64,000 nt of DNA, taken from IMG/VR virus record IMGVR_UViG_3300046534_001374, positions 1 through 64,000 of that record. One strand, given 5' to 3'. This DNA comes from a virus. The translations under genes and the position numbers were made by a program. This document shows positions 1 to 64,000 of this stretch, in pieces. The notes under the pieces are model-generated. The model saw only the letters and a list, made by a program, of their open reading frames with translations. It ran no database searches and was not told where the DNA came from. Within the stretch, counting starts at the first letter, position 1. The number at the start of each line of letters is the position of its first letter.

Positions 1-135
1 CAGCGAGTATCACCAGTGTATTTTGGTGGCATCGTAAGTGACCGTGAAATAAAAACACAAGCCCTCAAAAAACTATCAGAAACCGAAAAGAGGGTTTTGG
101 GGCTATCTTAAAAAATTAATCGAAACAATATTACA

Positions 136-849
136 ATGAAATTTTTATGCAAATATCTGGGAGGTTCACACCTATACTCCCTCAACACTCCCGCCTCCGA
201 TTTGGATGAGCGAGGAGTTTATCTCACATCTGATCTGAGTTCATTTTTTGGATTCAAGAAAGATGAATCCAAAGTTAAAACTTCAGAGACAGAAGATTAT
301 TCTTTCTATGAATTTAAATACTTTCTTCAGCTTCTGAAGAAAACCAACACCAATAGTTTGGAATGTCTCTTTGCGCCTCGCGAAGCTTTCTCAGAATACT
401 CTGAGGTTTTCGGATCGCTACAACGTAACAAACATTGGTTTGTTAACAGTAGTAAACTATTAGCTAGCCTTAGAGGTTATACTCATAACGAATCTCGTTT
501 GGCTCTTGGTGAAAGAACTGGTAAGCTTGGCGGTAAGCGAAAAGCTTGCTTGGTTGAATATGGCTTCTCACCTAAAAACGTAAGTCATATGGTTCGACTC
601 GCTTATTGTGCTGGAACCTTTTTCGAGACAGGACACTATCCAGTAGACTTGCTCGGAACTCCAGTTCATGCTCTGTGCTTGGAACTAAAAACCAATCCTG
701 AGAACTTTACAGTAGAACAAGTGACAAAGTTGTGCAAAGAACAGGTAGACGTTGTGGAAGGACTTGTGGACAAGCAAGGATTCACCTTCGACGATGGTTT
801 AGCCTCACGATGGCTTCTTGAAGCGTATCAAGAACTACTTGACTCTTAA
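136..849 (+). CDS. Nucleotidyltransferase, Pol-beta superfamily (RlaP/Nuc-transf-like)
   Basis: N-terminal GGSHLYSLNTPASDLDERGV (GS...DxD) motif; helical C-terminus with KNVSHMVRL. Confidence 0.85.
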   Translation: MKFLCKYLGGSHLYSLNTPASDLDERGVYLTSDLSSFFGFKKDESKVKTSETEDYSFYEFKYFLQLLKKTNTNSLECLFAPREAFSEYSEVFGSLQRNKHWFVNSSKLLASLRGYTHNESRLALGERTGKLGGKRKACLVEYGFSPKNVSHMVRLAYCAGTFFETGHYPVDLLGTPVHALCLELKTNPENFTVEQVTKLCKEQVDVVEGLVDKQGFTFDDGLASRWLLEAYQELLDS

Positions 850-910
850 TATGAAATAGACGCAGAAAGATCTTGACTTAAATTAACATTTGGGTTAAGA
901 TCTTTTTGTT

Positions 911-1117
911 ATGAAATCTAAAGACTTCAAATGGTTTGAAACCCAAGGCAAAAAAGGAGAGCTATTCTCTAGTGCCAAAAATATCGAAGAAAAAAAGCAT
1001 CGTTTGAAGTGGCTCAGTGAAGGTTCTTTGGAATATCACTTGACAAAATTCCAGAGTGATCCACCACCATGCCAAAAGGAAATTAATCTATATGATGCGT
1101 TCGTAAAACAACTTTAA
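911..1117 (+). CDS. Hypothetical protein
   Basis: 68-aa ORF with upstream TTGACT-17-TAAGAT promoter-like sequence. Confidence 0.6.
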   Translation: MKSKDFKWFETQGKKGELFSSAKNIEEKKHRLKWLSEGSLEYHLTKFQSDPPPCQKEINLYDAFVKQL

Positions 1118-1731
1118 TAGATCCAGTCATTGTCATCAGTGAAGTTAACCTTCAATGCTCTCAATGCTAATCTAATTTCTTCCAAACATTCAGTATCGGC
1201 TCCACCGGAAACACTAAGTTGTTTTCCGTGGAGTCGATCTTTTTGTAGATCGAACATTAGATCGGGAATATTAATCATGTCTTCGTTGTCTTGCAGGAAG
1301 TCAATAATTTCATCGCAGTTCTCATAACCAGTTTTGATCTCTTCGAAGTGCTCATCTTCCAATGAGCGGGAATCGTAAATTTCTCTCTCAAACATAAACT
1401 GGATAATGTCAACTAAACAGTTCTCAATCCCTTCATCCATACAAGCTCTAAAAAAGGCATAACCCTTCTCCCTGTATTCGAATTTGGAATCAAAGATTAT
1501 TTCTTCAGGGACACCTTCATCATATAACCAATTTTTGTGTTCGTCGGCAGAGGGAAATCCCAACTCTTCTCCATTTATATAAACGATAACTTCCTCGAAA
1601 GTATCGTTCAACCATTCGTAGTATGATACGATATCAAAAGGGAATTCATAAGCAGGTTGAACGTCAACACTGATATGTGTTTTGCCGCTCGACTCTGTTA
1701 ATAGTTTGAAATAGTCTTTGAAATTTCCCAT
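1114..1731 (-). CDS. Isochorismatase/cysteine-hydrolase-like protein with putative capsid-targeting N-terminus
   Basis: HISVDVQPAY and VSGGADTECL match the DxQ...G...C pattern; start reassigned to MGNFKDYFKLLTE at 1731, after TAATTA-N5. Confidence 0.55.
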   Translation of the reverse strand: MGNFKDYFKLLTESSGKTHISVDVQPAYEFPFDIVSYYEWLNDTFEEVIVYINGEELGFPSADEHKNWLYDEGVPEEIIFDSKFEYREKGYAFFRACMDEGIENCLVDIIQFMFEREIYDSRSLEDEHFEEIKTGYENCDEIIDFLQDNEDMINIPDLMFDLQKDRLHGKQLSVSGGADTECLEEIRLALRALKVNFTDDNDWIY

Positions 1732-1743
1732 AACATTAATTAT

Positions 1744-1772
1744 AAAAAGGAGGCTCAAACGAGCCTCCTTTT
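1744..1772. terminator. Intrinsic terminator (bidirectional form)
   Basis: AAAAAGGAGGCTC-AAAC-GAGCCTCCTTTT hairpin flanked by A and T runs. Confidence 0.85.
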
Positions 1773-1796
1773 GCGTTAGGTTAATAGTGGTTTTAA

Positions 1797-2126
1797 TTAG
1801 GCTTTGAGAATCTTAACGATCTCAAAGATTGCAGAACCAGCCTTAAGAGCATGTTCTGCAACGTCAATATACTTTCCACCCGCAATCTCACCAACGATAC
1901 CCTTTACGGCATCGGCGATCTCAGCGATCTCAGCATCGTCAAGATCCTTGAGTTCTTCGGGGATAGATGCAATACCCTCAAGTGCGGGGGTAATGGCGGG
2001 GATGACTTGAATCAAAACTGCGAGATCAAGCGCATCTATTTTACCATCAGCATTAGCTTCGTTAAAAGCTTTTGCCAAAACCGCAATGAGACTGATCAAT
2101 TCTGTGGTATCTTTAATATCATTCAT
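1797..2126 (-). CDS. Hypothetical helical protein
   Basis: 109-aa ORF with late-type TAATTA motif upstream and terminator downstream. Confidence 0.7.
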   Translation of the reverse strand: MNDIKDTTELISLIAVLAKAFNEANADGKIDALDLAVLIQVIPAITPALEGIASIPEELKDLDDAEIAEIADAVKGIVGEIAGGKYIDVAEHALKAGSAIFEIVKILKA

Positions 2127-2194
2127 ATCACATATAATTAGTAAATTTCAATAAAATTTTATTGAAATTTACTAACAGGTTGATAAATAAAAAT

Positions 2195-2800
2195 ATGAAA
2201 TATTATGTAGTTTCGGTCCCTCGCAACGGAAGACTTGAAAACATAGAAAAACAAGAAACTGTGCTGGGGGAATCTATCATTAGGATTAATTCGTTTGATA
2301 AAAAGTTGATCCCTGAAGGCACTCTCTCGCACGAGGAGGGGTATTGGGGTTGTCCGATTTCCCTCGGGGAGAAGTGCTGCTACCACGGACATTTGATGGC
2401 TCTTAAACAGATTGTGGACAGTGGGGATTCTTATGGGGTGGTATTTGAGGATGACTTTAATATTCTTGATGTAAATAAATTAAAGAATTGCCTAGAGAAA
2501 ATACCAAAAGAGCTTGACCACTTACAACTCCACCGAATCGAATTTGTGAGAGAATGGACTAAGGTAGACAGCGAGTATTACAATGAAGATTTTGATTTTT
2601 GTAATGAGACCTCGCTTCTTCAACCAGCATATGTGATCTCATCAAGCTTGGCTGCGTATATTCTTAAAGAAGAGGGTATTAACAAAATCCCATACGATCA
2701 CTTACATATCCAAATCAGCCGAGATACCAGCTTTAATTATTTTGAAGTTAAAGAGAGTGTTGTGGAAACAGTAAACTTAGCCAGTATTATCAATGAATAA
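2195..2800 (+). CDS. Glycosyltransferase family 25
   Basis: YVVS...R, GEKCCYHGH and VVFEDD motifs. Confidence 0.85.
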   Translation: MKYYVVSVPRNGRLENIEKQETVLGESIIRINSFDKKLIPEGTLSHEEGYWGCPISLGEKCCYHGHLMALKQIVDSGDSYGVVFEDDFNILDVNKLKNCLEKIPKELDHLQLHRIEFVREWTKVDSEYYNEDFDFCNETSLLQPAYVISSSLAAYILKEEGINKIPYDHLHIQISRDTSFNYFEVKESVVETVNLASIINE

Positions 2801-3374
2801 CAAAGAAGAATTATTGGATCTTATTCAGATAGGTGCTCATATCGGAGATGATCACGTTTCATCACTCATCTCTCGAAATCTGGTCAGTCGTTGTCTTCTG
2901 TTCGAACCGATTGGGAATCTATTCATATGTTGTGAAGGATTCTATAAAGATAACCCGAACATAAAAGTAGTCCAAAAAGCTATAGTTTGTGATGATACTA
3001 ATTCTTGCACGATGTTTTTGCCGATAGACTCAGAAATTAGCTGGAGCAACCAATTAGCTTCTATTTATGAAGAACATGCTGCAACATTCGGAATTACTGA
3101 AATTGAAAAACAGGTTGTAGACGCACTTGATGCTTCTCTACTACCCGACGCAAAATATCTTTATATTGATACGGAGGGTTATGACTATGATATCATAAGA
3201 AAATATCTATCGTCTAGGACATTTAGACCACAAGAAATTTACTTTGAACATGAACACATCAAGGAACCAAACTATCGCCAAATCATAGCACAGTTTGGTT
3301 ATACTGTAAAAAACATCGATCATTTAAATACACTAGCTGTTCGTGATGATATCACACATTCCATCTTTTCCTAA
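2793..3374 (+). CDS. FkbM-family methyltransferase
   Basis: IQIGAHIG, LFEP and YIDTEGYD motifs. Confidence 0.85.
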   Translation: MNNKEELLDLIQIGAHIGDDHVSSLISRNLVSRCLLFEPIGNLFICCEGFYKDNPNIKVVQKAIVCDDTNSCTMFLPIDSEISWSNQLASIYEEHAATFGITEIEKQVVDALDASLLPDAKYLYIDTEGYDYDIIRKYLSSRTFRPQEIYFEHEHIKEPNYRQIIAQFGYTVKNIDHLNTLAVRDDITHSIFS

Positions 3375-4074
3375 ATGGCTCTAGTTTAAATTCAAACGGT
3401 CCGGCAAAATGGTTAAAAATACCCAAGCTACAATTGCCCTCGGAAAGAACTATATTATTCCACATAGTCCCTAGCTCTCGATACCGCATACCCTCTTCTA
3501 GAACTGATTTGATTACTAGAAAATTGAAATATCCTTGCTCATAATTGGAGCCTCGTAGTGATTCTATCGGGGGATGTTGAATTGCAACACCCAAGATTGC
3601 TTTGGCGGCTTTTTTATTTAAAACTAATACTCCAGAATTAAAGTAACTATAAAAATGCGGACACTCCAGTTGGTAATGTTTAAGTATTTCACCCCTAAAA
3701 TCCTGAATCCACTCTTCATGCATACAAAAATCACCAACAGCCATGAAGTCTACATTTTGTTTGTGGAACCAGTAGAATATATTGTTCTCGTTTGGTAGGC
3801 CGTCTATTGAAGACTTCTTATTGAAGAAAATGTCAGTATCAATATATAAGAGATTGTCATACTCTTCAAATTGCGGGTCTTCCACAAAGCTTTTAATTAA
3901 AGAAATCTTCTTCCAGTGTGGGGTAGCCCCCTCAAATTGAATTTCTTCGGTCTTATACTCTATAATCGGGCGGCCTATTTGTTGGGCATATTGTTTAATA
4001 GAATTAATACAAGTTCGCCTAAATTTAGTTTGGGTCGGATAATCGTTAATTATCGCTATAACATCTTTACTCAT
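3352..4074 (-). CDS. GT-A glycosyltransferase (GT8/GT34-like)
   Basis: YIDTD, YFNSGVL, EQGYFN, WN and HFAG motifs. Confidence 0.8.
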   Translation of the reverse strand: MSKDVIAIINDYPTQTKFRRTCINSIKQYAQQIGRPIIEYKTEEIQFEGATPHWKKISLIKSFVEDPQFEEYDNLLYIDTDIFFNKKSSIDGLPNENNIFYWFHKQNVDFMAVGDFCMHEEWIQDFRGEILKHYQLECPHFYSYFNSGVLVLNKKAAKAILGVAIQHPPIESLRGSNYEQGYFNFLVIKSVLEEGMRYRELGTMWNNIVLSEGNCSLGIFNHFAGPFEFKLEPFRKRWNV

Positions 4075-4075
4075 T

Positions 4076-4747
4076 TTAATCTTTTTCGTTAGTATTATTT
4101 AAGTCTTGTTCAATAATAAAGTTCAATAAATCCAACTTATGTTCAAACGGAACCCCCGCAGCATGAATCGCATATGGGTCACTACAAAGATCTTCAATAT
4201 CAATAGACCCTCCAATCATAGTATTGTAGTTTACTGGCAATAGTTTTAACTCTACGCCTGAGTTCTGAACTGCATAGTTAACCGCCGATTGCTCTCCAAA
4301 GTCCGAGAAGTCTTCAGGTTTGGTTCTTAAATGCGTCAGAGCATCGTCGAAGATCTTTACATGACGGTGGTTGAAAATCATAAAGCCTCCGTTGAAATAT
4401 TTGGAGGTATCCATGCCCAATCTTTTACAATCTTTATATGAAAAGGCATCGGGCCAAGTTTCGCAATTATACGGATGGCCGTCACAATCTTTAACTGCGA
4501 TAAATTCCTCTTTATCATCGAAAGGCGAGAGATCAACATCTTTCATAAACCAAAGGTCTGCATCGAAAAATACAACCGACCCTTTTTTAGGAATACTAGA
4601 TAATTGTAACTTGGCAGTATAATTTCGTTCGTGTGTTGTATGCAACACAAAACAGTTGAGACCTGTGTGCCGCATAAATCGTTTTCGCGCTTCTTCCGCA
4701 ATCCCCGAATTACTATAATTGGGTGAAGAGATGGTGATACCTATCAT
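4076..4747 (-). CDS. Glycosyltransferase family 8-like
   Basis: FFDAD, YFNGGF, EQSAVN, YN and IHAAG motifs. Confidence 0.85.
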   Translation of the reverse strand: MIGITISSPNYSNSGIAEEARKRFMRHTGLNCFVLHTTHERNYTAKLQLSSIPKKGSVVFFDADLWFMKDVDLSPFDDKEEFIAVKDCDGHPYNCETWPDAFSYKDCKRLGMDTSKYFNGGFMIFNHRHVKIFDDALTHLRTKPEDFSDFGEQSAVNYAVQNSGVELKLLPVNYNTMIGGSIDIEDLCSDPYAIHAAGVPFEHKLDLLNFIIEQDLNNTNEKD

Positions 4748-4783
4748 TGGTATTAATTACCACACAACCACCGCAAAGCAAGC

Positions 4784-5503
4784 TTAAATTCCTATATCAT
4801 CGTCAATTAATGGTAGGTATCCTTCATCATTAATGTAACAATTTTCCACGGGGTCGCAAACACTCCAATCAATCTCAAAACACTCCTCACAGGTTCTTTC
4901 TAATACAGCAGTGATGCTCTTCTCTGAAGGGTAGTCGTCATAATATCCAAAACAAAAACTATCGCGCCAGCCGCAAAGCTGTCCATTGACGAATACCTTA
5001 GAAGGATTGTTTAATATAACTACGCCCTCTTTGAAATCAAATGTTTCGTCTGTCGTGAAATAATGTCGCGGTAAACAATGCTGAAATGGTGTTTCTGGTA
5101 GATCCTCTACAGGCGGGGAAACCGTATTGTCTACAGATAGCTTGACTCTGATAGGGGGAGGGCAATTAGTGGTAACATAAACTTTAAAGTTCATACCGTC
5201 ATCGACAGAAGCAAATCCATCCTCGGGATACTCTTCAAATTTGATAGAGTCTGTAACGTATGGCTTTACTGCCACTACAATGCAGTCTAAGACCTCATTG
5301 GCATTTTCCTCACAAGTCCTAAGACAAGCTTTAAAAGTGCCGTAGGTGTCGTATGTGTGTGAAATAACACTACGGCTATCAACCATTGCCGTATTACCAT
5401 CCCCGAAATCTAGTAGAGTCTGTGGCGGATTATCACCGCTTATTTTAAAACAAAAAGAGTCTAACTTTGCGTATCCTATTTGATTGTCGATTCTGAGTGG
5501 CAT
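4784..5503 (-). CDS. PKD-domain putative virion protein
   Basis: LDFGDGN...SHTYDTYGTF PKD signature; downstream of baseplate gene. Confidence 0.7.
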   Translation of the reverse strand: MPLRIDNQIGYAKLDSFCFKISGDNPPQTLLDFGDGNTAMVDSRSVISHTYDTYGTFKACLRTCEENANEVLDCIVVAVKPYVTDSIKFEEYPEDGFASVDDGMNFKVYVTTNCPPPIRVKLSVDNTVSPPVEDLPETPFQHCLPRHYFTTDETFDFKEGVVILNNPSKVFVNGQLCGWRDSFCFGYYDDYPSEKSITAVLERTCEECFEIDWSVCDPVENCYINDEGYLPLIDDDIGI

Positions 5504-5508
5504 ATTAT

Positions 5509-7278
5509 TTATGATGAGTATTCACGGAGATCTTTGATTTTCAAATCAGATTTCCAGTTTAGTTTATTTATAATATTGGTAACAGGAACATTTTGTTCCA
5601 CAACATCAAAAACCTCTTCACTGATTTTTAATTGATCTTCTGGGTCTTCAAACCCACTATTAATTAGGTTTACATTGAACCGAGAAGATTTAAATCCGGT
5701 GGGTCTAAACATATAGAATAGATCGATATCTTCTTTGAAAGAGACGGGGTATTTAGTGGGAAGCTCCATTTTGATTGGGCCCAATATTCTTTTCTTTTGT
5801 GAAAATGTATTAAATGATTTGGATAGAGCTAAATTATCAATAACGCCTTTAAAGAAAACCGGATCTTCGATACCTAGCTCTTCCTTCTTCGCTCTGAAGT
5901 TTCCACTGTCAGCACCAATCAAAGTAGGTCTGCTGTTTTCATCGTCGTAAAATATAACACCGGATTGTTCGAAAGAATCAACAACATTACCGTTTAAAAA
6001 TAATTTACCTTGTCCGTCCAGACCGTTATACAGAAACTTGAAATTATGTGTTCCTGTTAGAGAGGTTACATCGTGTGATAAGGTTCTATATTTCACATTA
6101 CCATCACAAGCATCCACAATAGCGACTCTAGCTACAATCCTAGAATCATTATTGTTTGCACAGTTAACACTGTAGGTTTTTTTGTGTCTGAATGAAGTAA
6201 AATCACCGTTTGCACAAAATCTTACATTCTCAAATGAAGTCTCGGGATATCTTTCAACATCCAACAAATTAGTCAACAAGATACAATCAATAATGTCGGC
6301 ATTGCCATTTAATTTCAGAGCATAGTTGGATTCTTCTAATACAACCCAAGTATATTCTTCATAACCATCTATAGTAAGTTTTCTGGTGAACGATATACTA
6401 ACTCCTTTTTTAGTATTATCGCATGGATCGGTAATACACGGTTTAATGTTATGAAATTCTTTGTTAAATATAACCCTACCCCGTTTATCCATTTTGATAA
6501 GCTTATTCCCTTGGTATACTATCCATATATCATCATTAACATCAATTCCGAAAGTATCCGTTTTAATACTGGCAAAGAAAAACCCATTACCATTCTTATA
6601 GATGGTATTTCCGAATAAGTTATAATGATTGTCTTCGCAATCTGTCAACATAGGCGTTCCTTTATTGGAGTAAAATGATTTTATCTCATCCTGACTAGTG
6701 ATTACAAAATTGGTATGGCCACTTTGACTTAATGCAATAGTAGAAACATATGAACCTGCATTTGTATATTTTAATATGTGATCTTCCGCCAAATTTAGGA
6801 AATATACGTCACCAACGCTATCGATGTTAATGGTAATGATTTCAAACAACTCCCCAACAAGGGTAAATTCTTTTACAAGAATATTATTAGTATCGAATCT
6901 AAAAACTTTATTGTTACCTTGATCGTAATAATACTTGTTACCGAAATGGTCGATGGTTTGTGTCGAAATTTCTATAGGATTTTCTTGATCGGGAAAATCG
7001 CGTTGGGATAATAGTTTACCTTCTTGGTTGAAAAAGGATAAATGGTTATTCCCGCAATCGGTAATCGTCAGGTTCGAAATTTCTTCAAGTCCGTTTTGGT
7101 AGAACACCCCGTAACCTTGGTTATCGAAATTTCCAACAATCTGCGAACTATTGGGCTGATTCCAACTACGAAGTGTCAAATCGAAGTCAATACAAATCGT
7201 ATTGGTTGGATAGAAATCTTCATTGACAGGAAATCTAAGATAATTTCTTCCAGAAAGAATTAGGGTATTATTAGACAT
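5509..7278 (-). CDS. Putative virion protein with beta-propeller-like repeats and LamG-like segments
   Basis: Repeated IDxxGxxY blades; KLFLNG...LIG...FKGVIDNL LamG-like C-terminus. Confidence 0.6.
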   Translation of the reverse strand: MSNNTLILSGRNYLRFPVNEDFYPTNTICIDFDLTLRSWNQPNSSQIVGNFDNQGYGVFYQNGLEEISNLTITDCGNNHLSFFNQEGKLLSQRDFPDQENPIEISTQTIDHFGNKYYYDQGNNKVFRFDTNNILVKEFTLVGELFEIITINIDSVGDVYFLNLAEDHILKYTNAGSYVSTIALSQSGHTNFVITSQDEIKSFYSNKGTPMLTDCEDNHYNLFGNTIYKNGNGFFFASIKTDTFGIDVNDDIWIVYQGNKLIKMDKRGRVIFNKEFHNIKPCITDPCDNTKKGVSISFTRKLTIDGYEEYTWVVLEESNYALKLNGNADIIDCILLTNLLDVERYPETSFENVRFCANGDFTSFRHKKTYSVNCANNNDSRIVARVAIVDACDGNVKYRTLSHDVTSLTGTHNFKFLYNGLDGQGKLFLNGNVVDSFEQSGVIFYDDENSRPTLIGADSGNFRAKKEELGIEDPVFFKGVIDNLALSKSFNTFSQKKRILGPIKMELPTKYPVSFKEDIDLFYMFRPTGFKSSRFNVNLINSGFEDPEDQLKISEEVFDVVEQNVPVTNIINKLNWKSDLKIKDLREYSS

Positions 7279-8990
7279 TATTTAAAATTGATTTGATTAA
7301 GAATATCGTCCTTTACAAATCGAGGAACGAATATACCGGTAAATACATTGGTTGGCGGGGCGCTAGAGATCCTTTCGGGGTATGACGGATTCCATTCATA
7401 CAAACTTAATCCAGAATTTACAATATCGCCATTATATGTTTCGATTCCTCGAACTCCGTCTATGGAAAGTAATTTACTATTAATTTGCGAAACGTCTATT
7501 GTCTGGTTGAATAGTAACGACCTCTCCGCGAAGTATAATTCGATATTGTTGATAACTTCTAGTTTTAAATCTTCCTCACTTCTGTTTGTGTTTGGTGATT
7601 TGGTGATTGTTAGTCCACTACTCTGTAAGTCTGTGAAAAGGATAGAATCTATGGGTGTGGCAATACCAAAATTTATGATAATCGCATCCGATGGGATAAT
7701 CTCGGCAGATAGGGTTTTGGTTTTTTCCATCTTATCCACAATTAATTGCTTTTGGACGTTGGAAATATAATTTCCGTTTTTAGGAATTAGGAATAGGTAT
7801 ACGTTATTAAAATTTACAGAACTAGAGAAGTATATTTGATTAAACAATGCGCGATTTTCTTCGAAGGGTTTATCCAAGCCTAAGTTGGTATAATATTTAA
7901 TGTAGTTTTCAAGATACTCCTCATTTGAGAGTATTAACACATCCGAAACGAAGTGGGCGAAGTTATTCAAAACAAAACTCCGATAATCTTCTCCGGTGAC
8001 CAGCCTGTTTTGGGATTTAAACGTTGAAGGTGCATTTCTTCTGATCTCTGCAACAGTTTCAGGATCTGACTTGGGTGTGGATGTAGATGTGTTTGACCCA
8101 ACAAAAGAAGTCGCAAGATCGTTAAGGTATAGTGATTTGGTTGTATCCACTACATCCAAAAGAATAGAATTGAAACGGGTGGTGTTCAATCTACCTAAAG
8201 GTTCCGATTCGACCGCCCCCAACGCAATAACATCAATATCATTGTTTACCGAAAGATAATAAATCGCAATTTCGGAATTGGCTGGGGGGCTATAACCGTT
8301 AATACCATCGCCGAATGTTATATCATAAGAGCCTCTGTCGTTATAACGAGATTCGAAAGACTTATCACTACCACTAGAAAGGAATAGGCTATCAACCTGC
8401 TCAAATTCTTCCCATTGACCACTAGGTTCTTTAATATAGACATCGACACTATTATGATCGATTTTGTTGTCTCCACGAAAAATAGCATATTTCTGATTCT
8501 TTTCACCAGTAGCGGGAATTATAGGATATTCGACATAAGATCCGCCTCGAAATATTTGATCCTCAAACACCGTAGATTCGTGGGCGAACTCGTTAGTGAA
8601 CGTTAGGTCTCTATCCGTAGAGAACCGCCCCGAAGACGTTTCTATGGAGCTGTAGCGAGGAATAGAGTATGTTATAAAGCTTAGTGTTCTAGATGTAGCA
8701 ATATCCAAGAACATTGAAGACGATTGGTGTCCCACCGGATTATAACCAAGCATTTTAGTTTGGTTAATTAGTGATTCGACGGAATTGGTCTTTGTAAATG
8801 AACTATTAGCCGCAGTCCTATTTAATTGGAACATCAACAGCGAAAAAACCGAAGAAACTGCTTCGGACAAAATAGTTGCAGAAGAACCCCTTTGGGTTAC
8901 ATCGGGAAACTCAGCACTTAATTTTTGTTTTATAAGCCCATCGATGGAGCCTATATTGAATCTCAAATAATCTTGTGGATCGTCAGCCAT
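7278..8990 (-). CDS. Baseplate wedge subunit, T4 gp6-like
   Basis: KMLGYNP, ITFGDGING and ETVAEIRRNAP...SQNRLVTGEDY motifs. Confidence 0.9.
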   Translation of the reverse strand: MADDPQDYLRFNIGSIDGLIKQKLSAEFPDVTQRGSSATILSEAVSSVFSLLMFQLNRTAANSSFTKTNSVESLINQTKMLGYNPVGHQSSSMFLDIATSRTLSFITYSIPRYSSIETSSGRFSTDRDLTFTNEFAHESTVFEDQIFRGGSYVEYPIIPATGEKNQKYAIFRGDNKIDHNSVDVYIKEPSGQWEEFEQVDSLFLSSGSDKSFESRYNDRGSYDITFGDGINGYSPPANSEIAIYYLSVNNDIDVIALGAVESEPLGRLNTTRFNSILLDVVDTTKSLYLNDLATSFVGSNTSTSTPKSDPETVAEIRRNAPSTFKSQNRLVTGEDYRSFVLNNFAHFVSDVLILSNEEYLENYIKYYTNLGLDKPFEENRALFNQIYFSSSVNFNNVYLFLIPKNGNYISNVQKQLIVDKMEKTKTLSAEIIPSDAIIINFGIATPIDSILFTDLQSSGLTITKSPNTNRSEEDLKLEVINNIELYFAERSLLFNQTIDVSQINSKLLSIDGVRGIETYNGDIVNSGLSLYEWNPSYPERISSAPPTNVFTGIFVPRFVKDDILNQINFK

Positions 8991-9036
8991 AAAGTTAATT
9001 ATGGCTGACGTTTAAATTCACAAGAAATTTAATGGA

Positions 9037-9154
9037 TTAGAACAAGACGTGGGAGGACGACGATCTACCGCCAGCTTAGTTTGTTTTATATTAGATCGCG
9101 TTTAGATTCCGAACGGAGTTCGGTTTAGAACGCGCCTCCACTTTGACGTTGTCT
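9037..9154 (+). mobile_element. Integron attC site 1
   Basis: R'' TTAGAAC, L'' GTGGGAGG / L' CCTCCAC with one extrahelical G, R' GTTGTCT; central imperfect palindrome. Confidence 0.85.
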
Positions 9155-9170
9155 CAGAAATTAAAAATCT

Positions 9171-9416
9171 ATGTCACTAGAAACAAAAATAGCCGAATTT
9201 TCGGATCTCAAGGAGAGTATTAAAATTTCCAGAAAATCTTTAGGTGCTGCCCAAAAGTCAAAATACAATAACCTAAATCCCAAAGACTTGATGAAAGTAG
9301 TTAAAGCCATCAAATCTAATGAAAAGGAAATTATGGATTTTTATCGTGACTTGGTTTCTCTGGAGAACGAGATTCTTGATCTAATTGATTCTGAACAAGA
9401 TCAGAAAGAAGGTTAG
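9171..9416 (+). CDS. Cassette 1 coiled-coil hypothetical protein
   Basis: 81-aa ORF starting ~20 nt after the attC1 GTT, the usual cassette geometry. Confidence 0.6.
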   Translation: MSLETKIAEFSDLKESIKISRKSLGAAQKSKYNNLNPKDLMKVVKAIKSNEKEIMDFYRDLVSLENEILDLIDSEQDQKEG

Positions 9417-9498
9417 TTCTCTTCAACATATTGTCACACAAATCAATACCTGCTTTTGCAGAAGATCTTATTTCTTTGATTATTGCTTCTTGGCTCAT
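9331..9498 (-). CDS. Cassette 1 convergent small protein (55 aa, MSQEAIIKEI...)
   Basis: Manually translated ORF with upstream TTGACA and TAATTA motifs. Confidence 0.45.
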   Translation of the reverse strand: MSQEAIIKEIRSSAKAGIDLCDNMLKRTNLLSDLVQNQLDQESRSPEKPSHDKNP

Positions 9499-9545
9499 AT
9501 TTTTAATTAGTGGTCACATCAAACTTGTCAACTAAAAACTTGAAG

Positions 9546-9664
9546 AGACAACAAGGCGTGGGAGAGCGACGATCTACCGCTAGCTTAGTTTATGTTTATG
9601 TATTATCGCGTTTAGATTCCGAACGGAGTTCGGTTTAGATCGCGCCTCCACATTGACGTTCGCT
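9546..9664 (+). mobile_element. Integron attC site 2
   Basis: Close copy of attC1; R'' GAGACAAC is the exact reverse complement of GTTGTCTC at the start of cassette 1. Confidence 0.88.
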
Positions 9665-9688
9665 AGGAAACCCCAACCAACTAAACTC

Positions 9689-9829
9689 ATGCCAGAAAAA
9701 CCAAAACTAAAGGAGCGCACTCTTCGTGAGAATCTCGCAATCGTTAAGAAGCAAATACAAGATTTAGAGCAAGAAGATTACACCCCTAAAGAGTGGCTTG
9801 AATTGAATCAAGAACGTAAGTCTCATTAA
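9689..9829 (+). CDS. Cassette 2 small protein (46 aa, MPEKPKLKER...)
   Basis: Manually translated ORF just after attC2, convergent with 9826..10167. Confidence 0.45.
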   Translation: MPEKPKLKERTLRENLAIVKKQIQDLEQEDYTPKEWLELNQERKSH

Positions 9830-10167
9830 GTCGCTAGAGATCGAGAAGAGTAAGTAGCTGTGAATTCATCCACAGTCATCCCTTCTTTAGCAGCTAGATT
9901 CTTAGTGTGTTCATCCATCCATTCTCCGACTTTTTCGAGTTCATAGGAAGCATCAGTTCTAAGTTTATTAGATTCGTCACTCCCGTTGAATAGTGTTTCT
10001 TCGGGGATTGGATTGGTTAAGTTTTCAACCACTTCTAGTCGTTTAACTGCTAATCGGACATTATCTTTAAATGATAGCGAACAAGACGCAGTATCTAACT
10101 CACTACCGCTACCTTGGTTGGTTTCGGTTAAGTCATTAGTTGTTTGTTTATTATTTTTTGTATTCAT
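9826..10167 (-). CDS. Cassette 2 hypothetical protein that starts inside attC3
   Basis: 113-aa ORF; the N-terminal ~30 codons (…ELDTASCS) read through the bottom strand of attC3. Confidence 0.6.
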   Translation of the reverse strand: MNTKNNKQTTNDLTETNQGSGSELDTASCSLSFKDNVRLAVKRLEVVENLTNPIPEETLFNGSDESNKLRTDASYELEKVGEWMDEHTKNLAAKEGMTVDEFTATYSSRSLAT

Positions 10168-10207
10168 ATTGAAATTGGTATTGATTAGATATACTCCATC
10201 GTTTATG
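10076..10207 (+). mobile_element. Integron attC site 3 (divergent)
   Basis: R'' TAGCGAAC complements GTTCGCTA at the start of cassette 2; GCAGTATCTAACTCACTACC pairs with GGTATTGATTAGATATAC; R' GTTTATG. Confidence 0.8.
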
Positions 10208-10215
10208 GATTTAAA

Positions 10216-10632
10216 CTACAACATAGTCGGTTCATCGTCAACAACAAACTTTTCCTTTTTCTTAAAAGATTTGTTGTATGTCATAAAAGTTGACTTCAGT
10301 TGTTCGTTATTGAATTTGGGGTTGCCGTCTGCATCTTTTCGTTTGATAGCCTCTCGGAATATCTTGTCACCACGTTCCAATGAGTTAATCAAAGACTGAT
10401 CAACTTTCTGGAACACCCATTGGTGCAAAGTGGCCGATGGTTCCGTTACGGGGTTGTCATGGATCTCTTTAATTTCGACAACCGCAATCTCATGGTCAAC
10501 CCGAACCAAACCATAATCCTGTGGCTCAAAATCTAAACGAGTTTTATATGTATAGATATTACCGCCACCAAAATCAACAGAAACGGTTTTAATGGTTGGG
10601 TCTAATCTGGATTGAATATAATCAGCACTCAT
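10216..10632 (-). CDS. Hypothetical protein
   Basis: 138-aa ORF downstream of the rII genes. Confidence 0.7.
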   Translation of the reverse strand: MSADYIQSRLDPTIKTVSVDFGGGNIYTYKTRLDFEPQDYGLVRVDHEIAVVEIKEIHDNPVTEPSATLHQWVFQKVDQSLINSLERGDKIFREAIKRKDADGNPKFNNEQLKSTFMTYNKSFKKKEKFVVDDEPTML

Positions 10633-10807
10633 CTAAATCTAGAATATCCCTATCTTCTAAGGAATCAAGTTCTAAATCATCTTCTTCAGTTATATCATCT
10701 ATATCCGAAGCATGGCTCGTATAGCTGCAATCGGAGCAGCCAATTATGCTGCCACTCATCTTCAATGTGGATGAGTGGCAGCAAGGGCATTTGGATAACA
10801 TTAACAT
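10622..10807 (-). CDS. Small zinc-ribbon protein with acidic tail
   Basis: CPCC...CSDC motifs. Confidence 0.55.
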   Translation of the reverse strand: MLMLSKCPCCHSSTLKMSGSIIGCSDCSYTSHASDIDDITEEDDLELDSLEDRDILDLDEC

Positions 10808-10815
10808 ACCGTTAC

Positions 10816-11859
10816 TTATCGGAATCGGATGATCGACTTTCCCGTTGAATTAGCGTTAAATTCAAGAACGAAGTCAACACCATTTGAAGGTAGGTGATTA
10901 ATGATATTCAACACGGTCAGAATCGGTGGAGTCTTAGGTGAGAAGGAGCTTTGGATCTGTTTAAGAGTCACAGATTCCACACCATCCTCGATTTTGTTAT
11001 TAAGGTAACTTTGAACCTTAACTTCATCAGTCTCTCTAATTTCAGCAGTCTCTCTAATTTCAGCACAAGAGTCTTCGACACCGTTGTCTTCAACTTTGAC
11101 TTGTGGCTCGACAATTTCTTCGGAGAAGTTATCAACCACTTCGTATCGACAAACCCGAACTTTCTGACAGTTACAATCATTTGGAACTGAGACAACATCG
11201 CGAGGATCGATCTTACAGATAAGAAGTTTGGAATCATTATACCCGAAACCTTTAGCATAATCCAGTGAACCGACATGCAATCCAGTTGAACAGTGAACCG
11301 AGAGGTTGTCATCAACTTCGTCGCGAGGAACTGCAATAACAGCACCAACCTCGTTCAAGATATGTCCATCATCATCAACTTCACCACTAGTAACAGTGAC
11401 CTTAGTATTTCCGTGGTGTGAATAGCCATTGCCCTTCACGGATTTGTAGGCCAAGAAATGACCATCTTCAGTAATAGGGAGCTGTTTATATGAAAGGAAT
11501 TCGTAAAGCTCGCTAACCGAATTTTCAGATTCATTCTCAAGAAGATTCTCCAAGAAGTTTTTCATTCCGTCCAGATTAGGAAATCCGCCGTCAATTAGGG
11601 CTTCAATAGTCTCAACCAAGACACCGTGCAGTTTTACCCCGTTGAATAAAATCCCTTCATCCTCAAATACCAATCCGCTGGTATCAATCTCTGTCTCTCG
11701 GTGTTTGCGACCGTCTAGGAGAGATAAGAATTTAGCTTCGTCATCCCCGTCAAGGATTTCTTGAATTGGGCCAATATTAATATGGTCATTGGGAACTGCG
11801 TATTGCGTTCCATCCTCTAGCCATACTAGGGTGCGTTCGTTAATATAAATGTTTTTCAT
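10816..11859 (-). CDS. rIIB: rIIB-like protein
   Basis: LYEFL...LPITEDGHFLAYK, CSTGLHVG and IDPRDVVSVP...KVRVCRY motifs; adjacent to rIIA. Confidence 0.9.
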   Translation of the reverse strand: MKNIYINERTLVWLEDGTQYAVPNDHINIGPIQEILDGDDEAKFLSLLDGRKHRETEIDTSGLVFEDEGILFNGVKLHGVLVETIEALIDGGFPNLDGMKNFLENLLENESENSVSELYEFLSYKQLPITEDGHFLAYKSVKGNGYSHHGNTKVTVTSGEVDDDGHILNEVGAVIAVPRDEVDDNLSVHCSTGLHVGSLDYAKGFGYNDSKLLICKIDPRDVVSVPNDCNCQKVRVCRYEVVDNFSEEIVEPQVKVEDNGVEDSCAEIRETAEIRETDEVKVQSYLNNKIEDGVESVTLKQIQSSFSPKTPPILTVLNIINHLPSNGVDFVLEFNANSTGKSIIRFR

Positions 11860-11863
11860 TTTG

Positions 11864-13789
11864 TTATAGTTTTTCGATTGTTTCGATAATTTGCTTCTTC
11901 ACTTTTGGAGGGACTAGAAACTCACAGTATTGTAAGAGTTTACATGCAGCCCCTAGTAGGGTATCCCTGCGGATGAGATCATGCACCTTCTTGGCTTTTT
12001 TGTCAAGATGTATCTCAATCTTTTCGGTAATAAATGCTTGAGCAACTTGAGCCTCCAAGGAAACCCGCTTTCCCTCAAAGAGTTTTTTATCGAAACAGTT
12101 TTGAATAGGCAAAGGCAATGTTGTAAAATAAGTTCCTTTGGAGTTAATTTCGATTTCTTTTTTATAATGGTTGGCGTTGTCCTTGATCCATTTGTCAATA
12201 TGGACGAATCCTTGTTTTTTCGCGAAAGCTTCTGCCCGTTTCGTATCGGCTACAAATACACCGATTCCGCGATAACTCTTATTACGGATTTCTGTATCTG
12301 TTGCCCAAGCAATAAATCCACCAGATGGCAAATCACCATAGGTATCGACCCATCGTTGTTCGGTGAGGTATGAATAATTTTTATTACCAGACAATCTAGC
12401 CCTAAGAGTCCGCTGGCTCGCGTCTCTGACCTGCCGTGGAGCTTTCGGCCAGTCGTAATCGCGAAGATCCAAAACAAGCTCACGGACGCTCTCATCGATC
12501 TCATCAGGAGAACGATTCCCTTTAATAAACAGACATCTCTTTGTCAGAATGTTGAAGGTTTTTTCGAAATGGCAAAGCTTTTTATCCCCGAAAGCTTTTT
12601 CTCCAATGATTACAATATGCTCCCAAATATTATGGTCGTATATGTTTTTACTGTGAGGCACAAGCCGCTTATTTGTAGACCAAGACTTAGACATTTCTTC
12701 GTAGAAACTAGAATTAATTTTCATGAACTCTAGAGGATTATCTAGAACGATATGCTCTTTGATTTTTTTTGGTCTGAACCAACCGTTACCTTGGGGTAGC
12801 TCGCCTTGATCTGAAAGGAAGATATCCAGAGGGGTTGGGTCTGCGGCAAACTCTTTAATAAGATCGTCAATGTATTGGACAATAACCGCTTCGACCTTGT
12901 CCATAAAGATCCTAGTCTTTTGGGTATGTTTAATACTTTCCCGAGAAATCGCCAAATCGATGGAACCAATAGGAACATCAACAATAATTTTAGCGTTGAT
13001 TTGTTTTCGGATCTCGGGGAAATGATAGTAATAACAAACTGGTCCCATTTTTACAGACGCATGGTCCATATACGAGTTTTCATGAATCTTGAACGGAACT
13101 TTATAGCCTTCGACCGTAACTTCGTGCTCGCAAAGTATATCTTTAAATGTCAAATCAACAGACGTCCATTCATCATCAAAATGTTGGAAATCGATATTTG
13201 CAAATGTTGCAACGAAGAAATGCTTTGCAGTTTGAAGAAAATTATGGTAATCACCTTCTTTGATTGGAATTGTGATTTCAATACCAGATGGTTCATCACA
13301 AAAGTCTTCCGAAATCAGGTTAGCGGTAGGGACACTACAACCATCAACATCTTCCAAGATGAAAGCGTAGATACTTTTGACCCCATCATGGATAGATACT
13401 CCAGTGAATGAGTCTGAATAACTGAACGCTGCCGAAGAGCCAATTCCAAAACAACCCGCTTGAGTATTATCATCCCGCTTTCCAGACATTCCAAGTTGAC
13501 CAAAGATTTTGAACATAGGATCTTTGGCAAGACCGAGACCAAAATCCCTGATTCTCAGTTCGGTTTTATCCAAACGAACTTCAACAGGTCGAGTAATTCC
13601 GAGCTTGATATGCTCATCTAGAGCATTGGTGGTGTATTCGCGAATACTTGCTAAAATACTATCTGAGTAAATCCCATCTCGTAGATATCCAGCGATTTGG
13701 TTAACGCTCTCTGGAGCGACGCCCATAGTGTGACGTTCAAATTCTTGTGAACGAACCACAGTGTGATTATTGGAAGGTAGCTTTTGCAT
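11864..13789 (-). CDS. rIIA: rIIA-like protein (GHKL ATPase N-terminus)
   Basis: IYSD...IREYTTNALD, IRDFGLGL and GCFGIGS motifs. Confidence 0.9.
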   Translation of the reverse strand: MQKLPSNNHTVVRSQEFERHTMGVAPESVNQIAGYLRDGIYSDSILASIREYTTNALDEHIKLGITRPVEVRLDKTELRIRDFGLGLAKDPMFKIFGQLGMSGKRDDNTQAGCFGIGSSAAFSYSDSFTGVSIHDGVKSIYAFILEDVDGCSVPTANLISEDFCDEPSGIEITIPIKEGDYHNFLQTAKHFFVATFANIDFQHFDDEWTSVDLTFKDILCEHEVTVEGYKVPFKIHENSYMDHASVKMGPVCYYYHFPEIRKQINAKIIVDVPIGSIDLAISRESIKHTQKTRIFMDKVEAVIVQYIDDLIKEFAADPTPLDIFLSDQGELPQGNGWFRPKKIKEHIVLDNPLEFMKINSSFYEEMSKSWSTNKRLVPHSKNIYDHNIWEHIVIIGEKAFGDKKLCHFEKTFNILTKRCLFIKGNRSPDEIDESVRELVLDLRDYDWPKAPRQVRDASQRTLRARLSGNKNYSYLTEQRWVDTYGDLPSGGFIAWATDTEIRNKSYRGIGVFVADTKRAEAFAKKQGFVHIDKWIKDNANHYKKEIEINSKGTYFTTLPLPIQNCFDKKLFEGKRVSLEAQVAQAFITEKIEIHLDKKAKKVHDLIRRDTLLGAACKLLQYCEFLVPPKVKKQIIETIEKL

Positions 13790-13849
13790 AACGACGAGAT
13801 ATTAGTTTATTTTTTAGTTTAAGTCAAGGTTTATTTTAAACAATACACT

Positions 13850-14095
13850 TTAACGCTGTAGTGAATTGAAGCGACCAGCCTTATCCACCCAACATGCAAA
13901 TATTTCAGTGAGTGGAACATAAGGACTGAAGAAGTTCTTGTAGACTTCGTATGGTTCCTCGTCCTTATCGAAGGCTTCCGCGTGAGCAAGGCTTCTCCGA
14001 CCAGATCTGAGATCTGTTACCCACACCGCGAGGGGCAACCTACCCTCTTCGAGAGTGACTGTCTTGAACTCCGACCAATTGAATTTCTTTTTCAT
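13850..14095 (-). CDS. Hypothetical protein
   Basis: 81-aa ORF with upstream TTGACT promoter-like sequence. Confidence 0.6.
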   Translation of the reverse strand: MKKKFNWSEFKTVTLEEGRLPLAVWVTDLRSGRRSLAHAEAFDKDEEPYEVYKNFFSPYVPLTEIFACWVDKAGRFNSLQR

Positions 14096-14112
14096 AACGA
14101 AAAGACCTTAAC

Positions 14113-14403
14113 TCATTTTTCATTTTGAGTCAAGGTCTTTTCGTAATTTTTTAAGGTATCGTCACAGTAGGGGCGATTGCACTCGGAACATGCTTTGGTA
14201 ATATGGCAAGCATCGCAGCCGTAAGAACAGTAGCAACCCCATTCGACGATATTGCCGTGGCAACATTCTTTAAAGTGGAGAAGTTTAGCCTCGAAAAGTT
14301 TTTTCTTTTTGGCTTTACTTTTCTCCTTTCTTTTGGTGTGCTTCTCTTTTTGTAGGGGTGACATTTTGTCCCACCTCTTTTTAAATTTCTGTTGTGGTGA
14401 CAC
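14113..14403 (-). CDS. Basic, Cys-rich hypothetical protein
   Basis: 96-aa ORF with multiple CxxC pairs. Confidence 0.55.
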   Translation of the reverse strand: MSPQQKFKKRWDKMSPLQKEKHTKRKEKSKAKKKKLFEAKLLHFKECCHGNIVEWGCYCSYGCDACHITKACSECNRPYCDDTLKNYEKTLTQNEK

Positions 14404-14832
14404 CTAATCAAGTAGCTTTAGATTTAGTTCTTTGAACCAGTTGCTGTCAGTAAATTTTTTAACTTTTTCTTTGGTCATATGCTTAACATCTTGGAACCTC
14501 ACATAAAACTTGGAGTTCAAATAAAAGTCAACACAATTTTCGTAACTCAAACCAAATTTTCTTCTCATTTCTCCATGCATCACCATTTCCTCGGTCCACA
14601 TGACGACTTCTCCATTTAGTATGTTGAAGATTCCTCTAATTGGAGGTAAGCCGTATTTAATATCGTGCTTCTCTTTATACATCTTTATAACGTATAAAAT
14701 TTCTTTAGATGTCGGGTTCTTAAAAATAGTTTGTGTGGCAGGAGTGGCATCAGCATTCCAACCCGATCTGTAATCCTCTATTACTTCTTCTGATAATATT
14801 TTATTGATAAGTTCTTCGAATTTTGTAACCAT
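14404..14832 (-). CDS. Putative internal head protein
   Basis: N-terminus MVTKFEELINKILSE; TAATTA-N5-ATG upstream. Confidence 0.55.
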   Translation of the reverse strand: MVTKFEELINKILSEEVIEDYRSGWNADATPATQTIFKNPTSKEILYVIKMYKEKHDIKYGLPPIRGIFNILNGEVVMWTEEMVMHGEMRRKFGLSYENCVDFYLNSKFYVRFQDVKHMTKEKVKKFTDSNWFKELNLKLLD

Positions 14833-14864
14833 GTTTATAATTACAAAATGGGGTTTACCTCTTT

Positions 14865-15758
14865 CTAAAATCGCTGCTGTATGCCACCATCAATAAAATG
14901 TAATCTCAACATTACGTCAAGTGCTAAAATATAATTCCTACCATATTGCCCGTTCTCCAAATCTTTAAGGAGAAATTTAGGAAGGTCATAATCGTTTTTG
15001 GCGGTTAGCCATACGGGATATTTAAAAATCCCGTTTGCAATTGAAGCTACTGAATCAGTATCCCCAGTTAAGGCTACCGAGTTAGTCAAGATTTCATTCC
15101 TGCTGTAGGAGTGTGACAGAACCGTGATAACTCCAGCAACGGTTTCGTATGCATCACAACCAACCTTCTTGATCCAAGAAGAAGAGAATTCCATTCCGAT
15201 ATGCTTCTTTAAAAATTTAACATGACCGTCTTCGTTAATAAAATTATAACCTAACGGATTAGTTCTGAGAGAGTAGTGTGAAAGCAAAGCAACTGCTTGT
15301 GAACTAAGAATACCAATAGGTGTGTCGTGAGTAACTTTGGCTTGCATCTCGGCCTTATGGAGTAGCTCGTCGATATCTTCGATATATCCCAAAGGGACTG
15401 AGCGCATTGCAGCACCATTCCTCATGCTTTTTGGTTTGATCTTTTCAAGGAATTCTTCCCCGTCTTCAACCTCCTCCAAGAGAGCTTGAAACCCCCTAGC
15501 ATAGCCGTCTCTTGGATCTCTCTTAAACACGTCAACGAATTTCTGTGCAATGAGTTCAGGGGTCCATTCAGACTCATCAATCAACAGCTCCGCAATGGCT
15601 AAAGACATCTGAGTGTCGTCGGTGTATTGACCTCCTTCAAGGTCACTCGTTGGGTGAGCATAATATCGTTCAAGCGTATTATTTTTCTCTACTATTTTAG
15701 GATCGACAAATTCGAAACCAGATCCGTAGGCATCACCTATAGCTATATCTATTAACAT
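14865..15758 (-). CDS. ADP-ribosylglycohydrolase
   Basis: AIGDAYG, YTDDTQM, NGAAMR, TH and GDTDSVA motifs. Confidence 0.93.
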   Translation of the reverse strand: MLIDIAIGDAYGSGFEFVDPKIVEKNNTLERYYAHPTSDLEGGQYTDDTQMSLAIAELLIDESEWTPELIAQKFVDVFKRDPRDGYARGFQALLEEVEDGEEFLEKIKPKSMRNGAAMRSVPLGYIEDIDELLHKAEMQAKVTHDTPIGILSSQAVALLSHYSLRTNPLGYNFINEDGHVKFLKKHIGMEFSSSWIKKVGCDAYETVAGVITVLSHSYSRNEILTNSVALTGDTDSVASIANGIFKYPVWLTAKNDYDLPKFLLKDLENGQYGRNYILALDVMLRLHFIDGGIQQRF

Positions 15759-15892
15759 GGGGCATTGCCAAGGACTCGAACCTTGGACACTTTGGTAGGC
15801 TCAGTGAGTGTTTGACTCCACAGCTCTTGAGAACCCTTTGGGTGACGCGAGTGCCTATCTGTTTCGTGCGTTTACCGTTCCGCTACAATGCC
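15758..15892 (-). ncRNA. tRNA-like RNA with a multi-stem insert in place of the anticodon arm
   Basis: Acceptor GGCATTG/CAATGCC plus CCA, D arm, T arm CCAAGG-TTCGAGT-CCTTGG; ~75-nt internal domain; no canonical anticodon loop. Confidence 0.75.
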
Positions 15893-15910
15893 ATTAACTT
15901 CGTATATTAT

Positions 15911-16147
15911 TTAAATAAGGTGTAGCCAAAATTCTTCACCACTTTCTTCATGTGCCAACATCACCGACTCACCCAACTCCCTAGGTCTAACTTGTAGGTC
16001 TTTTGATTGGCATCGCCCTAGTTCCAAATACCCTGCTTTGGGTTTATCGTTTTCAAAATTCCATGACTCTGCATTGGAGAATCCAACACGACCACAATAT
16101 TTATTGTAGGTAAAATTAATCGAGGGGGTCTGTTTTGTTTCGGACAT
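15911..16147 (-). CDS. Hypothetical protein
   Basis: 78-aa ORF with upstream TTGACA promoter-like sequence. Confidence 0.6.
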   Translation of the reverse strand: MSETKQTPSINFTYNKYCGRVGFSNAESWNFENDKPKAGYLELGRCQSKDLQVRPRELGESVMLAHEESGEEFWLHLI

Positions 16148-16184
16148 ACGGTCAAATTGCCATAGGGAAAAGTTTTTGTCAAGA

Positions 16185-16742
16185 TCAAAGTCCGAAAGAA
16201 GTGGTCTTCTTCATATCCGCATCCGAATACACGATTTTCTCCACTTCAAAATCGGACTGTTCAAAATCTTTAAACATGTCAACATATTTCTTTCCTTTAC
16301 CTTTCTTAATATAGGCTATGGTGCAATGAGGATGAAAATCATCGTAATCATTTTCATATTCGAAATCTTTCCTCAGAGACTTATTAACATCTGTTAGAAA
16401 ACCTTCCTTCTTCATATCGATCTTCAAAACATCGTATTCATTTTCGAAAAGCGAAATGCCATCTAAAGAAAGATGCTCTGGGATATCGTATTCTTCGATA
16501 TGATTAATAATATCTTTGGGATCTGGATCATTAATGAATCCATATAGAAGAGTGACATGCGGTTCAGTCTCCAAACCAAAATCACCGTCTTTTATATAAA
16601 GATCGTCTTCTTCGATTTTATCCTGAAGTTGTTTTAGAACGCTGGGTTTAAAAAAAATCATGGCGCATCCTTTGGAAACGTTTTCTCTTTCTAACAAAAG
16701 TGTTTCGGTTAATAGGTCCAGAGCTTTATCAAATTCGGTCAT
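16185..16742 (-). CDS. 2H phosphoesterase, Acb1/T4 gp57B-like (putative anti-CBASS nuclease)
   Basis: Two HxT motifs (PHVTLLYG, PHCTIAY); beside a tRNA region as 57B is in T4. Confidence 0.75.
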   Translation of the reverse strand: MTEFDKALDLLTETLLLERENVSKGCAMIFFKPSVLKQLQDKIEEDDLYIKDGDFGLETEPHVTLLYGFINDPDPKDIINHIEEYDIPEHLSLDGISLFENEYDVLKIDMKKEGFLTDVNKSLRKDFEYENDYDDFHPHCTIAYIKKGKGKKYVDMFKDFEQSDFEVEKIVYSDADMKKTTSFGL

Positions 16743-16790
16743 CTATATAGTTAGTCCCTCGAAAGAGTTATACAATCCATAATTAATAGT

Positions 16791-17459
16791 ATGGATTTGG
16801 TTTTTTCTGCAAATTGCGGTCTATGTAATAGACTAAGGGCTATAGTGACGTTTAAAAATTTGTATACTGGCCCATTTTTTATTTATTGGAAACAAGACGA
16901 AGCTTGTAACGGATATTTCTCCGAAGTATTTAATGCAATAGAAGGGCACCCTATTCTTGAAAACATACACCCCAAGGATTTAGATAATATGAATCTCATT
17001 GATAACGGTTGTAACCCGTTTCTAGATTACCCAGATCTAGGGTATGATGTTTTTAAGATGTTCGAACCAAATGATTCGGTATTAAAAGCTATAGAAGATT
17101 TAAAATTGCCCGATAAATATGATGCAATACATTTGAGAGGGACAGATCGTAGTGGATGGGCAGAAATTAAGAATGAGGAATTGGTGGGATTGGTGGATAA
17201 TAGCGAACATCCTATTTTTATTGCCACTGATGATATTAAAAAATATGAGGAGTGTGTTAATCTTTTTGGCGACAGAATCATTAAGTCCGGTTTCAAACCA
17301 CTGGATGGATTGAGGCAAACTACACTCAAGAGAGCGGTTGTTGATTTGTTTGTTTGTGTGAACTCTGAAAACTTCTCAGGGTCTACGGGTAGTAGCTTTT
17401 CGGGTCAGATTGAATTTATGAAAACTTATAAAGAAAATTATGAAAAGTATAAAATATAA
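16791..17459 (+). CDS. Fucosyltransferase-like GT-B enzyme (NodZ/O-FucT-like)
   Basis: GLCNRL, AIHLRGTD, FIATDD and DLF...GSSFS motifs. Confidence 0.8.
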   Translation: MDLVFSANCGLCNRLRAIVTFKNLYTGPFFIYWKQDEACNGYFSEVFNAIEGHPILENIHPKDLDNMNLIDNGCNPFLDYPDLGYDVFKMFEPNDSVLKAIEDLKLPDKYDAIHLRGTDRSGWAEIKNEELVGLVDNSEHPIFIATDDIKKYEECVNLFGDRIIKSGFKPLDGLRQTTLKRAVVDLFVCVNSENFSGSTGSSFSGQIEFMKTYKENYEKYKI

Positions 17460-17778
17460 GAACTCTATAGTTGCTGCTAACTAGTTCTGCGTTTGTTGGA
17501 TTTCATATTACAAAATTTAGGGGTTTCCTTCAGATGTATAACCGCCTTGTTGAAAAATTTTATTCAAAGTCTTCTGCCCACCTTCGACAAACCAAGAAGA
17601 TAGGTCGCTTCTTTGGTGCAACACTGAGGACTTTAACCTCAGATATGGAGTTTAGGCACACTCCTACCCGTCTGTTACGACTGTAAATTTCGGTGTCTTT
17701 CGATCCTACTAATTCCTATAAGGTGCGTTACGTTACGCCATGTTGCATTATTAGACATTACCATGTTTAAATGGATTG

Positions 17779-18030
17779 TCAAGGTTTAAATATTTTATTC
17801 CAACCGTTTTTGGAAAAATTCTCGATCCAACCTCGTTCTGGAATGGTGACTTCACAAATAGCTTCCCTGCCCATTTCTTCTGGATCTGGGGCTATAGCTA
17901 CAACTCCACCTGTATCATAAACCCAAATAAATATCTCACCCTCAAAAGTTGCTACGCAGCAATCTCCACCTTCCTGTAGAGTTTGATATGGGAGGTCTAT
18001 AAACCATTTAGGTAGGTCTTTTGTTGTCAT
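17779..18030 (-). CDS. Hypothetical protein
   Basis: 83-aa ORF overlapping the upstream stop codon. Confidence 0.6.
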   Translation of the reverse strand: MTTKDLPKWFIDLPYQTLQEGGDCCVATFEGEIFIWVYDTGGVVAIAPDPEEMGREAICEVTIPERGWIENFSKNGWNKIFKP

Positions 18031-18227
18031 AATTTAACTGTTTTCATTACTGTTTTCGGTATATACGGTAGATATACAATACCCACACCATCATAGTCTG
18101 GATTAACTCGGCATTTATAATCCAACATTGTGTAACCTTTATCGTTACCCGTTGCAATTGGAAGGTTAATGTTTATTGTTGGCAGCAATGGTGCCAACAA
18201 AGAGTGTATCCAATTTCTTCTTGTCAT
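18027..18227 (-). CDS. Small protein with a segment resembling the gp23 major capsid protein C-terminus
   Basis: GYTMLDYK...GVGIVYLPYIP resembles the gp23 YxxxGYKG...AGIYYxPY region; MTRRNW N-terminus. Confidence 0.5.
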   Translation of the reverse strand: MTRRNWIHSLLAPLLPTININLPIATGNDKGYTMLDYKCRVNPDYDGVGIVYLPYIPKTVMKTVKL

Positions 18228-18290
18228 AATTTATACGGGGAAATATACCCCTCGAATTACGCTTTCAAGAAGAGGCGCGAAGGGTTTAAT

Positions 18291-18367
18291 TGGCAGGACC
18301 ACTCAGAATCGAACTGAGACGAGACAGAGTTTTGGAGACTCCCGCTCTACCATTGAGCTATAATCCT
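18291..18367 (-). tRNA. tRNA-Trp(CCA)
   Basis: Cloverleaf; anticodon loop CT-CCA-AA; encoded CCA end. Confidence 0.92.
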
Positions 18368-18368
18368 G

Positions 18369-18656
18369 TTATATTTTTAAAAAGTGGTATTCTTCTATAT
18401 TTCTATGTTCCTCTTCTGTCCAAATATTTTTAAGTCTATAAACATGATTGTTCCAAAAGAAGGGTTTCGCTTCGATCCATTTCTTACTTTCAAATTCGAA
18501 AACTTCTAAAGTCATAGGAGTATCATAAATAGTTTCTGGAACCAAACATTCTCTGAATGCTCTTTTGGTGTTTTGATCCAATTTAACCCAAGGAGTTTTG
18601 TTGGATAACATATCAGGAACCCAATCACACCAACAAGTATATTCTATATCGTTCAT
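18369..18656 (-). CDS. Hypothetical protein
   Basis: 95-aa ORF between tRNA genes. Confidence 0.6.
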   Translation of the reverse strand: MNDIEYTCWCDWVPDMLSNKTPWVKLDQNTKRAFRECLVPETIYDTPMTLEVFEFESKKWIEAKPFFWNNHVYRLKNIWTEEEHRNIEEYHFLKI

Positions 18657-18724
18657 ATTAGGTTATAAATTTATCTGGTCTTATTGGTTTTTTGGCAGGG
18701 ATCATTGACTTGATACAACATATT

Positions 18725-18797
18725 TGGTCAGGCGAGAAGATTCGATACTTCATCTCCCACCTCCAACGGTGGGCGCATTAACTTATGCTATCTCCTG
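18725..18797 (-). tRNA. Atypical tRNA-Pro(TGG)-like
   Basis: C1-G72/A73 acceptor, CCA end, 8-nt anticodon loop CGTTGGAG, short D loop. Confidence 0.6.
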
Positions 18798-18798
18798 A

Positions 18799-18882
18799 AG
18801 GTGCAGCGGGTGGGTAACGCACCCACACAGGCCGAAGCCCACAGATTTACAATCTGCTTATCTCACTTATAACAGCCACTAC
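18799..18882 (-). tRNA. tRNA-Tyr(GTA), atypical D and T loops
   Basis: GCAGA-TTGTAAA-TCTGT arm, long variable arm, ends CCT. Confidence 0.7.
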
Positions 18883-19000
18883 ATGTTCGAGATGGTTATA
18901 TGTCCGGTGACTTATCAGCCAGCCCAACAACAAGCCCCATCTCTATATAACGCATCATACACTCAACCCGATATCAAGTCAAGCACTGTTTTGAATTATT

Positions 19001-19087
19001 TGGTGCAAGAGGAGAGATTCGAACTCTCTATTCCCGAAGGAAGTGGGATTACAATCCACCGCAACACGCCATCGTTGCCGCTCTTAC
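19001..19087 (-). tRNA. tRNA-Tyr(GTA)
   Basis: Loop TT-GTA-AT, long variable arm, TTCGAAT, CCA. Confidence 0.9.
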
Positions 19088-19093
19088 ATATTG

Positions 19094-19288
19094 TTAATGA
19101 TATTCTATGATCTCGTCTTCGTGTAGATCGTAAATCTCAAGATCGGCATATTTTAGTTTTACGTGTTTCTTAAACGATTTTGATCCTTTGAGGTTTTCTA
19201 AAGTGTTGAAATCTGCTACAAAATTTTCCATCCCTCCTGCGGAGGTTTCTTCGTAAGGTAGGCTGAATAACCAGTAGCGTTTCTTCAT
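19094..19288 (-). CDS. Small protein, paralog of 21473..21718
   Basis: KRYWLF...AGGM...F.T.E motif shared; own TTGACA promoter. Confidence 0.7.
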   Translation of the reverse strand: MKKRYWLFSLPYEETSAGGMENFVADFNTLENLKGSKSFKKHVKLKYADLEIYDLHEDEIIEYH

Positions 19289-19331
19289 GTCGTTATAGTA
19301 ACACCGTTTCTCAGGATGTCAATGTTTATTT

Positions 19332-19406
19332 TGGAAGCGCATGAAGGAATCGAACCTTCTTTTTTCGGATCAAAACCGAAAGTAATAACCAGTATACGAA
19401 TGCGCC
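19332..19406 (-). tRNA. tRNA-Gln(TTG)
   Basis: TTCGG-TTTTGAT-CCGAA arm; CCA. Confidence 0.92.
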
Positions 19407-19476
19407 GTATTTTAAAGTTTATAGGGCTGGATACAACATCCGTGCTTCAAAGGAGCATATTAGCTCTCCTATAAAA

Positions 19477-19553
19477 TGGTCACGGCGACAGGAATCGAAC
19501 CTGCGACATCTGAAATCCAAACTCAGCATTCTGCCACTATAATAATCCCCGTG
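19477..19553 (-). tRNA. tRNA-Pro(TGG)
   Basis: CTGAG-TTTGGAT-TTCAG arm; C1-G72, A73; CCA. Confidence 0.85.
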
Positions 19554-19715
19554 TTTTTAACATGGAACTTCTACACTAAAATATAAACTACAATTAAGAC
19601 ACCTATAAGAATCTTTATAATCACTCCCATTTTCTACCGATTCAACATCGGGGTGAACTTGGGCTTCTTTATCGGGATCTTCTTTAGTGCATACTTTACC
19701 AGCTTTCATAATAAA

Positions 19716-19787
19716 TGGTCGAGGGAGTAGGATTTGACACCCACATCGCCACCTCTACAGTGGTCATTTTGCTTAAACTATCCCTCG
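19716..19787 (-). tRNA. Atypical tRNA with Pro-type acceptor and non-canonical anticodon loop (TGTAGAG)
   Basis: CGAGGGA/TCCCTCG-A-CCA; same architecture as 18725..18797. Confidence 0.55.
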
Positions 19788-19790
19788 ATA

Positions 19791-19868
19791 TGGTATAGGT
19801 GGAGGGATTCGAACCCTCGATCTCTCGCCCCCAAAACGAGCGTCATAGCCAAACTAGACCACACCTAT
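19791..19868 (-). tRNA. tRNA-Pro(TGG)
   Basis: CTCGT-TTTGGGG-GCGAG arm; CCA. Confidence 0.9.
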
Positions 19869-19992
19869 ATGTTGAGAATAATACGTCTGTCTAACGCTAG
19901 AGCCATTACTTGGTTCACTCGGTTTGGGTGCTTACCACATCCATTACGCCGACTCTCTGTGTGGTCTCTCTCACACCACTACTATTATTTAA

Positions 19993-20078
19993 TTCATATG
20001 GAAGGATTCGAACCTCCGGTCCCCGTTAAGGGACACCAGTTTTTTAAATCAGTTGCTTTAAGCCACTCAGCCACATAC
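19993..20078 (-). pseudogene. Degenerate type-II (Ser/Leu-like) tRNA, anticodon undetermined
   Basis: D arm GGCTGAGTGGCTTAAAGC, long variable arm and T arm intact; anticodon arm mispaired; no CCA. Confidence 0.55.
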
Positions 20079-20351
20079 AAAATCATTTACAATTAAAATT
20101 CACACAATTTATCAAACTCTTCAGTTTTCCTATAAATCTTACACTCTGACAAAGCTTTACATACTCGCCTCAAAGCTTCCACATTTGGTCCGATCATATT
20201 GTCGATAAAGGCTCTTCGTGTGGTCTCTCACACCACTACTATTAGTATTACTACAATCTTCAAATATTACAAGAGAAAGTTGCAACTTTCTCAAGCAGTC
20301 CTTCATTTATTCGGATGAGCCTGAAGTCAGCATTCTCGCTTGAAGACTTTA

Positions 20352-20924
20352 TTAAAAATTAATACCCTTGTATAACAAGGAAATAGGTAAGTTCCACATA
20401 GGAACATGACATCTGAAACCATTCGAAGGATCTACGTCACCTTTATCTACAAATTTAGCTTTCTCAAAGAATTCTTTTGATGATATGAAACCACACAACC
20501 ACAATTTTTTAAGGTTTTTATATTTTACGTTTACGCCACTACCCGATTTAGATCCATAAGTTATAGATGCAAACGCATATATTTCTGGTTTTTGATGCAA
20601 GCTAGTTTTTGCAATGGATACCTCATAATTTAGTCTCGGGTCAACCGTTCTTCTTTTGGTTTTAACCTCAATAGTTTTCCCATTAAACTCTAAATCATGA
20701 TTGTATTTTTTATACCCTTCATCACATGAAACGACATCAGCACCTACATGTGATGCTATTGCTGCTTCCGATAAGTAGCCAGCCCTATTACCTTTACCCG
20801 AAGTTATAGAGTTATTCAAAACTCCAAGTTCTTTTGATTTTTTAATAGCATCTTTCAACATCCAAGTTTTTATATCTAAAGTTTCCATTAGATATAAAAT
20901 ACCATGTGTCATGGGCTTTTTCAA
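20352..20924 (-). CDS. PD-(D/E)xK nuclease-like protein
   Basis: E...HDL...IEVKTK motif. Confidence 0.55.
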   Translation of the reverse strand: MKKPMTHGILYLMETLDIKTWMLKDAIKKSKELGVLNNSITSGKGNRAGYLSEAAIASHVGADVVSCDEGYKKYNHDLEFNGKTIEVKTKRRTVDPRLNYEVSIAKTSLHQKPEIYAFASITYGSKSGSGVNVKYKNLKKLWLCGFISSKEFFEKAKFVDKGDVDPSNGFRCHVPMWNLPISLLYKGINF

Positions 20925-21151
20925 ATTAATTCTTCAAAATCTCTCAAAAATCTTTTACTCTTCATTCTAGAAAAATCAATTTCACTTTCAACTGAATTGG
21001 CCCAACGGTCAAAGTCAGTATCACTGATATGAAGAATATTACCTATAATCCGAAAATGCCTACTTTTGTATGTCTTAAGGGTATAGTCGGATTTGTCGAA
21101 TTTCAAATCGTGATTTGCTTCCAACGTTTCTACTACTTCTTCAGTTGTCAT
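20921..21151 (-). CDS. Hypothetical protein
   Basis: 76-aa ORF with TTGACA-17-TAAAGT upstream. Confidence 0.65.
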   Translation of the reverse strand: MTTEEVVETLEANHDLKFDKSDYTLKTYKSRHFRIIGNILHISDTDFDRWANSVESEIDFSRMKSKRFLRDFEELI

Positions 21152-21211
21152 TACCCCTGAACTTTAGCATTCAAAATCGATTGTGTCAACAATCTTTTAA
21201 CTTTATTTTAT

Positions 21212-21259
21212 AGCGACCGTCCTGCTTTTCAGGGGAACACGAATTTTAATCTCGCCGCT
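21212..21259 (-). ncRNA. Conserved post-attenuator structured RNA, copy 1
   Basis: AGCGGC-GAGATTAAAATTC-GTGTT-CCCCT-GAAA-AGCAGG-ACG-GTCGCT; three copies in the window with covariation. Confidence 0.85.
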
Positions 21260-21268
21260 TCTGTCTAT

Positions 21269-21349
21269 AAAAAAACCCTAACCGAATGAACGGGTAGGGT
21301 CAAGAAATATTGTAATTTAGTTTATCAACTACACACAATTTCTAGACCC
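21269..21349 (-). promoter_or_regulatory. Attenuator 1: antiterminator overlapping an intrinsic terminator
   Basis: Terminator ACCCTACCCG/CGGTTAGGGT plus T run; competing GGGTCTAGAAAT/ATTTCTTGACCC helix uses the terminator's ACCC. Confidence 0.85.
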
Positions 21350-21400
21350 ATCCATCGGTGGATAGGGTTGTTGCCATTGTTGCTGGAAGATGTTCTTCAT
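21329..21400 (-). CDS. Leader peptide 1, MKNIFQQQWQQPYPPMDGSRNCV
   Basis: Manual translation; 10 consecutive Gln/Trp/Pro/Tyr codons; promoter TTGAAA-16-TATAAGTA upstream. Confidence 0.85.
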   Translation of the reverse strand: MKNIFQQQWQQPYPPMDGSRNCV

Positions 21401-21472
21401 TACGTTTTTACTTATACCACATGTTTGCACTTTTTCAAGGAAATTGTGAATTATTTTAATTGGAGTTAAATC

Positions 21473-21718
21473 CTAAGCCCTCTTCACAACTTCCCCAACA
21501 TACGAATCATAGATATGGTAATCGTCTGAACCATCATATTCTTTCACACTACCCCAAAGTTCAGAACTTGTTAATTCTTCTATAGTATCAAATCTACCTT
21601 TAAGGTCATCCATACCACCCGCAGCCTCATAGTCATTAAACGCAAACAACCAGTATCGTTTTACGTTATTACTTCTTTCAGTTATCATATTATTATAATA
21701 TGTGTTGAATTTTCCCAT
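21473..21718 (-). CDS. Putative internal head protein, paralog of 19094..19288
   Basis: Extra N-terminal MGKFNTYYNNMITE before the shared domain. Confidence 0.65.
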   Translation of the reverse strand: MGKFNTYYNNMITERSNNVKRYWLFAFNDYEAAGGMDDLKGRFDTIEELTSSELWGSVKEYDGSDDYHIYDSYVGEVVKRA

Positions 21719-21732
21719 ATTACTACTTATGT

Positions 21733-22440
21733 TTAATTTGACACAAACTTAGGAACCGACCCATTGTAATTTGTGTCGATATTTACAACGTCATCGTCAT
21801 CACAAGGTCTTGGGTTGATCATGTATAAATTAGACTCTAATACTTCCACAGGTGATTCTGTGAAGAAGAACACTGCTCTATCGCAACGACCACAGGAAAA
21901 TTTATCATTCACCATGCGGCTAACCTTTGCGTCATCCGACAACTCATCAAACTCACCACCATATTTGGCATGAGCAGATTGTCTTGTTGCGTTATCGGCA
22001 AATTCAGGATTGTCGTAATTTGGTGTTCTGCTGCGAGATTTAATATACTCCTTAACTTTAAAGGGATTGTATGTAATTGGCTCGTATGGTCTCGAACGAA
22101 TCTCTTCGATGATCTCATCCATTGTTAGGTCGATATCATCAACCTTACCATATACTAGCGATTGCACACTTTTAGTATTCTTAGCGATAATTGTTTTCGT
22201 GGTATTTTGTGCAATATAAAATTTACAGTCATCCAGAATCAATCCTTTAGTTCTGAATTTATCGCCATCGGGTCTCACCAAAACCTTATTTCCTTTTTTG
22301 ACAGACCATTGCCCGTTATACTTTCCACCCTCAAGAACGTAGTGAACACCAACGATCTCATTTTCTAGATATTGTGTATCTGGCGAAAATTCTTGGAGTA
22401 ATGTCGATCCAATCGACTGTAAGGTTTTTTCGAAATTCAT
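21733..22440 (-). CDS. Hypothetical protein, putative internal head protein
   Basis: N-terminus MNFEKTLQSIGSTLLQE. Confidence 0.6.
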   Translation of the reverse strand: MNFEKTLQSIGSTLLQEFSPDTQYLENEIVGVHYVLEGGKYNGQWSVKKGNKVLVRPDGDKFRTKGLILDDCKFYIAQNTTKTIIAKNTKSVQSLVYGKVDDIDLTMDEIIEEIRSRPYEPITYNPFKVKEYIKSRSRTPNYDNPEFADNATRQSAHAKYGGEFDELSDDAKVSRMVNDKFSCGRCDRAVFFFTESPVEVLESNLYMINPRPCDDDDVVNIDTNYNGSVPKFVSN

Positions 22441-22442
22441 TA

Positions 22443-22712
22443 TTATCTAGGTTTAAATTGTCCTAAAAGCTCGCCAACTTCGAAAAGATTAGCACCTTTT
22501 CTACCTACTCTACGAACGTTCCAAACATTGTTTTCACTGTCCCTAACTGATTGGACCCCGTGAGCAGACTGGAATCTAACTCTTTCTCTTTCCGCTAAAG
22601 GTCTGACAACTCTTTTAGAAGGGTATTTGATTAGGTGTTCCCTCTCCCATGCATGGATAGATTCCTTTATGATGGTGTTTTTAATTTCTTCTAATTTGTT
22701 GTCGAAGCTCAT
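22443..22712 (-). CDS. Hypothetical protein, putative internal head protein
   Basis: N-terminus MSFDNKLEEIKNTIIKE; TAATTA-N5-ATG. Confidence 0.6.
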   Translation of the reverse strand: MSFDNKLEEIKNTIIKESIHAWEREHLIKYPSKRVVRPLAERERVRFQSAHGVQSVRDSENNVWNVRRVGRKGANLFEVGELLGQFKPR

Positions 22713-22723
22713 ACTATTAATTA

Positions 22724-23110
22724 TTATTCTACTGTCATTAAACTGAAACTATAAGGTCTGATGCCACTAATCTCAAAATCCAATCCCAATTTATAATCCA
22801 ACTTATCAATAATTTCACCGATATCGTATCTCCATTCTTCCTTTGCGTTTTTTAAAAATTCATCATAGGAATATCTGGCATTTTTCCAACCTTCTCTTGT
22901 AGGTGTTTTTCTATTATAACCAACATTAATGGTTTGTCCGTGTGTCATGAAAACATTAATCTCATCATCATCCATATGATCCTGAACTAATGCGACTATA
23001 TCTCGTTCCATATCAGGAGTAATCTCACCTTTCTTTCTTAGTGAGGGTTCATCCCGATAGAAGGTATCTTCCGATAAAATTCCAGAAATGCATTGACCAA
23101 ATTTAGTCAT
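22724..23110 (-). CDS. Hypothetical protein, putative internal head protein
   Basis: N-terminus MTKFGQCISGILSE. Confidence 0.6.
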   Translation of the reverse strand: MTKFGQCISGILSEDTFYRDEPSLRKKGEITPDMERDIVALVQDHMDDDEINVFMTHGQTINVGYNRKTPTREGWKNARYSYDEFLKNAKEEWRYDIGEIIDKLDYKLGLDFEISGIRPYSFSLMTVE

Positions 23111-23115
23111 ACTAC

Positions 23116-23622
23116 TTATTTAGTGTAAACTTCATCCCAATATCCGGTAGGCTTCAATTCTCGATATTCCTCGTTAGAAATAATTTTCAAATCATCGGGA
23201 TTGCGATCATCTAAGAATCCCCAATCTTTCAAATTATTAGAAGTGAATATGAGTGTTCTCACATATCGTGAATGGAGCTTCTTGATACGATGAAAGCACT
23301 TAAGACTAACCCAATTAAACTTACCCTTAGCGATCTCCCTGACTTCGGTTTTTGAGTTGATATCGGATTTAAACTCTTCAGTATAGCCACCATCCATAAT
23401 ATATGACAATAATCTCCGTGGATGGTTATGCAAGAAGTGGTCGCGATCAAAAGTTAAATCCTCGCTATCTGGGGGTAAAAAGAACTCGTGGGTATCCACG
23501 GTCATGAATCCCAAATTTAACACCCGCCAACGTTTGAATAAAACAAACCCATCTTTTCTTTTAATTTCTTTAATCAGTTTCATGATGTCTTTTAAATTTA
23601 ATAGAAGATCTAAAACCTTCAA
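23116..23622 (-). CDS. Cupin-like protein (start probably MKLIKE at 23583)
   Basis: HNHP...GGYTEE...FHRI cupin motifs. Confidence 0.6.
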   Translation of the reverse strand: MKVLDLLLNLKDIMKLIKEIKRKDGFVLFKRWRVLNLGFMTVDTHEFFLPPDSEDLTFDRDHFLHNHPRRLLSYIMDGGYTEEFKSDINSKTEVREIAKGKFNWVSLKCFHRIKKLHSRYVRTLIFTSNNLKDWGFLDDRNPDDLKIISNEEYRELKPTGYWDEVYTK

Positions 23623-23932
23623 TTTTGTTAATTTGCAACAACCTGATACGACTAATCAACCTAGAGATAATCCTTCTTGGGTGCTCTCGTTCTTCGATAA
23701 AGTGATCTGCGCAGTAGCCATCGTTAGACGGGCAGGTGTCCTGAATAAAGGAAAATATATCTTCGTAAGGTTTATACTCATCGACGATTTTAGTTAACCA
23801 GAATAACACACTCTGCGCGTCGATATGTTCTGGATACATGCCGCACTTCCTACCGATCAATTTTCGGAGACTATTATAGGGCCTCTTGTTTTTCTTACAG
23901 TATCTGATGATTAGATTATCAATAGGGTTCAT
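23570..23932 (-). CDS. Hypothetical protein
   Basis: 120-aa ORF in operon context. Confidence 0.65.
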   Translation of the reverse strand: MNPIDNLIIRYCKKNKRPYNSLRKLIGRKCGMYPEHIDAQSVLFWLTKIVDEYKPYEDIFSFIQDTCPSNDGYCADHFIEEREHPRRIISRLISRIRLLQINKIEGFRSSIKFKRHHETD

Positions 23933-23933
23933 T

Positions 23934-24208
23934 TTATACGTATTTGTTGAATAATTCTATCAGAAGATCTCCATGACAGGCTTACACCAACAACCAAGCA
24001 CCTTTCCTTCCAACTCATGCAGGCTATCTAATATTTCTCCCTTTGTCAATATTAATTCTCGATATTTTTCAATGACCTGTTTTCTGGTCCCATCCTTGCC
24101 TATCTCGTAAGGATTACCCCGTTTAGAAGGTCTCCCTATGTAAATGTCGTGAAACTCTCTACAGTGGACTATGGAAGGCTTTATAGGGGCATGGAAAAGA
24201 TCACTCAT
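23934..24208 (-). pseudogene. DUF4326-family gene, frameshifted near its C-terminus
   Basis: YIGRPS..GNPY and LGCWCKP in one frame; the expected CHGDLL continues in another frame to a stop at 23934. Confidence 0.75.
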
Positions 24209-24230
24209 ATTTATACGAGTGTAACGGAGG

Positions 24231-25406
24231 TTGAAAAATTGTCAAATAAAAGTAATTTTTATATATTGTTTTACTTGTCGTCGCGCAATATATAAGGTTA
24301 TGATGGCGCTGATAAGTGTATTTTACTCTTGGATTATATCTTGTTTAGATAAATTGATATTACGAATTTTCGGACACACCACAAATAACGGTTCTGGCGC
24401 GGGAGATAATGACGGCGGCTATTATACCGATTATAAGTTGCTTCGAGCTAAAAAGGATGTAATCGGTGTCGGCCAGCACAGAACTGGTTGGCCTTGGGTT
24501 TTTAACAATCTATCCATTTACGAATCCGTAGACGGTATTTTATTCGATGATTTTCTTGAACAAAATTTTTGTTATAAACCAATCCCCGACATCTATAGAG
24601 AGCCTTGGATTGCAATTTTCCACCACCCCAAAAATATCCCACTTTTTGGAAATTATAAAGAAAACCTAAATAGAGTTTTCGAAATGGAAGAGTTTAAAGA
24701 AAGTTGTAAAGAACTCAAAGTAGCTATCGCGCTTTCCGACGAACTGGCTGAATGGCTCAGAGAAAAATTAGATTGTAAAGTTGTATCTTTGAAACACCCA
24801 ATCGGACTTGAATGCAACCCCCAGTGGGATATTGAAAAATGGAATAAGGATAAACAAGCGTATCAAATTGGATTTTATCTGAGAAACACTCGATTGATTG
24901 AACAGATCCCCAATGTTGATGATATTGCATTCAACAGACTGTGGTCGGACATGACTTGGTTGAAAAACTATGATACAAAGGTTTCCAAATACTGGTCTAA
25001 CCATGGCGAAACATCTTTCGATTTCGAAAGTGAAAACTATTTTAATACAAGATGTGGTTATAGACTAGCCGAAGATCATAATATTAACTTTGTTCTACCT
25101 TCCCGATATGATGAAATCTTAACGTCTGGTGTTGTGGTTGTGGAGTATTTTGAATGTTCAGCATCGAATGTTATTCTTGAATGTATCGCTTCAAACACCC
25201 CGATCATTGTAAACCGTATATCTGCAACTGTCCAATATCTTGGAGAGGGCTATCCTCTGTTCTTCGACCATCCTGAAGAGATTCCTGATCTATTCGCTAA
25301 AGTGGCAGAAGCTAATGCTTACTTGAAGACCATGGACAAAGAAGATATTAAAATTGACACCTTCGTCCAAAATATACTCAAAGAAGTAAATCAGATTAAA
25401 AGATAA
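24231..25406 (+). CDS. Glycosyltransferase-like protein (true start probably ~24300)
   Basis: GT-B-like C-terminus SASNVILECIASNTPIIVN...YLGEGYPLFF; adjacent to a sulfotransferase. Confidence 0.55.
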   Translation: MKNCQIKVIFIYCFTCRRAIYKVMMALISVFYSWIISCLDKLILRIFGHTTNNGSGAGDNDGGYYTDYKLLRAKKDVIGVGQHRTGWPWVFNNLSIYESVDGILFDDFLEQNFCYKPIPDIYREPWIAIFHHPKNIPLFGNYKENLNRVFEMEEFKESCKELKVAIALSDELAEWLREKLDCKVVSLKHPIGLECNPQWDIEKWNKDKQAYQIGFYLRNTRLIEQIPNVDDIAFNRLWSDMTWLKNYDTKVSKYWSNHGETSFDFESENYFNTRCGYRLAEDHNINFVLPSRYDEILTSGVVVVEYFECSASNVILECIASNTPIIVNRISATVQYLGEGYPLFFDHPEEIPDLFAKVAEANAYLKTMDKEDIKIDTFVQNILKEVNQIKR

Positions 25407-25409
25407 AAT

Positions 25410-26066
25410 ATGAAATCCAAATATACAATTGTCTGCGGAAGTAGGAGTGGTTCGACTCTTCTTTGTGATTTATTAAAATCAACCAAAAGAGCGGGCGATC
25501 CTCAAGAGTTTTTTAACGAAGAACTTATTCAGGATTTCGGAAGATTTAATAAAGGAGATGGATATGTTGACGGTATCATTAATGCAACAAAAACCGAAAA
25601 TGAAGTTTTTGGTGTTAAGGTTGTCGGGTGTTTTGACCAATTGGAGGGTTTACTTGAAAGTAAACTTAAACTAACACACTACGTTTACTTAGAAAGAGAA
25701 AACAAAGTTGCCCAAGCCATCTCCAGATATAAATCTTGGCAAACCAATAAGTGGCATAGTAATACGCCGCTTGATGTTGATTATTCTTACGGAGATATTA
25801 AATGGTGTTATGATGACATCTTAGCGGAGGATATTTTCCTACAAAAATTCATCATAGGAAAAAATGCTCTGCGAATTTCATACGAGAAAGATCTCTTAAA
25901 CAATAGAGAACAAACTGTGAGGTGCATTCTTAACCATCTAGGAGTTAGCAGCAAGGATCTACCGGAACTCAAAACAGAACGAGTTAAGATTTCAAACTAC
26001 GCATCCAAGGAAATGGAGAAGCGTTTTAAAGAGGAATTAAAGACTAAGCAGATTTCCTCTGTTTGA
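25410..26066 (+). CDS. Stf0-family sulfotransferase
   Basis: RSGSTLLCDLL, GDPQEFFN, LERENKVAQAIS and SYE motifs. Confidence 0.88.
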   Translation: MKSKYTIVCGSRSGSTLLCDLLKSTKRAGDPQEFFNEELIQDFGRFNKGDGYVDGIINATKTENEVFGVKVVGCFDQLEGLLESKLKLTHYVYLERENKVAQAISRYKSWQTNKWHSNTPLDVDYSYGDIKWCYDDILAEDIFLQKFIIGKNALRISYEKDLLNNREQTVRCILNHLGVSSKDLPELKTERVKISNYASKEMEKRFKEELKTKQISSV

Positions 26067-26276
26067 AAATAGTGTAGAAAGTCTGCGACTCTATTCCGGT
26101 TTCCATCCAAGTAATCTCATAAAAACCACTCGCTCATCCAATAACTCATCTACACTTTCGTTCCAAGCTTTGATTTCTTTGGGATCTGTTTGTTCTTTTA
26201 GAAGAGCTACACTTTCTAGTAAAACTAGATCAATGTCGCCGATTTCTTGTTGCGGTGTTAATTCTTCACCCATAAA

Positions 26277-26615
26277 TTATACAATAAAATGTTCTTTGTA
26301 TTTGGAATTTTCGTAGAGGTCTTTCAACTGTTTCTCTAAACAAGTATAGTCCAAAACAAATTCACAATACTCGTTGTTATAACAATAATCGGCCAACTCC
26401 TTAGCATCATCCACTCCATAAGTTTTAAGAATATGTTGTGGAACTTTTAGATTTTGAAAATCTGATTTTCTCAAGAATCTATAACCTGTATTAGAAGGAT
26501 CGGCTAATGTATCTATAGAATCTATTACATGTATTATATCGAGTGAAGGTGTGCTGAATAATACATACGATGAATCGTCTACGGGTTCAAAAAACTTTAC
26601 TATGATTGCTTTCAT
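26277..26615 (-). CDS. Hypothetical protein
   Basis: 112-aa ORF with upstream TTGACT promoter-like sequence. Confidence 0.6.
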   Translation of the reverse strand: MKAIIVKFFEPVDDSSYVLFSTPSLDIIHVIDSIDTLADPSNTGYRFLRKSDFQNLKVPQHILKTYGVDDAKELADYCYNNEYCEFVLDYTCLEKQLKDLYENSKYKEHFIV

Positions 26616-26662
26616 TCATTTAAAATAACAGAATTTGAAGATAAGTCAATGTAAAACGTTAA

Positions 26663-26932
26663 TTAAATTTTCGAATCCCAACAATAATCGTCAACACAAA
26701 ATATTGAGAACGCATCATTAGGATTTTCGTTTAAAGATGCTCTGGGTCGGATGTCGCCAAAGTCATAATAATCACTTGGTCTATAATTCATCTCATATTT
26801 TTCGTAAGGATTAAAACCATTTTTAAATTCGCTATAACGCATCTTAACTACGGTTCTGTAACCACACCAGCCGCCATTTCCATGGCATTCTGGTTCTATG
26901 ATGTATACGATTTTATTTCCGTGTATTTTCAT
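26663..26932 (-). CDS. Hypothetical protein
   Basis: 89-aa ORF downstream of tRNA cluster 2. Confidence 0.6.
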   Translation of the reverse strand: MKIHGNKIVYIIEPECHGNGGWCGYRTVVKMRYSEFKNGFNPYEKYEMNYRPSDYYDFGDIRPRASLNENPNDAFSIFCVDDYCWDSKI

Positions 26933-26949
26933 TTTTATTATTTTATAGT

Positions 26950-27024
26950 TGTTCCCTAGCTCGGATGTGCGCCGAGTTATTTCCTTTCACAGAGGAAGAT
27001 TTTAACTACATAAACTACTAAGGA
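26950..27024 (-). tRNA. tRNA-His(GTG), atypical T loop
   Basis: TTCCT-CTGTGAA-AGGAA arm; T loop CGCACAT; no encoded CCA. Confidence 0.7.
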
Positions 27025-27037
27025 GGTCTAAAATATT

Positions 27038-27112
27038 TGGTGCGCGTAGAGAGAATCGAACTCTCATCTCGAATTTGGCAAACTCATATAATAACCGTTA
27101 TACGATACGCGC
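27038..27112 (-). tRNA. tRNA-Gly(GCC)
   Basis: Loop TT-GCC-AA; CCA. Confidence 0.92.
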
Positions 27113-27115
27113 AGT

Positions 27116-27192
27116 TGGTAGGAGATACAGGACTCGAACCTGTGCTGACATAGAATGTAAATCTACCGCTCTTCCAACTGAGCTAATCTCCC
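27116..27192 (-). tRNA. tRNA-Val(TAC)
   Basis: Loop TT-TAC-AT; CCA. Confidence 0.92.
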
Positions 27193-27218
27193 ATATATTT
27201 TTAAATGTTATTTCATTT

Positions 27219-27293
27219 TGGAGCTTCATCTCGGGATCGAACCGAGTCTTTCAGATTACAAAACTGACGTGCGACCATTAACACTTAAGAAGC
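27219..27293 (-). tRNA. tRNA-Thr(TGT)
   Basis: Loop TT-TGT-AA; CCA. Confidence 0.9.
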
Positions 27294-27304
27294 TTAAAAA
27301 GATT

Positions 27305-27379
27305 TGGAGGTCTCTGTGGAGCTTGAATCCACATCTCTTCAATACCAATGAAGTGCATCACCATTAATGCTTAGAGACC
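27305..27379 (-). tRNA. tRNA-Thr(GGT)
   Basis: CTTCA-TTGGTAT-TGAAG arm; CCA. Confidence 0.88.
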
Positions 27380-27382
27380 GTA

Positions 27383-27458
27383 TGGAGCATGTGACAGGAT
27401 TCGAACCTGCGACCATCTACTTGGAAGGAAGACACTCTGACCACTGAGTTACACATGC
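27383..27458 (-). tRNA. tRNA-Gly(TCC)
   Basis: Loop CT-TCC-AA; U73; CCA. Confidence 0.92.
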
Positions 27459-27467
27459 TTATAAAAT

Positions 27468-27544
27468 TGGCAGGACTGACGGGAGTTGAACCCGCTTCTT
27501 CAAGATTGACAATCTTGCGCTTCCACCATTTCAGCTTCAGTCCT
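27468..27544 (-). tRNA. tRNA-Asp(GTC)
   Basis: CAAGA-TTGTCAA-TCTTG arm; G73; CCA. Confidence 0.92.
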
Positions 27545-27593
27545 ATTTGGTAATTACTACGTATTTAGAAAGTTTATTTTACTAATTACCTTT

Positions 27594-28247
27594 ATGAAGC
27601 AATTAGGGTGTCATAACTGTAGTAATTTGTATGATGTTAATTCCGATCAATGGAAGGCATATAGATATAATTTCAAAAAGAAAGGTGTGCGACATTTTTG
27701 TTCTGAACAATGTAGGGAGGAAGTTCGTGGTTATTCCAAACCCGTAACATGTAAACAATGTAACACATCTTTTAATAAAGAAAAGAGTAGAATTGAAAAA
27801 TCGAAAAATAATTTTTGTTCTAGTTCGTGTAACGCTACTTACAACAACACCCACAAAACAAAAGGAACCAGACGTTCCAAATTAGAAGTATATCTTGAGA
27901 AACGATTGACTGAAATTTATCCCGATCTTGAAATTTTATACTCAGATAAAACTACAATCAAATCAGAATTGGATTTTTACATCCCATCCTTAAACCTCGC
28001 ATTTGAACTGAACGGTATTTTTCATTATGAACCAATTTATGGTAAAGATAAATTGGAGAAAATTCAAAACAACGATCATCGAAAATTCCAAGCTTGCTTG
28101 GAACAAGGGATTGAACTTTGTATCATCGATAGTTCTGGTCAGAAATATTTCAAAGAATCAACTTCTCAAAAATACCTTAACATTATTACAAATTTAGTTG
28201 ACTCCAAATTGGAGTCATCCAAGACAGACTACGTGGAAGTATTGTAA
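27594..28247 (+). CDS. Putative free-standing homing endonuclease (Zn ribbons plus Vsr/DUF559-like nuclease domain)
   Basis: CxxC...FCS repeats, SKLE and ELDFYIPSLNLAFELNGIFHY; inserted antisense within the tRNA cluster. Confidence 0.8.
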   Translation: MKQLGCHNCSNLYDVNSDQWKAYRYNFKKKGVRHFCSEQCREEVRGYSKPVTCKQCNTSFNKEKSRIEKSKNNFCSSSCNATYNNTHKTKGTRRSKLEVYLEKRLTEIYPDLEILYSDKTTIKSELDFYIPSLNLAFELNGIFHYEPIYGKDKLEKIQNNDHRKFQACLEQGIELCIIDSSGQKYFKESTSQKYLNIITNLVDSKLESSKTDYVEVL

Positions 28248-28258
28248 TGTTCTGTCTC

Positions 28259-28331
28259 TATTCCCACCGAGATTCGAACTCGGATCTACAACTTGAAAGG
28301 CTGCTGTTCTGACCACTTAAACTATAGGAAC
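28259..28331 (-). tRNA. tRNA-Glu(TTC)
   Basis: Loop CT-TTC-AA; no encoded CCA. Confidence 0.88.
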
Positions 28332-28382
28332 TTCTTATTGATTTGAATATAACTCACCTTGATCGGTTTGTCAATCTTATTT

Positions 28383-28760
28383 TTAAGCTCGTTGCAAAAT
28401 CTCGATATTTTTGGCCCATTCATCAGGACGGTGCATACCCGCATTACCACCATACGAAGGTCCACTCTTATAGACATCAAAACTAATAATATCGCCAATA
28501 TCAGGGAATACGTCCCCCAATATTGGTAAATTACCCGTCAACCCTACGACAGAAATAAACCACCTATCTCTTGCCATTTGCATATCTTCAACCTTAACAC
28601 CTTCATAAGATGGTTCATCTCCAATAAATGATGATGGTTTGGCGCGTGAAACCTTTTTAAGTGGCGGAAAAGGTCCAATATCAAGTGACGGTCTTTGTGG
28701 TGGACCAGCTTCAGTAATATGCGTCGTTATCGTCGATAATAGTTTGTCGAATTGTTTCAT
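28383..28760 (-). CDS. Hypothetical protein, putative internal head protein
   Basis: Start reassigned to MKQFDKLLSTITTHITE at 28760; the longer ORF call runs through the ncRNA. Confidence 0.6.
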   Translation of the reverse strand: MKQFDKLLSTITTHITEAGPPQRPSLDIGPFPPLKKVSRAKPSSFIGDEPSYEGVKVEDMQMARDRWFISVVGLTGNLPILGDVFPDIGDIISFDVYKSGPSYGGNAGMHRPDEWAKNIEILQRA

Positions 28761-28791
28761 ACTTATATACTTATATATTTGATGTTGTAAA

Positions 28792-28839
28792 AGCGTCCGT
28801 CCTGCCCGAAGGGGGATCACGAATTTTAATCTCAACGCT
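28792..28839 (-). ncRNA. Conserved post-attenuator structured RNA, copy 2
   Basis: AGCGTT-GAGATTAAAATTC-GTGAT-CCCCC-TTCG-GGCAGG-ACG-GACGCT. Confidence 0.85.
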
Positions 28840-28847
28840 ACTAAACC

Positions 28848-28913
28848 AAAAAAGCCTTACTCGTTAAAGTAAGGCAAATTCAATCTTAGATTCTAAAACA
28901 AATATTACCTTAC
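28848..28913 (-). promoter_or_regulatory. Attenuator 2: antiterminator overlapping an intrinsic terminator
   Basis: Terminator GCCTTACT/AGTAAGGC plus T run; competing GTAAGGTAA/TTGCCTTAC helix begins at the leader stop codon. Confidence 0.88.
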
Positions 28914-28984
28914 GGAAGAGTGGTATCCTCTCCGTGTTCTACTACGACTGTTGTGCCGTGGTTGAAGTTAGTAACGTTGTTCAT
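28910..28984 (-). CDS. Leader peptide 2, MNNVTNFNHGTTVVVEHGEDTTLP
   Basis: Manual translation; 14 consecutive His/Gly/Thr/Val/Glu/Asp codons; promoter TTGATT-16-TATAAATA upstream. Confidence 0.88.
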   Translation of the reverse strand: MNNVTNFNHGTTVVVEHGEDTTLP

Positions 28985-29039
28985 GTTTTTATTTATAGCA
29001 GGTCTTGATAAGAAATCAAGAACTTTGTTGATTTATTTT

Positions 29040-29115
29040 TGGCACACCCTGAAGAACTCGAATCTTCAACCTTCACGTTCGAAGCGTGGTGCTCTTCCAA
29101 TTGAGCTAAGGATGC
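29040..29115 (-). tRNA. tRNA-Arg(TCG)
   Basis: Loop CT-TCG-AA; CCA. Confidence 0.9.
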
Positions 29116-29119
29116 GTTT

Positions 29120-29203
29120 TGGTGGACCACAAGAGAATCGAACTCTTTTAACTTTAATGCTATCTTGCAAGGATAGTGCAACACCCATGTTACCATGCAG
29201 CCC
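29120..29203 (-). tRNA. tRNA-Ala(TGC) with extended variable region
   Basis: CTATC-CTTGCAA-GATAG arm; G3:U70; CCA. Confidence 0.85.
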
Positions 29204-29214
29204 TTTGATGTTTT

Positions 29215-29244
29215 TATTTATAGCAAACTACACCAATTTGTCAA
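29215..29244 (-). promoter_or_regulatory. Promoter for the Ala/Arg(TCG) tRNA pair
   Basis: TTGACA-N13-TGC-TATAAATA, same layout as the three leader promoters. Confidence 0.75.
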
Positions 29245-29247
29245 CTT

Positions 29248-29505
29248 TTATTCTTCCAATTTAGGTAGACCTAGCATCCTTCGAAATACTCCAGTATCAC
29301 CCTCCTTAGATTTCAGTCCAAGAGATACCGAGTTACCAACACATTTTCCGCCTTCAATGAATCCTGCGGAAACAGGAGATCTCCTAGTATCATCCCATTG
29401 GTTTATAACCATCGGTCCTCTTGCGGCATTCACATGCGCGATATCTGGTGAAAAGATGATGATAGTGTTATCATCAAATCTCACATATTTGTTACATCCA
29501 TACAT
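29248..29505 (-). CDS. Hypothetical protein
   Basis: 85-aa ORF with IIFS...H...VSAGF...GNSVSLGL pattern. Confidence 0.65.
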   Translation of the reverse strand: MYGCNKYVRFDDNTIIIFSPDIAHVNAARGPMVINQWDDTRRSPVSAGFIEGGKCVGNSVSLGLKSKEGDTGVFRRMLGLPKLEE

Positions 29506-29762
29506 AATATTATTTTGATTTGTTTTCTAGTTTATTGATGCGTGATTCGGTCTTAATATAAAATCTTCTTAAGAGTTCAGTATCGACTTCGAATTGCACT
29601 TTTTCTTGCACCTCGTTCTTTATAGCGGACTCTACATACTCTACCAACAAACCAAGCAGACGTGTAGTAGACGTGTCTCCTGATTCTTTTTCCAATTCAG
29701 CTTGCGCGTCTTTAATTACCTCTAATGTAGGTTTATATTCGTCTATAATTTCATGTATCATA

Positions 29763-29839
29763 TGGCACACCCAATAGGACTCGAACCTATAACCCTCGCT
29801 TTAGAAAAACGATGCTCTATCCATTTGAGCTATGGGTGC
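29763..29839 (-). tRNA. tRNA-Arg(TCT)
   Basis: Loop TT-TCT-AA; CCA. Confidence 0.92.
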
Positions 29840-29849
29840 GTGTTAGAGT

Positions 29850-30452
29850 TTACTTAAAGGTAACCTTGTATTCTGAAAGGTTCTCTGAAGGAGTTACGAC
29901 GAGATCACTCTGGCTATTAATATCCTTCAGGATAGCCTTGCAAGTGACACCTTTTTGCTTGAGGCGACTTTGGATGCTCTTCAAAGAAGCCGTGCCTTTA
30001 TTCCGCAAGTAGTTACGAACACGAAGTAGGTTATCCGTAGTGGATGAACCAGAGACCTTAGTGGGATTAGTTTTAAGTCCTGCGAACGGGTTGGAGTTAG
30101 GTGTCACTACCCTTGTGAATGGGTTGTTAGGTGAAGGTTTCTGAACTGCGGTAATCACCGGAATATCAGCACCGACATAAACCTGATAAGTGGTTTTATG
30201 GGTTTCATCATAATGATCCCGATTAAATCGGATTTGGAGTTCACTATCATTCAAGAGTTGTTCAAAAGTTTCTCGAACTTCATGATGCCATAGATTAGTT
30301 CCGGCTACATCGCTCAATTCATATTTGAGGTTATTAACATCGCCACGAATAATCGAGGTGATTGTGAATTTACTGAATTCACCGCCATTATCGGTGAAGA
30401 ACTTCACGGTTTGTTTAATGGCTTCTTTTAGCGTCAATTGGGCTGTTTTCAT
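29850..30452 (-). CDS. Hypothetical protein
   Basis: 200-aa ORF with upstream TTGACA promoter-like sequence. Confidence 0.7.
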   Translation of the reverse strand: MKTAQLTLKEAIKQTVKFFTDNGGEFSKFTITSIIRGDVNNLKYELSDVAGTNLWHHEVRETFEQLLNDSELQIRFNRDHYDETHKTTYQVYVGADIPVITAVQKPSPNNPFTRVVTPNSNPFAGLKTNPTKVSGSSTTDNLLRVRNYLRNKGTASLKSIQSRLKQKGVTCKAILKDINSQSDLVVTPSENLSEYKVTFK

Positions 30453-30674
30453 CGTGGTTTTACTTTAACTTGGTTTGGGTTATTTGTCAAGAATTTATTT
30501 TACGTTTATTTAGGCCATTTGTAGCAGGACGTTTAGAACTGCCATTTGGGTGGGATTTATCCTATCATCTTTGATCCACTGAAAAATATTATTTAACCGT
30601 TCTTTGTAAGGTTTGGTTTTGTCAAGAACCTTAGCTTTCATAAGGTCGTATTGGTAATCATCGGCTTTCATAGG

Positions 30675-30929
30675 TTATTTCCTGTATTTGAGAATTAAAA
30701 AGAGGTTCAGAGAGTTGATCGTCCATGATGCTGCGTAGTTGAAATACAGCCAAAAGTTGTAAGGTATTGAGTATACAGTGTATACGATTGCCAGAATAAA
30801 GGCTAGGTTGCTCAGAACGTAAGTCCCGATGGACACACTCTCTGAATTCTTGGTTTTAATTAATTGTAATGTCTGCGGAATCCCGCAGACAACAAAAAGT
30901 AAACAATAAATAAATCCTAAATATTCCAT
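30675..30929 (-). CDS. PQ-loop/SemiSWEET-family membrane protein
   Basis: GIPQ...KTKNSESVS motif; three hydrophobic helices. Confidence 0.85.
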   Translation of the reverse strand: MEYLGFIYCLLFVVCGIPQTLQLIKTKNSESVSIGTYVLSNLAFILAIVYTVYSIPYNFWLYFNYAASWTINSLNLFLILKYRK

Positions 30930-31008
30930 ACGACTACAAACTCTCCTAAATATGTTGCTGATGACATGCGGGTAACTTACTCCGAAAAGGGTTTAGTGTC
31001 AAGGAAAT

Positions 31009-32259
31009 TTAAACAGAACATTCGATTAAGTATCGAATATTAACTTGCGCGTTGTCATAAACAATAAATTCATCATTATGTAGACCAGTATTTCTAGCTA
31101 GTGCTGTGATGCTGTCAAATCCTCTTGGTGGTGATCCTGTTCCTCTTGCGAGATTGGTTTTACCCATTGCGAAATCACACACGAAGAGCCAAGCTCCATC
31201 ATTAGATGCGCCTTGCCCCCATCGTCCGAGACTGTATCCCAGACTTTTAGATGAACAGTTTGCGCCATAAACTCCATTACCAAACATCTTACCAGCAATC
31301 CTAGCAGAAGAAGGTGGTGCGATAGAGAGACCTGATTTAAAAATTGAAAGGCAATTCGCAATTCCAGTTCCGTGGTAATATTGTTCCACATTTCCCCAAC
31401 CTTTATTGTCGAAGGACTTATCCATCTCACCTAAAGTTACTTCATAAATATTAGCAACTTTAACATTACCATAATGATGCATAGACTTTTTGGTTTTATT
31501 GAATTCGTCTTCCAACCTTTTATAAATCGATTTATCTGTGAGAGGTTCTACCGAAACATCAAATACCTTTTCTTCAGGCTCATCATTTCCTTTGTCATCC
31601 TTTTTGGTGGTCGCAGATTTAACGCTAACCTCTAAAGAATCTAGGAGAGCTTTCTGTTTCTTAATTCCGTCTAGATTTGCGAAATTAGAATCTACAAAAC
31701 TCTGAACTTTTCTCCCTACATTCTGAGGAACGATTTCGAGGAAATTGCAAGCGTAATTATAGAATGTTTTACAACTCTTATCTTTAAGAACAAACATCTT
31801 ATCCAGAAGTTCACTTGCTTCAATAAGGCCATCGCCAGTTACAATACCGAGAGGTGTTTGAAACAACCCACTGGAGGAGTTGAAGGTAATTTGAGTGTTG
31901 GCTGTAATCTGGTGGATATTGGCTTTAGACAAACGCGAAATAAGCTTCTCAGCGAGCGTTGAGGAAGTTTTGATTTGATTCCTTGCGAGTTCATGAACAG
32001 AACCCGAAGGGACGTTAGAAACGCTTACAGACTCAGAGAGGGTCTTTGTTCTAACGTAACCCTTCTTCTCTTTGGATTTAATTTTAGATCTTAGCTTACT
32101 TTCGCCTTGCCACGATCCTTTTTGTGGATTGGCATTTCCGACTCTGCCCCAACGAGCATCCCAGTGACCATCTTCATAGAGATCCACTTCATAAAATTTA
32201 TTATTGTTAGCGACGATGGTGACGCAGATCAATCTGACTGTTTCTTTAATTTTGGACAT
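31009..32259 (-). CDS. WGR-domain PARP-like ADP-ribosyltransferase
   Basis: NNKFY...WGRVG (WGR); catalytic H-Y-E triad in YHGT, GKMFGNGVY...KSLGY and NDEFIVY. Confidence 0.92.
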   Translation of the reverse strand: MSKIKETVRLICVTIVANNNKFYEVDLYEDGHWDARWGRVGNANPQKGSWQGESKLRSKIKSKEKKGYVRTKTLSESVSVSNVPSGSVHELARNQIKTSSTLAEKLISRLSKANIHQITANTQITFNSSSGLFQTPLGIVTGDGLIEASELLDKMFVLKDKSCKTFYNYACNFLEIVPQNVGRKVQSFVDSNFANLDGIKKQKALLDSLEVSVKSATTKKDDKGNDEPEEKVFDVSVEPLTDKSIYKRLEDEFNKTKKSMHHYGNVKVANIYEVTLGEMDKSFDNKGWGNVEQYYHGTGIANCLSIFKSGLSIAPPSSARIAGKMFGNGVYGANCSSKSLGYSLGRWGQGASNDGAWLFVCDFAMGKTNLARGTGSPPRGFDSITALARNTGLHNDEFIVYDNAQVNIRYLIECSV

Positions 32260-32546
32260 GGTTTAAATTAATTGAATAGGTTTGTCGAATCGTTTCAAAA
32301 TGTCAATGGCAGCACAGAGGCATCTCATTTCATGCTCCATACATACAACACGATCAAAGTGTTTATGGCCGACTTTTACGTCATCTTTTTTAAGCTCCTC
32401 CTCATTTAGGATAATAAAATCCAGCCGCAATTGCTTTTTCTCATAATCTTCTTGCAATCTTGCGATTGGGTTGGTGAGGCATAAAGGATCTGTAGTAGCA
32501 TCCTTAAATTGTTTAAGATCTATTTCGATAATGTCTGACATAAGTG

Positions 32547-32837
32547 TTACTCCTTTTTGTGTCCGCATGTTTTTATGATAAGCTTTTCTATTACTTTGTC
32601 AAGATGTTTTTGGCAGAATTCTTGAACCCTTTTCAAGTCGCGATGGGTATGGATATAATCCTCTGAATCTTTAAACTTAAAACATCCTCGCCAACCATAT
32701 TCAGTTGGCTTGATTGAGTAACTACTTTTTTCAAGCCAGTCTTGTTCACAGAAATATTCAACAACTTCCTCGGTTGTTTGTCCGTCTCCATTATCATCGA
32801 TTGTTTTGGTTGGTTTTTTAAATTCTTTCCAGTTCAT
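32547..32837 (-). CDS. Hypothetical protein
   Basis: 96-aa ORF with upstream promoter-like sequence. Confidence 0.6.
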   Translation of the reverse strand: MNWKEFKKPTKTIDDNGDGQTTEEVVEYFCEQDWLEKSSYSIKPTEYGWRGCFKFKDSEDYIHTHRDLKRVQEFCQKHLDKVIEKLIIKTCGHKKE

Positions 32838-32930
32838 TTAAATTAAAATACCCTAATTTGACACGTCTGTCAAGCTCACATGTTAATTCATGTTCTCAAT
32901 TTGAGCATCGTTGAGAGGCTTTAGGGGTTT

Positions 32931-33016
32931 TGGCAGAGCATAATGGAATTGAACCATGAACCTTTTAAAGTCCCCATAGTTTAGCAAACTACTTCGCCAC
33001 CTCGACGGTATGCTCT
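32931..33016 (-). tRNA. tRNA-Ser(GCT)
   Basis: GTAGT-TTGCTAA-ACTAT arm, variable arm, G73, CCA. Confidence 0.85.
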
Positions 33017-33041
33017 TAAGGCGGGGAAGGCAAACTAAAAA

Positions 33042-33764
33042 TTATTTGCTATTCTCCTCAGATTTAGTTCGTTCTGTCAACAATTCAACTTTCGCCGTTA
33101 GTGTTGCTATTTTTTCTGCAATAACTACGGAATTCTCAACGTCTAAATTTTGTTGTATCTTGGCGAGATCTTGGTTTGCGGCATTCCACTCATCCCGTAT
33201 ATTACGGCTACCTTGTTCCTTGGTGTGTTCCAGCGCAAATAAATTCAGCCGTTCTAAGCTTCTTCTGAGGCTATCAACTTGATCCTTAAACATATCCCCT
33301 ATTTCTTCCTGATTCCTGTGCAATGATACGAGATCATGCTCGACGCCAACTAAACGTGACAATGTATTCGGGTGGCCGTCTAGGATGACATGTTTTTGTA
33401 TTTCTTCTTGTAAGGGCGAAACTAATAAAACAACTGCTGCCCAAAAAGCCGCAACAGCAACAACCCCTGCGGTGATAACTAAACTAACAACCGAGACCAA
33501 CATGCCCGCACCAATCTTGGTAGGCGCGGAATTCCTTTCAGAAAGAACGTCTTTAATATCCCTAAAACCTTCTGCTTGATGTTGTTGTAATAAAGTTTGT
33601 CCTATATTTAGGGATTTGATATCACCTTTAACTTCACTTATTGCAGATTGAAATTCGACCTGCAATCCACTGATATTTTTCTTAACACCCGCAATTTCGG
33701 AATCTACTTTCTGGAATCTCTCCGAAGTGTCGCTTGGTGTAGATTTTCTCGGGGCTGTGGGCAT
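33042..33764 (-). CDS. Coiled-coil membrane protein
   Basis: Central ~30-aa hydrophobic segment flanked by heptad regions; late-type motif upstream. Confidence 0.65.
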   Translation of the reverse strand: MPTAPRKSTPSDTSERFQKVDSEIAGVKKNISGLQVEFQSAISEVKGDIKSLNIGQTLLQQHQAEGFRDIKDVLSERNSAPTKIGAGMLVSVVSLVITAGVVAVAAFWAAVVLLVSPLQEEIQKHVILDGHPNTLSRLVGVEHDLVSLHRNQEEIGDMFKDQVDSLRRSLERLNLFALEHTKEQGSRNIRDEWNAANQDLAKIQQNLDVENSVVIAEKIATLTAKVELLTERTKSEENSK

Positions 33765-33800
33765 GTATGTATTTATTTAAAATATACATCCGTTTAACCG

Positions 33801-33837
33801 TTTAGCGGGTATTATATAAAATATAATACCCGCTAAA
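33801..33837. terminator. Perfect inverted repeat / bidirectional terminator
   Basis: TTTAGCGGGTATTATAT-AAA-ATATAATACCCGCTAAA. Confidence 0.7.
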
Positions 33838-33950
33838 AATAACTAATTATACGTTACAGCCAGTATAGGTTTCGCTAATCTACCGATGGCGACAAAACGG
33901 CTTTTTCTAGTGGGTTCGCCTAGATCGGGACAACCTACTTCTAAGGTTTC

Positions 33951-34649
33951 TTATTTTGGGGAGTTTTGTTTCTCCAAATATGCACCATAAAGTTTATACA
34001 AATTGGGGCTTCTACCCTTTTCTGTCGAAACCAGACCGACAACTACTTGTCGATCATTTTGAATTTGTGTAAGTTTCTTCCCAGAATCACCACTAACAAA
34101 TCGTGTATCTTTAGTAGTGGACAGTCTAATTATATTTCCGCTCGTAACAGTCACATAATAACCCCGCCAAGGTCTGTCGGCAAATCTCTGTGCGGTTGTC
34201 GGGGTGTCGGGTAGCGCCTTCCCTATGGGCATTACTGAGTGGATTGATGTGTCCAGAGGTTCGTCGAAGGTTAGTATAGCTAGATCATAGCCTAAATCTT
34301 CCTTTGTAATAATATGCCTATAAGTGGTCACACCACCCCTACCGTCGAATCTAACACGTTGATTGGTTTTGATCGGCCAATGAGCGACGTGTAAAGATTG
34401 TTTAGGATTTACTAAAACCCCACCCAACTGAACTATATCTCCGGTAGTGTCAATATCGGGGATAAGTTCGGATTCGGTTGGAGCCTTGCTTTCTTTAAAA
34501 AGTTTATATAAACCAGCACCAATACCCAAACTAACAACACCTAATACACTGTATTTTGTTTTTTGTTCCGTGGTTAAAGGTTCTGAGGGACTACTCCCAC
34601 ACGAAGCCAACATTAATAAACACATAGCGTAAGAAAGTAATCTTTTCAT
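33951..34649 (-). CDS. Lipoprotein with trypsin-like serine protease domain
   Basis: Lipobox LASC; catalytic VAHW, DLAIL and GDSG motifs. Confidence 0.75.
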   Translation of the reverse strand: MKRLLSYAMCLLMLASCGSSPSEPLTTEQKTKYSVLGVVSLGIGAGLYKLFKESKAPTESELIPDIDTTGDIVQLGGVLVNPKQSLHVAHWPIKTNQRVRFDGRGGVTTYRHIITKEDLGYDLAILTFDEPLDTSIHSVMPIGKALPDTPTTAQRFADRPWRGYYVTVTSGNIIRLSTTKDTRFVSGDSGKKLTQIQNDRQVVVGLVSTEKGRSPNLYKLYGAYLEKQNSPK

Positions 34650-34769
34650 AATTGTATTTATGTGTGTTAATCCGAAATTTCTCATTTTTCTAGATATGCA
34701 ACATCCAGTTCTTTTTCATGGAATACGCCGTTGAGGTCTTGGTATTCTACATTTAAACCTGAATACCCG

Positions 34770-34865
34770 TATAAAGTTTCTGATAAAACTATCGCAAACT
34801 GGTGTAAAAGTTATGAACTCAAAAAGCCAACCAGAGGTTTTTGGGTCAAAGAAAATAATTCGTAG
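34770..34865 (+). pseudogene. Homing-endonuclease HTH remnant
   Basis: Frame reads YKVSDKTIANWCKSYELKKPTRGFW*; antisense to the tRNAs. Confidence 0.55.
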
Positions 34866-34866
34866 T

Positions 34867-34975
34867 CGGTGCGCCCAATCAGATTCGAACTGATAACCTA
34901 GCCTTTATCCACGTAACACACTAAGATCAGTATGTTACGAAAGAGAAGCTTACTCTACCCTTGAGTTATAAGCGC
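34867..34975 (-). tRNA. tRNA-Ile(GAT) interrupted by a 34-nt hairpin insertion
   Basis: Removing 34910..34943 restores AGCTT-CTGATAA-AGGCT. Confidence 0.75.
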
Positions 34976-34982
34976 ATATTAT

Positions 34983-35073
34983 TGGCACAAGCAATAGGAT
35001 TCGAACCTACATAGTGTATTTCCAGTTACGGTATTTATTCACACTGCTTAGAAGGTAGGACCGATATACTTGC
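34983..35073 (-). tRNA. Rearranged tRNA-Arg(TCT)-like RNA lacking a normal D arm
   Basis: Acceptor stem, CT-TCT-AA loop only 12 nt after the acceptor 5' strand, long variable region containing ACCGTAACTGGA, T arm, CCA. Confidence 0.65.
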
Positions 35074-35080
35074 TTAATTT

Positions 35081-35120
35081 GGTATTTTACAGGTCTACCT
35101 GCTTCTGACTATACCTAGCC
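35081..35120 (-). ncRNA. Inter-tRNA pseudoknot element, copy 1
   Basis: GGCT-AGGTAT-AGTC-AGAA-GCAGG-TAGA-CCTGT-AAA-ATACC; second copy at 39829. Confidence 0.7.
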
Positions 35121-35126
35121 AATTTT

Positions 35127-35204
35127 TGATGCGAGAGTTGGAATCGAACCAACGACACAACTATCTTCTCGATAGTTTGCTCTATCCAATTGAGCTATCT
35201 CGCA
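35127..35204 (-). tRNA. tRNA-like RNA with extended anticodon stem, identity undetermined
   Basis: Canonical D and T arms; AACTATC-GAGAA-GATAGTT arm. Confidence 0.6.
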
Positions 35205-35210
35205 AACTGT

Positions 35211-35408
35211 TTACTCGTCCCAATCCGACCAAGCTGTGATGATACAAGTGGGCGAAACGACACCCAATGTATGGATAATCTCCCCTTTGTATGACTCTTC
35301 AAAATCACATTGGAATAATCGATATACATTCACTGCCCAACTGAAGGGGAAGAGGATGTAAAACACGATTATTAGGGTGGTGAGGATGGTTTTATATGTG
35401 GTGTCCAT
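35211..35408 (-). CDS. Small membrane protein
   Basis: N-terminal hydrophobic helix; CDFE..YKGEIIH motif. Confidence 0.65.
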   Translation of the reverse strand: MDTTYKTILTTLIIVFYILFPFSWAVNVYRLFQCDFEESYKGEIIHTLGVVSPTCIITAWSDWDE

Positions 35409-35445
35409 AATGGTATTATACTTTATTTTCTTAATTAATCAAGGA

Positions 35446-35739
35446 TTATTTGAAATATTTTACTGCTCGCTTTTCGAGGGCGTCATACGCCTCCAAAATA
35501 GGTTTCTTTCGTGATTCCAAATCCGGCTTTTCTTCTGAACGAGATTCGCCCAAAGCAAACTTGGCTCGATTAACCGCAATCGCGGTTCCAATTTTACGAT
35601 CAAAGCGATCACTCGAATCTGGATTCACCAAGGAATAACCAAATCCAAATTTACCATCTTGGTTTACCACTACCGCAACCCCAGTTGGGTTGTTATTTGA
35701 ATCTCGGATGAACGTCTTTAATACTGTATTTTCTGACAT
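35446..35739 (-). CDS. Hypothetical protein
   Basis: 97-aa ORF with DRFDRKIG motif. Confidence 0.65.
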   Translation of the reverse strand: MSENTVLKTFIRDSNNNPTGVAVVVNQDGKFGFGYSLVNPDSSDRFDRKIGTAIAVNRAKFALGESRSEEKPDLESRKKPILEAYDALEKRAVKYFK

Positions 35740-35881
35740 GTGAGTATTCTACTTTAGTTTTCGTTTTTTGTCCAGAACTATTTTGAAGAAATTATTTCCT
35801 TGGGGGGATTTTAACCCGCTCTTCTTTTCGAAGTTTCAGCACAGCGGGGTTTTATACCTGCTACGTTTAATGCTAAGGATT

Positions 35882-35958
35882 TGGCCCACCTAGAAGGATT
35901 TGAACCTTCGGCCTCCAAAGTTTCAATTTGGAACTCTACCAGACTGAGTTATAGGTGG
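35882..35958 (-). tRNA. tRNA-Phe(GAA)
   Basis: CCAAA-TTGAAAC-TTTGG arm; CCA. Confidence 0.88.
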
Positions 35959-35984
35959 TTTGTGATTGTTGGTTGTTGTTATTA

Positions 35985-36070
35985 TGGTGCATCAGGCGGG
36001 GGTCGAACCCGCATGCTCTAGGAGCGCGACCGTTTAAGGATCGAATGTATACCAATTCCATCACTGATGC
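35985..36070 (-). tRNA. tRNA-Leu(TAA)
   Basis: Loop CT-TAA-AC, variable arm, A73, CCA. Confidence 0.9.
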
Positions 36071-36072
36071 GT

Positions 36073-36148
36073 TAGTAGTTTCCCCCAGATTCGAACTGAG
36101 AAACATCAGTTATTAACCGACTGCTTTACCTAATTTGCATAGGAAACT
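36073..36148 (-). tRNA. tRNA-Ile(AAT)
   Basis: GTCGG-TTAATAA-CTGAT arm; 3' end A-CTA. Confidence 0.75.
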
Positions 36149-36151
36149 ATT

Positions 36152-36238
36152 TGGTGTGCATAATCGGACTCGAACCGATAAGGGATTACTCCCACTAGAA
36201 CCTAAACCTAGCGCGGTTACCATTTTCGCCACACGCAC
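36152..36238 (-). tRNA. tRNA-Leu(TAG)
   Basis: Loop TT-TAG-GT, variable arm, CCA. Confidence 0.9.
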
Positions 36239-36311
36239 ATACCGTTGTTTTGTCAGACTGGGACAACGAGAAACCCTTTACATATTCATCTACCACTGGT
36301 AGCGAACTAAG

Positions 36312-36893
36312 TTATTTTATAAATTTAATAAGACCTTTCTCCATTAACTCTTGGACTGTGGAAGTATCTTTCTTTTCATATACCGCAAACAACCAAGGCT
36401 TTTCGGTAATTGCCCGTTCTAAATCTGGGTCGTCATTATGTAATGATTGGATTTCGGGGGGTAGATCTCGAAACTCGGTCTTGGTGACATCGTTACGCTT
36501 CTTATAGTAATATTCCCACACTTTACTACTATCTTCTGTATTGGCACCACCAGTATGTCCATACATTAGAGTGGAAGAACCTATTTTATGTTTTTGGTAA
36601 GTTACCAGTTCCATTGCAATGTCGTATCCTAATGCGCCATAACCCTTACCCCTATAATTACCGTATGATCCTGTATGCCCATTCCAAAATCCATCAAATC
36701 TCGACTCCAGCCTCATAGAGAAAACTAAGTCTTTTTTTACTTTATTAAATATATCAAAATCCCACTGCTCCCTATTCGACGAATGTTGGTTCGCCATCCT
36801 AACGAAAATCCGAGTTTTTGGATCACTGTGTAATTCAGACACATCTGCCATACCTTCGGTTAAATCATGTAATAAAGTTTCAAAACGATCCAT
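36312..36893 (-). CDS. GNAT-like protein, putative internal head protein
   Basis: YRGKGYG motif A; N-terminus MDRFETLLHDLTE. Confidence 0.55.
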   Translation of the reverse strand: MDRFETLLHDLTEGMADVSELHSDPKTRIFVRMANQHSSNREQWDFDIFNKVKKDLVFSMRLESRFDGFWNGHTGSYGNYRGKGYGALGYDIAMELVTYQKHKIGSSTLMYGHTGGANTEDSSKVWEYYYKKRNDVTKTEFRDLPPEIQSLHNDDPDLERAITEKPWLFAVYEKKDTSTVQELMEKGLIKFIK

Positions 36894-36936
36894 ACATCTA
36901 CTTATCTGTTACACACTACTGGTAGCGAACTAATTC

Positions 36937-37203
36937 TTATGGAAAGATCAAAGCAACTTTTCCGCTTTCGTGTTCTATTTTAAATTCTTCCCACTCTACT
37001 TCATCATCAAAACCAGCGTCATCGGCAGACCAATTTGGGTCGTATAGCTGGGCATCCCAACCAGAACTACCTTTAACATAAAAACATTCGGTATGGACAC
37101 CCGCAATAGTTTCATAACCATTACCTTCGGCATTCTTTTGGAGGATGATTTCCATATCGTCAGGGATATCTTTAATTTGTTCTTTTAGTTTTCCAATCGT
37201 CAT
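36937..37203 (-). CDS. Hypothetical protein
   Basis: MTIGKLKEQIKDIPDD...AEGN small acidic protein. Confidence 0.65.
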   Translation of the reverse strand: MTIGKLKEQIKDIPDDMEIILQKNAEGNGYETIAGVHTECFYVKGSSGWDAQLYDPNWSADDAGFDDEVEWEEFKIEHESGKVALIFP

Positions 37204-37456
37204 TATTTTATATTAACATTCCGATTATACTTTTCAAGTGTTTCTATAAAATGAATCTCACATTCGGACTATACCGCTCACATACATCGTAGACTTGAGA
37301 CCAATCTACGTGAGTTTTGAATTGTCGGAGATCAAGCCGACTCACATTAAATTTAAACTAGGTTAGCACGACACACTTTAGTTTTACGAACCACGACATC
37401 GTGCTGTCTCAGTCCACTTATGCGATCCCTATCTCAGGGGTATCCACCGTTTAAAT

Positions 37457-37529
37457 TGGTAGCTCGTCCGAGAATCGAACTCGGCTGGAAAGCATATGAA
37501 ACTTTCTACTTCACCTGAAGTAACGAGCA
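37457..37529 (-). tRNA. tRNA with CAT anticodon (Met or Ile2)
   Basis: AAAGT-TTCATAT-GCTTT arm; short D arm; CCA. Confidence 0.78.
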
Positions 37530-37532
37530 GTT

Positions 37533-37790
37533 TTAACCTGCATTAAAAGAACTACAAATAATTGTGCCTTCTTTTTGTCTTTGGTTTGCTTTACCTATAC
37601 ACTCAACTGTAATTGAATTCAGATCAGATGTCCAACCACAATTCCGATTGTGTGACATATCAGTGTCTTTATAGAATTCGTGATTAGGGTAATAAGTAAG
37701 TGCTTTTTGTTTTGATTTTGAAACTACGACAAAGGAATCATAACAGTCGTAACTTTTATTTTTATCTTGTTGGAGTAAGTAAATGTTCAT
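37533..37790 (-). CDS. Hypothetical protein
   Basis: YDCYDSFVV...CSSFNAG pattern. Confidence 0.7.
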   Translation of the reverse strand: MNIYLLQQDKNKSYDCYDSFVVVSKSKQKALTYYPNHEFYKDTDMSHNRNCGWTSDLNSITVECIGKANQRQKEGTIICSSFNAG

Positions 37791-37958
37791 GTTGGTATAC
37801 TACCGTGCTAATGAGAATTTGTCAAGCCAGTTTCTAAATTTATTCTCATCTTCGGTCAACCTAGAATCCTTAAAACATATGAAGCCCATACTCGTTTCTC
37901 ATCGAGTAATAACTCTAACGTATCTTCTGTATCAAACTCCAACGCTTCATATTTTGCA

Positions 37959-38228
37959 CTATAAATTCTCTGATATCTTAGGGGTTATGGCGGGAGGAAT
38001 CGGGACTTGAATCACCTTTGACTTGAAGTAGTTTGTTTTACCACAAACCACACAATCCCCTGTCCAATAGTCTCCATCTCTTTGAGTTGAAAATTGTTTT
38101 ACCTCATCCCCCTGTTCCGAATAGTGTTTTACCTCATCTTCTTCTGCCTCTAATTCAGACTTACATTTGTTGCAAGTGCATGTATATACAGTTTTGGAAA
38201 TATGCGTTCCTCTTTTGATTACTTTCAT
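37959..38228 (-). CDS. Zinc-ribbon hypothetical protein
   Basis: CNKC...CVVC motifs. Confidence 0.65.
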   Translation of the reverse strand: MKVIKRGTHISKTVYTCTCNKCKSELEAEEDEVKHYSEQGDEVKQFSTQRDGDYWTGDCVVCGKTNYFKSKVIQVPIPPAITPKISENL

Positions 38229-38277
38229 ATTGAATTGGTAGTGATGAATAACTCCTTAAAAAGCTAGGAGTATAGTT

Positions 38278-38367
38278 TGGCAGACTAGCATAGCATCGAA
38301 CTATTACCCCATCTCTGACGCACTATGCTTTTCAAGAGCATTTGAGGAGCCGACCTCAGACTAGTCC
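38278..38367 (-). tRNA. tRNA-Ser(TGA)
   Basis: ATGCT-CTTGAAA-AGCAT arm, variable arm, G73, CCA. Confidence 0.85.
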
Positions 38368-38371
38368 ATTT

Positions 38372-39034
38372 TTAAATCTTTTTGATATACATTTGCCCCT
38401 TAATATTTTCGGGAACTCTCATTCCATACGTCATACTAAGAAAATCTCCCGAAAAATCATTAGGATGCATATACTTTATTCTGTGGATAAAATTCTTAAT
38501 GTAAAATTTGATACCAATACCGTCAATACTAACTCTGCATTCACCAATTCTATTCGGCTCTATCGCAAAGGTGGTTTTAATATCAGGATCAAATTGGCTA
38601 ACTATAGTATATCTTCCCGCATTCAAAAGGTTGAATATAATTCTCTTATGGATTTCTCTTTCTATCACAGGTAAAGCTCTATCGAACTTATTGTCACCAG
38701 AAGAAATTCTCCTGTTGCACATTTCCATACCGTCCACAATAAAGTCTGTGGTCATTTTGGTTTCGACATATGGTGCAAATACCACGCTATCCTTCAGATC
38801 TCGGGATAACATGCTGACAACATCATTCTGGTCTGTATAGTCTACGCGAGGAAGACAACTAGTGATGTTTGCCATACTTTTGGTTGAGTTGATTAAATCG
38901 ACCCACAAACCATAATCAAAAAATTTCTTGTGACTGAATATGGGTGACGGTTTGACACCGCCAATATTCAGTTTAGAATATGTTACTACTGGAGTAGCGA
39001 GGAGTAGTGTTGATAAAAAGGTTCGTTTTTTCAT
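38372..39034 (-). CDS. Hypothetical protein with weak gp23-like segments and signal-like N-terminus
   Basis: MKKRTFLSTLLLA; VVFAPYV, EREIHKRII and MTYG segments. Confidence 0.55.
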   Translation of the reverse strand: MKKRTFLSTLLLATPVVTYSKLNIGGVKPSPIFSHKKFFDYGLWVDLINSTKSMANITSCLPRVDYTDQNDVVSMLSRDLKDSVVFAPYVETKMTTDFIVDGMEMCNRRISSGDNKFDRALPVIEREIHKRIIFNLLNAGRYTIVSQFDPDIKTTFAIEPNRIGECRVSIDGIGIKFYIKNFIHRIKYMHPNDFSGDFLSMTYGMRVPENIKGQMYIKKI

Positions 39035-39040
39035 AAATGT

Positions 39041-39184
39041 ATGTTGTTTGATCCTAGTAAGGAGGAGTTACAGGAAAAAATTTCTAGTGGGCTACCTTTA
39101 ACTAAAATTGGTCAGTATTATGGTGTTTCGGTTAATGCTATCCGAAAACGTTGTAAAAAACTACAAATAAGTTTCAAAAGGTAG
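39041..39184 (+). CDS. Stand-alone HTH / homing-endonuclease remnant (47 aa)
   Basis: PSKEEL...TKIGQYYGVSVNAIRKRCKKL. Confidence 0.6.
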   Translation: MLFDPSKEELQEKISSGLPLTKIGQYYGVSVNAIRKRCKKLQISFKR

Positions 39185-39186
39185 AT

Positions 39187-39262
39187 TGGCTCTAGATTGT
39201 GGTAACGCTCCACACGCTCTCTTCTTAACAGGAAGGCCCGTTCGCTTGCTCGGTCATCTAGA
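39187..39262 (-). tRNA. tRNA-Asn(GTT), atypical T loop
   Basis: Loop CT-GTT-AA; T loop AGCGTTA; G73; CCA. Confidence 0.8.
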
Positions 39263-39265
39263 ATT

Positions 39266-39340
39266 TGGCAGTATAGGAAGGACTCGAACCTTCATTTTAT
39301 GGATCAACAATCCACGGCATTGCCATTATGCTACTATACT
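39266..39340 (-). tRNA. tRNA-Asn(GTT)
   Basis: GTGGA-TTGTTGA-TCCAT arm; CCA. Confidence 0.85.
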
Positions 39341-39456
39341 ATGTTTATAAGCCATAAGGTCTAATCTTTCGATCTACAGGGGTAGCGTAGTGATCATCTG
39401 GTATGCTGGCCAGACATCGTTATCCTTATTGTTGTTTAAGCGTATGCTTATAAAAT

Positions 39457-39532
39457 TGGTCCGCTAGGAGGGAGACGATCCCCCAACCTTGTCGTTAAAA
39501 GCGACCTGCTCTGCCTATTGAGCTACTAGCGG
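39457..39532 (-). tRNA. tRNA-Lys(TTT)
   Basis: Loop CT-TTT-AA; CCA. Confidence 0.88.
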
Positions 39533-39631
39533 TTTAAAAATTGTGTCGTATGGGTATCGATCCCACTTATTACCTAACCTCCACTTTTCACAGCTTTGGA
39601 TGCCACCTGATACGACCCTTAAAATATGACT

Positions 39632-39707
39632 TACTCTAACCTCTGGAATTGAACCAGAGTCTGCCGCTTTATAAGCCGCCGTAATTTCCAATTATACCAA
39701 GTTATTT
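39632..39707 (-). pseudogene. Degenerate tRNA, anticodon ATA or TAT
   Basis: D and T arms intact, GCGGCTTATAAAGCGGC arm, broken acceptor stem. Confidence 0.5.
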
Positions 39708-39749
39708 CTGTCCACAACCAAAGAGCAAATAACTCTCTCAGATCATGTT

Positions 39750-39824
39750 TGAAGTCAAGAGTTAGATTCGAACTAACGACACTCCCTCAATTAAAGGCTG
39801 CTCTAACCACTGAGCTATCTTGAC
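39750..39824 (-). tRNA. tRNA-like RNA with malformed anticodon loop, paralog of 35127..35204
   Basis: Canonical D and T arms and acceptor; GCCTT-TAATTG-AGGGA arm; 3' T-TCA. Confidence 0.6.
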
Positions 39825-39828
39825 TTAT

Positions 39829-39868
39829 GGTATTTTACGGGTCTACCCGCTCCTGACTATACCTAGCC
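39829..39868 (-). ncRNA. Inter-tRNA pseudoknot element, copy 2
   Basis: 37/40 identical to copy 1, with a compensatory A-T to G-C change in the hairpin. Confidence 0.7.
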
Positions 39869-39870
39869 TT

Positions 39871-40043
39871 TGGTGTCCCATGTGGGGATTCGAACCCTAC
39901 TCACATTATATCCTTTGTCAATTACTAATGCATTTTCTTTGACACTCTATTTCCTGTGGGCCGATACTTCATCTTACGACTTCTTCGGGCACACTTCTTA
40001 CACTACGTTTAAGTAGTAGCTCTAGCCATTGAGCTAATGGGAC
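39871..40043 (-). ncRNA. tRNA-like RNA with ~95-nt variable-region insert
   Basis: GTCCCAT/ATGGGAC-A-CCA, D arm, ACTAC-TTAAAC-GTAGT arm, long insert, GGGTTCGAATCCC. Confidence 0.7.
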
Positions 40044-40113
40044 TTTTAATTCTCATAACAAATACAAGTCAACATGAAATTGTAATGTTGTAAAGGTTTA
40101 TCTTAACTTAATT

Positions 40114-40206
40114 TGGAGCGGAGGAACCGATTCGAACGGCTATCTGTTCTCAGTTGTATAAGGTTAGGCTTGGATTCGCCCTGTGCTGCCATTACACCAC
40201 CTCCGC
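40114..40206 (-). tRNA. Atypical tRNA-Gly(TCC)-like RNA
   Basis: GCGGAGG/CCTCCGC-T-CCA Gly-type acceptor; 8-nt loop GAATCCAA; unstructured long variable region. Confidence 0.55.
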
Positions 40207-40215
40207 TTTTTACTG

Positions 40216-40608
40216 TTACCAGTCAATATTTATAACGTATTCTCCTGCTTCGATCAAGCCCTTTTTGAATAAATCGTCAAAGAGTATTTCGATGTTTGGA
40301 AAGAAATTCCGTTCCCAAAACATTTCAAGAGTCCAAGCAGAGTCGGATTCTGAAAGTTGTTCTGTGGGATCTCGCTCAAGCCAGTCTTTCAAAGAAACAG
40401 AACCATACTCATTTTTAATGATATCCTCTAGGACATATCCTTCTAGGACATATCCTTCTTCAACATCTTTCACAGGAACTTTTACATATTGGGTTCCTCT
40501 TGCTCTACAACCAAATTGTTGCTGAAAGCTAAAAGGTCTTTTGTAAGTTTCCTCGATGAAATCGTCCAAATCTGAGACTTGGACATATTTTATGGTTTCG
40601 TATTTCAT
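40216..40608 (-). CDS. Hypothetical protein
   Basis: 130-aa ORF ending GEYVINIDW. Confidence 0.7.
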   Translation of the reverse strand: MKYETIKYVQVSDLDDFIEETYKRPFSFQQQFGCRARGTQYVKVPVKDVEEGYVLEGYVLEDIIKNEYGSVSLKDWLERDPTEQLSESDSAWTLEMFWERNFFPNIEILFDDLFKKGLIEAGEYVINIDW

Positions 40609-40632
40609 GTTTTATGTTTTATGGTTTAAATT

Positions 40633-40929
40633 CTATTCGAAATACCGTTCGTTGTCAAGAGGAAACCATCTGTTTCTCACTGACTTGGCGTAGTCTTCAA
40701 CACTACCCTCAAACTCATCGAACACTGTTTTGACTCGGCCATCTACTGAATCACCGTATGAATGGAACAATTCTAGAAACTCGATTGCCCTTCCGGCAAC
40801 ACTAATATGGCGTTTAAAATCACCTACTGGTGGATTCTTCTTCGCGCAGAAATCATCTACTGTTGCCAGTAGGCATTCTGCGATGTAAATTGCTGCCTTC
40901 GTCGGGTTGCATACGTTGATTCTCTTCAT
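40633..40929 (-). CDS. Hypothetical protein
   Basis: 98-aa ORF with upstream TTGACA promoter-like sequence. Confidence 0.65.
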   Translation of the reverse strand: MKRINVCNPTKAAIYIAECLLATVDDFCAKKNPPVGDFKRHISVAGRAIEFLELFHSYGDSVDGRVKTVFDEFEGSVEDYAKSVRNRWFPLDNERYFE

Positions 40930-40973
40930 GTCGTTAAGGTATATTGTTTGGGTTGTTTTGTCAACGTTTAAAT

Positions 40974-41048
40974 TGGTTACAGGAGAAGAAATCGAATCTT
41001 CGTAGAAAGGGATATGAACCCTATCAGGGAACCAACACCCTTCCTGCT
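40974..41048 (-). tRNA. Initiator tRNA-fMet(CAT)
   Basis: 1:72 mismatch; three G-C pairs closing the TTCATAT loop; CCA. Confidence 0.85.
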
Positions 41049-41129
41049 ATTTGGAGATTAACAACAAACTCAATCATTGTCAACCTTTATCAACAGGAAA
41101 AATCATTTTTGTTTCTCCTGTCTTTCTAT

Positions 41130-41178
41130 AGCGAACGTCCTGCCATTTCTGGGGGCACCGAATTTTAATCTCTCCGCT
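41130..41178 (-). ncRNA. Conserved post-attenuator structured RNA, copy 3
   Basis: AGCGGA-GAGATTAAAATTC-GGTG-CCCCCA-GAAA-TGGCAGG-ACG-TTCGCT. Confidence 0.85.
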
Positions 41179-41184
41179 TGAAAT

Positions 41185-41257
41185 AAAAAACCCATTTAAC
41201 TGTTAAGCTAAATGGGTGTCGTATTTCTAAAATCTTTATTTTATACTTAACACACCC
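41185..41257 (-). promoter_or_regulatory. Attenuator 3: antiterminator overlapping an intrinsic terminator
   Basis: Terminator ACCCATTTAGC/GTTAAATGGGT plus T run; competing GGGTGT/ACACCC helix from the last leader codons. Confidence 0.8.
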
Positions 41258-41324
41258 GCAGGGAATTACTTCTCTTGCAAAAGAGAGATCTTCCTAAATT
41301 TATGTTTGACATAATGTGTTTCAT
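41247..41324 (-). CDS. Leader peptide 3, MKHIMSNINLGRSLFCKRSNSLRVC
   Basis: Manual translation; 20/25 codons specify Met/Lys/Ile/Ser/Asn/Leu/Arg/Phe; promoter TTGCAA-16-TATAAGTA upstream. Confidence 0.8.
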   Translation of the reverse strand: MKHIMSNINLGRSLFCKRSNSLRVC

Positions 41325-41514
41325 TGGCTTTGTTGTTATTACTTATAGCAGAGGTTTGCTCTTTTGCAATTAAAATGTTAATTTTTTTAAGTTGGTGTTA
41401 GAGCGGGATTTGCACCCACATATTGTAGCTATATCAATATTCCACATACTACTTCAAAATCACTCACTTTCTAGAATTAAGAGCAATTTTTGCAGTGGAC
41501 CTAAACTTTTAAAT

Positions 41515-41637
41515 TGGAGATCTTGGATGGGGTTGAACCACACTAACCCTAAGCTTTCGGGGTATTCCTTATATTACCGACTCTTCGGAATTTATAGAGT
41601 GCTAGCCCTTTATAAATTCCTGCAATAAGCCAAGACC
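41515..41637 (-). ncRNA. tRNA-like RNA (acceptor, T arm and CCA with long internal hairpins)
   Basis: GGTCTTGG/CCAAGATC-T-CCA; GGAATTTATAAAG/CTCTATAAATTCC hairpin. Confidence 0.55.
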
Positions 41638-41932
41638 TTGTTGGGGGTTATTTGTAACCTAGATCCACCGAGGTAGTGGACTTCCTTGCTTTCCGCTTTC
41701 TGCCGCAAAGAGCGCATAGGCATCTTTTAGAGCTTTAGCCGAATCTCTATATCCTGATTCGCTGGATTGCATACTCAGAGATCCGCCTTTACAGGCATAT
41801 CGGTTTGAATGTGACGATTGGGCTGTTTTGTATTTGTTTTCAAGTTCTTCTAACATTGTTTTGTTTTCGTTTCTTTCGATGTTTTTAAATTAGCACGGGG
41901 TTTATAATTCGGCAAGTGCTAACTTGAGTTTT

Positions 41933-42295
41933 TTAAATTTTGTATTTTGCACGGATGTCTTCAAAAAGCATAGGCTCCTCGTTGACCATGAAAATGTGGA
42001 ACGAGAGGCTTTTAGCCAAGCTATCCGAGATTTTCAGAGTATCGAACTCAGCAACCATTGGCTTATCCTCGTCGATATCCATCATGGAGACTTCCTCAAG
42101 AGTGACCACACCATCCTCTGTAATGGTCAGAACGTAATCACCACGCTCACCGAGGTTGTAAAATACCCGAGACCCTTTGGTGTGTTTGGATGGATACTCC
42201 ACTTGGAATTCTCTGCCTTCAAAGGTAACTCCATAGACTTTGAATTCATATTCTTGGACTACCCTTACTAGTTCGTTTCTCAGTTCGTTTCTCAT
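41933..42295 (-). CDS. Hypothetical protein
   Basis: 120-aa ORF with upstream promoter-like sequence. Confidence 0.65.
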   Translation of the reverse strand: MRNELRNELVRVVQEYEFKVYGVTFEGREFQVEYPSKHTKGSRVFYNLGERGDYVLTITEDGVVTLEEVSMMDIDEDKPMVAEFDTLKISDSLAKSLSFHIFMVNEEPMLFEDIRAKYKI

Positions 42296-42568
42296 AACGA
42301 CCGGACTATACCCAATTTTTAGAGTTTCGTCAATTTAAATTTTAATTTCATTTTGTCCTTGCAAAATGAAATAAATGCCTTATGCTGATAGCATGATTGA
42401 ATTATTAATTGTCCTAGCTGTATTGGGAGCCGCTTTATTATTGTGTGTCGGAATTATTTTCGTTGTCTTTAAAATCATTATGCTGTTATCGGGAGCAGTA
42501 TTTGCCTTTTTGGATATGTTCTAGAAATCCCGTAAGCTAATGCTTATAGGCTTTCTCATCCACCAAAC

Positions 42569-43678
42569 CTAAAACCCTGTTAGGTTTCCTAAAACCTCTA
42601 TACCTTGGTTGATTGTATCGCACAATGTTCTGGGGTCTGTGTTTATAGCCCTCAATTTATTTCCCTTGTGGATATACTCGTGTTGAAGATTTCTATACGG
42701 TGGTAGCATTTCACTTACTTGTAAATTGCACGAGTATACTTCAGGGATTGGTTCGCCGTCAACATAAAGAAAGTTGCCCTGTCCTTGGTAGTCGAAATTA
42801 AATTTAACAATAGGTATGAACCGTAAACCTTTAATTTCCACCTCACCCACTACAGGAGAATCCTCAATCCATTTGTTTCTAGATCTTGCAGACACCATGT
42901 AAGACATAAATCTAACAAATTCGATATTTCTCTTAGTCGTTGCTTCATCAAACGTGTTGATCAAGTCAAAGCTTAAATTATAATCGGGTGTTAGTGCTTG
43001 CCCTCGGTAAAACCTATCCGAACTACTAGTAGCATTAACCGAAGGGTAAATTGCCCTAGCTACAGAATTACCAATACCACCTAAGTTTCTAGTTAGAGAG
43101 CCGCCCATTAATAGCTTACCGGCATTGCCGCCAGCCAAAGCACTATTTTGGAAGAAGCTAGAAGCACTATTCATAATATTCCCTATAGGGTTTGAACCCT
43201 CACCCTCGCCGTCACCAAATTGGGTGTTATAGGTCTGAGGTAATAAACTCAGCATAGGAAGTTTGATGGTCCATTTGAGATCATCGGCAATCAACATGTT
43301 GGCATATGGATTGGTGATATAAGAATTGATTTTTTCCATAAGAGATGAATCTTTAGGAAGCTGATCCGCTATCTGAAACCCTTGGGTTAGTGTTGTAAAC
43401 AGATTTGTAATCATCGAACTATACTTTGGTTGAAATAATTTGATAGTATAACTAACCAAATCCTTTTTAGCAAAAGCAGGATTCAATGACCATGAAGTAG
43501 ATTGTGTTAAATCGATAACCCCCGCAGTTCTAGAAGGGGCTACATATGGTTGGGCTGGATCATTGCTATCCATTTTGAATTTAATAGCATCTCCAAAAAT
43601 CCCCGATTTTGAACCGCGAGATTTCCCTAGTTCAAATTCGCTTTGAACTATCTGGTCGTTGAATACATTTACAGCCAT
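42569..43678 (-). CDS. Putative baseplate/tail structural protein (gp48-like)
   Basis: Follows the gp25-like gene; beta-rich C-terminus (YNLSFDL...IPEVYSCNLQVSEM). Confidence 0.45.
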   Translation of the reverse strand: MAVNVFNDQIVQSEFELGKSRGSKSGIFGDAIKFKMDSNDPAQPYVAPSRTAGVIDLTQSTSWSLNPAFAKKDLVSYTIKLFQPKYSSMITNLFTTLTQGFQIADQLPKDSSLMEKINSYITNPYANMLIADDLKWTIKLPMLSLLPQTYNTQFGDGEGEGSNPIGNIMNSASSFFQNSALAGGNAGKLLMGGSLTRNLGGIGNSVARAIYPSVNATSSSDRFYRGQALTPDYNLSFDLINTFDEATTKRNIEFVRFMSYMVSARSRNKWIEDSPVVGEVEIKGLRFIPIVKFNFDYQGQGNFLYVDGEPIPEVYSCNLQVSEMLPPYRNLQHEYIHKGNKLRAINTDPRTLCDTINQGIEVLGNLTGF

Positions 43679-43686
43679 GCTTTTAT

Positions 43687-44163
43687 TTAGGCTTGAGCTT
43701 CAATTCCATTGTTCCTACTAAAATCAACCTGTAGGCTGATATCCCGTTCATTTAAAGTCGGTATTGCAAAGAAGATTTCAACATTATAGATGCCTTTGAT
43801 TTTATCTACATTTATATTAATATCCTGAACCACAACTCTAGGTTCTTGTTTTAGAGTCTCTTCCAGATCCTCGCCCAACATCTGGGCATTCTCTTCTGAT
43901 ATTTGTTCGAATAGGTATTCATCCAATTCATTTCCGTAAGCTGTATCAAGAATTCTAGTCCCCTTTCGTATAGAAAGTAGGTTTACTAGAGAATTTCGTA
44001 TAGCGAAAAGATCATTAACCGCGATTTTGGTAGATTTGAAATTGCTATTTCTGCTAAAATTTAGATCTCGGTAGGTGTAATCCCCCGCGTTTCCATTTTT
44101 TAAACTAAAATCTTGTATGACAATACTCACAATAGTATTTATACCTGATTGGCGAATTAACAA
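43687..44163 (-). CDS. Baseplate wedge subunit, gp25-like (start probably GTG at 44130)
   Basis: YRDL, AIRNSLVNLL..RKGTR, YG...YLFE and EPRV motifs. Confidence 0.88.
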   Translation of the reverse strand: MLIRQSGINTIVSIVIQDFSLKNGNAGDYTYRDLNFSRNSNFKSTKIAVNDLFAIRNSLVNLLSIRKGTRILDTAYGNELDEYLFEQISEENAQMLGEDLEETLKQEPRVVVQDININVDKIKGIYNVEIFFAIPTLNERDISLQVDFSRNNGIEAQA

Positions 44164-44215
44164 AAAGCCTAGTTTTTAGGCTAGGCTTTGTTTGGATATA
44201 TATATTAATATCCGA

Positions 44216-44500
44216 CTATTTTAGTTTGTTGCCACCATTGATATCTGGCTCAATAGTCGCACCGGCAACGAAGGTCAGTGCCTCGGCTACATTATCCCCT
44301 TGCTGTGTGGTAACTTGAACTACACAACCATACGGGGTTCGCATTGCTTTTGCTGATTTCATCCATCCTTGGGATTTAGAACTAGCCTTACAAAGCAAGG
44401 TGAACATGTCAGGATTTCCGACAACTTCAACATCACTTACTTTCTTCTTCGTATCGTCAACTGATGTGGCGTTTAACGTTTTTTCTTCTGTTGTTTCCAT
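44216..44500 (-). CDS. Hypothetical phage protein
   Basis: LLCKASSKSQGWMKSAKAM motif; terminator at ~44163-44190. Confidence 0.7.
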   Translation of the reverse strand: METTEEKTLNATSVDDTKKKVSDVEVVGNPDMFTLLCKASSKSQGWMKSAKAMRTPYGCVVQVTTQQGDNVAEALTFVAGATIEPDINGGNKLK

Positions 44501-44727
44501 AAATTCTAAGGGATTGTTATCATACCCTCTTTTCTAATCGATACTACCGATTTGATATCGCCTAATTTATCTGAAGTCGCTTTATCACATTCAACTATGA
44601 TGATACCCACCTCTTCAAGAATATTTTTGACAACACCACCTGCCGATTCTATCTCAATAAGAATTTCTTTCTCGCAACCTCTACCATCACCTTCCTTAGT
44701 CACCATCACCAAGTATGTGCTCATAAG

Positions 44728-45108
44728 TTATTGACCCGCATCTTTGATAAAGATACCATCGACAGTTTTGCCTGTTCTATTCTTAATGACGTTGTAAGCC
44801 GTTTCTAGAGCACCCACGCAATCTAGACCACTAAGCTTGGCAAAGAGGATAAGAGTCACCAGAACATCTCCTAGACCGTCTTCGATCTCATCCTCTGCCT
44901 CCTTAATCATATCTTCTAAATAAGGATTTGGTTTTTGTCTAACTTCGCGGAGTGTTAAGAGTTTAACCACGGCATCTCTGGTCTCAAGATATTCTTCCAT
45001 AGTTTTGTTTAACTGCGGAATGGCATTATCTTTTTTGATAAGATTTTTGGCATCGCCCCATTCAATTACATTTTCCTCTAAACTTTCAAACGTTGTTTTA
45101 TCTGTCAT
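44728..45108 (-). CDS. MazG-like nucleotide pyrophosphohydrolase
   Basis: QLNKTMEEYLE, IEDGLGD and AYNVIKNRTGK motifs. Confidence 0.85.
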   Translation of the reverse strand: MTDKTTFESLEENVIEWGDAKNLIKKDNAIPQLNKTMEEYLETRDAVVKLLTLREVRQKPNPYLEDMIKEAEDEIEDGLGDVLVTLILFAKLSGLDCVGALETAYNVIKNRTGKTVDGIFIKDAGQ

Positions 45109-45360
45109 ATCTTAATTTAATTTTTGATTCCCACTCTTTAGGACTTACACACAAAGGATACTCTTTCCATTCCTGCTCTAAATCTTCATCCAAGTAGATC
45201 CCTATCATACCCTTGGATTCCAATTCTTCAACTGTATATGTCTCAGTTTCTTTAGGTTTTCCTTGCGCCATTTTGACAGACCTGCGAGGAAACCAAGACC
45301 TAATAGTTTTTGGGTTGTTGGTCAACCAATCTCCTTTGTGTTTCGGGGTTTCTCTAGCCA

Positions 45361-46701
45361 TTACAGCGCAAAGTCGAAAACGTTAGGCGCTCCTTTTCCG
45401 TTATTCTCAATAATAACGTAACCCTGCTGAGAAGTCCAACCACCATTTTCAGAATAATCATTACCACCGAACAGCGAAGGTAGAATCATCTTCCTGAGGC
45501 GGTTGGTGATGTTATCATCAATCTTCAAAGTTTCGATATTCTTGGGCTTCTGGGAGGCGAATTTAGCCAAAGAGTGTAGATGCCCTTGTAGGTTTAGGTT
45601 GTAAAGTTTCGGGTTACCCCACTGATATGCAAGATGTTCTGAGGACAGTTTAGAAATTCTTTGATCTCCGTGGGTCAGGATATAGTTGATACCGTCAATT
45701 TCCTTTGAAAGGATTAGTGCATTGTATTCTACCTTATATTTTAAAAACTCAAGACCCCAAACAATTAGTTTGGTCATTTCGCCCTCAGTCCCTGCACTCT
45801 TGTCGGCCAGCAATCTATCATGATTACCTGAAATCATATTGATCTCCTTTAGGTTGTTAATTCGAGATAGAAGGTAATGGTGTAAGACATCGACGCTGAT
45901 TTTAATAGCATCGACTGCACTACTAATACCGTTCTCGATAGTTTTCCACTGTCCGGCGTGCATTAATTCCGCCCCAGTTTCAACCATATCACCCAAAAAG
46001 TTTACATGGACTTCTTTGTAATCCATAGAATTAATTTGATCTGACATCTCCACGAAAAAATCTTTTATGTTTTGTAAACAATAGTCTGGGGTTTGTTGTA
46101 AACCTTTAACGAACGCACCCAGATGAATATCCGCGATATTCAAAACACCAACCTTAGTATTCTTAGTCTTTACTTTTTTACTTTTAAGTTCACTCTTGGT
46201 TGTTTTAAGTTCGTTCTCAACTAGACTTCTCGCCAGTTGTAGATTTTTAGATTCTTCCTCCGACGAAACACCAACAGCCACTCCAGAAGGTATCCGTAGA
46301 GTCATGCCATTTTCCTTAATATATGAACCTCCTGCTGCTGTAGGGGAAATCCCTAATTCTTTACAAGCTTCTTTAAACTTCTTCATAGATCCACTTGAAG
46401 GTTCTACCACTATCAGTTCTTCTAGTTCTTCTAGTTCTTCTAGTTCTTCTAGTTCTAGAAGATGGATCTTCCCGTCATCGACCGTTACACCATTGACCCT
46501 ATACAAACCCTCGTTGAAAAAACGAACTGCTTTGCTTACAAGCTTTCCGCTGAAATCCGTTCCGAATTTGTCGTTATAATGATCCGCCGCATCTTTATAT
46601 GATGAGAAGGTAAAGTTGTCCGCTGCTAGGATAAGTTCCAAAATGTGGTGAACTTTGGTTCCTTTAGTGGTATCGGTAGTGGTTTTTGGTTTAGTTGCCA
46701 T
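45361..46701 (-). CDS. Calcineurin-like metallophosphoesterase
   Basis: DIHLG, GDMVE, GNHD, THGD and GHLH motifs. Confidence 0.88.
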   Translation of the reverse strand: MATKPKTTTDTTKGTKVHHILELILAADNFTFSSYKDAADHYNDKFGTDFSGKLVSKAVRFFNEGLYRVNGVTVDDGKIHLLELEELEELEELEELIVVEPSSGSMKKFKEACKELGISPTAAGGSYIKENGMTLRIPSGVAVGVSSEEESKNLQLARSLVENELKTTKSELKSKKVKTKNTKVGVLNIADIHLGAFVKGLQQTPDYCLQNIKDFFVEMSDQINSMDYKEVHVNFLGDMVETGAELMHAGQWKTIENGISSAVDAIKISVDVLHHYLLSRINNLKEINMISGNHDRLLADKSAGTEGEMTKLIVWGLEFLKYKVEYNALILSKEIDGINYILTHGDQRISKLSSEHLAYQWGNPKLYNLNLQGHLHSLAKFASQKPKNIETLKIDDNITNRLRKMILPSLFGGNDYSENGGWTSQQGYVIIENNGKGAPNVFDFAL

Positions 46702-46779
46702 GTTTAATTTAAGTTAAAGTATACTTGTTAAGTTTTCAAGTTTTATTGTTTCTTTTATACGCCAACTATAATTAGAACT

Positions 46780-47232
46780 ATGAGTTCTAAGTTTGATGAT
46801 ATACACCAACACGCGATGAATCGCTATGCATTTGGCGGAGTTCAAGTTCGTGATTATGTGAAAATTAAAGATACTAATATTGACGGTCTCTCTGATGAGA
46901 TCAAAGCTGAGTTAAAAAAGGTTCAGTCTGATGATCTTAATATTAAGGTATTGGAAGTGGTCAAGTCAACACCGGAAGATGGAAAAAATACACAAGATGT
47001 TTTCGCCGCTGTTATCGGTCAAGAAATTGCGGGTGGTTTGTTTCCCACAAAATTTACGGTCCCTGTTAATAAGCTTGAGGTTGTTGGTTTTAATGTGCCT
47101 GAGAGTATCCCCGATAGCTGGAAGGCTGAAATGAAGGTAGACTTCGACGGAAAGCCCGAGAAAGCACCTGAAGTCGGAGGAGAGCAAGTGGTGAAAGGTA
47201 ATGAACCCACTCCCGAGATCAAACAACTCTAA
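46780..47232 (+). CDS. Hypothetical late protein
   Basis: TAATTA-N5-ATG upstream; terminator at ~47246-47284. Confidence 0.7.
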   Translation: MSSKFDDIHQHAMNRYAFGGVQVRDYVKIKDTNIDGLSDEIKAELKKVQSDDLNIKVLEVVKSTPEDGKNTQDVFAAVIGQEIAGGLFPTKFTVPVNKLEVVGFNVPESIPDSWKAEMKVDFDGKPEKAPEVGGEQVVKGNEPTPEIKQL

Positions 47233-47287
47233 TTTTTAGTAAGTCAAAAAAACCCTCTTTTAGTAAGTCTAAAAGAGGGTTTTTGTT

Positions 47288-48400
47288 TTACGAAATACGA
47301 GAATTTACGTCATCAATTTCTCCTGATTTTACGGGTAGGTCCAAATGCTCTTTTGAGATATCATAACCACCATATGGATCAATTCCATCTTTCTGAAGAT
47401 TCTTCAGATACTCCCCGTATTCAACAACTGCATTTTGTCTCTTGTAAGTTGGCATAACAATAACTCGGCCATCTACTAAATTATATTGGATATATTTGTG
47501 AGATGCGGAGAACACTGCTTTAGCTGCTGCTAACTGAACCCAGTCATCCCACAATCTTTGTGATACTTCACTTTTCGTTGATTTTTCAATAGCCTTAAGG
47601 AAGTCTATATAACCCCCGATTATCTTTTTGCCCGAAGCTGTCAGATTGTCAGTCTTCTCACCATCCTTCTTAGAAAACGACGCAGACTTGAAACTAGAAC
47701 CATCTGGTTTGGATAGTATAATCGGAACCCCATAAACATCAGTATTGATATTGTCGATACATCCTAGTTTACCTGTTAGAAGCTGAACAGCAAAACCAGC
47801 CTTCACGGTGGACATACCCCTAACTGCGTAAACGATGTATTTATATAGTTCGTAGGAATCTTTATACAGGCCAGTCTCAAAGATTTGTTTGTAAAGTTCT
47901 TCCCTCTGTTCCCATAAAGCTATCAAGTTTTTGCTAGCCCCTCGGAACATCCACTGTTTAATAGATCTTTTTTTACCATCAATACCTACCAAATTGTCAA
48001 TCCTCAAAGGCTTTCCGTTGGTTTCCTTAATATAAGCCGCATATACGGGGTAAAGGTTTCTGAAGTCAACCCAAGACGACCCAACAGTTCCAGCAACAAG
48101 ACCCAGCACGAAAAACATATTGTCGGGGGATGACATCGCAAATTTGTTAATTTCTGGATTGTGCTTACAGAAAGAACTGGGTGTATCAATGATATCGCTT
48201 TGATTGATTATAATCGTGTTGTCTTCGTTCTGTTCCCCCTTTATCTTACTCGGAATCATAACAGAAACACCGTCAATTTTAGTTAACTCATACGAACCCT
48301 TTGCTTTATCGGGATCAAAGTTCTCCACCACTAGCCTAAATTCTTCCAGTTCGTCCACTGTTGAACCTAGACTTTCCATTAAAGTTGAAAACTTTCCCAT
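47288..48400 (-). CDS. HhH-containing, DNA-glycosylase-like protein
   Basis: VRGMSTVKAGF...GCID helix-hairpin-helix plus Asp motif; QRLWDDWV. Confidence 0.5.
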   Translation of the reverse strand: MGKFSTLMESLGSTVDELEEFRLVVENFDPDKAKGSYELTKIDGVSVMIPSKIKGEQNEDNTIIINQSDIIDTPSSFCKHNPEINKFAMSSPDNMFFVLGLVAGTVGSSWVDFRNLYPVYAAYIKETNGKPLRIDNLVGIDGKKRSIKQWMFRGASKNLIALWEQREELYKQIFETGLYKDSYELYKYIVYAVRGMSTVKAGFAVQLLTGKLGCIDNINTDVYGVPIILSKPDGSSFKSASFSKKDGEKTDNLTASGKKIIGGYIDFLKAIEKSTKSEVSQRLWDDWVQLAAAKAVFSASHKYIQYNLVDGRVIVMPTYKRQNAVVEYGEYLKNLQKDGIDPYGGYDISKEHLDLPVKSGEIDDVNSRIS

Positions 48401-48404
48401 GTAT

Positions 48405-49154
48405 CTAATTATACTTTAGGTATTCGAATCCTTGTCTTAAGAAGGTAAAATAGTCTTCTATGGTATCGTTTTCCCCATACCAACCAATAGCATAAGGGTG
48501 TTGAACTTCGACTAGTGCCAATTCACCTGTATCCAAAATACCCATATCAACAGCACCACAAAAATCTTTAGGGATATCCATATGCGCTATACTCGGACCG
48601 TGGGGGTTTTTCTCGCAAGTTTCATCAGATCCTTTATACCACCACGAACAAATCACTTTTCCGTTGGCGACAAAATATCTCCACTCATCAACAAAGTTGA
48701 CAACTTCAGATATATCGAAAGGTGGTTGTGTTGTCTCTACACAAAACCCCGTTTTAGATAAAACACCTTCGAATCTTTTGTATTTATCCGAAGGTTTTAC
48801 GAACATATCAATTACATTATCTAAGTGATCCGTATAATCGGAAAATTTACTATTGACAATTATGTCTCGTCTCCAGAAATTTTTCGACCACTCTGGATAA
48901 TAATCTGGTTTTCGATGACCGATATAATTTTCAAGAAATTCCACAGAACCTAAAACAAAAAGAGGATCTGTGTTGATTTCGGAAATACAGTCAACAGTTT
49001 TAATTTCAAATTGTTTACCAATACCCCCACAAGTTCCTCGCCTCTCTTCCATTTTAGTCGCATGACCTTGCATAGCACCTAATGACCTACACTCAAAACC
49101 TTTTTGTCTATAAACCGTGTTCATATTAACCTTTCTGTAATTCTGATAATTCAA
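48405..49154 (-). CDS. ATP-grasp protein (DUF4343-like)
   Basis: GSVEF, MFVKP, EWRYFV, AVDMG and LVEV motifs. Confidence 0.8.
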   Translation of the reverse strand: MNYQNYRKVNMNTVYRQKGFECRSLGAMQGHATKMEERRGTCGGIGKQFEIKTVDCISEINTDPLFVLGSVEFLENYIGHRKPDYYPEWSKNFWRRDIIVNSKFSDYTDHLDNVIDMFVKPSDKYKRFEGVLSKTGFCVETTQPPFDISEVVNFVDEWRYFVANGKVICSWWYKGSDETCEKNPHGPSIAHMDIPKDFCGAVDMGILDTGELALVEVQHPYAIGWYGENDTIEDYFTFLRQGFEYLKYN

Positions 49155-50046
49155 GAACCAAGCAGTAGAAGTTCAATTCTGGATCTGCATGTTCCTTATC
49201 TTGGACCAAATATTTATTCATCAACATCAGAACTGGTCTAGACGAAGAAGGTTCGAAGTTATCCAATGCGTATCGCATCATATCAACCATCAAATCTGAA
49301 AAGGTTCCATATTGTGCGGCTTGATTCAAATAGAATTCTCGGATCTTTTCTGGTTCATATCTCGAAATCAAACCCCAAATCAAAGTAACAAACTTGTTCT
49401 GCTTTTGTTTGGAAACCTTCAAAGTTCCTTCAATCGAAGAAGCTCTCAAAGCCACAACCGCAGTTCTGAAATCAGGAAAAGCTGGTTTGGTGATCTTCTC
49501 AAGCTCTTTGTCTTCGTAGGCTACCTTTTCTTTGTCTAAAATGACAGCACAGTGAGCTTTGAAGTCTTCATAGCTACAGTGAAGGTCAATCCTTTGACAA
49601 CGGCTCACAATAGGCTCTACGATCTTAGATAGATGATTAGAGGTAAAAATGAAACGAGTAGTTTCGGAGTAATCTTCGATGATCTCTTTAAGAGAATTCT
49701 GCGCTTGCGGCGACATACCGTCAGCCTCGCCAAAAATAACCACCTTGAGTTTATCGTCAAAGGTAGCGGAAGAAGCAAAGGATTTGACCTTTGTTCTGAT
49801 AACATCAACACCACCTTCATCGGCAGCATTAATATTTAGATATTCACAATCAAGGACATCATTTACTAAAATCTTAGCGAGCGAACTTTTACCCAATCCC
49901 GCAGAACCCACTAAAAGTAGATGTGGGATAGATTCTTTTTTGACAAAGTCGTCAATTTGCTTTCTAACTTCTGGTGCTATAACCAATTCATCTAGTGTTT
50001 GTGGTCGGTATTTTTCGCCCCAAAGTAAGTCTAATATTTCACTCAT
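49126..50046 (-). CDS. Clamp loader subunit (T4 gp44/RFC-like)
   Basis: EKYRPQTLDE, GSAGLGKS and SRC motifs; Walker B reads GEAD instead of DEAD. Confidence 0.93.
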   Translation of the reverse strand: MSEILDLLWGEKYRPQTLDELVIAPEVRKQIDDFVKKESIPHLLLVGSAGLGKSSLAKILVNDVLDCEYLNINAADEGGVDVIRTKVKSFASSATFDDKLKVVIFGEADGMSPQAQNSLKEIIEDYSETTRFIFTSNHLSKIVEPIVSRCQRIDLHCSYEDFKAHCAVILDKEKVAYEDKELEKITKPAFPDFRTAVVALRASSIEGTLKVSKQKQNKFVTLIWGLISRYEPEKIREFYLNQAAQYGTFSDLMVDMMRYALDNFEPSSSRPVLMLMNKYLVQDKEHADPELNFYCLVLELSELQKG

Positions 50047-50340
50047 AATTTATTTTTTGATAACCTTAATCCCGCTTACGGTAGATCTAAGTTCGTCCAT
50101 TTGTTTCTCCAATGCAATAACAGACTTCTCCAAACCGTCGAGTTTTTTCTGTTGCGCTACCACAATCTCAATTGAATTGCTCATGAAAACGTTGTTTTGC
50201 CAGTTGCCCACCTTCAATTTTCGGCAAAGCTCTCCATAAGATCTTATGACGGTATTTTTAATTGTTTCTTTCATTTAGACTTACCATACACCCAAGTTGT
50301 TTCTTTTCAATAGTTAAAAGAAAGTTTCCTAAATACTGGT

Positions 50341-51249
50341 ATGGACAAATACAAAGACTTACTTTATACTTTGCGCTGGTTTGGTAATTTTGCATGGGAT
50401 CAAAAAAAATCACAAAATCAAGCAATCGACCAAGTCAGTAAAGCTTTATCATTGACTAATGACGAGGGTGATATTTCGGCACTTTATACATTGAGGTGGT
50501 ATTTTACCAATAGGTGGGGGTTTACTGATGATAGCCAAGAAGATGTGGTTGGTATTATAACCGAATTGTTGGAAGATACACCTACTCATATCGACCACGA
50601 TAGAATTCCTAATAAAGATGCTTTAGTTGGTAGTGACGAAGAAGAGTTAAAAATATACAAACCAGTTATCAAGAAGGCTGAAATTGCTTCTGGAATTAAA
50701 GTCGGTTTAGCTATTGGCCATAATCAATTTACTGGAGCGAGATCTTACAAAGGTGATGATGAATGGACTACCCGTAAAGCCGTCACGCTACATGCGGTGG
50801 AGATTTTAGCTGAATATGGTGTAGAGTCAAAGATTTTTATTAGGGATCGTTCTAAAGGATATACTACTGCAATGAAACAGCATGGGGCTGATATGAGAAT
50901 GTTTGGTTCTCAAGTTAATTTAGAAATGCATTTCAATTCAGCGGGTCCAACTGCAACAGGAACTGAAATTATTTGTGTTTCAGAAAAGAGTGGTAAATAT
51001 TTTAGACCGCTATGTAAACACTTTGCCGATTATTATGATATGCCGATTAGGGGTGATCATGGAGCACAAGTTAAATCTTCAGGTAGGGGTATTGCATTCG
51101 CTAAATATACACCGAATAGAAGTGGTGTATGGGAAGGGCAGTTCGCGTCTAGTAAGCAGGATTGGGATAAGGTGGACGATAAACCCAAAGAAGAAGGTGA
51201 AACTTTTGCTTATGGATTATTGGAATGTTTGGAACAAGATTATAGATAG
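50341..51249 (+). CDS. N-acetylmuramoyl-L-alanine amidase (Amidase_3-like endolysin)
   Basis: AIGH...E...EMHFNS...GTE...E zinc-ligand pattern; repeated LYTLRW N-terminal module. Confidence 0.8.
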   Translation: MDKYKDLLYTLRWFGNFAWDQKKSQNQAIDQVSKALSLTNDEGDISALYTLRWYFTNRWGFTDDSQEDVVGIITELLEDTPTHIDHDRIPNKDALVGSDEEELKIYKPVIKKAEIASGIKVGLAIGHNQFTGARSYKGDDEWTTRKAVTLHAVEILAEYGVESKIFIRDRSKGYTTAMKQHGADMRMFGSQVNLEMHFNSAGPTATGTEIICVSEKSGKYFRPLCKHFADYYDMPIRGDHGAQVKSSGRGIAFAKYTPNRSGVWEGQFASSKQDWDKVDDKPKEEGETFAYGLLECLEQDYR

Positions 51250-51462
51250 ATTGTTACCAATTTCTTATTAACTCGCCGTTCCTTCTATTTTTGTTTCGAT
51301 TAGATCCACCACTACCTTTACTGCGGATCTTTCCATTATCTTTTTTGGGTGATGGTGGAGTTTCACATTTGATTCGTCTTTTCCTCCAACTCCCCCACAT
51401 GTTTTCCGAGCAAGAACCTTCAGGGTTGTAATTATTATTTGGATTTGATTTCCTCATTATTT

Positions 51463-53139
51463 TTAGTCGGCACAACTTTCGCAAGTATCCCAAGCTGCGC
51501 CATTCTTTTCGATGGCAGCATGTCCTTGCGGATAATAGTAATACAAGGTCTTGACATTAATAGACCAAGCATACTTGTGGATTTCGTAGATATCTTTCAT
51601 TGTATAGTTTGGTCTATTGCAAAGGTTGATACTCTGAGCCATGTCAATATGAACTTGAGCATCAGCGGCAAGATCAAGAATATCTTTCGGTGAAACCTCG
51701 TCAAAGGTTCTATAAATACTTTTCTCTTCATCGGTCAAGATATCCAGATGTTGGACAGATCCAAGATTTACAAGAATAGACCCCCAAACTTCTTTTGTGT
51801 TTTCTCCTTTAGATTCCAACAATTTCATCAAATCGGGATTTCTGAAAGTAGTTTGGATACCTGCTAATTCCATAACGTAGTAGTTTGATCTACGAACTTC
51901 TCTACCAGCAGAAGCATCACATAAGAACGCTGTTGACTTATTCGGAGCTACTATACCCAAACTAACGTTGCGTCTCACCAGACCAGCTTCTACACACATT
52001 GCAGGAGAACCCAGTTTCTCACCCATCTCCAAGGTATAATCTTCACCACATTGTCTAATGGTTTTGTAAATTTCCTTGTTGAGGAATCTGGATTGAATAC
52101 CACCGTATGAAGCACCCTTGCTCTGGAAATAGGAATGCAATCCCAAAGTTCCCAAACCAATATCGCGCTTCTCGATAGCAGATCTTCTAGCCTTTTCCAT
52201 GAAAGGAATACCTTCAGTCAATCTGATAAATTCCGAAACGTTGATATCAAGATATGCATAACAATCTTTGATAATTTGTGGATCAGCTTTGATACGATCC
52301 CAGTGCTTCAAGTTCAAAGACGCAATAACACACACGAAAGATTTGTCATCATATTTAGGTGTCAATACTTCTGTGCAAATGTTGGTGCTCTCTACAGAAT
52401 GTCCAAGGTTTTTATAAACAGGAGATTGGTTTTTATTACAGTTGTCAACGTGAAGGAGATATGTTTTACCAGTTTCCAAACGCTCCTTCAAAACACGCAA
52501 GTATCTCTTCTTCAGTTCTTTATCGGTCTTAATCCTTTCATCGAAACCGCTAGGTAGAATCACACCAATGTTATTAGAAACAAGTGGATCTGATTTATCT
52601 GGGTTCTTCTTCGAAGCTCGATCCATCACTTCATTGAATTCTTTATCATCGATAGAAATGAAAGGAACAGAGTATCCCCTTCTAGCACTTCCTTGTGAAA
52701 CTTTCTGAGCAGTTCTTACACCATCTTCAATCCAATCAAGTTTAGAGTTGGTATAGAAGTTATCCTTTTCCAAGAAAGTTCCGCCATCATAAAGATTAGT
52801 GTAGTCAATACCGACACCACCACCAAGCTTGGACATCATAGCAGTTTCACCCAAAGAGTAATAGATACCTTTGATTGAGTTTTCTGGGTTGATGATAAAA
52901 CAAGAAGCTGGTAGGGGAGTTGTCCCCTCTACCTTTCTTCCCAAGTTAGCCCATTGTGGCGTTGAAGGACTTAGTATTTGTTCCTTGATATAGTATTCAA
53001 TTCTTTCCTGCAATCCCTCGTAATAGTCTGATTCATAGTTACCCACTACCCGACCCATTTCGCTAATTCTGTCATCTAGTGACAGTCCTCCTAAATAGTT
53101 CTTTTTATTTAAGAACTCTAATTGTTGTTTTCCGAACAT
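51463..53139 (-). CDS. nrdA: Ribonucleotide reductase class I alpha subunit (no ATP cone)
   Basis: SPSTP, SCF, GGGVG, TNICTE, VAPNKST, KTLYY and CESC motifs; start reassigned to MFGKQ. Confidence 0.93.
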   Translation of the reverse strand: MFGKQQLEFLNKKNYLGGLSLDDRISEMGRVVGNYESDYYEGLQERIEYYIKEQILSPSTPQWANLGRKVEGTTPLPASCFIINPENSIKGIYYSLGETAMMSKLGGGVGIDYTNLYDGGTFLEKDNFYTNSKLDWIEDGVRTAQKVSQGSARRGYSVPFISIDDKEFNEVMDRASKKNPDKSDPLVSNNIGVILPSGFDERIKTDKELKKRYLRVLKERLETGKTYLLHVDNCNKNQSPVYKNLGHSVESTNICTEVLTPKYDDKSFVCVIASLNLKHWDRIKADPQIIKDCYAYLDINVSEFIRLTEGIPFMEKARRSAIEKRDIGLGTLGLHSYFQSKGASYGGIQSRFLNKEIYKTIRQCGEDYTLEMGEKLGSPAMCVEAGLVRRNVSLGIVAPNKSTAFLCDASAGREVRRSNYYVMELAGIQTTFRNPDLMKLLESKGENTKEVWGSILVNLGSVQHLDILTDEEKSIYRTFDEVSPKDILDLAADAQVHIDMAQSINLCNRPNYTMKDIYEIHKYAWSINVKTLYYYYPQGHAAIEKNGAAWDTCESCAD

Positions 53140-53152
53140 ATGTCTTGTATTT

Positions 53153-54139
53153 TTAAAATTCAAAATTATCAATATCAACTTCCGTATCATCGGAAGAATA
53201 ACCACCAGCGTTATTATCAAAAAAGTCAACTTCCACAGGGGCAAGTATCTTTTCCATCATCCATTGATTCTTCTCCTCATATAATACCTCATCATATTCA
53301 TAATTCAAGTCGAGATCCAAATCTTTTGCAATAACATTGAAATTATAATTCAGGAAATTAATAACCTCTTCTCTTGTGATGTGTTCTGGGACACCATTTT
53401 CAAAAAACCAATCAATTAATTTTAGTTCGGATGTATAAGCTACTTTGATGTTTTTCTCAACAAGATCAACCAAATATTCAGACCATAGTTGTGGATTTTC
53501 CTCTTTGATAATATTAACAACATCAATGCCTAAACTATAGTGGATAATTTCTTCAGTGGCGGTTGATCTCTGTAAAGACGAAATAGTTTTTAATCCTCTA
53601 TTACTTCTGGCATAAGACATCAAAATATAAAATTGGGTAAACAAGCTTGCTCTCTCAACCAAAGCAGTGAACAGAACTAATTTTTTAAGAATCCTCTTCT
53701 TACCGATAATCTTTGGATCTTTCTCCATGTGCTTTTTGAGATAGCTGATTCGGTCTGCCAGTTCTGGATGGTCGTTAACTTCCTTAGGATCGATTTTAAG
53801 CTGTTCCAACAGACTATGATAACTTCTCCGGTGAGTCACTTCACTCTGCCCAAATACCCCGCCTATGTCGCCTATAACCGTTTGTGGAATTTCGTCGTGA
53901 AGACCGCACCAAAAGTTCTTAACTTTATCCTCAACAATAGCAATAGCAAGTATGCAACGCCTAATAGCTTCTTGGTCTGTCTCCCCCAACTCATTGAAAA
54001 AATGAGGGACATCTTGCTCTTTAATCAACTTCTCATATTTAGCAGGAGTCCACCCACCTTTATACATGATGGCGACATACTTGTCTAGGTGTTGGTATTT
54101 CGGGTTTAGGTAAATTTCGTTTTCAAATATATCGGACAT
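53153..54139 (-). CDS. nrdB: Ribonucleotide reductase class I beta subunit
   Basis: EVTHRRSY, VE and EEIIH di-metal ligands; DFF...Y C-terminus. Confidence 0.92.
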   Translation of the reverse strand: MSDIFENEIYLNPKYQHLDKYVAIMYKGGWTPAKYEKLIKEQDVPHFFNELGETDQEAIRRCILAIAIVEDKVKNFWCGLHDEIPQTVIGDIGGVFGQSEVTHRRSYHSLLEQLKIDPKEVNDHPELADRISYLKKHMEKDPKIIGKKRILKKLVLFTALVERASLFTQFYILMSYARSNRGLKTISSLQRSTATEEIIHYSLGIDVVNIIKEENPQLWSEYLVDLVEKNIKVAYTSELKLIDWFFENGVPEHITREEVINFLNYNFNVIAKDLDLDLNYEYDEVLYEEKNQWMMEKILAPVEVDFFDNNAGGYSSDDTEVDIDNFEF

Positions 54140-54225
54140 AGTAGGTTTAATTATTACCACAATACCGCTACGGATTCAATTTATTTATCTAAAAAAGTTT
54201 TTTTTCTGCGCGGATACCCTAGCAC

Positions 54226-54651
54226 TCAATCTAAGATGATCGAATCTAGGATTTTACCTGAAATTGATTCGCGATCCTTAAAATTATTAATTTGTTTTCT
54301 GGTGAATCTGTCTTCGCTAGAATCCCACATTACGATATAAGTAACCAGTTCATCGAAATCTGGCGTTTTGTAGAATACCTCGAACTCTTCCAGATCCTCA
54401 AAATCAGAGATGCTGTCTTCGTATAAACTAAAAACTTCCACTCCATTGACGAGAACTTCCATATCCTGCCTACCATAGTGGAAATTTTCGGTTATTCGGG
54501 TTACCTCGTTAAGTTGTATAAAAAACCCCAATTCCCCAGCAACCGGATCGTGGTATTTGGAAGATGTTAAATCGGGAAACTGTATGCTGAAATGATCCAT
54601 CAATTTTTGATGGGTGGATTCGCCCAATTCTTTATCAATTTTAAAACTCAT
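54226..54651 (-). CDS. Hypothetical protein
   Basis: 141-aa acidic ORF. Confidence 0.65.
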   Translation of the reverse strand: MSFKIDKELGESTHQKLMDHFSIQFPDLTSSKYHDPVAGELGFFIQLNEVTRITENFHYGRQDMEVLVNGVEVFSLYEDSISDFEDLEEFEVFYKTPDFDELVTYIVMWDSSEDRFTRKQINNFKDRESISGKILDSIILD

Positions 54652-54659
54652 ATTATTAT

Positions 54660-55613
54660 TTACTCGAATTTGCCAACGCTTGGAAATCCGCTATTCGGAT
54701 TATTCCTCAATTCCGAATTCTCTTCAAGCCCAAAACCAGATCCATCTTGAACCGTATAGTAGTTATATACGAATTGGATCTGTCTCTGCATGACTCTGTC
54801 GGCTTCATAGTTTAGGTTTTCCTCACTAATGTTGTTAGGAACAGCATCGTAATACTTGAAAACCTTTCTAACAATAGGTCTTTGGTTTGGAAATGTTCCT
54901 GCCAATTCAAATATAGTAATATCCGCTTTCAAAGATCTTTCTCTACTTGTGGCAAACAAACCTCTATGGGACATTAATTTTGCCCAAGGATGTAAGAAGA
55001 AATCCGTATACGAACAATTGGTTTCTTTAACTGTAACTTCCAATGCTTGGTTTTCGTTGGAGCCTTGGGTCACCGGAGCTTTCATGAAACCGTTGCTGGC
55101 TCCATTCATACCACCGAATTGTCCAACGTTAAAACTAAAACCAGCCTCTTGAACACCTAGAGCAAAAATACAACCAATAGTTTCTTGTGCCTCGTCTCTT
55201 TGAAGATATTTGGTTGCTTCCTCGAAATTCCAATCCTGCGAAGATTTAGTGGGTTCGTATTTTCCGATATCTTTAATTTGGCTTAATAGGTATTCCTCAT
55301 TATGAGGCTCGATGAATACCGCCCATTTAGCGGCATGCGGCAATGCATAACAAAAGTTACACAAAGTGGAGTAATAAAACTCCAAAGGTCTGTTGAACAT
55401 ACTAGGCGGGCCACTACCTTTGAAGTCATACTGCATATTTGGATCAAATCCAAAAGAACCGCTACTGTAAGAATCACTACCACGACCTTTAAAGAAAGAT
55501 AAAAAGTTTTCAATGGGTGCATTAATGTTGTTTCTAACAAAACTAGGACCGCGTTCTAACGCTAGATCGGGGAAAGGTATGCGTGATTGAACAAAGTCGG
55601 TATTCCGTGCCAT
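54660..55613 (-). CDS. Tail tube-like protein (gp19/gp54 family)
   Basis: ADITIFEL...FKYYDAVPNNI..LNY...IQFVYNYY tube-fold C-terminus; start at MARNTDF. Confidence 0.75.
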   Translation of the reverse strand: MARNTDFVQSRIPFPDLALERGPSFVRNNINAPIENFLSFFKGRGSDSYSSGSFGFDPNMQYDFKGSGPPSMFNRPLEFYYSTLCNFCYALPHAAKWAVFIEPHNEEYLLSQIKDIGKYEPTKSSQDWNFEEATKYLQRDEAQETIGCIFALGVQEAGFSFNVGQFGGMNGASNGFMKAPVTQGSNENQALEVTVKETNCSYTDFFLHPWAKLMSHRGLFATSRERSLKADITIFELAGTFPNQRPIVRKVFKYYDAVPNNISEENLNYEADRVMQRQIQFVYNYYTVQDGSGFGLEENSELRNNPNSGFPSVGKFE

Positions 55614-55623
55614 AATACTAATT

Positions 55624-55845
55624 ATGAGTATGAAGGAGTTTATAAGGAAGCTGGACCCTAGTTGGATACGCGGTCTAATCTCTGTATTGCTATGCCTTAC
55701 GGTTATATTTGGTTTTTTTGTGGGGTTAATTCCTGTTGAATTTATTAAAGATCTAACTATCATGGCTCTATCGTTTTATTTCGGTAGCAAAGTTCCGACA
55801 TACCAAGAACAGAAGTATATGAAAGAAAGTATTAAAAATCCCTAA
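55624..55845 (+). CDS. Small two-TM membrane protein (holin-like)
   Basis: Two hydrophobic helices; SFYFGS motif. Confidence 0.6.
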   Translation: MSMKEFIRKLDPSWIRGLISVLLCLTVIFGFFVGLIPVEFIKDLTIMALSFYFGSKVPTYQEQKYMKESIKNP

Positions 55846-55854
55846 TTATATACT

Positions 55855-56370
55855 ATGAGCAATCCGTGGGAAACAAATCATGAAAAATTGGCAACCGTTT
55901 TCCAAGAAGGAATTCTTGATAGAATTGGGTCGAAGGTGAGGAAACCTTTTAGAGCTATGGGTAATCTTGCATCTGGTCTTAGTAAGGGCGTAATGCATAA
56001 CCCCCAAGTAAAACAAATTGAAGATTATATAAATAGAAAATATCAGGAAATAGAAAATGATATTGGCCAACTTATTAAAGACTCTCCCCAAAAAGTAGAA
56101 ATGGGCGATTCTATCATAGAACTAAAAAAATCGTTTGAAGGGTTTAATACGAAGGTTGAAGAAATTTACACTAGGGAGCAGAGAGGTGAACAAGATAAAT
56201 TAAATCAAATAGACCCTACTAGACAACAGCCCCAGCAGAATTCTACACCACCACCTCTCCCTCAACAACAACAGCCCCAGCAGAATTCTACACCACCCCC
56301 TCTCCCTCAACAACAAACCTCGCGTCAACGTCAACAACGCCAACGCCGCCGTCAACTCGGCCTATACTAA
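55855..56370 (+). CDS. Hypothetical protein with Q/P-rich tandem repeat
   Basis: QQPQQNSTPPPLPQQQ duplicated at ~56224-56315. Confidence 0.7.
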   Translation: MSNPWETNHEKLATVFQEGILDRIGSKVRKPFRAMGNLASGLSKGVMHNPQVKQIEDYINRKYQEIENDIGQLIKDSPQKVEMGDSIIELKKSFEGFNTKVEEIYTREQRGEQDKLNQIDPTRQQPQQNSTPPPLPQQQQPQQNSTPPPLPQQQTSRQRQQRQRRRQLGLY

Positions 56371-56405
56371 TACGGCCCATATAGCAGAAATAGATAATTA
56401 CAATT

Positions 56406-56939
56406 ATGGCTAATATTGATTTTGATGACCTAGAACCGCTAGCTTGCCCTTTGGTGACCCAACCGGACAACAACACCTGTATAGGTGATTTGATTAAGCA
56501 GTATGCATATAATTTAGCAATACTTGAAAGAGCATTGTTGAAAACTGTCGTGGCTGCGGGGATGCTCCAATATTTTATGGGGGGTTTGAGTAAGATCCCT
56601 AAAGGATATGTTATTGCCGATGGTTCTTGGTATAGTCCCGAAACTTTTCCCAACCTTTTTGCCAATATCAAATACATCCACGGCAAAAGAGAAGATGGTT
56701 GTTTTAGAGTTCCAGATTTAAGATCAACCATTCTGGTTGGTTTGGACATGAATAGAAAATGTCTGACTGATGTTAACGAGTATGTAGGTTTAGATGTTAA
56801 CGGCGATCCGGTCGAAGGTGATAATGTAGGTGCATCCAGAACCTATTGCCAGAGTCCTAACATTGGGCAAGAGTGCGATAGTCTAGTTAAAAAGAAATTA
56901 GCCATACCCCTTATATCTACGGGGGAGATATGCCTCTAA
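56406..56939 (+). CDS. Phage tail collar domain protein
   Basis: IPKGYVIADG...FPNLF..I...G...FRVPDLR motif. Confidence 0.88.
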   Translation: MANIDFDDLEPLACPLVTQPDNNTCIGDLIKQYAYNLAILERALLKTVVAAGMLQYFMGGLSKIPKGYVIADGSWYSPETFPNLFANIKYIHGKREDGCFRVPDLRSTILVGLDMNRKCLTDVNEYVGLDVNGDPVEGDNVGASRTYCQSPNIGQECDSLVKKKLAIPLISTGEICL

Positions 56940-56978
56940 AACTTGATTTAGTTTTTATATTCCATAAATACTGCCCTA

Positions 56979-57329
56979 GTGGATATTATTTACAATAAAA
57001 TTCTGTGTGAGTTGCTATCTAAGCCGCTCACTATAGAACATAAAGACAAAGTCGTTAAAAAGGGAACTTTACTGAATTGGAAATGTAATCCCTTTTTCAT
57101 GGAGCTAATCATCAAGACTGAAAAGAAGGACGAGTCGGTCAAGCTACTATACCCATTTAAACTCGAATCATATTATAATGATGAGGGTGATATGTTATCC
57201 GAGGTATATTTTGACTATAGGTTATCCACTTTTAATGAAAGTATGAAAACCGATTTTAAGAAACTCGATATCGAGAAATTTAGTTATCATAAATATACGG
57301 ATACGATTTTAAGTATAATCGTTGACTAA
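56979..57329 (+). CDS. Hypothetical protein
   Basis: 116-aa ORF. Confidence 0.65.
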   Translation: MDIIYNKILCELLSKPLTIEHKDKVVKKGTLLNWKCNPFFMELIIKTEKKDESVKLLYPFKLESYYNDEGDMLSEVYFDYRLSTFNESMKTDFKKLDIEKFSYHKYTDTILSIIVD

Positions 57330-57358
57330 TTTTTGAATCCCACATACTAAATAGAATT

Positions 57359-58420
57359 ATGGCCGAAACCAATCCTTGTAAATGTGCAGACCCATCTGTA
57401 GGTCCGACTAAATCAACCGCATCTTCATTTTCCTTTCAAATTTGTGATGGTATGGAGTTGGTTTCTGTTCCTGCCTCTAGCATTGCCGACTATATCATAA
57501 ATGTTATTTATGGTAATACCGAAGGGGAACCTCCTGCGGAAGGTTGTTATAACGTCTGTTATGATGGTAGTGGTAATAGATCTATTAATTTGGCGGAATC
57601 ACCTAGATTGCAATCTGAATATGTTTTACAAACCCAAGAAACATTATTTCCTATTGTAGAGGGTGACCCAAATGCACGAATATCTTGGAATTTACCAAAT
57701 CCTTCTTTCCTCGCATTCACCCAACAACCCCCCACTGGTTTTATACCGACTTATGCTAAACTAAAATTTACTTCATACTTTGGGGGTAGTGGTGGTAAGA
57801 TTGTTGAAATTTTAGATAAATACGAAAACCCTGTTTATAGACTTGTTGGGGATAATAGTGATGATGACGGTGCGCATACTGGTGAAGTTTGGGTTCCGGT
57901 GGATGATAATGGTGGGAATGTCGGGGTCTTCTTGAGTGGTGTTACTAACAATGCTTATGTTAATATTAAACTGGTAGGCTTTACTAATGCGGCTATTTTA
58001 ACTTCCGATGGAACGGTTATCGGAGACATTGGTGATGGTGGTGATGGTGGGTCTGGAAATATTACAGAAACTACTACTGACCCTCTAGGGATTACCTACC
58101 TTAAACATGAATACAATTCTGGTTCTGTTGACATTACCGTTATCGAATTTACGAAAGACACAACTCTATTAGAGGGCACTGATGATTATACTATCCTAGT
58201 TGATTTTGGGGGTAACGATATAAGAAGTGTTACCGTCCCTCACACAACATCAACTAGCCCGAAACAAAGAGTCACTATAAATTGGACTGTGGACAAAGCA
58301 CTCCGTGTTGAAGTTAAAGCTAAGTCGCCTACCGCAAGTGGGAGTGTTCGGTCTTCCGATACCGGAAGTATAGATGCTTCGATTACTATACCTAAAGATA
58401 TTACAACACAGACTATTTAA
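57359..58420 (+). CDS. Putative virion structural protein
   Basis: G/S/T-rich, beta-rich; late motif; tail-gene context. Confidence 0.55.
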   Translation: MAETNPCKCADPSVGPTKSTASSFSFQICDGMELVSVPASSIADYIINVIYGNTEGEPPAEGCYNVCYDGSGNRSINLAESPRLQSEYVLQTQETLFPIVEGDPNARISWNLPNPSFLAFTQQPPTGFIPTYAKLKFTSYFGGSGGKIVEILDKYENPVYRLVGDNSDDDGAHTGEVWVPVDDNGGNVGVFLSGVTNNAYVNIKLVGFTNAAILTSDGTVIGDIGDGGDGGSGNITETTTDPLGITYLKHEYNSGSVDITVIEFTKDTTLLEGTDDYTILVDFGGNDIRSVTVPHTTSTSPKQRVTINWTVDKALRVEVKAKSPTASGSVRSSDTGSIDASITIPKDITTQTI

Positions 58421-58576
58421 ATGAACGACGAATTACTAGAAGAATTAATCGGTTATCTACATGACTATAAAGATTTACTACAAGAAGTAGATTTTACCCC
58501 ACTAGATGATGATATCACCGAAACAATAAAGCAACTTGAAGTGTTGCTTGACTAGACGTTTGCCATAATTAAATGT

Positions 58577-61500
58577 GTGGACACAAATGGCAATATAACT
58601 TTACCCGTTAATTCAGGAGATCCTTTATTCGATCTCCTGAATTGTTATATCGATGCGTTTGGTGAAGAAATTCCTAACAGTGTATACTTGGACCCCTTTA
58701 CCAAGGACGAATTTGCCTTTGAACTTTTTACTAAAACTGGTAAATATTTAGGGGAAGATCTGTTCTTCATAAATTCAGAAGAGACCGAACCAGTAACCAC
58801 ATTAACAAATGAAATATCTACAGGTAATAATATATTTAACCCTTTTCAGAACCTTGGCAACGGCGCAAATGCTTCTTTCCCAATTGCCAGCAGTGATATC
58901 GGAGCTACCTCCGGTTCTTCTTTAGCTACATCTGATATTGTCTGGCAGTTTGTAGATGGTGAATTGGAAGGTGCGTGGTATAAAAAGTTTGACGAGGAAT
59001 TTTCGGCAGATCCGATTTGCCTTAAACTACAAGTCGGAACTTTTGAATTAAGATATCCGTATGGCGATAGGGGGACTTTGGATGACGAAGACGGTTGGTC
59101 TGGTCGTGGTTTGGATAACTGCCAAAGATCGGTTTACCTAGGCCAAGAAGACCAGATAACACAAGAAGCCTTGGAAGAACTTTACTGGAACGAACCAGCC
59201 GAATTATCAACAACACCGTCTATTGCACTTAATGATACTACGTTGATTGATGACGGTGCTTATGCGGATAAGAATATTTTTTATGCGGATCAGATTCAGG
59301 TAAAAACTGACAGAGATGCGGATACGGGTGAATTCGCATGGCTGTATGATTTTGACCATACCGAACTTCCTATTATCTGCGGTCTGAATCAGATCTACTG
59401 GCCTTTGTTTAGATATGACGACGAGACAAGGGAATTCCCCTTTAAGATATCTAACGAGCAGGTAGAGGACATTGCTCTTACTTCAATTAACCTGAACAAA
59501 ACCATGTGCGGAGCAGTGGCTGGTTTGACACCAGAAACATCAGATCAATTTTATAAGAAGTCTGGTTTTTGTGGAAGCGGGACCGAAGGGGCTTGGTTGA
59601 AAGGTTGTGATGTAGAACCTTTAGGTGAGGACATCTACCCTCCTGCTATTCCTGAAGAACTTTGTCAAGGACTTACTTTCTTTTTAGAAGACGATGAGGT
59701 GTTTGTTACCGGTTCTTGCGTCATACCTCCCGTAGTATACATTCCCGACGAAGGTTGTGGAGACCCCCTATTTACAGGAACTTCGGTTATCGGTTTCGAA
59801 AACGCAGTGTATGAAGGAACACCCGAAATTAAGATCAGAAAAAATATTTTCGAATGGGGCGTTCCGGTTTCTGGCGGAAAAAACAAAATAGAATTCGAAC
59901 CTGTAAGTTTTTCAGAGGTTTCTTTCGATCAGTCTTTTAAGATTGGTGATCTGTCATATTTAAATGAGATTGTCCAAGGCGGTAGTTATGTTGATACGGT
60001 TGATGTTGTGTTGAGCTTATCGATAGGAAATAATATTCAGGAATTTACTTTTCCTTTTGATATTACCGAGACCACAAACAATTCGTCGAACCCTATTGAA
60101 AATGCTGACACCATAACGATAACCAAGCCAGCAACCCAAACCGTTTTCACTTTATATGGTGTTGCTTATACTTTAGAAATATTTTTTAAAGAAGGCTTAA
60201 CCGAAGGTGGTTTTGCCAAAGAAACCGAGTTGTTTGCCAACGAACAAGCTACTGCTACTACCGAATTATTTGCGAAACTAACAACTATAGAATCGCAGGA
60301 ACAAACTAATTCTTATACCTATAAGGTGTTCTCGTTTGAGCCTAAGGTTGGTTTTGACTATAGCCTTGATGTAACTGGGTGTGTTTTAACTGTCGTTGGT
60401 GATGAAACCGAGGGTATTGCTCGGGAGGAAAACATATTCCAAATAGAAACTGATGGGACCGACTTTATTAGTTTTTATGAAGATGGTGTAAAGAAATCGG
60501 AGCTACTTGCACCATTAATGATACTTTGTTATAGAAATAAAGTAAGATCTTTAACTGGTGCTTCGAGGCAGACGGGTCTGCATATGATGGCTCCGACAGG
60601 GGGGGATACTCATTTCTTTTGGGAGTTTCCTGATTCCGATATCACCGATGTTATCAATGGTTATGATCATGATGATTATTGTGAATACGGAAAGTTAGAC
60701 TCTTACAAATCCATTGTTGATGCTAAACTTGGTGAAGAGACCAATGAATGGAAAAAATGTAATTGTAAAGCGGTTTACCATTCACCTATAGGTAATAGTT
60801 TTGAAGGTGTCGCGGGATTTGATGATTATAAAGAATACTCCGACATTATTTTTTCAGACAGCGGTGTTGAGCCGTTCTCTTTTTCTACTTGGGTTGGTCC
60901 TGATGGTAAAGATTATAGAACCAGTGATTACTTCGCAGTATTCAAATACTCTGGGAGGGAACCCGATGTTGGTTACGGTATAGGTTACTGGGAGACTCTT
61001 TCGGGAAAATCCATGAAACTTGAAAGAGGTAATAGTTATGTTTATCGTCGTGCTTCTTTCGATGGTTGTGATGATAATAAACCGCCTTGTTTGGTGGTTC
61101 AAAATTGTCACTGTTATGATAACTGTAATGATTCTGTGTGTAAACCCCAGTGGACTAAACTAGTCCAAGAACCTGATGGTTCGTGGGTCGATACTGGAGA
61201 GCCTAGCGATATGATACTTGAGGCCGGTCAGTTCTACGAATATGAGAAACAAGGATCTATAAATTACACCCTACATAAAGAAGACGGAACCTCTTACGAT
61301 AGGACAACACCCACTTCCAGCTTCTCTATGAATGTCCCTTTTAAAGAAAGCAGTCCTTTCTGGGCTTCTTCCCCAACTGTGGGTTCGTTAAACATTGGAC
61401 TAGGTCCGCTTGAAAGCTCAGACTATCTTTTAACAACCCAACCAGATCCTAGTGAAATTATTATAGACAATGATAACTACATCAAAATTGTTAGAAACAA

Positions 61501-62032
61501 ATGCGAACCCTTCGTGTGGAAACAACCACTTACCTCTACTATAGATCTGGAAAAACCCCCTGTTTGGAAAAAACTTAATTTTAGTTTCACCAACCCCAAG
61601 CTACTACAAAAGATTGTGGGGTGTGGTAACTGTGAATTGGTGTTTGATGATACCCCCGATTCTTGTTTTTTGAAGGAAGCTAATTGTAATTCATATATCG
61701 GGTATGTTGAGGAAACTAACGAAGATTCTGATATGATTATCAGAACTGCTTCCAATTGCAATAATAATACAGAACTCTATTATTCCGCCCAAAATGATTT
61801 TATATGGACAAACGACGTAGTCAATACTACGGACGTGGTAAATCCTGTTTCAGAGGTTTACGTTGAAGCAGAGCAGCCTTGGGCTAATTACCTAAACAAA
61901 GACAAAGCCGTTGTTCGGGTAAAGGAAACTGATACCCATCTCAAAACTAAAGACGAACTGGGTGTGTTTGTTCCTAAAAACATCGGCGTGAATAAGCTCC
62001 AGTGTTTTGGCCAAGAAAATGAATTAGTATAA
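58577..62032 (+). CDS. Large acidic, Cys-rich putative virion protein
   Basis: 1151 aa; inserted lectin-like beta module around residues 400-570; late motif upstream. Confidence 0.6.
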   Translation: MDTNGNITLPVNSGDPLFDLLNCYIDAFGEEIPNSVYLDPFTKDEFAFELFTKTGKYLGEDLFFINSEETEPVTTLTNEISTGNNIFNPFQNLGNGANASFPIASSDIGATSGSSLATSDIVWQFVDGELEGAWYKKFDEEFSADPICLKLQVGTFELRYPYGDRGTLDDEDGWSGRGLDNCQRSVYLGQEDQITQEALEELYWNEPAELSTTPSIALNDTTLIDDGAYADKNIFYADQIQVKTDRDADTGEFAWLYDFDHTELPIICGLNQIYWPLFRYDDETREFPFKISNEQVEDIALTSINLNKTMCGAVAGLTPETSDQFYKKSGFCGSGTEGAWLKGCDVEPLGEDIYPPAIPEELCQGLTFFLEDDEVFVTGSCVIPPVVYIPDEGCGDPLFTGTSVIGFENAVYEGTPEIKIRKNIFEWGVPVSGGKNKIEFEPVSFSEVSFDQSFKIGDLSYLNEIVQGGSYVDTVDVVLSLSIGNNIQEFTFPFDITETTNNSSNPIENADTITITKPATQTVFTLYGVAYTLEIFFKEGLTEGGFAKETELFANEQATATTELFAKLTTIESQEQTNSYTYKVFSFEPKVGFDYSLDVTGCVLTVVGDETEGIAREENIFQIETDGTDFISFYEDGVKKSELLAPLMILCYRNKVRSLTGASRQTGLHMMAPTGGDTHFFWEFPDSDITDVINGYDHDDYCEYGKLDSYKSIVDAKLGEETNEWKKCNCKAVYHSPIGNSFEGVAGFDDYKEYSDIIFSDSGVEPFSFSTWVGPDGKDYRTSDYFAVFKYSGREPDVGYGIGYWETLSGKSMKLERGNSYVYRRASFDGCDDNKPPCLVVQNCHCYDNCNDSVCKPQWTKLVQEPDGSWVDTGEPSDMILEAGQFYEYEKQGSINYTLHKEDGTSYDRTTPTSSFSMNVPFKESSPFWASSPTVGSLNIGLGPLESSDYLLTTQPDPSEIIIDNDNYIKIVRNKCEPFVWKQPLTSTIDLEKPPVWKKLNFSFTNPKLLQKIVGCGNCELVFDDTPDSCFLKEANCNSYIGYVEETNEDSDMIIRTASNCNNNTELYYSAQNDFIWTNDVVNTTDVVNPVSEVYVEAEQPWANYLNKDKAVVRVKETDTHLKTKDELGVFVPKNIGVNKLQCFGQENELV

Positions 62033-64000
62033 TGTTATTTAATCCGCTTACAGATTTTCCTTCTTCCGAAGAAGTTATTAAAGACACAAATTCTATCAAT
62101 GCGATAAATTTAAATGGTCAACGATATCTATTTGCCGTGTGGTTGGATAATGGCAAACAAAAAATTCAAATACCAAGCAAATATCTTAATGAATTAAAAA
62201 TAGTTGATACTTTGTCTGAGTTTAAAACTTCTGGATCTCTTACCTACAGAGACCCAAATTTTAGTATTTTTAGATTGTTGTCCAAATTGGTTAATATATT
62301 AGATGACGGCTGTATCAAAAATACCGAAGCCGAACGACAGAAAGTTACAGATTTTGCTTTTAGAGGTTCTGGTAGTGAGAGAATACATATTAAACTGTTG
62401 CCTATATCGGGTGATGGTGATGTTGATGTGTTGAAAACTCAACAAAAAATGTCTTCAGGCGGATGGACTATTAAACAAACTTTCGTTATAACTAAAATCG
62501 AAAACACCCCTTCTCCGCTTTCTGCGAAAAACTACCGAATCGACTTTGAGGATGTAATAACGCACGTATTAGAGAGTTACAGAATTACGGAATTCCCATG
62601 TAGTTCAATTGGGAAGAACGGAATTCCTGAAGAAATAGTTTCGGTGTCTGATTCTCAAACGGGAACGACCAAACCAGATAAACCCGCAATCGAACCGGAT
62701 GGGTCGAAACAAGAAACGAGTTCGGGTGAGGGTATTTCGGGTTCCCCTACGGAAACACCTCCTTCGGAAAACTCCCCCAATACAGCCGCTCAGGAGGCTT
62801 CTGGTGCTAGCGCGGACCCAGAAGAGACATCTAATGAGACATCGGGCTATCCGACACACGGAGAAGGAAAAAACTCCGTTGATGCCGCAAAAACGGGAGA
62901 GGCTATTTATTGGATTATCCATAAAGCATTAACAGAATATTACGTTAAAACTGGATTTGATGTTCGGGGATACTTACCTAAGATCAAATTTAAAAATGGT
63001 GAATATGTTGTTGACGATATTGAATTAAAAGGCAAAAAGACTAACCGCATCAAGACCAAAACAGGTATGGTGAAGACGGTGCTTGACAAGAATCCTGAAG
63101 ATGTGTGGGATTTCGGACCTAATGATAGTTTGTTATTAGCCACTCTAAATGGAGTGGGTGGCACCCATTTACTGTTAGACAAATTTCTAAAGATTCATGT
63201 TTCGGGCGTTGAACACGAAAAATCTGAATTCCTAGATCCCGAAAATAAATCACTCTCAAATCTTAACTGGGAACCTTGCTTATTACATAAAACTAGACCC
63301 GCCAACGAAAACGATAGCCTCACAATAACACTAAGACCCATCTCCTCATGGATGAATAACTTTGGATCTCTTGATGGGGATATTGGCGATGAATATATGG
63401 ACTCTTTCACCTTCAAAAACGAAGAGGATTTTATAAACAAAAGCCTCGGAACTATTAAAGGGTTTATAAACAATTTAACCTTTTGTGAAAATATTGATGC
63501 TAAGGCAAAAAACGTAGCCACACCTATTGATAGGTTTGTTTACGATCCTTTAAGTCCTGAAGACTCTGTTAAATTTATTGTTCCTCATATTGCAGAGCAC
63601 AATGGCCCTAGAAAAGCATACATAGCTGAAGTTGAAGGTGGTTTTGAATATTGTAAAAAATATGTGTCCGAACTATATATTAAAGCTTTCGCACCTAAAA
63701 AAGATTCAAAACACAGACACGGTATGGTCAATATTGATGACGACCAGAATCTAAAGAATCAAGATGCCAATGTTAAAATTAGAATCCAAAATAGAATACC
63801 AACTAAAACTTCTTTGGTTGCTTTGGGTAGAAATCGTCTGATTAAAAATATCATATTCTTTAATGATCTTTTAAGCTTTAGAATAGAAGGCTCTACCCAT
63901 AGACAAAGTGGCAACTTCTTTAGTGTTGACCTAGCTGGCGGAACGGACCCCTTTGACGAAAATCTAAATAGATTGCTCGGTGTTTGGTGGTGCGCGCAGG
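62032..64000 (+). CDS. Putative baseplate hub (gp27-like), truncated by the window end
   Basis: Open frame from ATG at 62032 (TAATG overlap) to the end; IEGSTHRQSG...LLGVW motif. Confidence 0.55.
   Translation, partial: MLFNPLTDFPSSEEVIKDTNSINAINLNGQRYLFAVWLDNGKQKIQIPSKYLNELKIVDTLSEFKTSGSLTYRDPNFSIFRLLSKLVNILDDGCIKNTEAERQKVTDFAFRGSGSERIHIKLLPISGDGDVDVLKTQQKMSSGGWTIKQTFVITKIENTPSPLSAKNYRIDFEDVITHVLESYRITEFPCSSIGKNGIPEEIVSVSDSQTGTTKPDKPAIEPDGSKQETSSGEGISGSPTETPPSENSPNTAAQEASGASADPEETSNETSGYPTHGEGKNSVDAAKTGEAIYWIIHKALTEYYVKTGFDVRGYLPKIKFKNGEYVVDDIELKGKKTNRIKTKTGMVKTVLDKNPEDVWDFGPNDSLLLATLNGVGGTHLLLDKFLKIHVSGVEHEKSEFLDPENKSLSNLNWEPCLLHKTRPANENDSLTITLRPISSWMNNFGSLDGDIGDEYMDSFTFKNEEDFINKSLGTIKGFINNLTFCENIDAKAKNVATPIDRFVYDPLSPEDSVKFIVPHIAEHNGPRKAYIAEVEGGFEYCKKYVSELYIKAFAPKKDSKHRHGMVNIDDDQNLKNQDANVKIRIQNRIPTKTSLVALGRNRLIKNIIFFNDLLSFRIEGSTHRQSGNFFSVDLAGGTDPFDENLNRLLGVWWCAQ

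Follow-up and report, generated by a model that had tools for sequence, protein, structure and literature searches.

Positions 9037-10207 of the window, by which we mean the whole 64,000-nucleotide stretch of DNA analysed, hold two cassettes and three attC-type hairpin sites in an integrase-less arrangement of the CALIN type. We put at about 0.78 the probability that this is a genuine integron cassette array lacking an integrase of its own, lodged at a variable locus in the genome of a virulent, T4-like phage and recombined by integron-type crossover, most likely by a host IntI acting in trans. The array is wedged between a baseplate wedge gene and a 138-aa gene next to rIIB, with rIIB and rIIA beyond, that is, at the rII/baseplate junction named in the preliminary description. 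It is antisense to the neighbouring phage genes, and the R' box of its last site (ending at 10207) is 8 nt away from the stop codon of the 138-aa gene (10216). The features of the locus are as follows:

7278-8990, minus strand: baseplate wedge gene, flank (PHROG 219, E 2.7e-35)
9037-9154, plus strand: attC site 1, type 1, AAC at 9041-9043 and GTT at 9148-9150, leftmost element of the array (from sequence and repeat family)
9149-9658, plus strand: cassette 1, 510 nt, TTGTCTC ... GACG, its own attC being site 2
9171-9416, plus strand: 81-aa ORF of cassette 1, starting 21 nt past GTT (ORF list)
9331-9498, minus strand: 55-aa ORF of cassette 1, in the same direction as the flanking phage genes (ORF list)
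9546-9664, plus strand: attC site 2, type 1, AAC at 9550-9552 and GTT at 9658-9660, 87-89% identical to site 1
9659-10201, plus strand: cassette 2, 543 nt, TTCGCTA ... ATCG, its own attC being site 3
9689-9829, plus strand: 46-aa ORF of cassette 2 (translation; gene call on other phage contigs)
9826-10167, minus strand: 113-aa ORF of cassette 2, with its start codon and first ~30 codons within attC site 3 (ORF list)
10076-10207, plus strand: attC site 3, type 2, AAC at 10080-10082 and GTT at 10201-10203, rightmost element of the array
10216-13789, minus strand: flanking 138-aa gene, rIIB (10816-11859) and rIIA (11864-13789) (PHROG 609, 2.2e-49; PHROG 612, 2.4e-56)

The measured cassettes (510 nt, 9149-9658; 543 nt, 9659-10201) agree with the units of about 510-540 bp proposed beforehand. 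From AAC to GTT the sites extend over 9041-9150, 9550-9660 and 10080-10203, and their lengths of 110, 111 and 124 nt lie inside the attC range of 57-141 nt. All three of the attC-like AAC...GTT sites announced in the preliminary description are thus present, the third being no copy of the first two; it belongs to a second, less canonical site type and its 124 nt are 95% identical to a site at 112243-112120 of the genome. A second array occupies 111.5-114.4 kb of the same phage record (139.6 kb, 65% complete) in the opposite orientation, and the record holds ten sites in total, in two arrays and one half site. A complete integron consists of intI, an adjacent attI and Pc, and the array in the window starts with an attC rather than an attI; with three sites clustered inside 1.2 kb and no intI in the 139.6-kb record, it is therefore a CALIN.

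The folded strand that matters for recombination is the bottom strand of each site, here the window minus strand, on which bulges were assigned by aligning both arms of the site. In attC sites the first extrahelical base of this strand is usually G and the last a conserved T. Sites 1 and 2 present a 7-nt R box, unpaired spacers of 6 and 5 nt and then an L-box stem made of 3 bp, bulge 16, 3 bp, bulge 20, 3 bp, bulge 24 and 7 bp, closed by a long terminal loop; every bulge is on the arm facing AAC and none on the other arm, and the bulged bases at 20 and 24 are T. In site 1 the bulges fall at 15/16, 20/21 and 24, and site 3 has bulges C16 and G24, separated by 7 bp, with one mismatch in the L box. 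For comparison, VCR2 carries the extrahelical bases G16, T20 and T24, with a stem of 6 bp from the first to the last bulge (Nivina et al. 2016, PMC5027507). The extrahelical G previously ascribed to the L boxes does exist on the plus (top) strand, the bottom strand, which is of the recombining type, having C at position 16. This bulged base is C in all three sites of the window, while certain other copies in the genome have T, and the departure from the usual G counts against our reading of the locus; position 16 also varies among authentic Vibrio anguillarum attC sites.

The boundaries of the cassettes were examined through their R boxes. The reverse-complementary motifs from which a cassette signature had been deduced were found where they had been placed, GTTGTCTC at 9148 with GAGACAAC at 9545 for cassette 1, and GTTCGCTA at 9658 with TAGCGAAC at 10075 for cassette 2. 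Genome-wide, the R' box following one site and the R'' box preceding the next are reverse complements at 7 out of 7 junctions (two in the window and five in the second array). Of the 35 variable R-box positions, 33 agree between adjacent sites (5/5 at each junction of the window), against a mean of 1.49 out of 5 in non-adjacent pairings, the observed sum being equalled by 0 of 100,000 permutations, and the matching holds across both site types, site 3 included. The R' boxes of the window, GTTGTCT, GTTCGCT and GTTTATG, fit the RYYYAAC/GTTRRRY consensus in the AAC/GTT triplet only, a second feature that speaks against our interpretation; this triplet alone is conserved among all attC sites (Nivina et al. 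2016, PMC5027507), and authentic Vibrio sites likewise stray from RRRY (e.g. GTTATGC).

In the mechanism that we propose each cassette would be cut and joined between G and TT of the R' box, a crossover that would reflect the action of an integron integrase on the folded bottom strand, and excision of either cassette would release a circle with an attC whose R box is fully paired. By our reasoning, a crossover anywhere within two attC copies would likewise leave a shortened array and release a circle whose R box is paired if the phage simply recombined its 111-nt repeats by homology, in the manner of PeSL modules and with no need of a site-specific enzyme. These repeats, 87-95% identical, are sufficiently long and similar, and T4-type phages do recombine short repeats and make mini-circles (PMC2839356). 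Nonetheless, homologous recombination leaves unexplained both the matched R boxes across different site types and the joining of cassette 1, exactly at G/TT, to a distantly similar site in the contig L040 or to sequence with no attC likeness in the contigs L041 and L039, and its PeSL version is further contradicted by repeats devoid of a sigma-70 promoter plus terminator. We therefore regard it as an unlikely sole cause of the array, and it may act alongside an integrase.

Support for the attC nature of the sites also came from a covariance model whose only training set was the 15 attC sites that Vibrio phage MK672802 carries in its IntIA-linked integron. This model recovered site 2 over its full length and in the right strand and register (23.6 bits, E 1.3e-4), placed site 1 at its exact coordinates with a score at noise level (12.5 bits) and left site 3 undetected, noise in the 64-kb window reaching at most 12.7 bits; the results for sites 1 and 3 weigh against our reading. 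Five sites of the second array scored 16.7-21.9 bits, and 6 of the 7 type-1 sites of the genome were matched at 16.7-23.6 bits; on 53 kb of related phages the model gave no match at E up to 1. A strict scan with position-fixed attC geometry retrieved 4 of 9 real sites and 2 others, against 0-3 hits in shuffled genomes, and was discarded as too rigid. An Rfam scan of 8900-10400 returned nothing real, and 50,697 phage records searched by blastn contained nothing that matched 8000-11500. The exact pattern of the conserved 3' part of the site gave 27 single matches among genome contigs, in unrelated high-GC genomes and at about the chance rate, one chance match and otherwise none in viral contigs, and one real match, the contig L050, in metagenome contigs.

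The preliminary description had noted that the window encodes no tyrosine recombinase, and this absence extends to the entire 139.6-kb record (65% complete), which had no match to the Phage_integrase (PF00589), IntI (TIGR02249), Y1 transposase or resolvase families. The enzyme could nonetheless be encoded in the third of the phage genome that the record lacks, or be one that escapes recognition, so that the phage would own an integron-like device; the incompleteness of the record leaves room for such a recombinase. We consider this improbable on account of the lack of PF00589 and TIGR02249 matches, of a geometry that is that of classical IntI attC sites and is detected by a Vibrio attC model, and of the occurrence of the cassettes in arrays of a type that adjoins bacterial chromosomal genes and contains a group II intron reverse transcriptase gene. 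In our preferred reading recombination would most likely be the work of a bacterial IntI, supplied in trans and acting during infection on phage DNA in its single-stranded form.

Comparison of the locus across relatives, as had been suggested, revealed gain or loss of the array: the closest relative (L063, 82% identity in the wedge protein) has the same gene order and 261 bp without attC at this position. Two tRNA genes suspected by eye in the 261-bp spacer were not borne out, neither ARAGORN nor Rfam finding any in it. A search for related loci with rIIB yielded no relative.

A match outside phage DNA was found for cassette 1 (9148-9658), which is 100% identical in two contigs of non-phage, bacterial type from the same sample series (L040 and L041). 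Identity with these contigs and with L039 begins at the GTT at 9148 and stops at the G at 9658, the flanks diverging exactly at G/TT and after the final G, and these ends coincide with the G/TT crossover point of integrons in the R' box. Cassette 1 is joined to a distantly similar site in L040 and to sequence with no attC likeness in L041 and L039, where the 124 nt to its left could be an attI; GAT cores adjoin the cassette in L040 and L041. The body of cassette 1 has a GC content of 32%, against 45-58% in its non-phage flanks. Given that the cassette is identical letter for letter in bacterial-type arrays, the exchange must be recent. Cassette 2 was seen in phage context only. In addition, one cassette of the second array is 100% identical in three contigs (L069, L070 and L072), inside a co-oriented five-cassette array that is syntenic with the L073 array adjoining bacterial chromosomal genes; a group II intron reverse transcriptase gene lies inside the bacterial-type array, and L073 and L074 reach its far end and stop short of its start. 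No intI was found adjoining the bacterial-type arrays, all of these contigs ending within arrays; its absence both here and from the incomplete phage record counts against our reading. The Biotin_lipoyl cassette of L040, followed as a path to intI, led to a 73% homologue in a bacterial chromosome with no attC array there, and the membrane-protein cassette of L072, looked up for a link to intI, was not on record. Judging from these identities, phage and integrons evidently trade genes.

Junctions of this kind might in principle be produced by an assembler misjoining bacterial integron reads into a phage contig, or vice versa, and L039, which passes straight from the left, non-phage flank of cassette 1 to 18 kb of phage sequence, does resemble an assembler path through the shared 511 nt. 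We give this explanation very little credit, considering that the 139.6-kb record and two further contigs (L037 and L038) show phage genes on both sides of the array at 100% identity, that the non-phage junctions recur in independent samples and that non-phage and phage junctions share too few bases for a k-mer join.

A more serious possibility, although still a doubtful one, is that the array is a fossil, a piece of a bacterial integron (attC-cassette-attC-cassette-attC) that the phage acquired in a single event of illegitimate or homologous recombination and that has since been an inert passenger on which no integrase acts. At either boundary with phage DNA the array has a complete attC, like a block excised from a longer array; insertion of a circle into a phage GTT in one simple step would not produce an array that opens with a complete attC, a point against our preferred reading. 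Across three samples, moreover, all phage contigs carry the array at 100% identity, with no sign of ongoing shuffling in the phage, which weighs on the same side, as does a record without integrase. A single inert insertion is on the other hand difficult to reconcile with ten sites in all, distributed over two oppositely oriented arrays and a half site, with cassette bodies of phage-like GC content (32-40%, against 45-58% in their bacterial-type neighbours) and with the AATTAA that cassette 1 carries and that the phage places close to its gene starts. In addition, bacterial-type arrays contain two of the phage cassettes at 100% identity, and transfer has therefore been recent and repeated. Active integron-type recombination remains our preferred reading, with a pool of cassettes that would be common to the phage and to GC-richer, bacterial-type arrays of the same sample series. 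The earlier proposal that the phage gains or shuffles genes through a host or unlinked IntI thus stands as regards the attC geometry, the pairing of R boxes, the identical cassette 1 and the relative without array, while the action of a host IntI is what we infer from them.

The coding content of the cassettes faces both ways. In cassette 1 the 81-aa and 55-aa ORFs overlap by 86 nt on opposite strands; the former has no family match and found only itself among 5.8 billion proteins, and the ATG of the latter is preceded, 10 nt ahead, by AATTAA, at the position where this hexamer is enriched before long phage ORFs. The 46-aa ORF of cassette 2 has no family match either, and the N-terminal 32 residues of the 113-aa ORF recur in two proteins that are otherwise different, one being encoded by the second array. 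The minus-strand ORFs (55 and 113 aa) are most likely those expressed in the phage, and the plus-strand ORFs (81 and 46 aa) appear to be laid out as in a bacterial integron. It is tempting to speculate, and we do so tentatively, that the phage and a bacterial chromosomal integron share a pool of 'two-faced' cassettes, swapped by the host IntI in replicating phage DNA, each with an integron-like plus-strand ORF and a minus-strand ORF that either follows a phage start signal (cassette 1) or starts within attC (cassette 2). If such a pool existed, the phage would have in the integron a reservoir of its accessory genes and would itself be both source and vehicle of new cassettes, which would bear on the question of where cassettes originate.

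Among known systems, the PeSL modules of T4-type phages also feature repeated hairpins around small ORFans in hyperplastic regions, with predicted circular excision; each PeSL combines a sigma-70 promoter with a terminator hairpin, and homologous recombination shuffles these modules (Arbiol et al. 2010, PMC2839356; Comeau et al. 2014, PMC4122927). Unlike these modules, the repeats described here have attC geometry and join unrelated flanks at a fixed G/TT point. Our searches of the region found 2 sites resembling PeSL-type sigma-70 promoters, against 3.9 expected, none of them within the repeats, and no terminator-like hairpin with a T run within the repeats. The attG route, by which IntI inserts cassettes at genome sites outside integrons with a conserved 5'-GWT-3' (Loot et al., bioRxiv 10.1101/2022.09.11.507474), offers an entry for cassettes into DNA without attI, and GWT fits the GAT cores by cassette 1 in L040 and L041. 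A single insertion of this type would make the array open on the left with a cassette body in place of a complete attC, and no attG-like motif could be assigned at the boundaries of the phage array.

The VCR-like attC sites of Vibrionales, as in the IntIA integron of Vibrio phage Va_90-11-286_p16 (MK672802), share with ours a length of about 110-130 nt, AAC...GTT ends and a 5-nt spacer on the R'' side, with AAGGC in some copies of each; the 15 Vibrio sites and the type-1 sites are also alike in their bottom-strand bulges at 16, 20 and 24, long terminal loop and complementary neighbouring R boxes. They differ in that similarity outside the core is low (17-24 bits here, against 88-137 bits for the Vibrio sites themselves), the R'-side spacer is 6 nt here and 5 nt in Vibrio, base 16 is C or T here, no IntI is linked to the phage array, and the type of site 3 goes unrecognised by the Vibrio model.

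Bacteria capture genes chiefly by means of integrons, and the origin and travel of their cassettes are still open questions. CALINs, integrase-less clusters of attC sites, were first published in virulent phages in 2023, in a study describing 17 of them, one in a myovirus of unknown host, and showing that IntI1 recombined 5 of 6 phage attC sites tested (Qi et al. 2023). As in our locus, those CALINs comprise at least two attC sites and small cassettes of unknown function in lytic phages without intI. The phage described here differs in being T4-like, in carrying two arrays plus a half site and in displaying the cassette signature at every junction; recombination by IntI was assayed in that study, whereas the present sites are known from their sequence. 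That work proposed phage CALINs as a possible route of cassette transfer, a possibility to which two cassettes 100% identical in bacterial-type arrays add direct evidence of exchange. Whole cassettes of phage-like composition, one with a start motif of phage type, recur letter for letter in bacterial-type arrays and are cut at the canonical crossover, so that the locus adds natural evidence of this route in use and supplies concrete sites and cassettes for bench tests of IntI on T4-type phage DNA.

The source virus record comprises 139,595 bases and is rated 65% complete, the window being its first 64 kb. The array had been described as lying between the rII and the baseplate genes of a T4-like phage; PHROG matches place rIIA, rIIB and a baseplate wedge gene at its sides, and this description of phage type and locus therefore holds. 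No nucleotide-level match to the locus was found among 50,697 deposited phage genomes. The features are as follows (window positions, unless marked as genome positions):

7278-8990, minus strand, baseplate wedge gene (PHROG match)
9041 (AAC) to 9150 (GTT), site 1, type 1
9149-9658, cassette 1, predicted ORFs of 81 aa (plus strand) and 55 aa (minus strand)
9550 (AAC) to 9660 (GTT), site 2, type 1
9659-10201, cassette 2, predicted ORFs of 46 aa (plus strand) and 113 aa (minus strand)
10080 (AAC) to 10203 (GTT), site 3, type 2
10816-11859, minus strand, rIIB (PHROG match)
11864-13789, minus strand, rIIA (PHROG match)

At the wedge gene, the start codon (ATG 8990, minus strand) lies within a hairpin (8981-9010) of 12 perfectly paired bp and a 6-nt loop; this hairpin is kept, with compensating changes, in the closest phage relative (L063), and its role could be translational control or termination of plus-strand transcripts.

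Every motif quoted in the preliminary description was found where it had been placed. Sites 1 and 2 are copies of one 111-nt element (87-89% identical), whereas site 3 resembles them only over its first 9 nt and a short internal segment and represents a second site type. When reverse-complemented, the R box 3' of site 1 equals the box 5' of site 2 exactly, and the same holds from site 2 to site 3; therefore both units (510 and 543 nt) would circularise with every R-box position paired, as had been proposed. The two arms of every site were aligned and the alignment of the bottom (window minus) strand was folded. On this strand the 111-nt sites consist of a 7-nt R box with AAC at its end, 6 unpaired nt, the stem, and 5 unpaired nt plus the GTT box. 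In the partner arm of the stem, one base bulges out after each of 3, 6 and 9 bp; numbered from the outer end of R'', the box before the AAC end, these bulges are at positions 16, 20 and 24. For VCR2, bulges G16, T20 and T24 and a 6-bp stem rule have been reported, the AAC triplet being the sole sequence conserved among all attC sites (Nivina et al. 2016, PMC5027507). The 111-nt sites thus bulge at exactly the VCR2 positions, but base 16 is C or T in the phage sites and usually G in attC. The extrahelical base noted previously is indeed present, although the G assigned to it is the top-strand complement of the bottom-strand base at position 16. Site 3 and a twin elsewhere in the genome have bulges C16 and G24 with 7 bp between them, and site 3 has one L-box mismatch; therefore, type-2 sites are less canonical.

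A covariance model was trained on the 15 attC sites alone of the complete IntIA-linked integron of Vibrio phage Va_90-11-286_p16 (MK672802), described by Qi et al. 2023; these sites show the 16/20/24 layout and the neighbour-box complementarity, as in the phage sites.

Matches to the Vibrio-trained covariance model
Site 2: 23.6 bits, E 1.3e-4 (whole window, filters off), full length, strand and register right
Best unrelated window match: 12.7 bits
Site 1: 12.5 bits, exact coordinates, but noise level
Five type-1 sites of a second array: 16.7-21.9 bits
Type-1 site of contig L050: 23.2 bits
GC-rich site related to type 1, in the bacterial-type array L074: 18.5 bits

Site 3 had no match in the whole-window search, and the model gave zero matches at E up to 1 in 53 kb of three related phages. 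These scores support placing the type-1 sites among attC of a VCR-like structural class, a support that does not extend to type 2.

In the whole-record search the 111-nt element was met five more times, always on the minus strand (genome 114409-111569), together with the twin of site 3, 95% identical (genome 112243-112120). They form a second array of six sites and five cassettes (genome 111569-114409, minus strand), opposite in orientation to the window array, whose junctions obey the complementarity rule in 5 of 5 cases once the site 3 twin is counted. Over the seven genome junctions, 33 of the 35 variable R-box positions match, versus ~1.5 of 5 for the own two boxes of a site and for non-adjacent pairings, and none of 100,000 permutations reached the observed match sum. 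R-box matching is not due to chance and is the trace left when units are joined at one constant position beside GTT. A solitary half copy of the element lies at genome 67859-67928 (plus strand), its remnant being followed by GTTCATAAA, which also comes after the final site of that array.

Our best reading is that the window array is a CALIN (attC cluster without integrase) whose cassettes owe their formation and movement to an integron integrase working at G/TT on the folded minus strand, an enzyme that a bacterium, rather than the phage, would supply. Six-frame family searches of 139.6 kb (65% of the genome) detected no Phage_integrase, IntI (TIGR02249), Y1 transposase or resolvase, the controls being positive in well-known genomes; the lack of a tyrosine recombinase claimed for the window is thus confirmed and extends, together with a negative intI search, to the whole record of this 65% complete genome.

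A search for exact copies of the 81-aa protein encoded by cassette 1 yielded seven contigs, most of them the same phage in samples 3300047666, 3300047667 and 3300060907. The array is 100% identical in the two phage contigs spanning it (L037, L038), and its being an artefact of assembly is excluded. Two short contigs, L040 and L041, come from other samples; in them positions 9148-9658 are 100% identical and the flanks are non-phage. Cassette 1 is preceded in L040 by a Biotin_lipoyl gene cassette (Pfam 8.6e-10), joined at G/TT, whose attC bears only distant likeness to the phage attC, and in L041 and at the start of contig L039 by unrelated GC-rich sequence, the join again being G/TT. On the right side, L040 and L041 diverge from the phage immediately after G 9658 and continue into two different cassettes starting with AT, not TT. 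The sites at which IntI inserts into genomes have 5'-GWT-3' as their conserved core (Loot et al.), and a GAT core is therefore compatible with IntI. GC content is 32% in cassette 1, 38.4% in the phage and 45-58% in the non-phage neighbours. Cassette 2 had no occurrence outside phage context in the contig look-up.

The attC of cassette 1 ends G/AT in L040 and L041, and some bacterial-type cassettes (L040 1055-1062; L041 598-605, 785-886) have R boxes ATC...GAT instead of AAC...GTT, both sides being changed. L039 (18.3 kb) runs from a non-phage GC-rich left flank (1-124, the same as in L041) through cassette 1 into 18 kb of phage. The assembler probably created this contig by passing through the 511-nt cassette common to both, a real phage variant being less likely; its first 124 nt might be an attI.

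The phage's own recombination between 87-95% identical sites may add to the shuffling and would yield the same circles and deletions as an integrase; PeSL (promoter-early stem-loop) mini-circles offer a parallel for repeat-driven shuffling in T4-type phages (PMC2839356). The phage repeats differ from PeSLs, and were rejected as such, in that sigma-70 promoter and terminator are both absent. The integrase reading is favoured because exact junctions to unrelated flanks cannot arise by homologous recombination; these junctions and the attC geometry are its strongest points. It is also possible that the window array is an inert fossil, as its lack of variation among phage contigs would have it. 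Against this, and in favour of repeated and recent traffic, stand a composition like that of the phage, ten sites spread over three loci and two shared cassettes without a single mismatch.

A product of the second array was also looked up to identify the nature of the other arrays. The first cassette of the second array recurs at 100% identity in L069, L070 and L072, as part of an array of five cassettes that share one orientation; its attC sites are heterogeneous and its R boxes match. Synteny (94.5% over 566 nt) links L069 to the 29.8-kb contig L073, whose array end adjoins bacterial chromosomal genes (PilM-type, DbpA DEAD-box helicase, PQQ repeat protein), and L074 and L075 contain the same array as L073, in which a reverse transcriptase gene of group II intron type is set. 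In L050, from a further sample, a type-1 site with matched boxes lies between an AT-rich cassette and a GC-richer 395-aa cassette. It follows that the cassettes and the site family of the phage are part of a pool also housed in bacterial chromosomal arrays. No intI gene was found on the bacterial-type array contigs, every one of which ends inside the array.

In L069 (1838-1862 and 2335-2345; also L070, L072) the site downstream of the phage-identical cassette has an extra TCTAC between spacer and GTT, and the upstream junction is GA/TT, not G/TT; simple G/TT exchange accounts for neither. The reverse transcriptase gene (RVT_1 and GIIM, 552 aa; L074 2870-4813, L075 299-1957) appears to abut with its 5' end the GTT of an attC site. 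The 395-aa protein (L050 908-2095), lacking a Pfam match and having by eye an R-x4-H near its C-terminus, as in HEPN nucleases, could be a defence gene directly after a phage-type attC site.

Each cassette is a convergent pair of predicted ORFs; none of the four has a family match, and the homologue search with the 81-aa product, run on 5.8 billion proteins, found none besides itself. The plus-strand ORFs begin 21 nt (81 aa) and 29 nt (46 aa) after GTT, the same start spacing as in bacterial cassettes, whereas the flanking phage genes are on the minus strand. TAATTA and AATTAA are the top-enriched hexamers before long phage ORFs (24% versus 1.2% background), with enrichment over 10-12 nt and a peak 10-11 nt before ATG, and AATTAA occurs at -10 of the 55-aa and -12 of the 81-aa ORF. 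This signal, exemplified at 9499-9512, may act as a late promoter or in translation, as a feature that sets this phage group apart. The 113-aa ORF (9826-10167, minus strand) has its start codon and ~30 codons inside site 3 (10076-10207), and its first 32 residues recur at the N-terminus of P0145 and, from the twin site (genome 112243-112120), of P0128, two proteins that otherwise differ; the type-2 site thus doubles as a shared 5' gene module. Which cassette ORFs are real, and where they are expressed, is a matter of inference.

Relatives of the wedge protein have 82%, 69%, 64% and 59% identity. The 82% relative, L063, keeps the window order of rIIA, rIIB, a 60-aa gene, a 138-aa gene and the wedge gene, with 261 bp between the last two versus 1225 bp in the window; homology with the window is lost at ~9027 to the left of the array and, to its right, where the 138-aa gene has its stop codon. 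Neither a type-1 profile (nhmmer) nor the Vibrio model found an attC site in L063 or two other relatives. In the comparison of relatives that the preliminary description had proposed as a check for cassette gain or loss, the array thus proves to be a lineage-specific insert in a variable spot. The 261 bp of L063 (7740-8000) include tRNA T-arm-like stretches, in which ARAGORN and Rfam find no tRNA.

Integrase-less arrays in phages have already been published (Qi et al. 2023), and this locus is a further member. Beyond that work, it adds a T4-like carrier with several arrays, a fully preserved cassette signature and natural evidence of exchange with bacterial-type arrays.

Follow-up and report, generated by a model that had tools for sequence, protein, structure and literature searches.

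The three tRNA blocks of a large uncultured phage are each headed by one paralogous minus-strand cassette that consists, in this order, of an extended -10 promoter, an open reading frame (ORF) of 23-25 codons, an antiterminator/terminator pair and a conserved structured RNA of 48 nt, and the codons of the leader ORFs match the tRNAs encoded downstream. The arrangement is likely to represent ribosome-mediated attenuation of the trp/ilv type, with the tRNA blocks and their interspersed ORFs as the predicted output. This interpretation had been proposed from the sequence alone, together with the claim that the cassette occurs three times on the minus strand; all elements were found at the places given, and every computational prediction that could be tested held (shuffles, reading frame, relatives and antiterminator). 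A search of the literature for leader-peptide control of tRNA genes yielded no description of such a system.

The phage is represented by the 139.6-kb record IMGVR_UViG_3300046534_001374, of which positions 1 to 64,000 comprise the stretch of DNA analyzed here (the window). The genome is T4-like, with homologues of rIIA, baseplate wedge and Y07C, and the tRNA blocks and small ORFs are located in an early region.

Organization of the tRNA blocks and their cassettes

ARAGORN predicted 28 tRNAs between positions 18291 and 40206, all on the minus strand. The blocks are as follows:

18291-20081, minus strand: tRNA block A, with Pro(UGG) x2, Gln(UUG), Trp(CCA) and weak or odd genes
26951-28331, minus strand: tRNA block B, with Glu(UUC), Asp(GUC), Gly(UCC), Thr(GGU), Thr(UGU), Val(UAC), Gly(GCC) and His(GUG)
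29040-40206, minus strand: tRNA/ORF block C, with Lys, Asn, Met, Leu x2, Phe, Ser(GCU), Arg x2 and Ile(AAU) x2

The weak genes of block A are Tyr(GUA)-like (19004-19078 and 18802-18879), and its odd tRNA-like genes lie at 19993-20080, 19719-19787 and 18728-18797. The Gly(tcc) tRNA called by ARAGORN at 19001-19078 was rejected, the Infernal alignment reading a weak class-II Tyr(GUA) there. Block C additionally contains odd tRNA-like genes, about 20 ORFs, one of them PARP-like, and many internal promoters. Several tRNA-like genes of the blocks possess non-standard anticodon loops, either shrunken or expanded. None of the tRNAs identified in the window is specific for Cys.

The elements of the three cassettes are listed below, from the promoter downstream:

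21409-21438, minus strand: cassette 1 promoter (-35 TTGAAA, 13 nt, TGG, -10 TATAAGTA), with an A/T-rich stretch upstream
21329-21400, minus strand: leader ORF L1, 23 aa, with Gln x5, Trp, Pro x3 and Tyr at codons 6-15
21297-21369, minus strand: putative trp-like switch region of L1, from folding and reading of the sequence
21269-21299, minus strand: cassette 1 intrinsic terminator and U-tract; hairpin 21276-21299, -10.7 kcal/mol
21212-21259, minus strand: 48-nt conserved structured RNA, copy 1
28990-29019, minus strand: cassette 2 promoter, pattern match
28910-28984, minus strand: leader ORF L2, 24 aa, with a 14-codon run of His/Gly/Thr/Val/Glu/Asp
28869-28913, minus strand: predicted L2 antiterminator, a 9-bp helix; duplex -11.8 kcal/mol, p 0.005
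28848-28875, minus strand: cassette 2 intrinsic terminator and U-tract; hairpin 28854-28875, -11.1 kcal/mol
28792-28839, minus strand: 48-nt conserved structured RNA, copy 2, with a UUCG loop
41340-41369, minus strand: cassette 3 promoter, pattern match
41247-41324, minus strand: leader ORF L3, 25 aa; 19 of 24 non-start codons are Lys/Ile/Met/Ser/Asn/Leu/Arg/Phe
41216-41257, minus strand: predicted L3 antiterminator; duplex -11.2 kcal/mol, p 0.024
41184-41217, minus strand: cassette 3 intrinsic terminator and U-tract; hairpin 41190-41217, -12.6 kcal/mol
41130-41178, minus strand: 48-nt conserved structured RNA, copy 3, with a GAAA loop

The promoter form described in the sequence-only reading, TTGnnn-N13-TGn-TATAA(G/A)TA, is present at all three cassettes; the window contains four matches to this pattern against 0.23 expected, the fourth of which (29218-29244) is not followed by a leader. 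The leader ORFs start 7-17 nt past the -10 box, and their second and third codons are A-rich. The ATG of L1 lies 10 nt past the box and lacks a Shine-Dalgarno (SD) sequence, and that of L2 only 7 nt past it, so that the L2 mRNA is probably leaderless. An SD was detected in 2 of 43 ORFs of this phage, compared with a background of 9.6%; because the SD is generally absent from its genes, SD-less leaders are normal here.

As had been claimed, each cassette carries the 48-nt RNA, which occurs in exactly three copies in the 139.6-kb record, with 0 expected by chance. The element produced no Rfam match at E values up to 1 (cmscan, positions 17000-43000), and a model built here from it (R1) matches only this phage and the related contigs L027 and L041. 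Located directly past each terminator, it would be present on read-through transcripts only, and could conceivably serve as a processing or stabilizing site, or as a protein- or polymerase-binding (nut/put-like) site.

The stretches that separate the cassettes from the tRNAs contain ORFs and sigma70-like promoters, and in cassette 1 and in L041 a promoter directly follows the 48-nt RNA. Two of the internal promoters indicated previously were recovered (21161-21189 and 28346-28374); the third, placed at about 40960, was not found, the nearest minus-strand matches being at 40630-40658 and 40770-40799. Because many such promoters lie inside the blocks, the attenuators are not the sole route to tRNA expression, and the relative G002 drives its tRNAs straight from promoters. 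The original caveat in this respect was right: the putative attenuators would boost, rather than fully gate, tRNA expression.

Leader codons match the downstream tRNAs

Across the three leaders, 44 of the 69 non-start residues match the tRNA set of their own cluster, against 22.0 expected, a match obtained in 0 of 200,000 shuffles of the pooled residues in the window. The match to the own set amounts to 61% in frame 0 versus 22% and 24% in the other frames, the signal being confined to the ATG-defined frame. When other short ORFs of the window were used as the null, none of 263 equalled L1 or L2 in match or run length, whereas 10 of the 263 matched the L3 set as well as L3 does; the enrichment of L3 alone is weak because its set consists of amino acids with AT-rich codons. 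With this reservation for L3, the proposed correspondence between leader codons and downstream tRNAs withstood the permutation test, the short-ORF null and the frame control. With the leaders of relatives included (seven leaders), the true assignment of leaders to clusters scores higher than every other one of the 5040 permutations.

For all eight tRNAs of block B, the codon that they read is present in L2. The match is imperfect at the beginning of L1 and L2, where the first codons (Lys/Asn/Ile/Phe) specify amino acids of block C, and in L3, which contains His, Gly, Val and two Cys codons with no cognate tRNAs in block C.

Terminators and predicted antiterminators

Apart from the three cassette terminators, the 18-42 kb region contains no strong terminator on the minus strand. 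When the terminator 3' arm was withheld in folding, the stop-codon region became the partner of the 5' arm in six of seven cassettes (Fisher p 7.6e-6 for the antiterminator duplex test); for cassettes W_C1 and G1_g, the duplex in the pre-set window is not significant, and the switch was read from folding and sequence. In L1, strand 1 lies over the Pro-Tyr-Pro codons and strand 2 over the Met-Asp-Gly codons (21345-21355), and the latter can pair with either strand 1 or the terminator 5' arm (GGGTC/GACCC, extended by an imperfect hairpin), a layout that recurs in the homologue from the relative G001 (L022:14103-14230). In L2, the antiterminator 5' strand (28905-28913) includes the stop codon, and the 3' strand (28869-28877) is the terminator 5' arm. 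In L3, GGGTGT in the last codons (41252-41257) pairs with ACACCC (41216-41221), taking three G-C pairs at the terminator base, and this overlap of just 3 bp is the weakest of the set. The antiterminator 5' strand overlaps the stop or last codons of the leader, as the sequence-only reading had it, and covaries with the terminator arm, the partners differing in sequence between homologues and the pairing being retained. Some control codons, the only Asp codon of L2 among them, lie no more than about 13 nt from the antiterminator strand, and a ribosome stalled on these would mask that strand, not free it.

Cassettes in related phages

The examination of related phages, which had been suggested as a check and whose sequences had played no part in the original reading, identified homologous cassettes in four other phages (G001, L027, L041 and L007), and the composition of the leaders, although not their poorly conserved peptide sequence, tracks the content of the clusters. 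G001 has two cassettes whose leaders jointly match their clusters (p about 2e-5). One leader (L022:14103-14177) is rich in Gln, Tyr and Pro, lacks Trp, and precedes tRNAs for Tyr, Pro and Gln; in the other (L022:5992-6084), 22 of 29 residues match the tRNAs that follow (Trp, Ser, Cys, Val, Asp, Phe, His, Ile and Met). The G001 leader designated d contains two Ala codons with no known Ala tRNA. In L027, a 69%-related contig, the L2 homologue (11263-11322) is devoid of His and Asp codons, both amino acids also being absent from its cluster, and the His tRNA is located upstream; this leader contains five Thr codons, and no Thr tRNA is found in the following 9.6 kb. On the short metagenome contig L041, the leader (972-1028) contains Asn x4, Lys, Cys, Glu x2 and Gly x2, and is followed by tRNAs for Glu, Asn, Lys, Gly and Cys. 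The distant relative L007 has a single leader (18661-18771), with 19 distinct amino acids among 35 residues (p 0.004-0.009), that precedes an array of at least 20 tRNAs. Two relatives, G002 and L048, possess tRNAs without such cassettes.

A model of tRNA-block attenuation and its alternatives

Under the attenuation model, the strong early-type promoter would produce an RNA that opens with an SD-less or leaderless ORF of 23-25 codons, enriched in codons read by the tRNAs encoded downstream. When decoding is fast, the ribosome would reach the stop codon and cover the antiterminator 5' strand (in the L1 type, strand 1 would instead re-pair with strand 2), the terminator would form and transcription would stop ahead of the tRNA block. 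Scarcity of any cognate aminoacyl-tRNA would stall the ribosome upstream, allowing the antiterminator to sequester the terminator 5' arm and RNA polymerase to read into the block. The features of the cassettes lead us to infer that ribosomes translate the leaders, that the RNA changes its structure when they stall, and that slow decoding increases read-through into the tRNAs. The outcome would be negative feedback that adjusts the supply of phage tRNAs to the demands of decoding, most amino acids being divided among three multivalent sensors.

An extended version of this model is possible but doubtful: the attenuators might monitor, codon by codon, the pool of tRNAs available for decoding and induce replacement tRNA blocks as a counter-measure when the host depletes or cleaves tRNAs (by anticodon nucleases or shut-off). 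The 48-nt RNA would then be a new type of cis-acting element, involved in processive antitermination or in processing and confined to read-through transcripts, and the odd-loop tRNA-like genes would be nuclease-resistant variants or decoys. The present analysis offers no support for the suggested connection with anticodon nucleases, of which PrrC is an example.

Alternatively, ribosome-dependent attenuators could report general translation capacity or the timing of infection, through ribosome availability or the coupling of transcription to translation, instead of the supply of individual tRNAs, with the codon match a secondary adaptation reflecting, for instance, the best-decoded codons. The two-helix types (L2, L3 and L041) would indeed be read through by default without a ribosome on the leader, basal tRNA expression would come from the internal promoters, and some control codons are too close to the antiterminator for the expected direction of the response. 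We nevertheless consider this unlikely, given that it leaves unexplained both the enrichment of each leader for its own cluster with depletion for the other clusters, and the way leaders follow the gain, loss or relocation of tRNAs among relatives. Still less probable is that the cassettes are promoter-proximal genes for small RNAs or micropeptides with insulating terminators, the tRNA match being coincidental or compositional. Such genes would fit the position of the terminators, which also lie at the 3' end of the preceding block, and the L3 match that only modestly exceeds background, but would account neither for the shuffle results in the window (p < 5e-6) and in the independent relative (about 2e-5), nor for the frame specificity, the antiterminator pairing kept despite sequence change, or a poorly conserved peptide whose composition follows the tRNAs.

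Complementarity between leader triplets and downstream anticodons would equally be expected if the leader RNA sensed tRNAs directly, by T-box-like codon-anticodon pairing without translation. However, cmscan of positions 17000-43000 at E values up to 1 detected neither a T-box Stem I with its specifier loop nor the T-box sequence, nor any other Rfam family beyond tRNA and chance hits. Furthermore, the triplets lie in one frame from ATG to stop, the stop codon is inside the antiterminator strand, and a single RNA would have to read 6 to 10 different tRNAs, for which we know of no precedent. Direct sensing thus appears extremely improbable.

Should attenuation of the tRNA blocks be confirmed, it would explain how the tRNA arsenals of large phages are regulated and what lies behind the sorting of their tRNA genes by amino acid, as well as how translation could be tuned by a virus to the codons that it needs or to an attack of the host on tRNAs. 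The leader could also be employed as a predictor of downstream tRNAs on incomplete contigs.

Comparison with known systems

The mixture of tRNA blocks and small ORFs in the early region resembles the clusters of T4- and T5-like phages, which, to our knowledge, have been described as promoter-driven with RNA processing and without codon-matched leader ORFs; the relative G002 shows this simple promoter-driven layout. T-box riboswitches likewise attenuate transcription in response to the state of specific tRNAs and control tRNA-charging genes, but bind tRNA without a ribosome, through Stem I and a conserved T-box sequence that are both absent from the phage cassettes. The pheST attenuator of Escherichia coli, with its pheM leader, places a gene of the translation apparatus under leader-peptide control, but senses one amino acid, has a tRNA synthetase protein as its output, and involves no tRNA gene and no phage.

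The textbook cases of leader-peptide attenuation concern amino-acid biosynthesis, with trpL, hisL, pheL and leuL among the examples, and a few synthetase genes are known to be controlled in this way as well; the ilvGMEDA leader senses Ile, Leu and Val, and the thr leader Thr and Ile. In the phage cassettes, as in these enterobacterial attenuators, a short ORF close to the promoter is rich in control codons, the antiterminator and terminator helices exclude one another, and the stop codon is located at the antiterminator strand or inside it; the four strands of L1 are arranged as in trpL (1:2, 2:3, 3:4), and several amino acids appear to be sensed per leader, as in ilv and thr. Unlike the enterobacterial leaders, those described here are SD-less or leaderless, reside in a phage, would each sense six to ten amino acids (nearly all twenty in one relative), and form a set of three putative sensors that share out most amino acids. 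Their predicted output is tRNA genes and not biosynthetic enzymes; therefore, the loop would close on tRNA supply, not on amino-acid supply, and the sensor, the speed of decoding at given codons, together with the output, the tRNAs that read these codons, would form a direct feedback loop.

Organization of the tRNA region

The window covers positions 1 to 64,000 of a source record that spans 139.6 kb (estimated completeness, 65%). Homologs of rIIA, baseplate wedge, ribonucleotide reductase, and T4 Y07C identify it as a large T4-like phage; none of 50,697 deposited phage genomes matches it at the nucleotide level. The 28 tRNA genes predicted by ARAGORN occupy 18291-40206 and share the minus strand; 23 of these were confirmed by Infernal at the gathering score, which added one intron-like tRNA missed by ARAGORN and a few weak candidates. 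The genes form three blocks, each headed by a leader, and the confident tRNA sets of the blocks show zero overlap.

Leaders and tRNA blocks
21329-21400 (-), leader L1 (cassette 1)
18291-20081 (-), block A: Pro(UGG) twice, Gln, and Trp with confidence; two weak class-II Tyr(GUA)-like genes, one of them called Gly by ARAGORN
28910-28984 (-), leader L2 (cassette 2)
26951-28331 (-), block B: Glu, Asp, Gly twice, Thr twice, Val, and His with confidence
41247-41324 (-), leader L3 (cassette 3)
29040-40206 (-), block C: Lys, Asn, Met, Leu twice, Phe, Ser, Arg twice, and Ile twice with confidence; several tRNA-like genes whose anticodon loops are non-standard

When the minus strand is read, one cassette appears in three copies. 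Each consists of a promoter (an A/T-rich upstream stretch, then TTGnnn-N13-TGn-TATAA(G/A)TA), a leader ORF of 23, 24, or 25 codons with its ATG 7, 10, or 17 nt past the -10 box, an intrinsic terminator with a U-tract (-10.7 to -12.6 kcal/mol) and, directly 3' of the terminator, a 48-nt element present in exactly three copies in the whole record. The promoter pattern has 4 matches in the window against 0.23 expected, and the three cassette terminators are the only strong minus-strand terminators between 18 and 42 kb. Many internal promoters lie inside the blocks, so that the cassettes would boost tRNA expression rather than gate it. The fourth match to the promoter pattern, at 29218-29244 (-), lacks a leader and a terminator and drives a very divergent tRNA-like gene (region 29116-29244) ending in CCA, with the loop CUUGCAA (UGC, possibly Ala) and missed by both ARAGORN and Infernal, followed by tRNA-Arg(UCG).

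The non-standard tRNA-like genes have anticodon loops of 5-6 or 8-9 nt, or G33, and some carry the T-loop GCGUUAC; A-initial anticodons also occur (AAU twice and AUA, with AUG and AAC in the related phages G001 and L027, respectively). Such genes could be nuclease-resistant variants, decoys, or pseudogenes.

Non-standard tRNA-like genes and associated features
18728-18797, 18802-18879, 19719-19787, 19993-20080, 35129-35204, 36076-36148, 39637-39704, and 39753-39824, tRNA-like genes in the window
L027:11636-11707 and L027:15920-15990, tRNA-like genes in a relative
35080-35120 and 39828-39868, 41-nt repeat, copies 93% identical, with a promoter-like site inside; each adjoins an odd tRNA-like gene on the minus strand
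34870-34975 (-), tRNA (Infernal, 44.6 bits) with an ambiguous anticodon and a 38-nt hairpin-forming insertion within the anticodon loop, a size well below that of any group I intron

Several protein-coding genes share the region. Block B is interrupted by genes on the opposite strand, at 24231-26066 (+) and 27594-28247 (+), namely a 391-aa ORF, a Stf0-type sulfotransferase, and a 217-aa zinc-finger ORF; the last sits between tRNA-Glu and tRNA-Asp and is possibly a mobile insertion. Cassette 1 is followed by a 190-aa ORF, at 20352-20924 (-), which has more than 100 homologs (45-58% identity) in unrelated marine phage contigs and appears to be a widely exchanged gene. A protein with WGR and PARP catalytic domains, encoded at 31009-32259 (-), has more than 700 homologs in large phages (E at most 1e-30), and its gene adjoins a Macro-domain gene in L027. 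Together with the nearby ADP-ribosylglycohydrolase and 2',5' RNA ligase/2H phosphoesterase (regions 14865-15758 and 16185-16742), it suggests an ADP-ribosylation and RNA-repair toolkit.

Leader codons match the downstream tRNAs

Excluding the start codon, 9 of 22 residues in L1, 16 of 23 in L2, and 19 of 24 in L3 correspond to tRNAs of the leader's own block, and far fewer fit the other blocks. All leader residues were pooled and redealt to the leaders in 200,000 trials; the 44 observed own-block matches, compared with a mean of 22.0 in the shuffles, were reached in none, so that the correspondence proposed in the sequence-only reading is non-random. The window contains 263 further short ORFs that begin with ATG; none equaled L1 or L2 in matched fraction or in run length (10 and 14 consecutive codons, respectively), whereas 10 equaled the matched fraction of L3, which is therefore weak when taken alone. 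Matches amount to 61% in frame vs 22% and 24% in the other two frames, which argues for a triplet reader, that is, the ribosome. For each of the 8 block-B tRNAs, L2 contains a codon read by that tRNA. Non-matching residues are found at the leader starts, and the His, Gly, Val, and Cys of L3 have no cognate tRNAs in block C. Given that His and Cys tRNAs are present in the C-like block of L027, the His and Cys codons of L3 may be relics of an older arrangement.

The leaders lack a Shine-Dalgarno (SD) sequence. This was rejected as an argument against their translation because the genes of this phage in general lack one: of the 43 window ORFs with at least 150 aa, only 2 are preceded by GGAG, GAGG, or AGGA, below the 9.6% background, indicating that initiation here is SD-independent. 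The leaders fit this mode in that their 5' ends, and likewise their second and third codons, are rich in A. Because their ATG lies 7 nt past the -10 box, L2 and its L027/L031 homolog are probably leaderless. The low SD use hints at a host that itself makes little use of SD sequences, though the promoters look sigma70-like.

Antiterminator, terminator, and the 48-nt RNA

Each leader was folded with the 3' arm of the terminator withheld, and in 6 of the 7 cassettes the 5' arm then paired with the segment at or near the stop codon; the paired strands of L2 are 28905-28913 and 28869-28877. In a pre-set duplex test of the stop-codon window and the terminator arm, with 3000 random genomic windows as the control, five cassettes gave individual p values of 0.0003 to 0.09 (Fisher's combined p, 7.6e-6). 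The two L1-type leaders failed this narrow window because of their trpL-like build: the strand over the Pro-Tyr-Pro codons pairs with that over the Met-Asp-Gly codons (21345-21355 in L1), which alternatively pairs with the terminator arm. This pairing accounts for the conservation of these residues between the window phage and G001 in a peptide that otherwise drifts. Among the homologs, the terminator stem sequences vary, and the complementary leader strand varies with them. In L3, the antiterminator and terminator overlap by only 3 bp, and stalling at control codons near the antiterminator would act in the wrong direction.

Five distinct copies of the 48-nt RNA are known (three in the window, one each in L027 and L041). 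They support an outer helix of 6 bp, two pairs of which co-vary, and an inner hairpin with a conserved CA bulge and a variable top (UUCG, GAAA, or GAGA tetraloops); the 18-nt strand flanked by these helices is invariant. Of all cells, 96% are paired vs 22-56% with the partners slid. The RNA has no Rfam match and occurs neither in G001-G004 nor in bacterial genomes; the single exact-pattern match in IMG/VR lies in a coding region and, like four matches in GTDB genomes, none of which fit R1, a model of the element built in this analysis, was attributed to chance. Being 3' of the terminator, the RNA is carried by read-through transcripts only; as guesses, it might be a processing or stabilizing site, or a nut/put-like site.

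Cassettes in related phages

Relatives, new with respect to the first reading, were located via the block-C PARP-like gene and the 48-nt element. Contigs sharing the identical 186-aa protein P0001 were discarded for lack of variation (99.1-100% identical to the window), as was the 190-aa ORF as an anchor, its homologs occurring in unrelated phages without tRNAs. Cassette 1 had no blastn match, in near or distant mode, among the 50,697 phage records, and L1-start patterns retrieved only G001 itself and one unrelated ORF from IMG/VR and JGI metagenomes.

Phage G001 (61% PARP identity) encodes two cassettes. One leader, L022:14103-14177, is an evident L1 homolog that keeps the Gln/Pro/Tyr run and lacks the Trp codon, and the tRNAs directly following it are Tyr, Pro, and Gln, without Trp. 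The Trp tRNA sits behind the other cassette, whose leader (L022:5992-6084) has two Trp codons and 22 of 29 residues fitting the nine tRNAs encoded behind it (Trp, Ser, Cys, Val, Asp, Phe, His, Ile, and Met); for G001 alone, the shuffle p is about 2e-5. Contigs L027/L031 (69% PARP identity) carry the L2 homolog, likewise spaced as a leaderless ORF, together with the 48-nt element. This leader lacks His and Asp codons, and its block (Glu, Gly, and Val, two each) lacks the respective tRNAs, His being in the preceding block; no Thr tRNA was seen downstream in L027, though the leader has Thr codons. In the 2.5-kb contig L041, with the 48-nt element and a 12-bp antiterminator enclosing the stop codon, the leader contains four Asn, Lys, Cys, two Glu, and two Gly, and is followed by Glu, Asn, Lys, Gly, and Cys tRNAs. 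The more distant G003 (38% PARP identity) has one tight array of at least 20 tRNAs behind one promoter, one 36-codon leader (L007:18661-18771), and one terminator; this leader includes 19 different amino acids (p 0.004-0.009), and its last codons form a perfect 9-nt complement to a stretch overlapping the terminator 5' arm.

Leader composition co-varies with tRNA content across relatives, a check that the sequence-only reading had asked for: for seven leaders, the true assignment to blocks is the single best of 5040 permutations. No cassettes were found in the relatives G002, L047, and L048; in G002, promoters are placed directly before tRNAs. A leader-like ORF at L029:21047, matched by the scanner in L029, L033, L034, and L035, is a false positive inside a gene.

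Proposed mechanism and comparison with known attenuators

We consider it likely that the cassettes are ribosome-mediated transcription attenuators with tRNA genes as their output. When control codons are decoded fast, the ribosome would reach the stop codon and the antiterminator would be lost, resulting in termination; when any control codon is decoded slowly, the antiterminator would stay intact and the polymerase would enter the tRNA block. The net effect would be negative feedback on tRNA supply.

The cassettes are not T-boxes, for which Rfam gave no match in 17-43 kb (E up to 1), and in full-text literature searches no account of tRNA genes under attenuator control came up. At the sequence level, the phage cassettes have every feature of a leader-peptide attenuator: L1 shares the layout of trpL, and the cassettes resemble the ilv and thr leaders, which are also multivalent. 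Three features are new: an output that consists of tRNA genes, sensors that each cover 6-10 amino acids (in G003, nearly all of them), and occurrence in a phage.

Follow-up and report, generated by a model that had tools for sequence, protein, structure and literature searches.

What is the short sequence that lies directly behind each of the terminators heading the tRNA blocks of this phage, and what role could it play? In the window, i.e., the whole stretch of 64,000 nt analyzed here, the tRNA blocks are headed by three units made of a promoter, a mini-ORF and an intrinsic terminator, with exactly one copy of an element of about 48 nt behind each of them (Table 1). The preliminary description of this DNA had located three copies and placed their starts 6-9 nt past the terminator U-tract; we recovered all of them at the same coordinates, reading 5′→3′ on the minus strand, with measured gaps that span exactly this range. 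The element-bearing phage is of ice-metagenome origin.

Table 1. Coordinates of the element copies and of the features that surround them in the window.
Feature	Position	Strand	Description
Element copy 1	21212..21259	(-)	48 nt; covariance model 82.1 bits
Copy 1, closing helix	5′ strand 21254-21259; 3′ strand 21212-21217	(-)	
Copy 1, invariant GAG-AUUAAAA-UUC	21241-21253	(-)	
Copy 1, junction GUGUU	21236-21240	(-)	
Copy 1, distal stem	21221-21235	(-)	GAAA cap
Copy 1, junction ACG	21218-21220	(-)	
Promoter-like site TTGACA-17-TAAAGT	21161..21189	(-)	22 nt past copy 1, 9 nt ahead of next ATG
Intrinsic terminator 1	21269..21300	(-)	hairpin + U7; element 9 nt beyond U-tract
Leader ORF 1	21329..21400	(-)	23 codons; run F-Q-Q-Q-W-Q-Q-P-Y-P-P; 11/22 residues in downstream tRNA set, p = 1e-3
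Promoter of leader ORF 1, TTGAAA/TATAAG	21411-21438	(-)	
Element copy 2	28792..28839	(-)	48 nt; 78 bits; variable closing-helix pairs U-A, U.G; cap CC-UUCG-GG
Intrinsic terminator 2	28848..28875	(-)	9-bp stem, U6; element 8 nt beyond U-tract
Leader ORF 2	28910..28984	(-)	24 codons; 16/23 residues in downstream tRNA set, p = 6e-4
Promoter of leader ORF 2, TTGATT/TATAAA	28992-29019	(-)	
Element copy 3	41130..41178	(-)	49 nt; 73.8 bits; cap CCA-GAAA-UGG
Intrinsic terminator 3	41185..41217	(-)	12-bp stem, U6; element 6 nt beyond U-tract
Leader ORF 3	41247..41324	(-)	25 codons, K/I/M/S/N/L/R/F-rich; 19/24 in downstream tRNA set, p = 6e-3
Promoter of leader ORF 3, TTGCAA/TATAAG	41342-41369	(-)	

The element and its attenuator context

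The window contains exactly three occurrences of the 14-mer GAGATTAAAATTCG, and a covariance model of the element run against the whole 139.6-kb contig found only these 3 sites, at 74-82 bits. About 30 of the 48 positions are invariant; copy 3 carries a single extra G following UUC. The G+C content of the element is 52-54%, compared with 23-33% in its flanks and a window mean of 38%, and A/U-rich single strands lie on either side of it. Contigs from four sequencing runs, which represent the same strain at low coverage, revealed no differences in the elements. None of the runs listed for this DNA is recorded as an RNA run.

A promoter, a short ORF and an intrinsic terminator are present in 4/4 units, i.e., the three of the window phage and one on the metagenome contig L016 described below. 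In every leader peptide, the amino acids that match the tRNA block downstream of it are over-represented (p = 6e-4 to 8e-3), while the off-diagonal comparisons of leaders with the other blocks are not significant; leader ORF 2 includes a run of 14 residues drawn entirely from H, G, T, V, E and D. The terminators ahead of the elements are thus plausibly leader-peptide attenuators, and the literature searched apparently contains no description of such attenuators before phage tRNA arrays. The only other strong minus-strand terminator of the region, at 44164-44189 behind an ordinary gene, is not followed by an element. No strong intrinsic terminator was seen between any element and its tRNAs, and many promoter-like sites are located inside the tRNA arrays, where they feed the same arrays. 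Sites similar to the promoter-like site past copy 1 (Table 1) are also found downstream of the L016 copy and, further away, of copy 3.

Structure and covariation

The closing stem, AGCGnn/nnCGCT in DNA letters, was previously claimed to covary, and our alignment agrees: four pairs are invariant, and positions 5 and 6 vary yet remain paired in copies 1, 2 and 3 (G.U, U-A and G.U at position 5; C-G, U.G and A-U at position 6). The chance of pairing in all 6 variable cells is about 0.003. One G.U pair is found in the closing helix of each copy, where the plus strand would have an A-C mismatch. The second stem, with its C/CA internal loop, was seen in all copies as CC, a bulged C, 2-3 bp, a tetraloop, CA and GG, and its interchangeable caps (CU-GAAA-AG, CC-UUCG-GG and CCA-GAAA-UGG) are as described before.

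Two parts of the preliminary description held only partially. The GAG-AUUAAAA-UUC segment, presented as an invariant hairpin, is indeed invariant; its pairing is weak (predicted probability <=0.23), and it displays no covariation because its sequence never varies. For the same reason, the three-way junction is one of two possible folds, given that it depends on this weak GAG/UUC helix; in the alternative, CGU:ACG extends the distal stem and a 12-nt invariant bulge remains. The three-way junction is thus a plausible, putative fold of the element.

The folding energy is unremarkable (z-scores of 0.1 to 1.0), so the case for a structured RNA is made not by energy alone but by covariation, tetraloop swaps and conservation. 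Selection on RNA structure, as first suggested, is borne out by the minus-strand G.U wobbles, the compensatory changes, the GNRA/UUCG caps and the tetraloop-only swap of the fourth copy. Compared with the Rfam covariance models, as the preliminary description proposed, the element matches no family of Rfam 15, and no known family with another function emerged. A scan of the window at gathering thresholds returned tRNAs only, and scans of all four copies at E <= 10 returned no match to the element other than a partial one of the L016 copy to CRISPR-DR43 (18 bits, E = 3; gathering score 35 bits). On comparative grounds, and with a data set of only 4 sequences, 3 of them paralogues, the element is established as a genuine structured RNA under strong constraint, which the minus strand encodes and which belongs to a family outside Rfam.

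Several other readings were tried and discarded. Protein coding was rejected given that the frame opened by the internal GUG ends at its fourth codon, UGA, in copy 1, and that the extra nucleotide of copy 3 shifts it; a TTG-started 150-aa ORF runs through copy 2 because copy 2 alone has an open frame. A CRISPR repeat or RNA anti-CRISPR was suggested by GUGUUCCCC of copy 1, which resembles the start of a type I-E repeat; this sequence differs in the other copies, however, and the Rfam match is noise. A preQ1-I-like A-rich tail is present in only 2/4 copies, with no model match; the GGA that could form a CsrA site is paired; a promoter within the element is contradicted by the closing-helix covariation; and an HDV-like threading was dropped.

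The fourth copy and the search for others

A pattern scan of metagenomes identified a fourth copy on L016, a 2.5-kb contig in which the same setting is arranged in the order leader ORF, terminator, 15 nt, element, ORFs and tRNAs. This copy is identical to copy 2 at 44/48 positions, and all four differences correspond to the replacement of UUCG by GAGA. The tRNAs with the same anticodon in L016 and the window phage are only 54-67% identical, the protein common to both is 51% identical, and no homologue of the remaining two L016 ORFs was found in the genome of the window phage. L016 comes from a distantly related phage that shares almost nothing else with the window phage. Since the primary-sequence constraint across L016 and the other copies is so strong, contact with a conserved macromolecule would fit.

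The other match of the metagenome scan, L015, is a chance match in coding sequence. Four exact-pattern scans of IMG/VR returned chance or coding matches only, and no real further copy came from a single pattern scan run over 185,579 prokaryote genomes (the matches of both were checked with the covariance model). The element was not found in 76 IMG/VR loci surrounding homologues of the neighbouring phrog_27943 protein, in contigs carrying close and distant homologues, or in the whole genomes of Cellulophaga phi4:1, Maribacter Molly_1, megaphage LR756502, Vibrio phiKT1024 and Pseudomonas Pyxpy02. The ORF following copy 2 had no homologues in the protein database searched, and Pfam and PHROGs were uninformative for the element-adjacent ORFs, which have no detectable family.

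Proposed function and alternative explanations

We tentatively propose, as a reasonable possibility, that the element acts in cis to let read-through polymerase reach the tRNA genes by means of a conserved host component. When the matching tRNAs are scarce, ribosomes would stall on the leader and the attenuator terminator would be read through; the element would then be present only in transcripts that extend past this terminator. That it is made only after read-through had been stated before, and two features support it: the halves of the closing helix need to be on one RNA, and the gap between the U-tract and the helix has no conserved promoter. At the head of the read-through transcript, the element may bind RNA polymerase or an elongation/Nus-type factor, and the polymerase could thereby traverse the 0.45-1.1 kb of ORFs lying between each attenuator and its tRNA genes. 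These intervening ORFs would be poorly translated under the same condition, leaving the polymerase exposed to Rho-type premature termination. Because the element is placed behind the terminator and not in front of it, it would not defeat the attenuator itself.

This tentative cis role draws on the one-to-one link with attenuators, the strand-specific covariation, the cap swaps, the G+C island, the match of each leader to its own tRNA block, the L016 copy and the contrast with Cellulophaga phage phi4:1. In phi4:1, a like attenuator is followed by the first tRNA 5-6 nt later, with neither an element nor intervening ORFs, whereas both the window phage and L016 have intervening ORFs and carry the element. 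Suppression of intrinsic terminators is argued against by the lack of strong ones downstream and by the many internal promoters, and an anti-Rho role is logically attractive; only such a role would be needed because no strong intrinsic terminator separates element and tRNAs. Against the cis read-through role, the promoters inside the arrays would bring unmodified polymerase to the same tRNA genes. No phage-encoded NusG, NusB or sigma-70 region 2 was found in the 65%-complete contig.

A somewhat doubtful, though possible, alternative is a processing or stability module that marks where the read-through RNA begins, whether as an RNase handle or as a small self-cleaving ribozyme of a new kind. 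The leader might then be cut away by the element itself or by a host or phage RNase, leaving a protected, structured 5′ end. The element occupies the exact place, 5-9 nt past the U-tract, of the first tRNA of phi4:1, which is an RNase P substrate, and its A/U-rich single-stranded flanks would suit such a module; nevertheless, a 3′ CCA or discriminator for RNase P is missing, and the RNases E, P and III of the hosts need little primary sequence, which leaves about 30 invariant positions unexplained. For a ribozyme, the closing helix, the two internal helices with swappable caps and the invariant junction nucleotides form a typical architecture, with the topology of a type III hammerhead and junctions compatible with catalysis. 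However, no copy matched the hammerhead, twister, twister-sister, pistol, hatchet or HDV-like families of Rfam at E <= 10, the hammerhead core CUGANGA/GAAA is missing, and by inspection there is no consistent upstream strand for an HDV-type P1. It is unlikely that a stable small RNA is freed from the read-through transcript, as the neighbouring tRNAs are, to act in trans, with an invariant stretch of 12-18 nt as seed or decoy. The long unpaired invariant stretch GAGAUUAAAAUUCGUG is held between stable helices, a conserved host target (RNA or protein) would account for conservation across distant phages, and stable non-tRNA species, such as the T4 species 1 and 2 RNAs, are known in phage tRNA clusters. 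By sequence inspection, the loop UUAAAA exactly complements the anticodon-loop UUUUAA of tRNA-Lys(UUU), e.g., at 39457-39532, although this may be chance in an A/U-rich loop. Even when as many as 3 mismatches were allowed, the window contained no complementary target site, defined processing signals and a CCA end are missing, and the RNA would be produced on read-through only.

An operator or aptamer, in which a phage protein or small ligand on the invariant junction controls the ORF or promoter immediately downstream, is similarly improbable. Variable helices around an invariant junction are the classic aptamer pattern, an ORF begins 31-51 nt downstream of copies 1 and 2, and the lambda N gene lies directly 3′ of nutL. 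Nevertheless, the downstream ORFs differ in 4/4 cases and belong to no detectable family, no riboswitch family matched, and no conserved expression platform (terminator or helix sequestering the start site) follows the element. Additionally, the promoter-like site between element and ORF in copy 1 and L016 means that most ORF transcripts would not carry the element. Very unlikely is a DNA-level element, whether a mobile regulatory cassette spread by recombination like the promoter-early stem-loop (PeSL) cassettes of T4-type phages, a promoter specific to the phage or a site where a transcription factor binds ahead of the next promoter. The element is always located after a terminator and before the next promoter-like site, is almost unchanged in a phage with next to nothing else in common, and contains TAAAAT, resembling a -10 box, in its invariant block; the L016 copy joins a copy-2-like core to a copy-1-like 3′ flank, suggesting exchange. 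Against this, half of the variable closing-helix pairs are G.T wobbles, and on one strand only, the stable tetraloops that form the caps (cUUCGg, GNRA) are specific to RNA, an internal promoter would leave the covarying 5′ half of the closing helix untranscribed, and the -35-like matches upstream of copies 2 and 3 are poor.

As an accessory RNA of a tRNA-array attenuator circuit, the element would be the first of its kind. It occurs exactly where ORFs separate attenuator from tRNA genes, and between the two distant phages it is better conserved than their tRNAs. We consider it doubtful, though conceivable, that it represents a new class, i.e., a 48-nt factor-independent antitermination/anti-Rho RNA or a new self-cleaving ribozyme that would license stall-activated tRNA operons. 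If active, it would add a new minimal antitermination RNA or ribozyme class; even without such activity, it would still represent a new family of phage RNAs whose sequence is unusually strict.

Comparison with known systems

Operons for rRNA and tRNA use boxA/boxB antitermination to shield untranslated transcripts from Rho. Like the lambda nut and rrn sites, the element is a ~40-50-nt module, one per operon, with a hairpin beside a conserved linear stretch, and its 3′ CGCU and A/U-rich sequence vaguely recalls boxA CGCUCUUA. The CGCU is paired in the closing helix and followed by AUAAAA, UUUACA or AUAGAA; this stretch is half buried in the helix and would be only a weak match to E. coli boxA. 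The nut/rrn signature of a single-stranded GCUCUUUA-type boxA with a recognised boxB loop was not found: the CUCUUU core is missing from the boxA-like bases, which are paired, and the loop of the sole variable hairpin changes class (GAAA, UUCG, GAGA), so that the cap is freely exchangeable, in contrast to the boxB loop, through which recognition takes place. The 65%-complete contig yielded no gene for an N-like protein, NusB or NusG.

Among small ribozymes, the likeness lies in a size of ~50 nt, a helix junction with invariant nucleotides, exchangeable caps and a phage intergenic location next to tRNA genes. In contrast, the element has none of the defining cores of hammerhead, twister, pistol, hatchet or HDV-like theta ribozymes: its junctions, GUGNU (GGUG in copy 3) and ACG, do not make a hammerhead core (CUGANGA between stems I and II, GAAA between stems II and III, a cleavable NUH), and for the 6-7 bp P1 of an HDV-like double pseudoknot no strand consistently complementary to GUGNU is present in the spacers ahead of the four copies, with no Rfam match.

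The first tRNA of each attenuator-gated array of phi4:1 (KC821632.1) is also a compact folded RNA with a closing helix just past the U-tract, at 5-6 nt compared with 6-15 nt for the element. The element differs in having no cloverleaf, T-loop, anticodon or CCA, and it is unlike any of the 28 tRNAs in the window. ARAGORN and RF00005 make no call on it, and, compared with the 7-bp acceptor stem, T-loop and 3′ discriminator plus CCA of a tRNA, its closing helix has 6 bp, its cap is a tetraloop and its 3′ flank is AUAA, UUUA or AUAG.

PeSL, reportedly described by Arbiol et al. in 2010, is said to be a repeated module of a terminator-like hairpin and a promoter between small early genes of T4-type phages. 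The hairpin and promoter neighbourhood of the element is similar, a possible vehicle for recombination between phages; PeSL consists of a promoter and a simple stem-loop, whereas in the window phage the terminator is separated from the promoter by an additional RNA of 48 nt that shows compensatory changes.

HK022 putL and putR are factor-independent processive antitermination RNAs, conserved through their contact with the host RNA polymerase; they are ~65-75 nt long, form two long stem-loops and directly follow the promoter. The element resembles put as a folded RNA that would act in cis, with one copy per operon early in the transcript, and in combining stems with conserved unpaired bases, on which put function depends. 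It differs from put in its 48-nt size, its architecture and its location 130-150 nt from the promoter behind a regulated terminator, and shares no sequence or model similarity with it; the element is smaller than put or EAR and unlike either.

Conserved RNA element downstream of the attenuator terminators

Three minus-strand stretches of the window are copies of one 48-49-nt element, at the positions reported in the preliminary description, and we identified an independent fourth copy in L016, a metagenome contig of 2544 nt. A strong intrinsic terminator lies ahead of each of the three copies, and in the printed sequence the gaps from its U-tract to the element are 9, 8 and 6 nt for copies 1, 2 and 3, in agreement with the 6-9 nt first described. 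As also suggested there, a covariance model was built from the three copies; it matched these three sites, and no others, in the whole 139.6-kb contig, and additionally L016 (72.7 bits). The 14-mer of the invariant block has three exact occurrences. The element is therefore tied one-to-one to the attenuator terminators, and it forms a G+C island (52-54%, vs 23-33% in the flanks).

Parts of the element and locations of the features discussed
Feature	Location	Sequence or layout
Element, copies 1-3	window 21212-21259, 28792-28839, 41130-41178, minus	
Closing helix		AGCGnn ... nnCGCU
Invariant block		GAG-AUUAAAA-UUC
Junction, invariant block to distal stem		GUGnU; GGUG in copy 3
Distal stem		CC / bulged C / 2-3 bp / tetraloop / CA / GG
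Second junction		ACG
Element stretches		GAGAUUAAAAUUC and ACG
Invariant loop	window 21243-21249 etc.	UUAAAA
tRNA-Lys(UUU)	window 39457-39532	UUUUAA (anticodon-loop bases 33-38)
Leader mini-ORFs, units 1-3	window 21329-21400, 28910-28984, 41247-41324, minus	
Leader mini-ORF, L016	982-1038	
phi4:1 units	L124 (KC821632.1 85800-91400), about 1230-1396, 2170-2370, 3950-4126	
Gene starts behind TTGACA-type promoter-like sites, examples	window 40929, 42295, 37790, 32837, 32568, 30452, 26615, 21151	
Gene starts behind the second motif	window 1731, 8990, 16791, 22712, 46780, 48400, 54139, 55855, 56406	(T)ATAATTA(A/G)
Start of ENA contig L105	1-60	AGCGTTGAG
phrog_27943 protein	window 40216-40608, minus	
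PARP-domain protein	window 31009-32259, minus	
T-arm-like pieces	window 41380-41650 and 40960-41060, minus	GGTTCAACCCC, GGGTGCAAATCCC, GGGTTCATATCCC

The copies form a minus-strand RNA structure under constraint. In the closing helix, four pairs are invariant across the copies, while the two variable pairs change on both sides (G.U / U-A / G.U and C-G / U.G / A-U), which bears out the covariation claimed earlier; all six independent variable cells pair (chance of about 0.003 under a uniform model), and when the partners are offset by one to three columns, pairing falls from 96% to 29-53%. Every copy contains one G.U pair, for which the plus strand would have an A-C mismatch; the RNA is therefore minus-sense, like all genes and tRNAs around it. 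The second stem does carry interchangeable caps, namely GAAA, UUCG and GAAA on differing closing pairs in copies 1-3 and GAGA in L016; GAAA and UUCG are RNA-specific stable tetraloops. Covariation, strand-specific G.U pairs and stable tetraloops together support the proposed selection on RNA structure. The folding energy by itself is unremarkable (z-scores of 0.1 to 1.0).

The preliminary description also placed a hairpin at GAG-AUUAAAA-UUC. The invariance of this sequence held, but the hairpin is unproven, with a predicted GAG/UUC pairing probability of at most 0.23; hence, a three-way junction is only a plausible model of the fold. Alternatively, the distal stem could be lengthened by CGU:ACG, leaving GAGAUUAAAAUU as a 12-nt bulge. 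The one-base insertion of copy 3, located exactly between UUC and GUG, would slightly favour the junction model.

Leader peptides and gene starts

Ahead of each of the three terminators, we found a good sigma-70-type promoter and an ORF of 23-25 codons that begins 7-17 nt past the -10 box. The leader peptides are enriched for the amino acids of their own downstream tRNA block, with 11/22, 16/23 and 19/24 residues in units 1-3 (p = 1e-3, 6e-4 and 6e-3) and 10/17 in L016 (p = 8e-3); in all cross-comparisons with the tRNA blocks of the other units, none was significant. Leader 2 contains 14 residues running, all drawn from H, G, T, V, E and D, precisely the six amino acids that the eight tRNAs behind it carry. 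This own-block enrichment supports the units being leader-peptide attenuators. In L016 as in this phage, the attenuator and the tRNAs are separated by 0.45-1.1 kb of ORFs. The leader-attenuator circuit, irrespective of the element, is apparently undescribed.

The genes of the window have no Shine-Dalgarno sequences. In at least 15 of them, TTGACA-16/18-TAnnnT ends 6-11 nt ahead of the ATG, and many have a spacing of 17 with an end 6-9 nt from the ATG; since this promoter-like sequence sits just ahead of the start codon, these genes probably give leaderless or near-leaderless early mRNAs and are separately transcribed. A second recurrent motif precedes the ATG of many other genes, on either strand, by 4-7 nt and may represent another promoter class likewise giving leaderless transcripts.

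The 130-aa protein encoded behind copy 3 belongs to family phrog_27943 and has the invariant motifs FQQQ.GC..RG and IDW. Its homologues in Vibrio and Pseudomonas phages (L027, L028) adjoin genes for RNA ligase, polynucleotide kinase or CCA-adding enzyme, and this neighbourhood hints that the protein may function in tRNA repair or metabolism. A 416-aa protein encoded midway through the tRNA region has both a PARP catalytic domain (E = 6e-27) and a WGR domain, the latter weak. The T-arm-like pieces in the non-coding sequence around copy 3, with no ARAGORN or Rfam call, probably represent either tRNA genes in decay or tRNA-like RNAs.

Fourth copy and distribution

Relative to copy 2, the L016 copy has only four changes, all in the cap (cUUCGg to cGAGAg). 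Its surroundings match those of the three window copies, with the order 18-codon mini-ORF, terminator, 15 nt, element, A/U-rich spacer (containing TTGACA-17-TAAGGT), two ORFs and five tRNAs. The only neighbour protein common to both phages is 51% identical, the other two L016 ORFs have no homologues in the 139.6-kb contig, and same-anticodon tRNAs are 54-67% identical; by these measures, the two phages are distant. With four changes relative to copy 2, the element is thus conserved far above the tRNAs, which reflects either very strong sequence constraint, or transfer between phages, or both. In L016, a core like copy 2 is found together with a 3′ flank like copy 1.

At the gathering threshold, Rfam 15 returned tRNAs only, and at E <= 10 it returned for all four copies nothing except a partial noise-level CRISPR-repeat match; the Rfam check proposed earlier accordingly yielded no known family. 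Inspection showed neither the hammerhead nor the HDV-like ribozyme core, and for twister, pistol, hatchet and the other ribozyme and riboswitch families Rfam gave no match at E <= 10. Nor does the element have the features of nut, put or tRNAs, and it is not coding, since the frame meets a stop in copy 1 and is displaced in copy 3. No further copies were found in four IMG/VR pattern scans or in 185,579 prokaryote genomes. The same held for 76 loci surrounding homologues of the neighbouring protein, for several Logan/ENA contigs and for five complete phage genomes. The phage occurs in ice metagenomes, where the runs examined contain the same strain with 0 variants within the elements. The element is a new RNA family of narrow distribution.

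Contig L105 begins with the same 9 nt as copy 2, ahead of a tRNA and of the homologous gene, whose phrog_27943 protein shows 71% identity. The remainder of this start does not fit the element and gave no covariance-model match; the identity could reflect a decayed relative or chance.

Possible function

We infer that the element is transcribed only on read-through, i.e., when the matching tRNAs are scarce. The explanation that we favour, possible but doubtful, is that it acts in cis and protects the elongation complex from premature, Rho-type termination. Since read-through occurs precisely when translation fails, the polymerase would have to cross untranslated ORF sequence before the tRNA genes, protected by the element. 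Its location behind the terminator is consistent with this role, because a signal ahead of the terminator would defeat the attenuator; in addition, Cellulophaga phage phi4:1, with no intervening ORFs, has no such element. Against this proposal, we found no strong intrinsic terminators in need of overriding and no Nus-like gene in the phage contig, internal promoters also feed the tRNA arrays, and the element is unlike put, nut or boxA.

So strict a primary sequence points to catalysis or to contact with a conserved macromolecule rather than to a mere structural RNase handle. A processing module or new ribozyme is rather unlikely. That the element is excised as a trans-acting RNA is improbable. 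The six bases of its invariant loop are perfectly complementary to the tRNA-Lys(UUU) anticodon loop, but no further target turned up. We give equally little weight to an operator bound by a protein or ligand, and consider a DNA-level cassette or site very improbable.

Comparison with Cellulophaga phage phi4:1

The closest cultured match of the ribonucleotide reductase is that of phi4:1 (60%), a cultured Bacteroidota phage that has three promoter/mini-ORF/terminator units with Bacteroidetes-type promoters. Its leader peptides list the tRNAs behind them, e.g., Q, R, L, H, E and P before Pro-Glu-Gln-His-Leu-Leu-Arg, and two of its mini-ORFs sit near the annotated hypothetical proteins gp075 and gp076. 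The layout of these units is the same as in the phage studied here; however, the first tRNA of phi4:1 lies 5-6 nt past each U-tract, with neither element nor ORFs between. In this phage and in L016, the element fills the slot held by the first tRNA in phi4:1.
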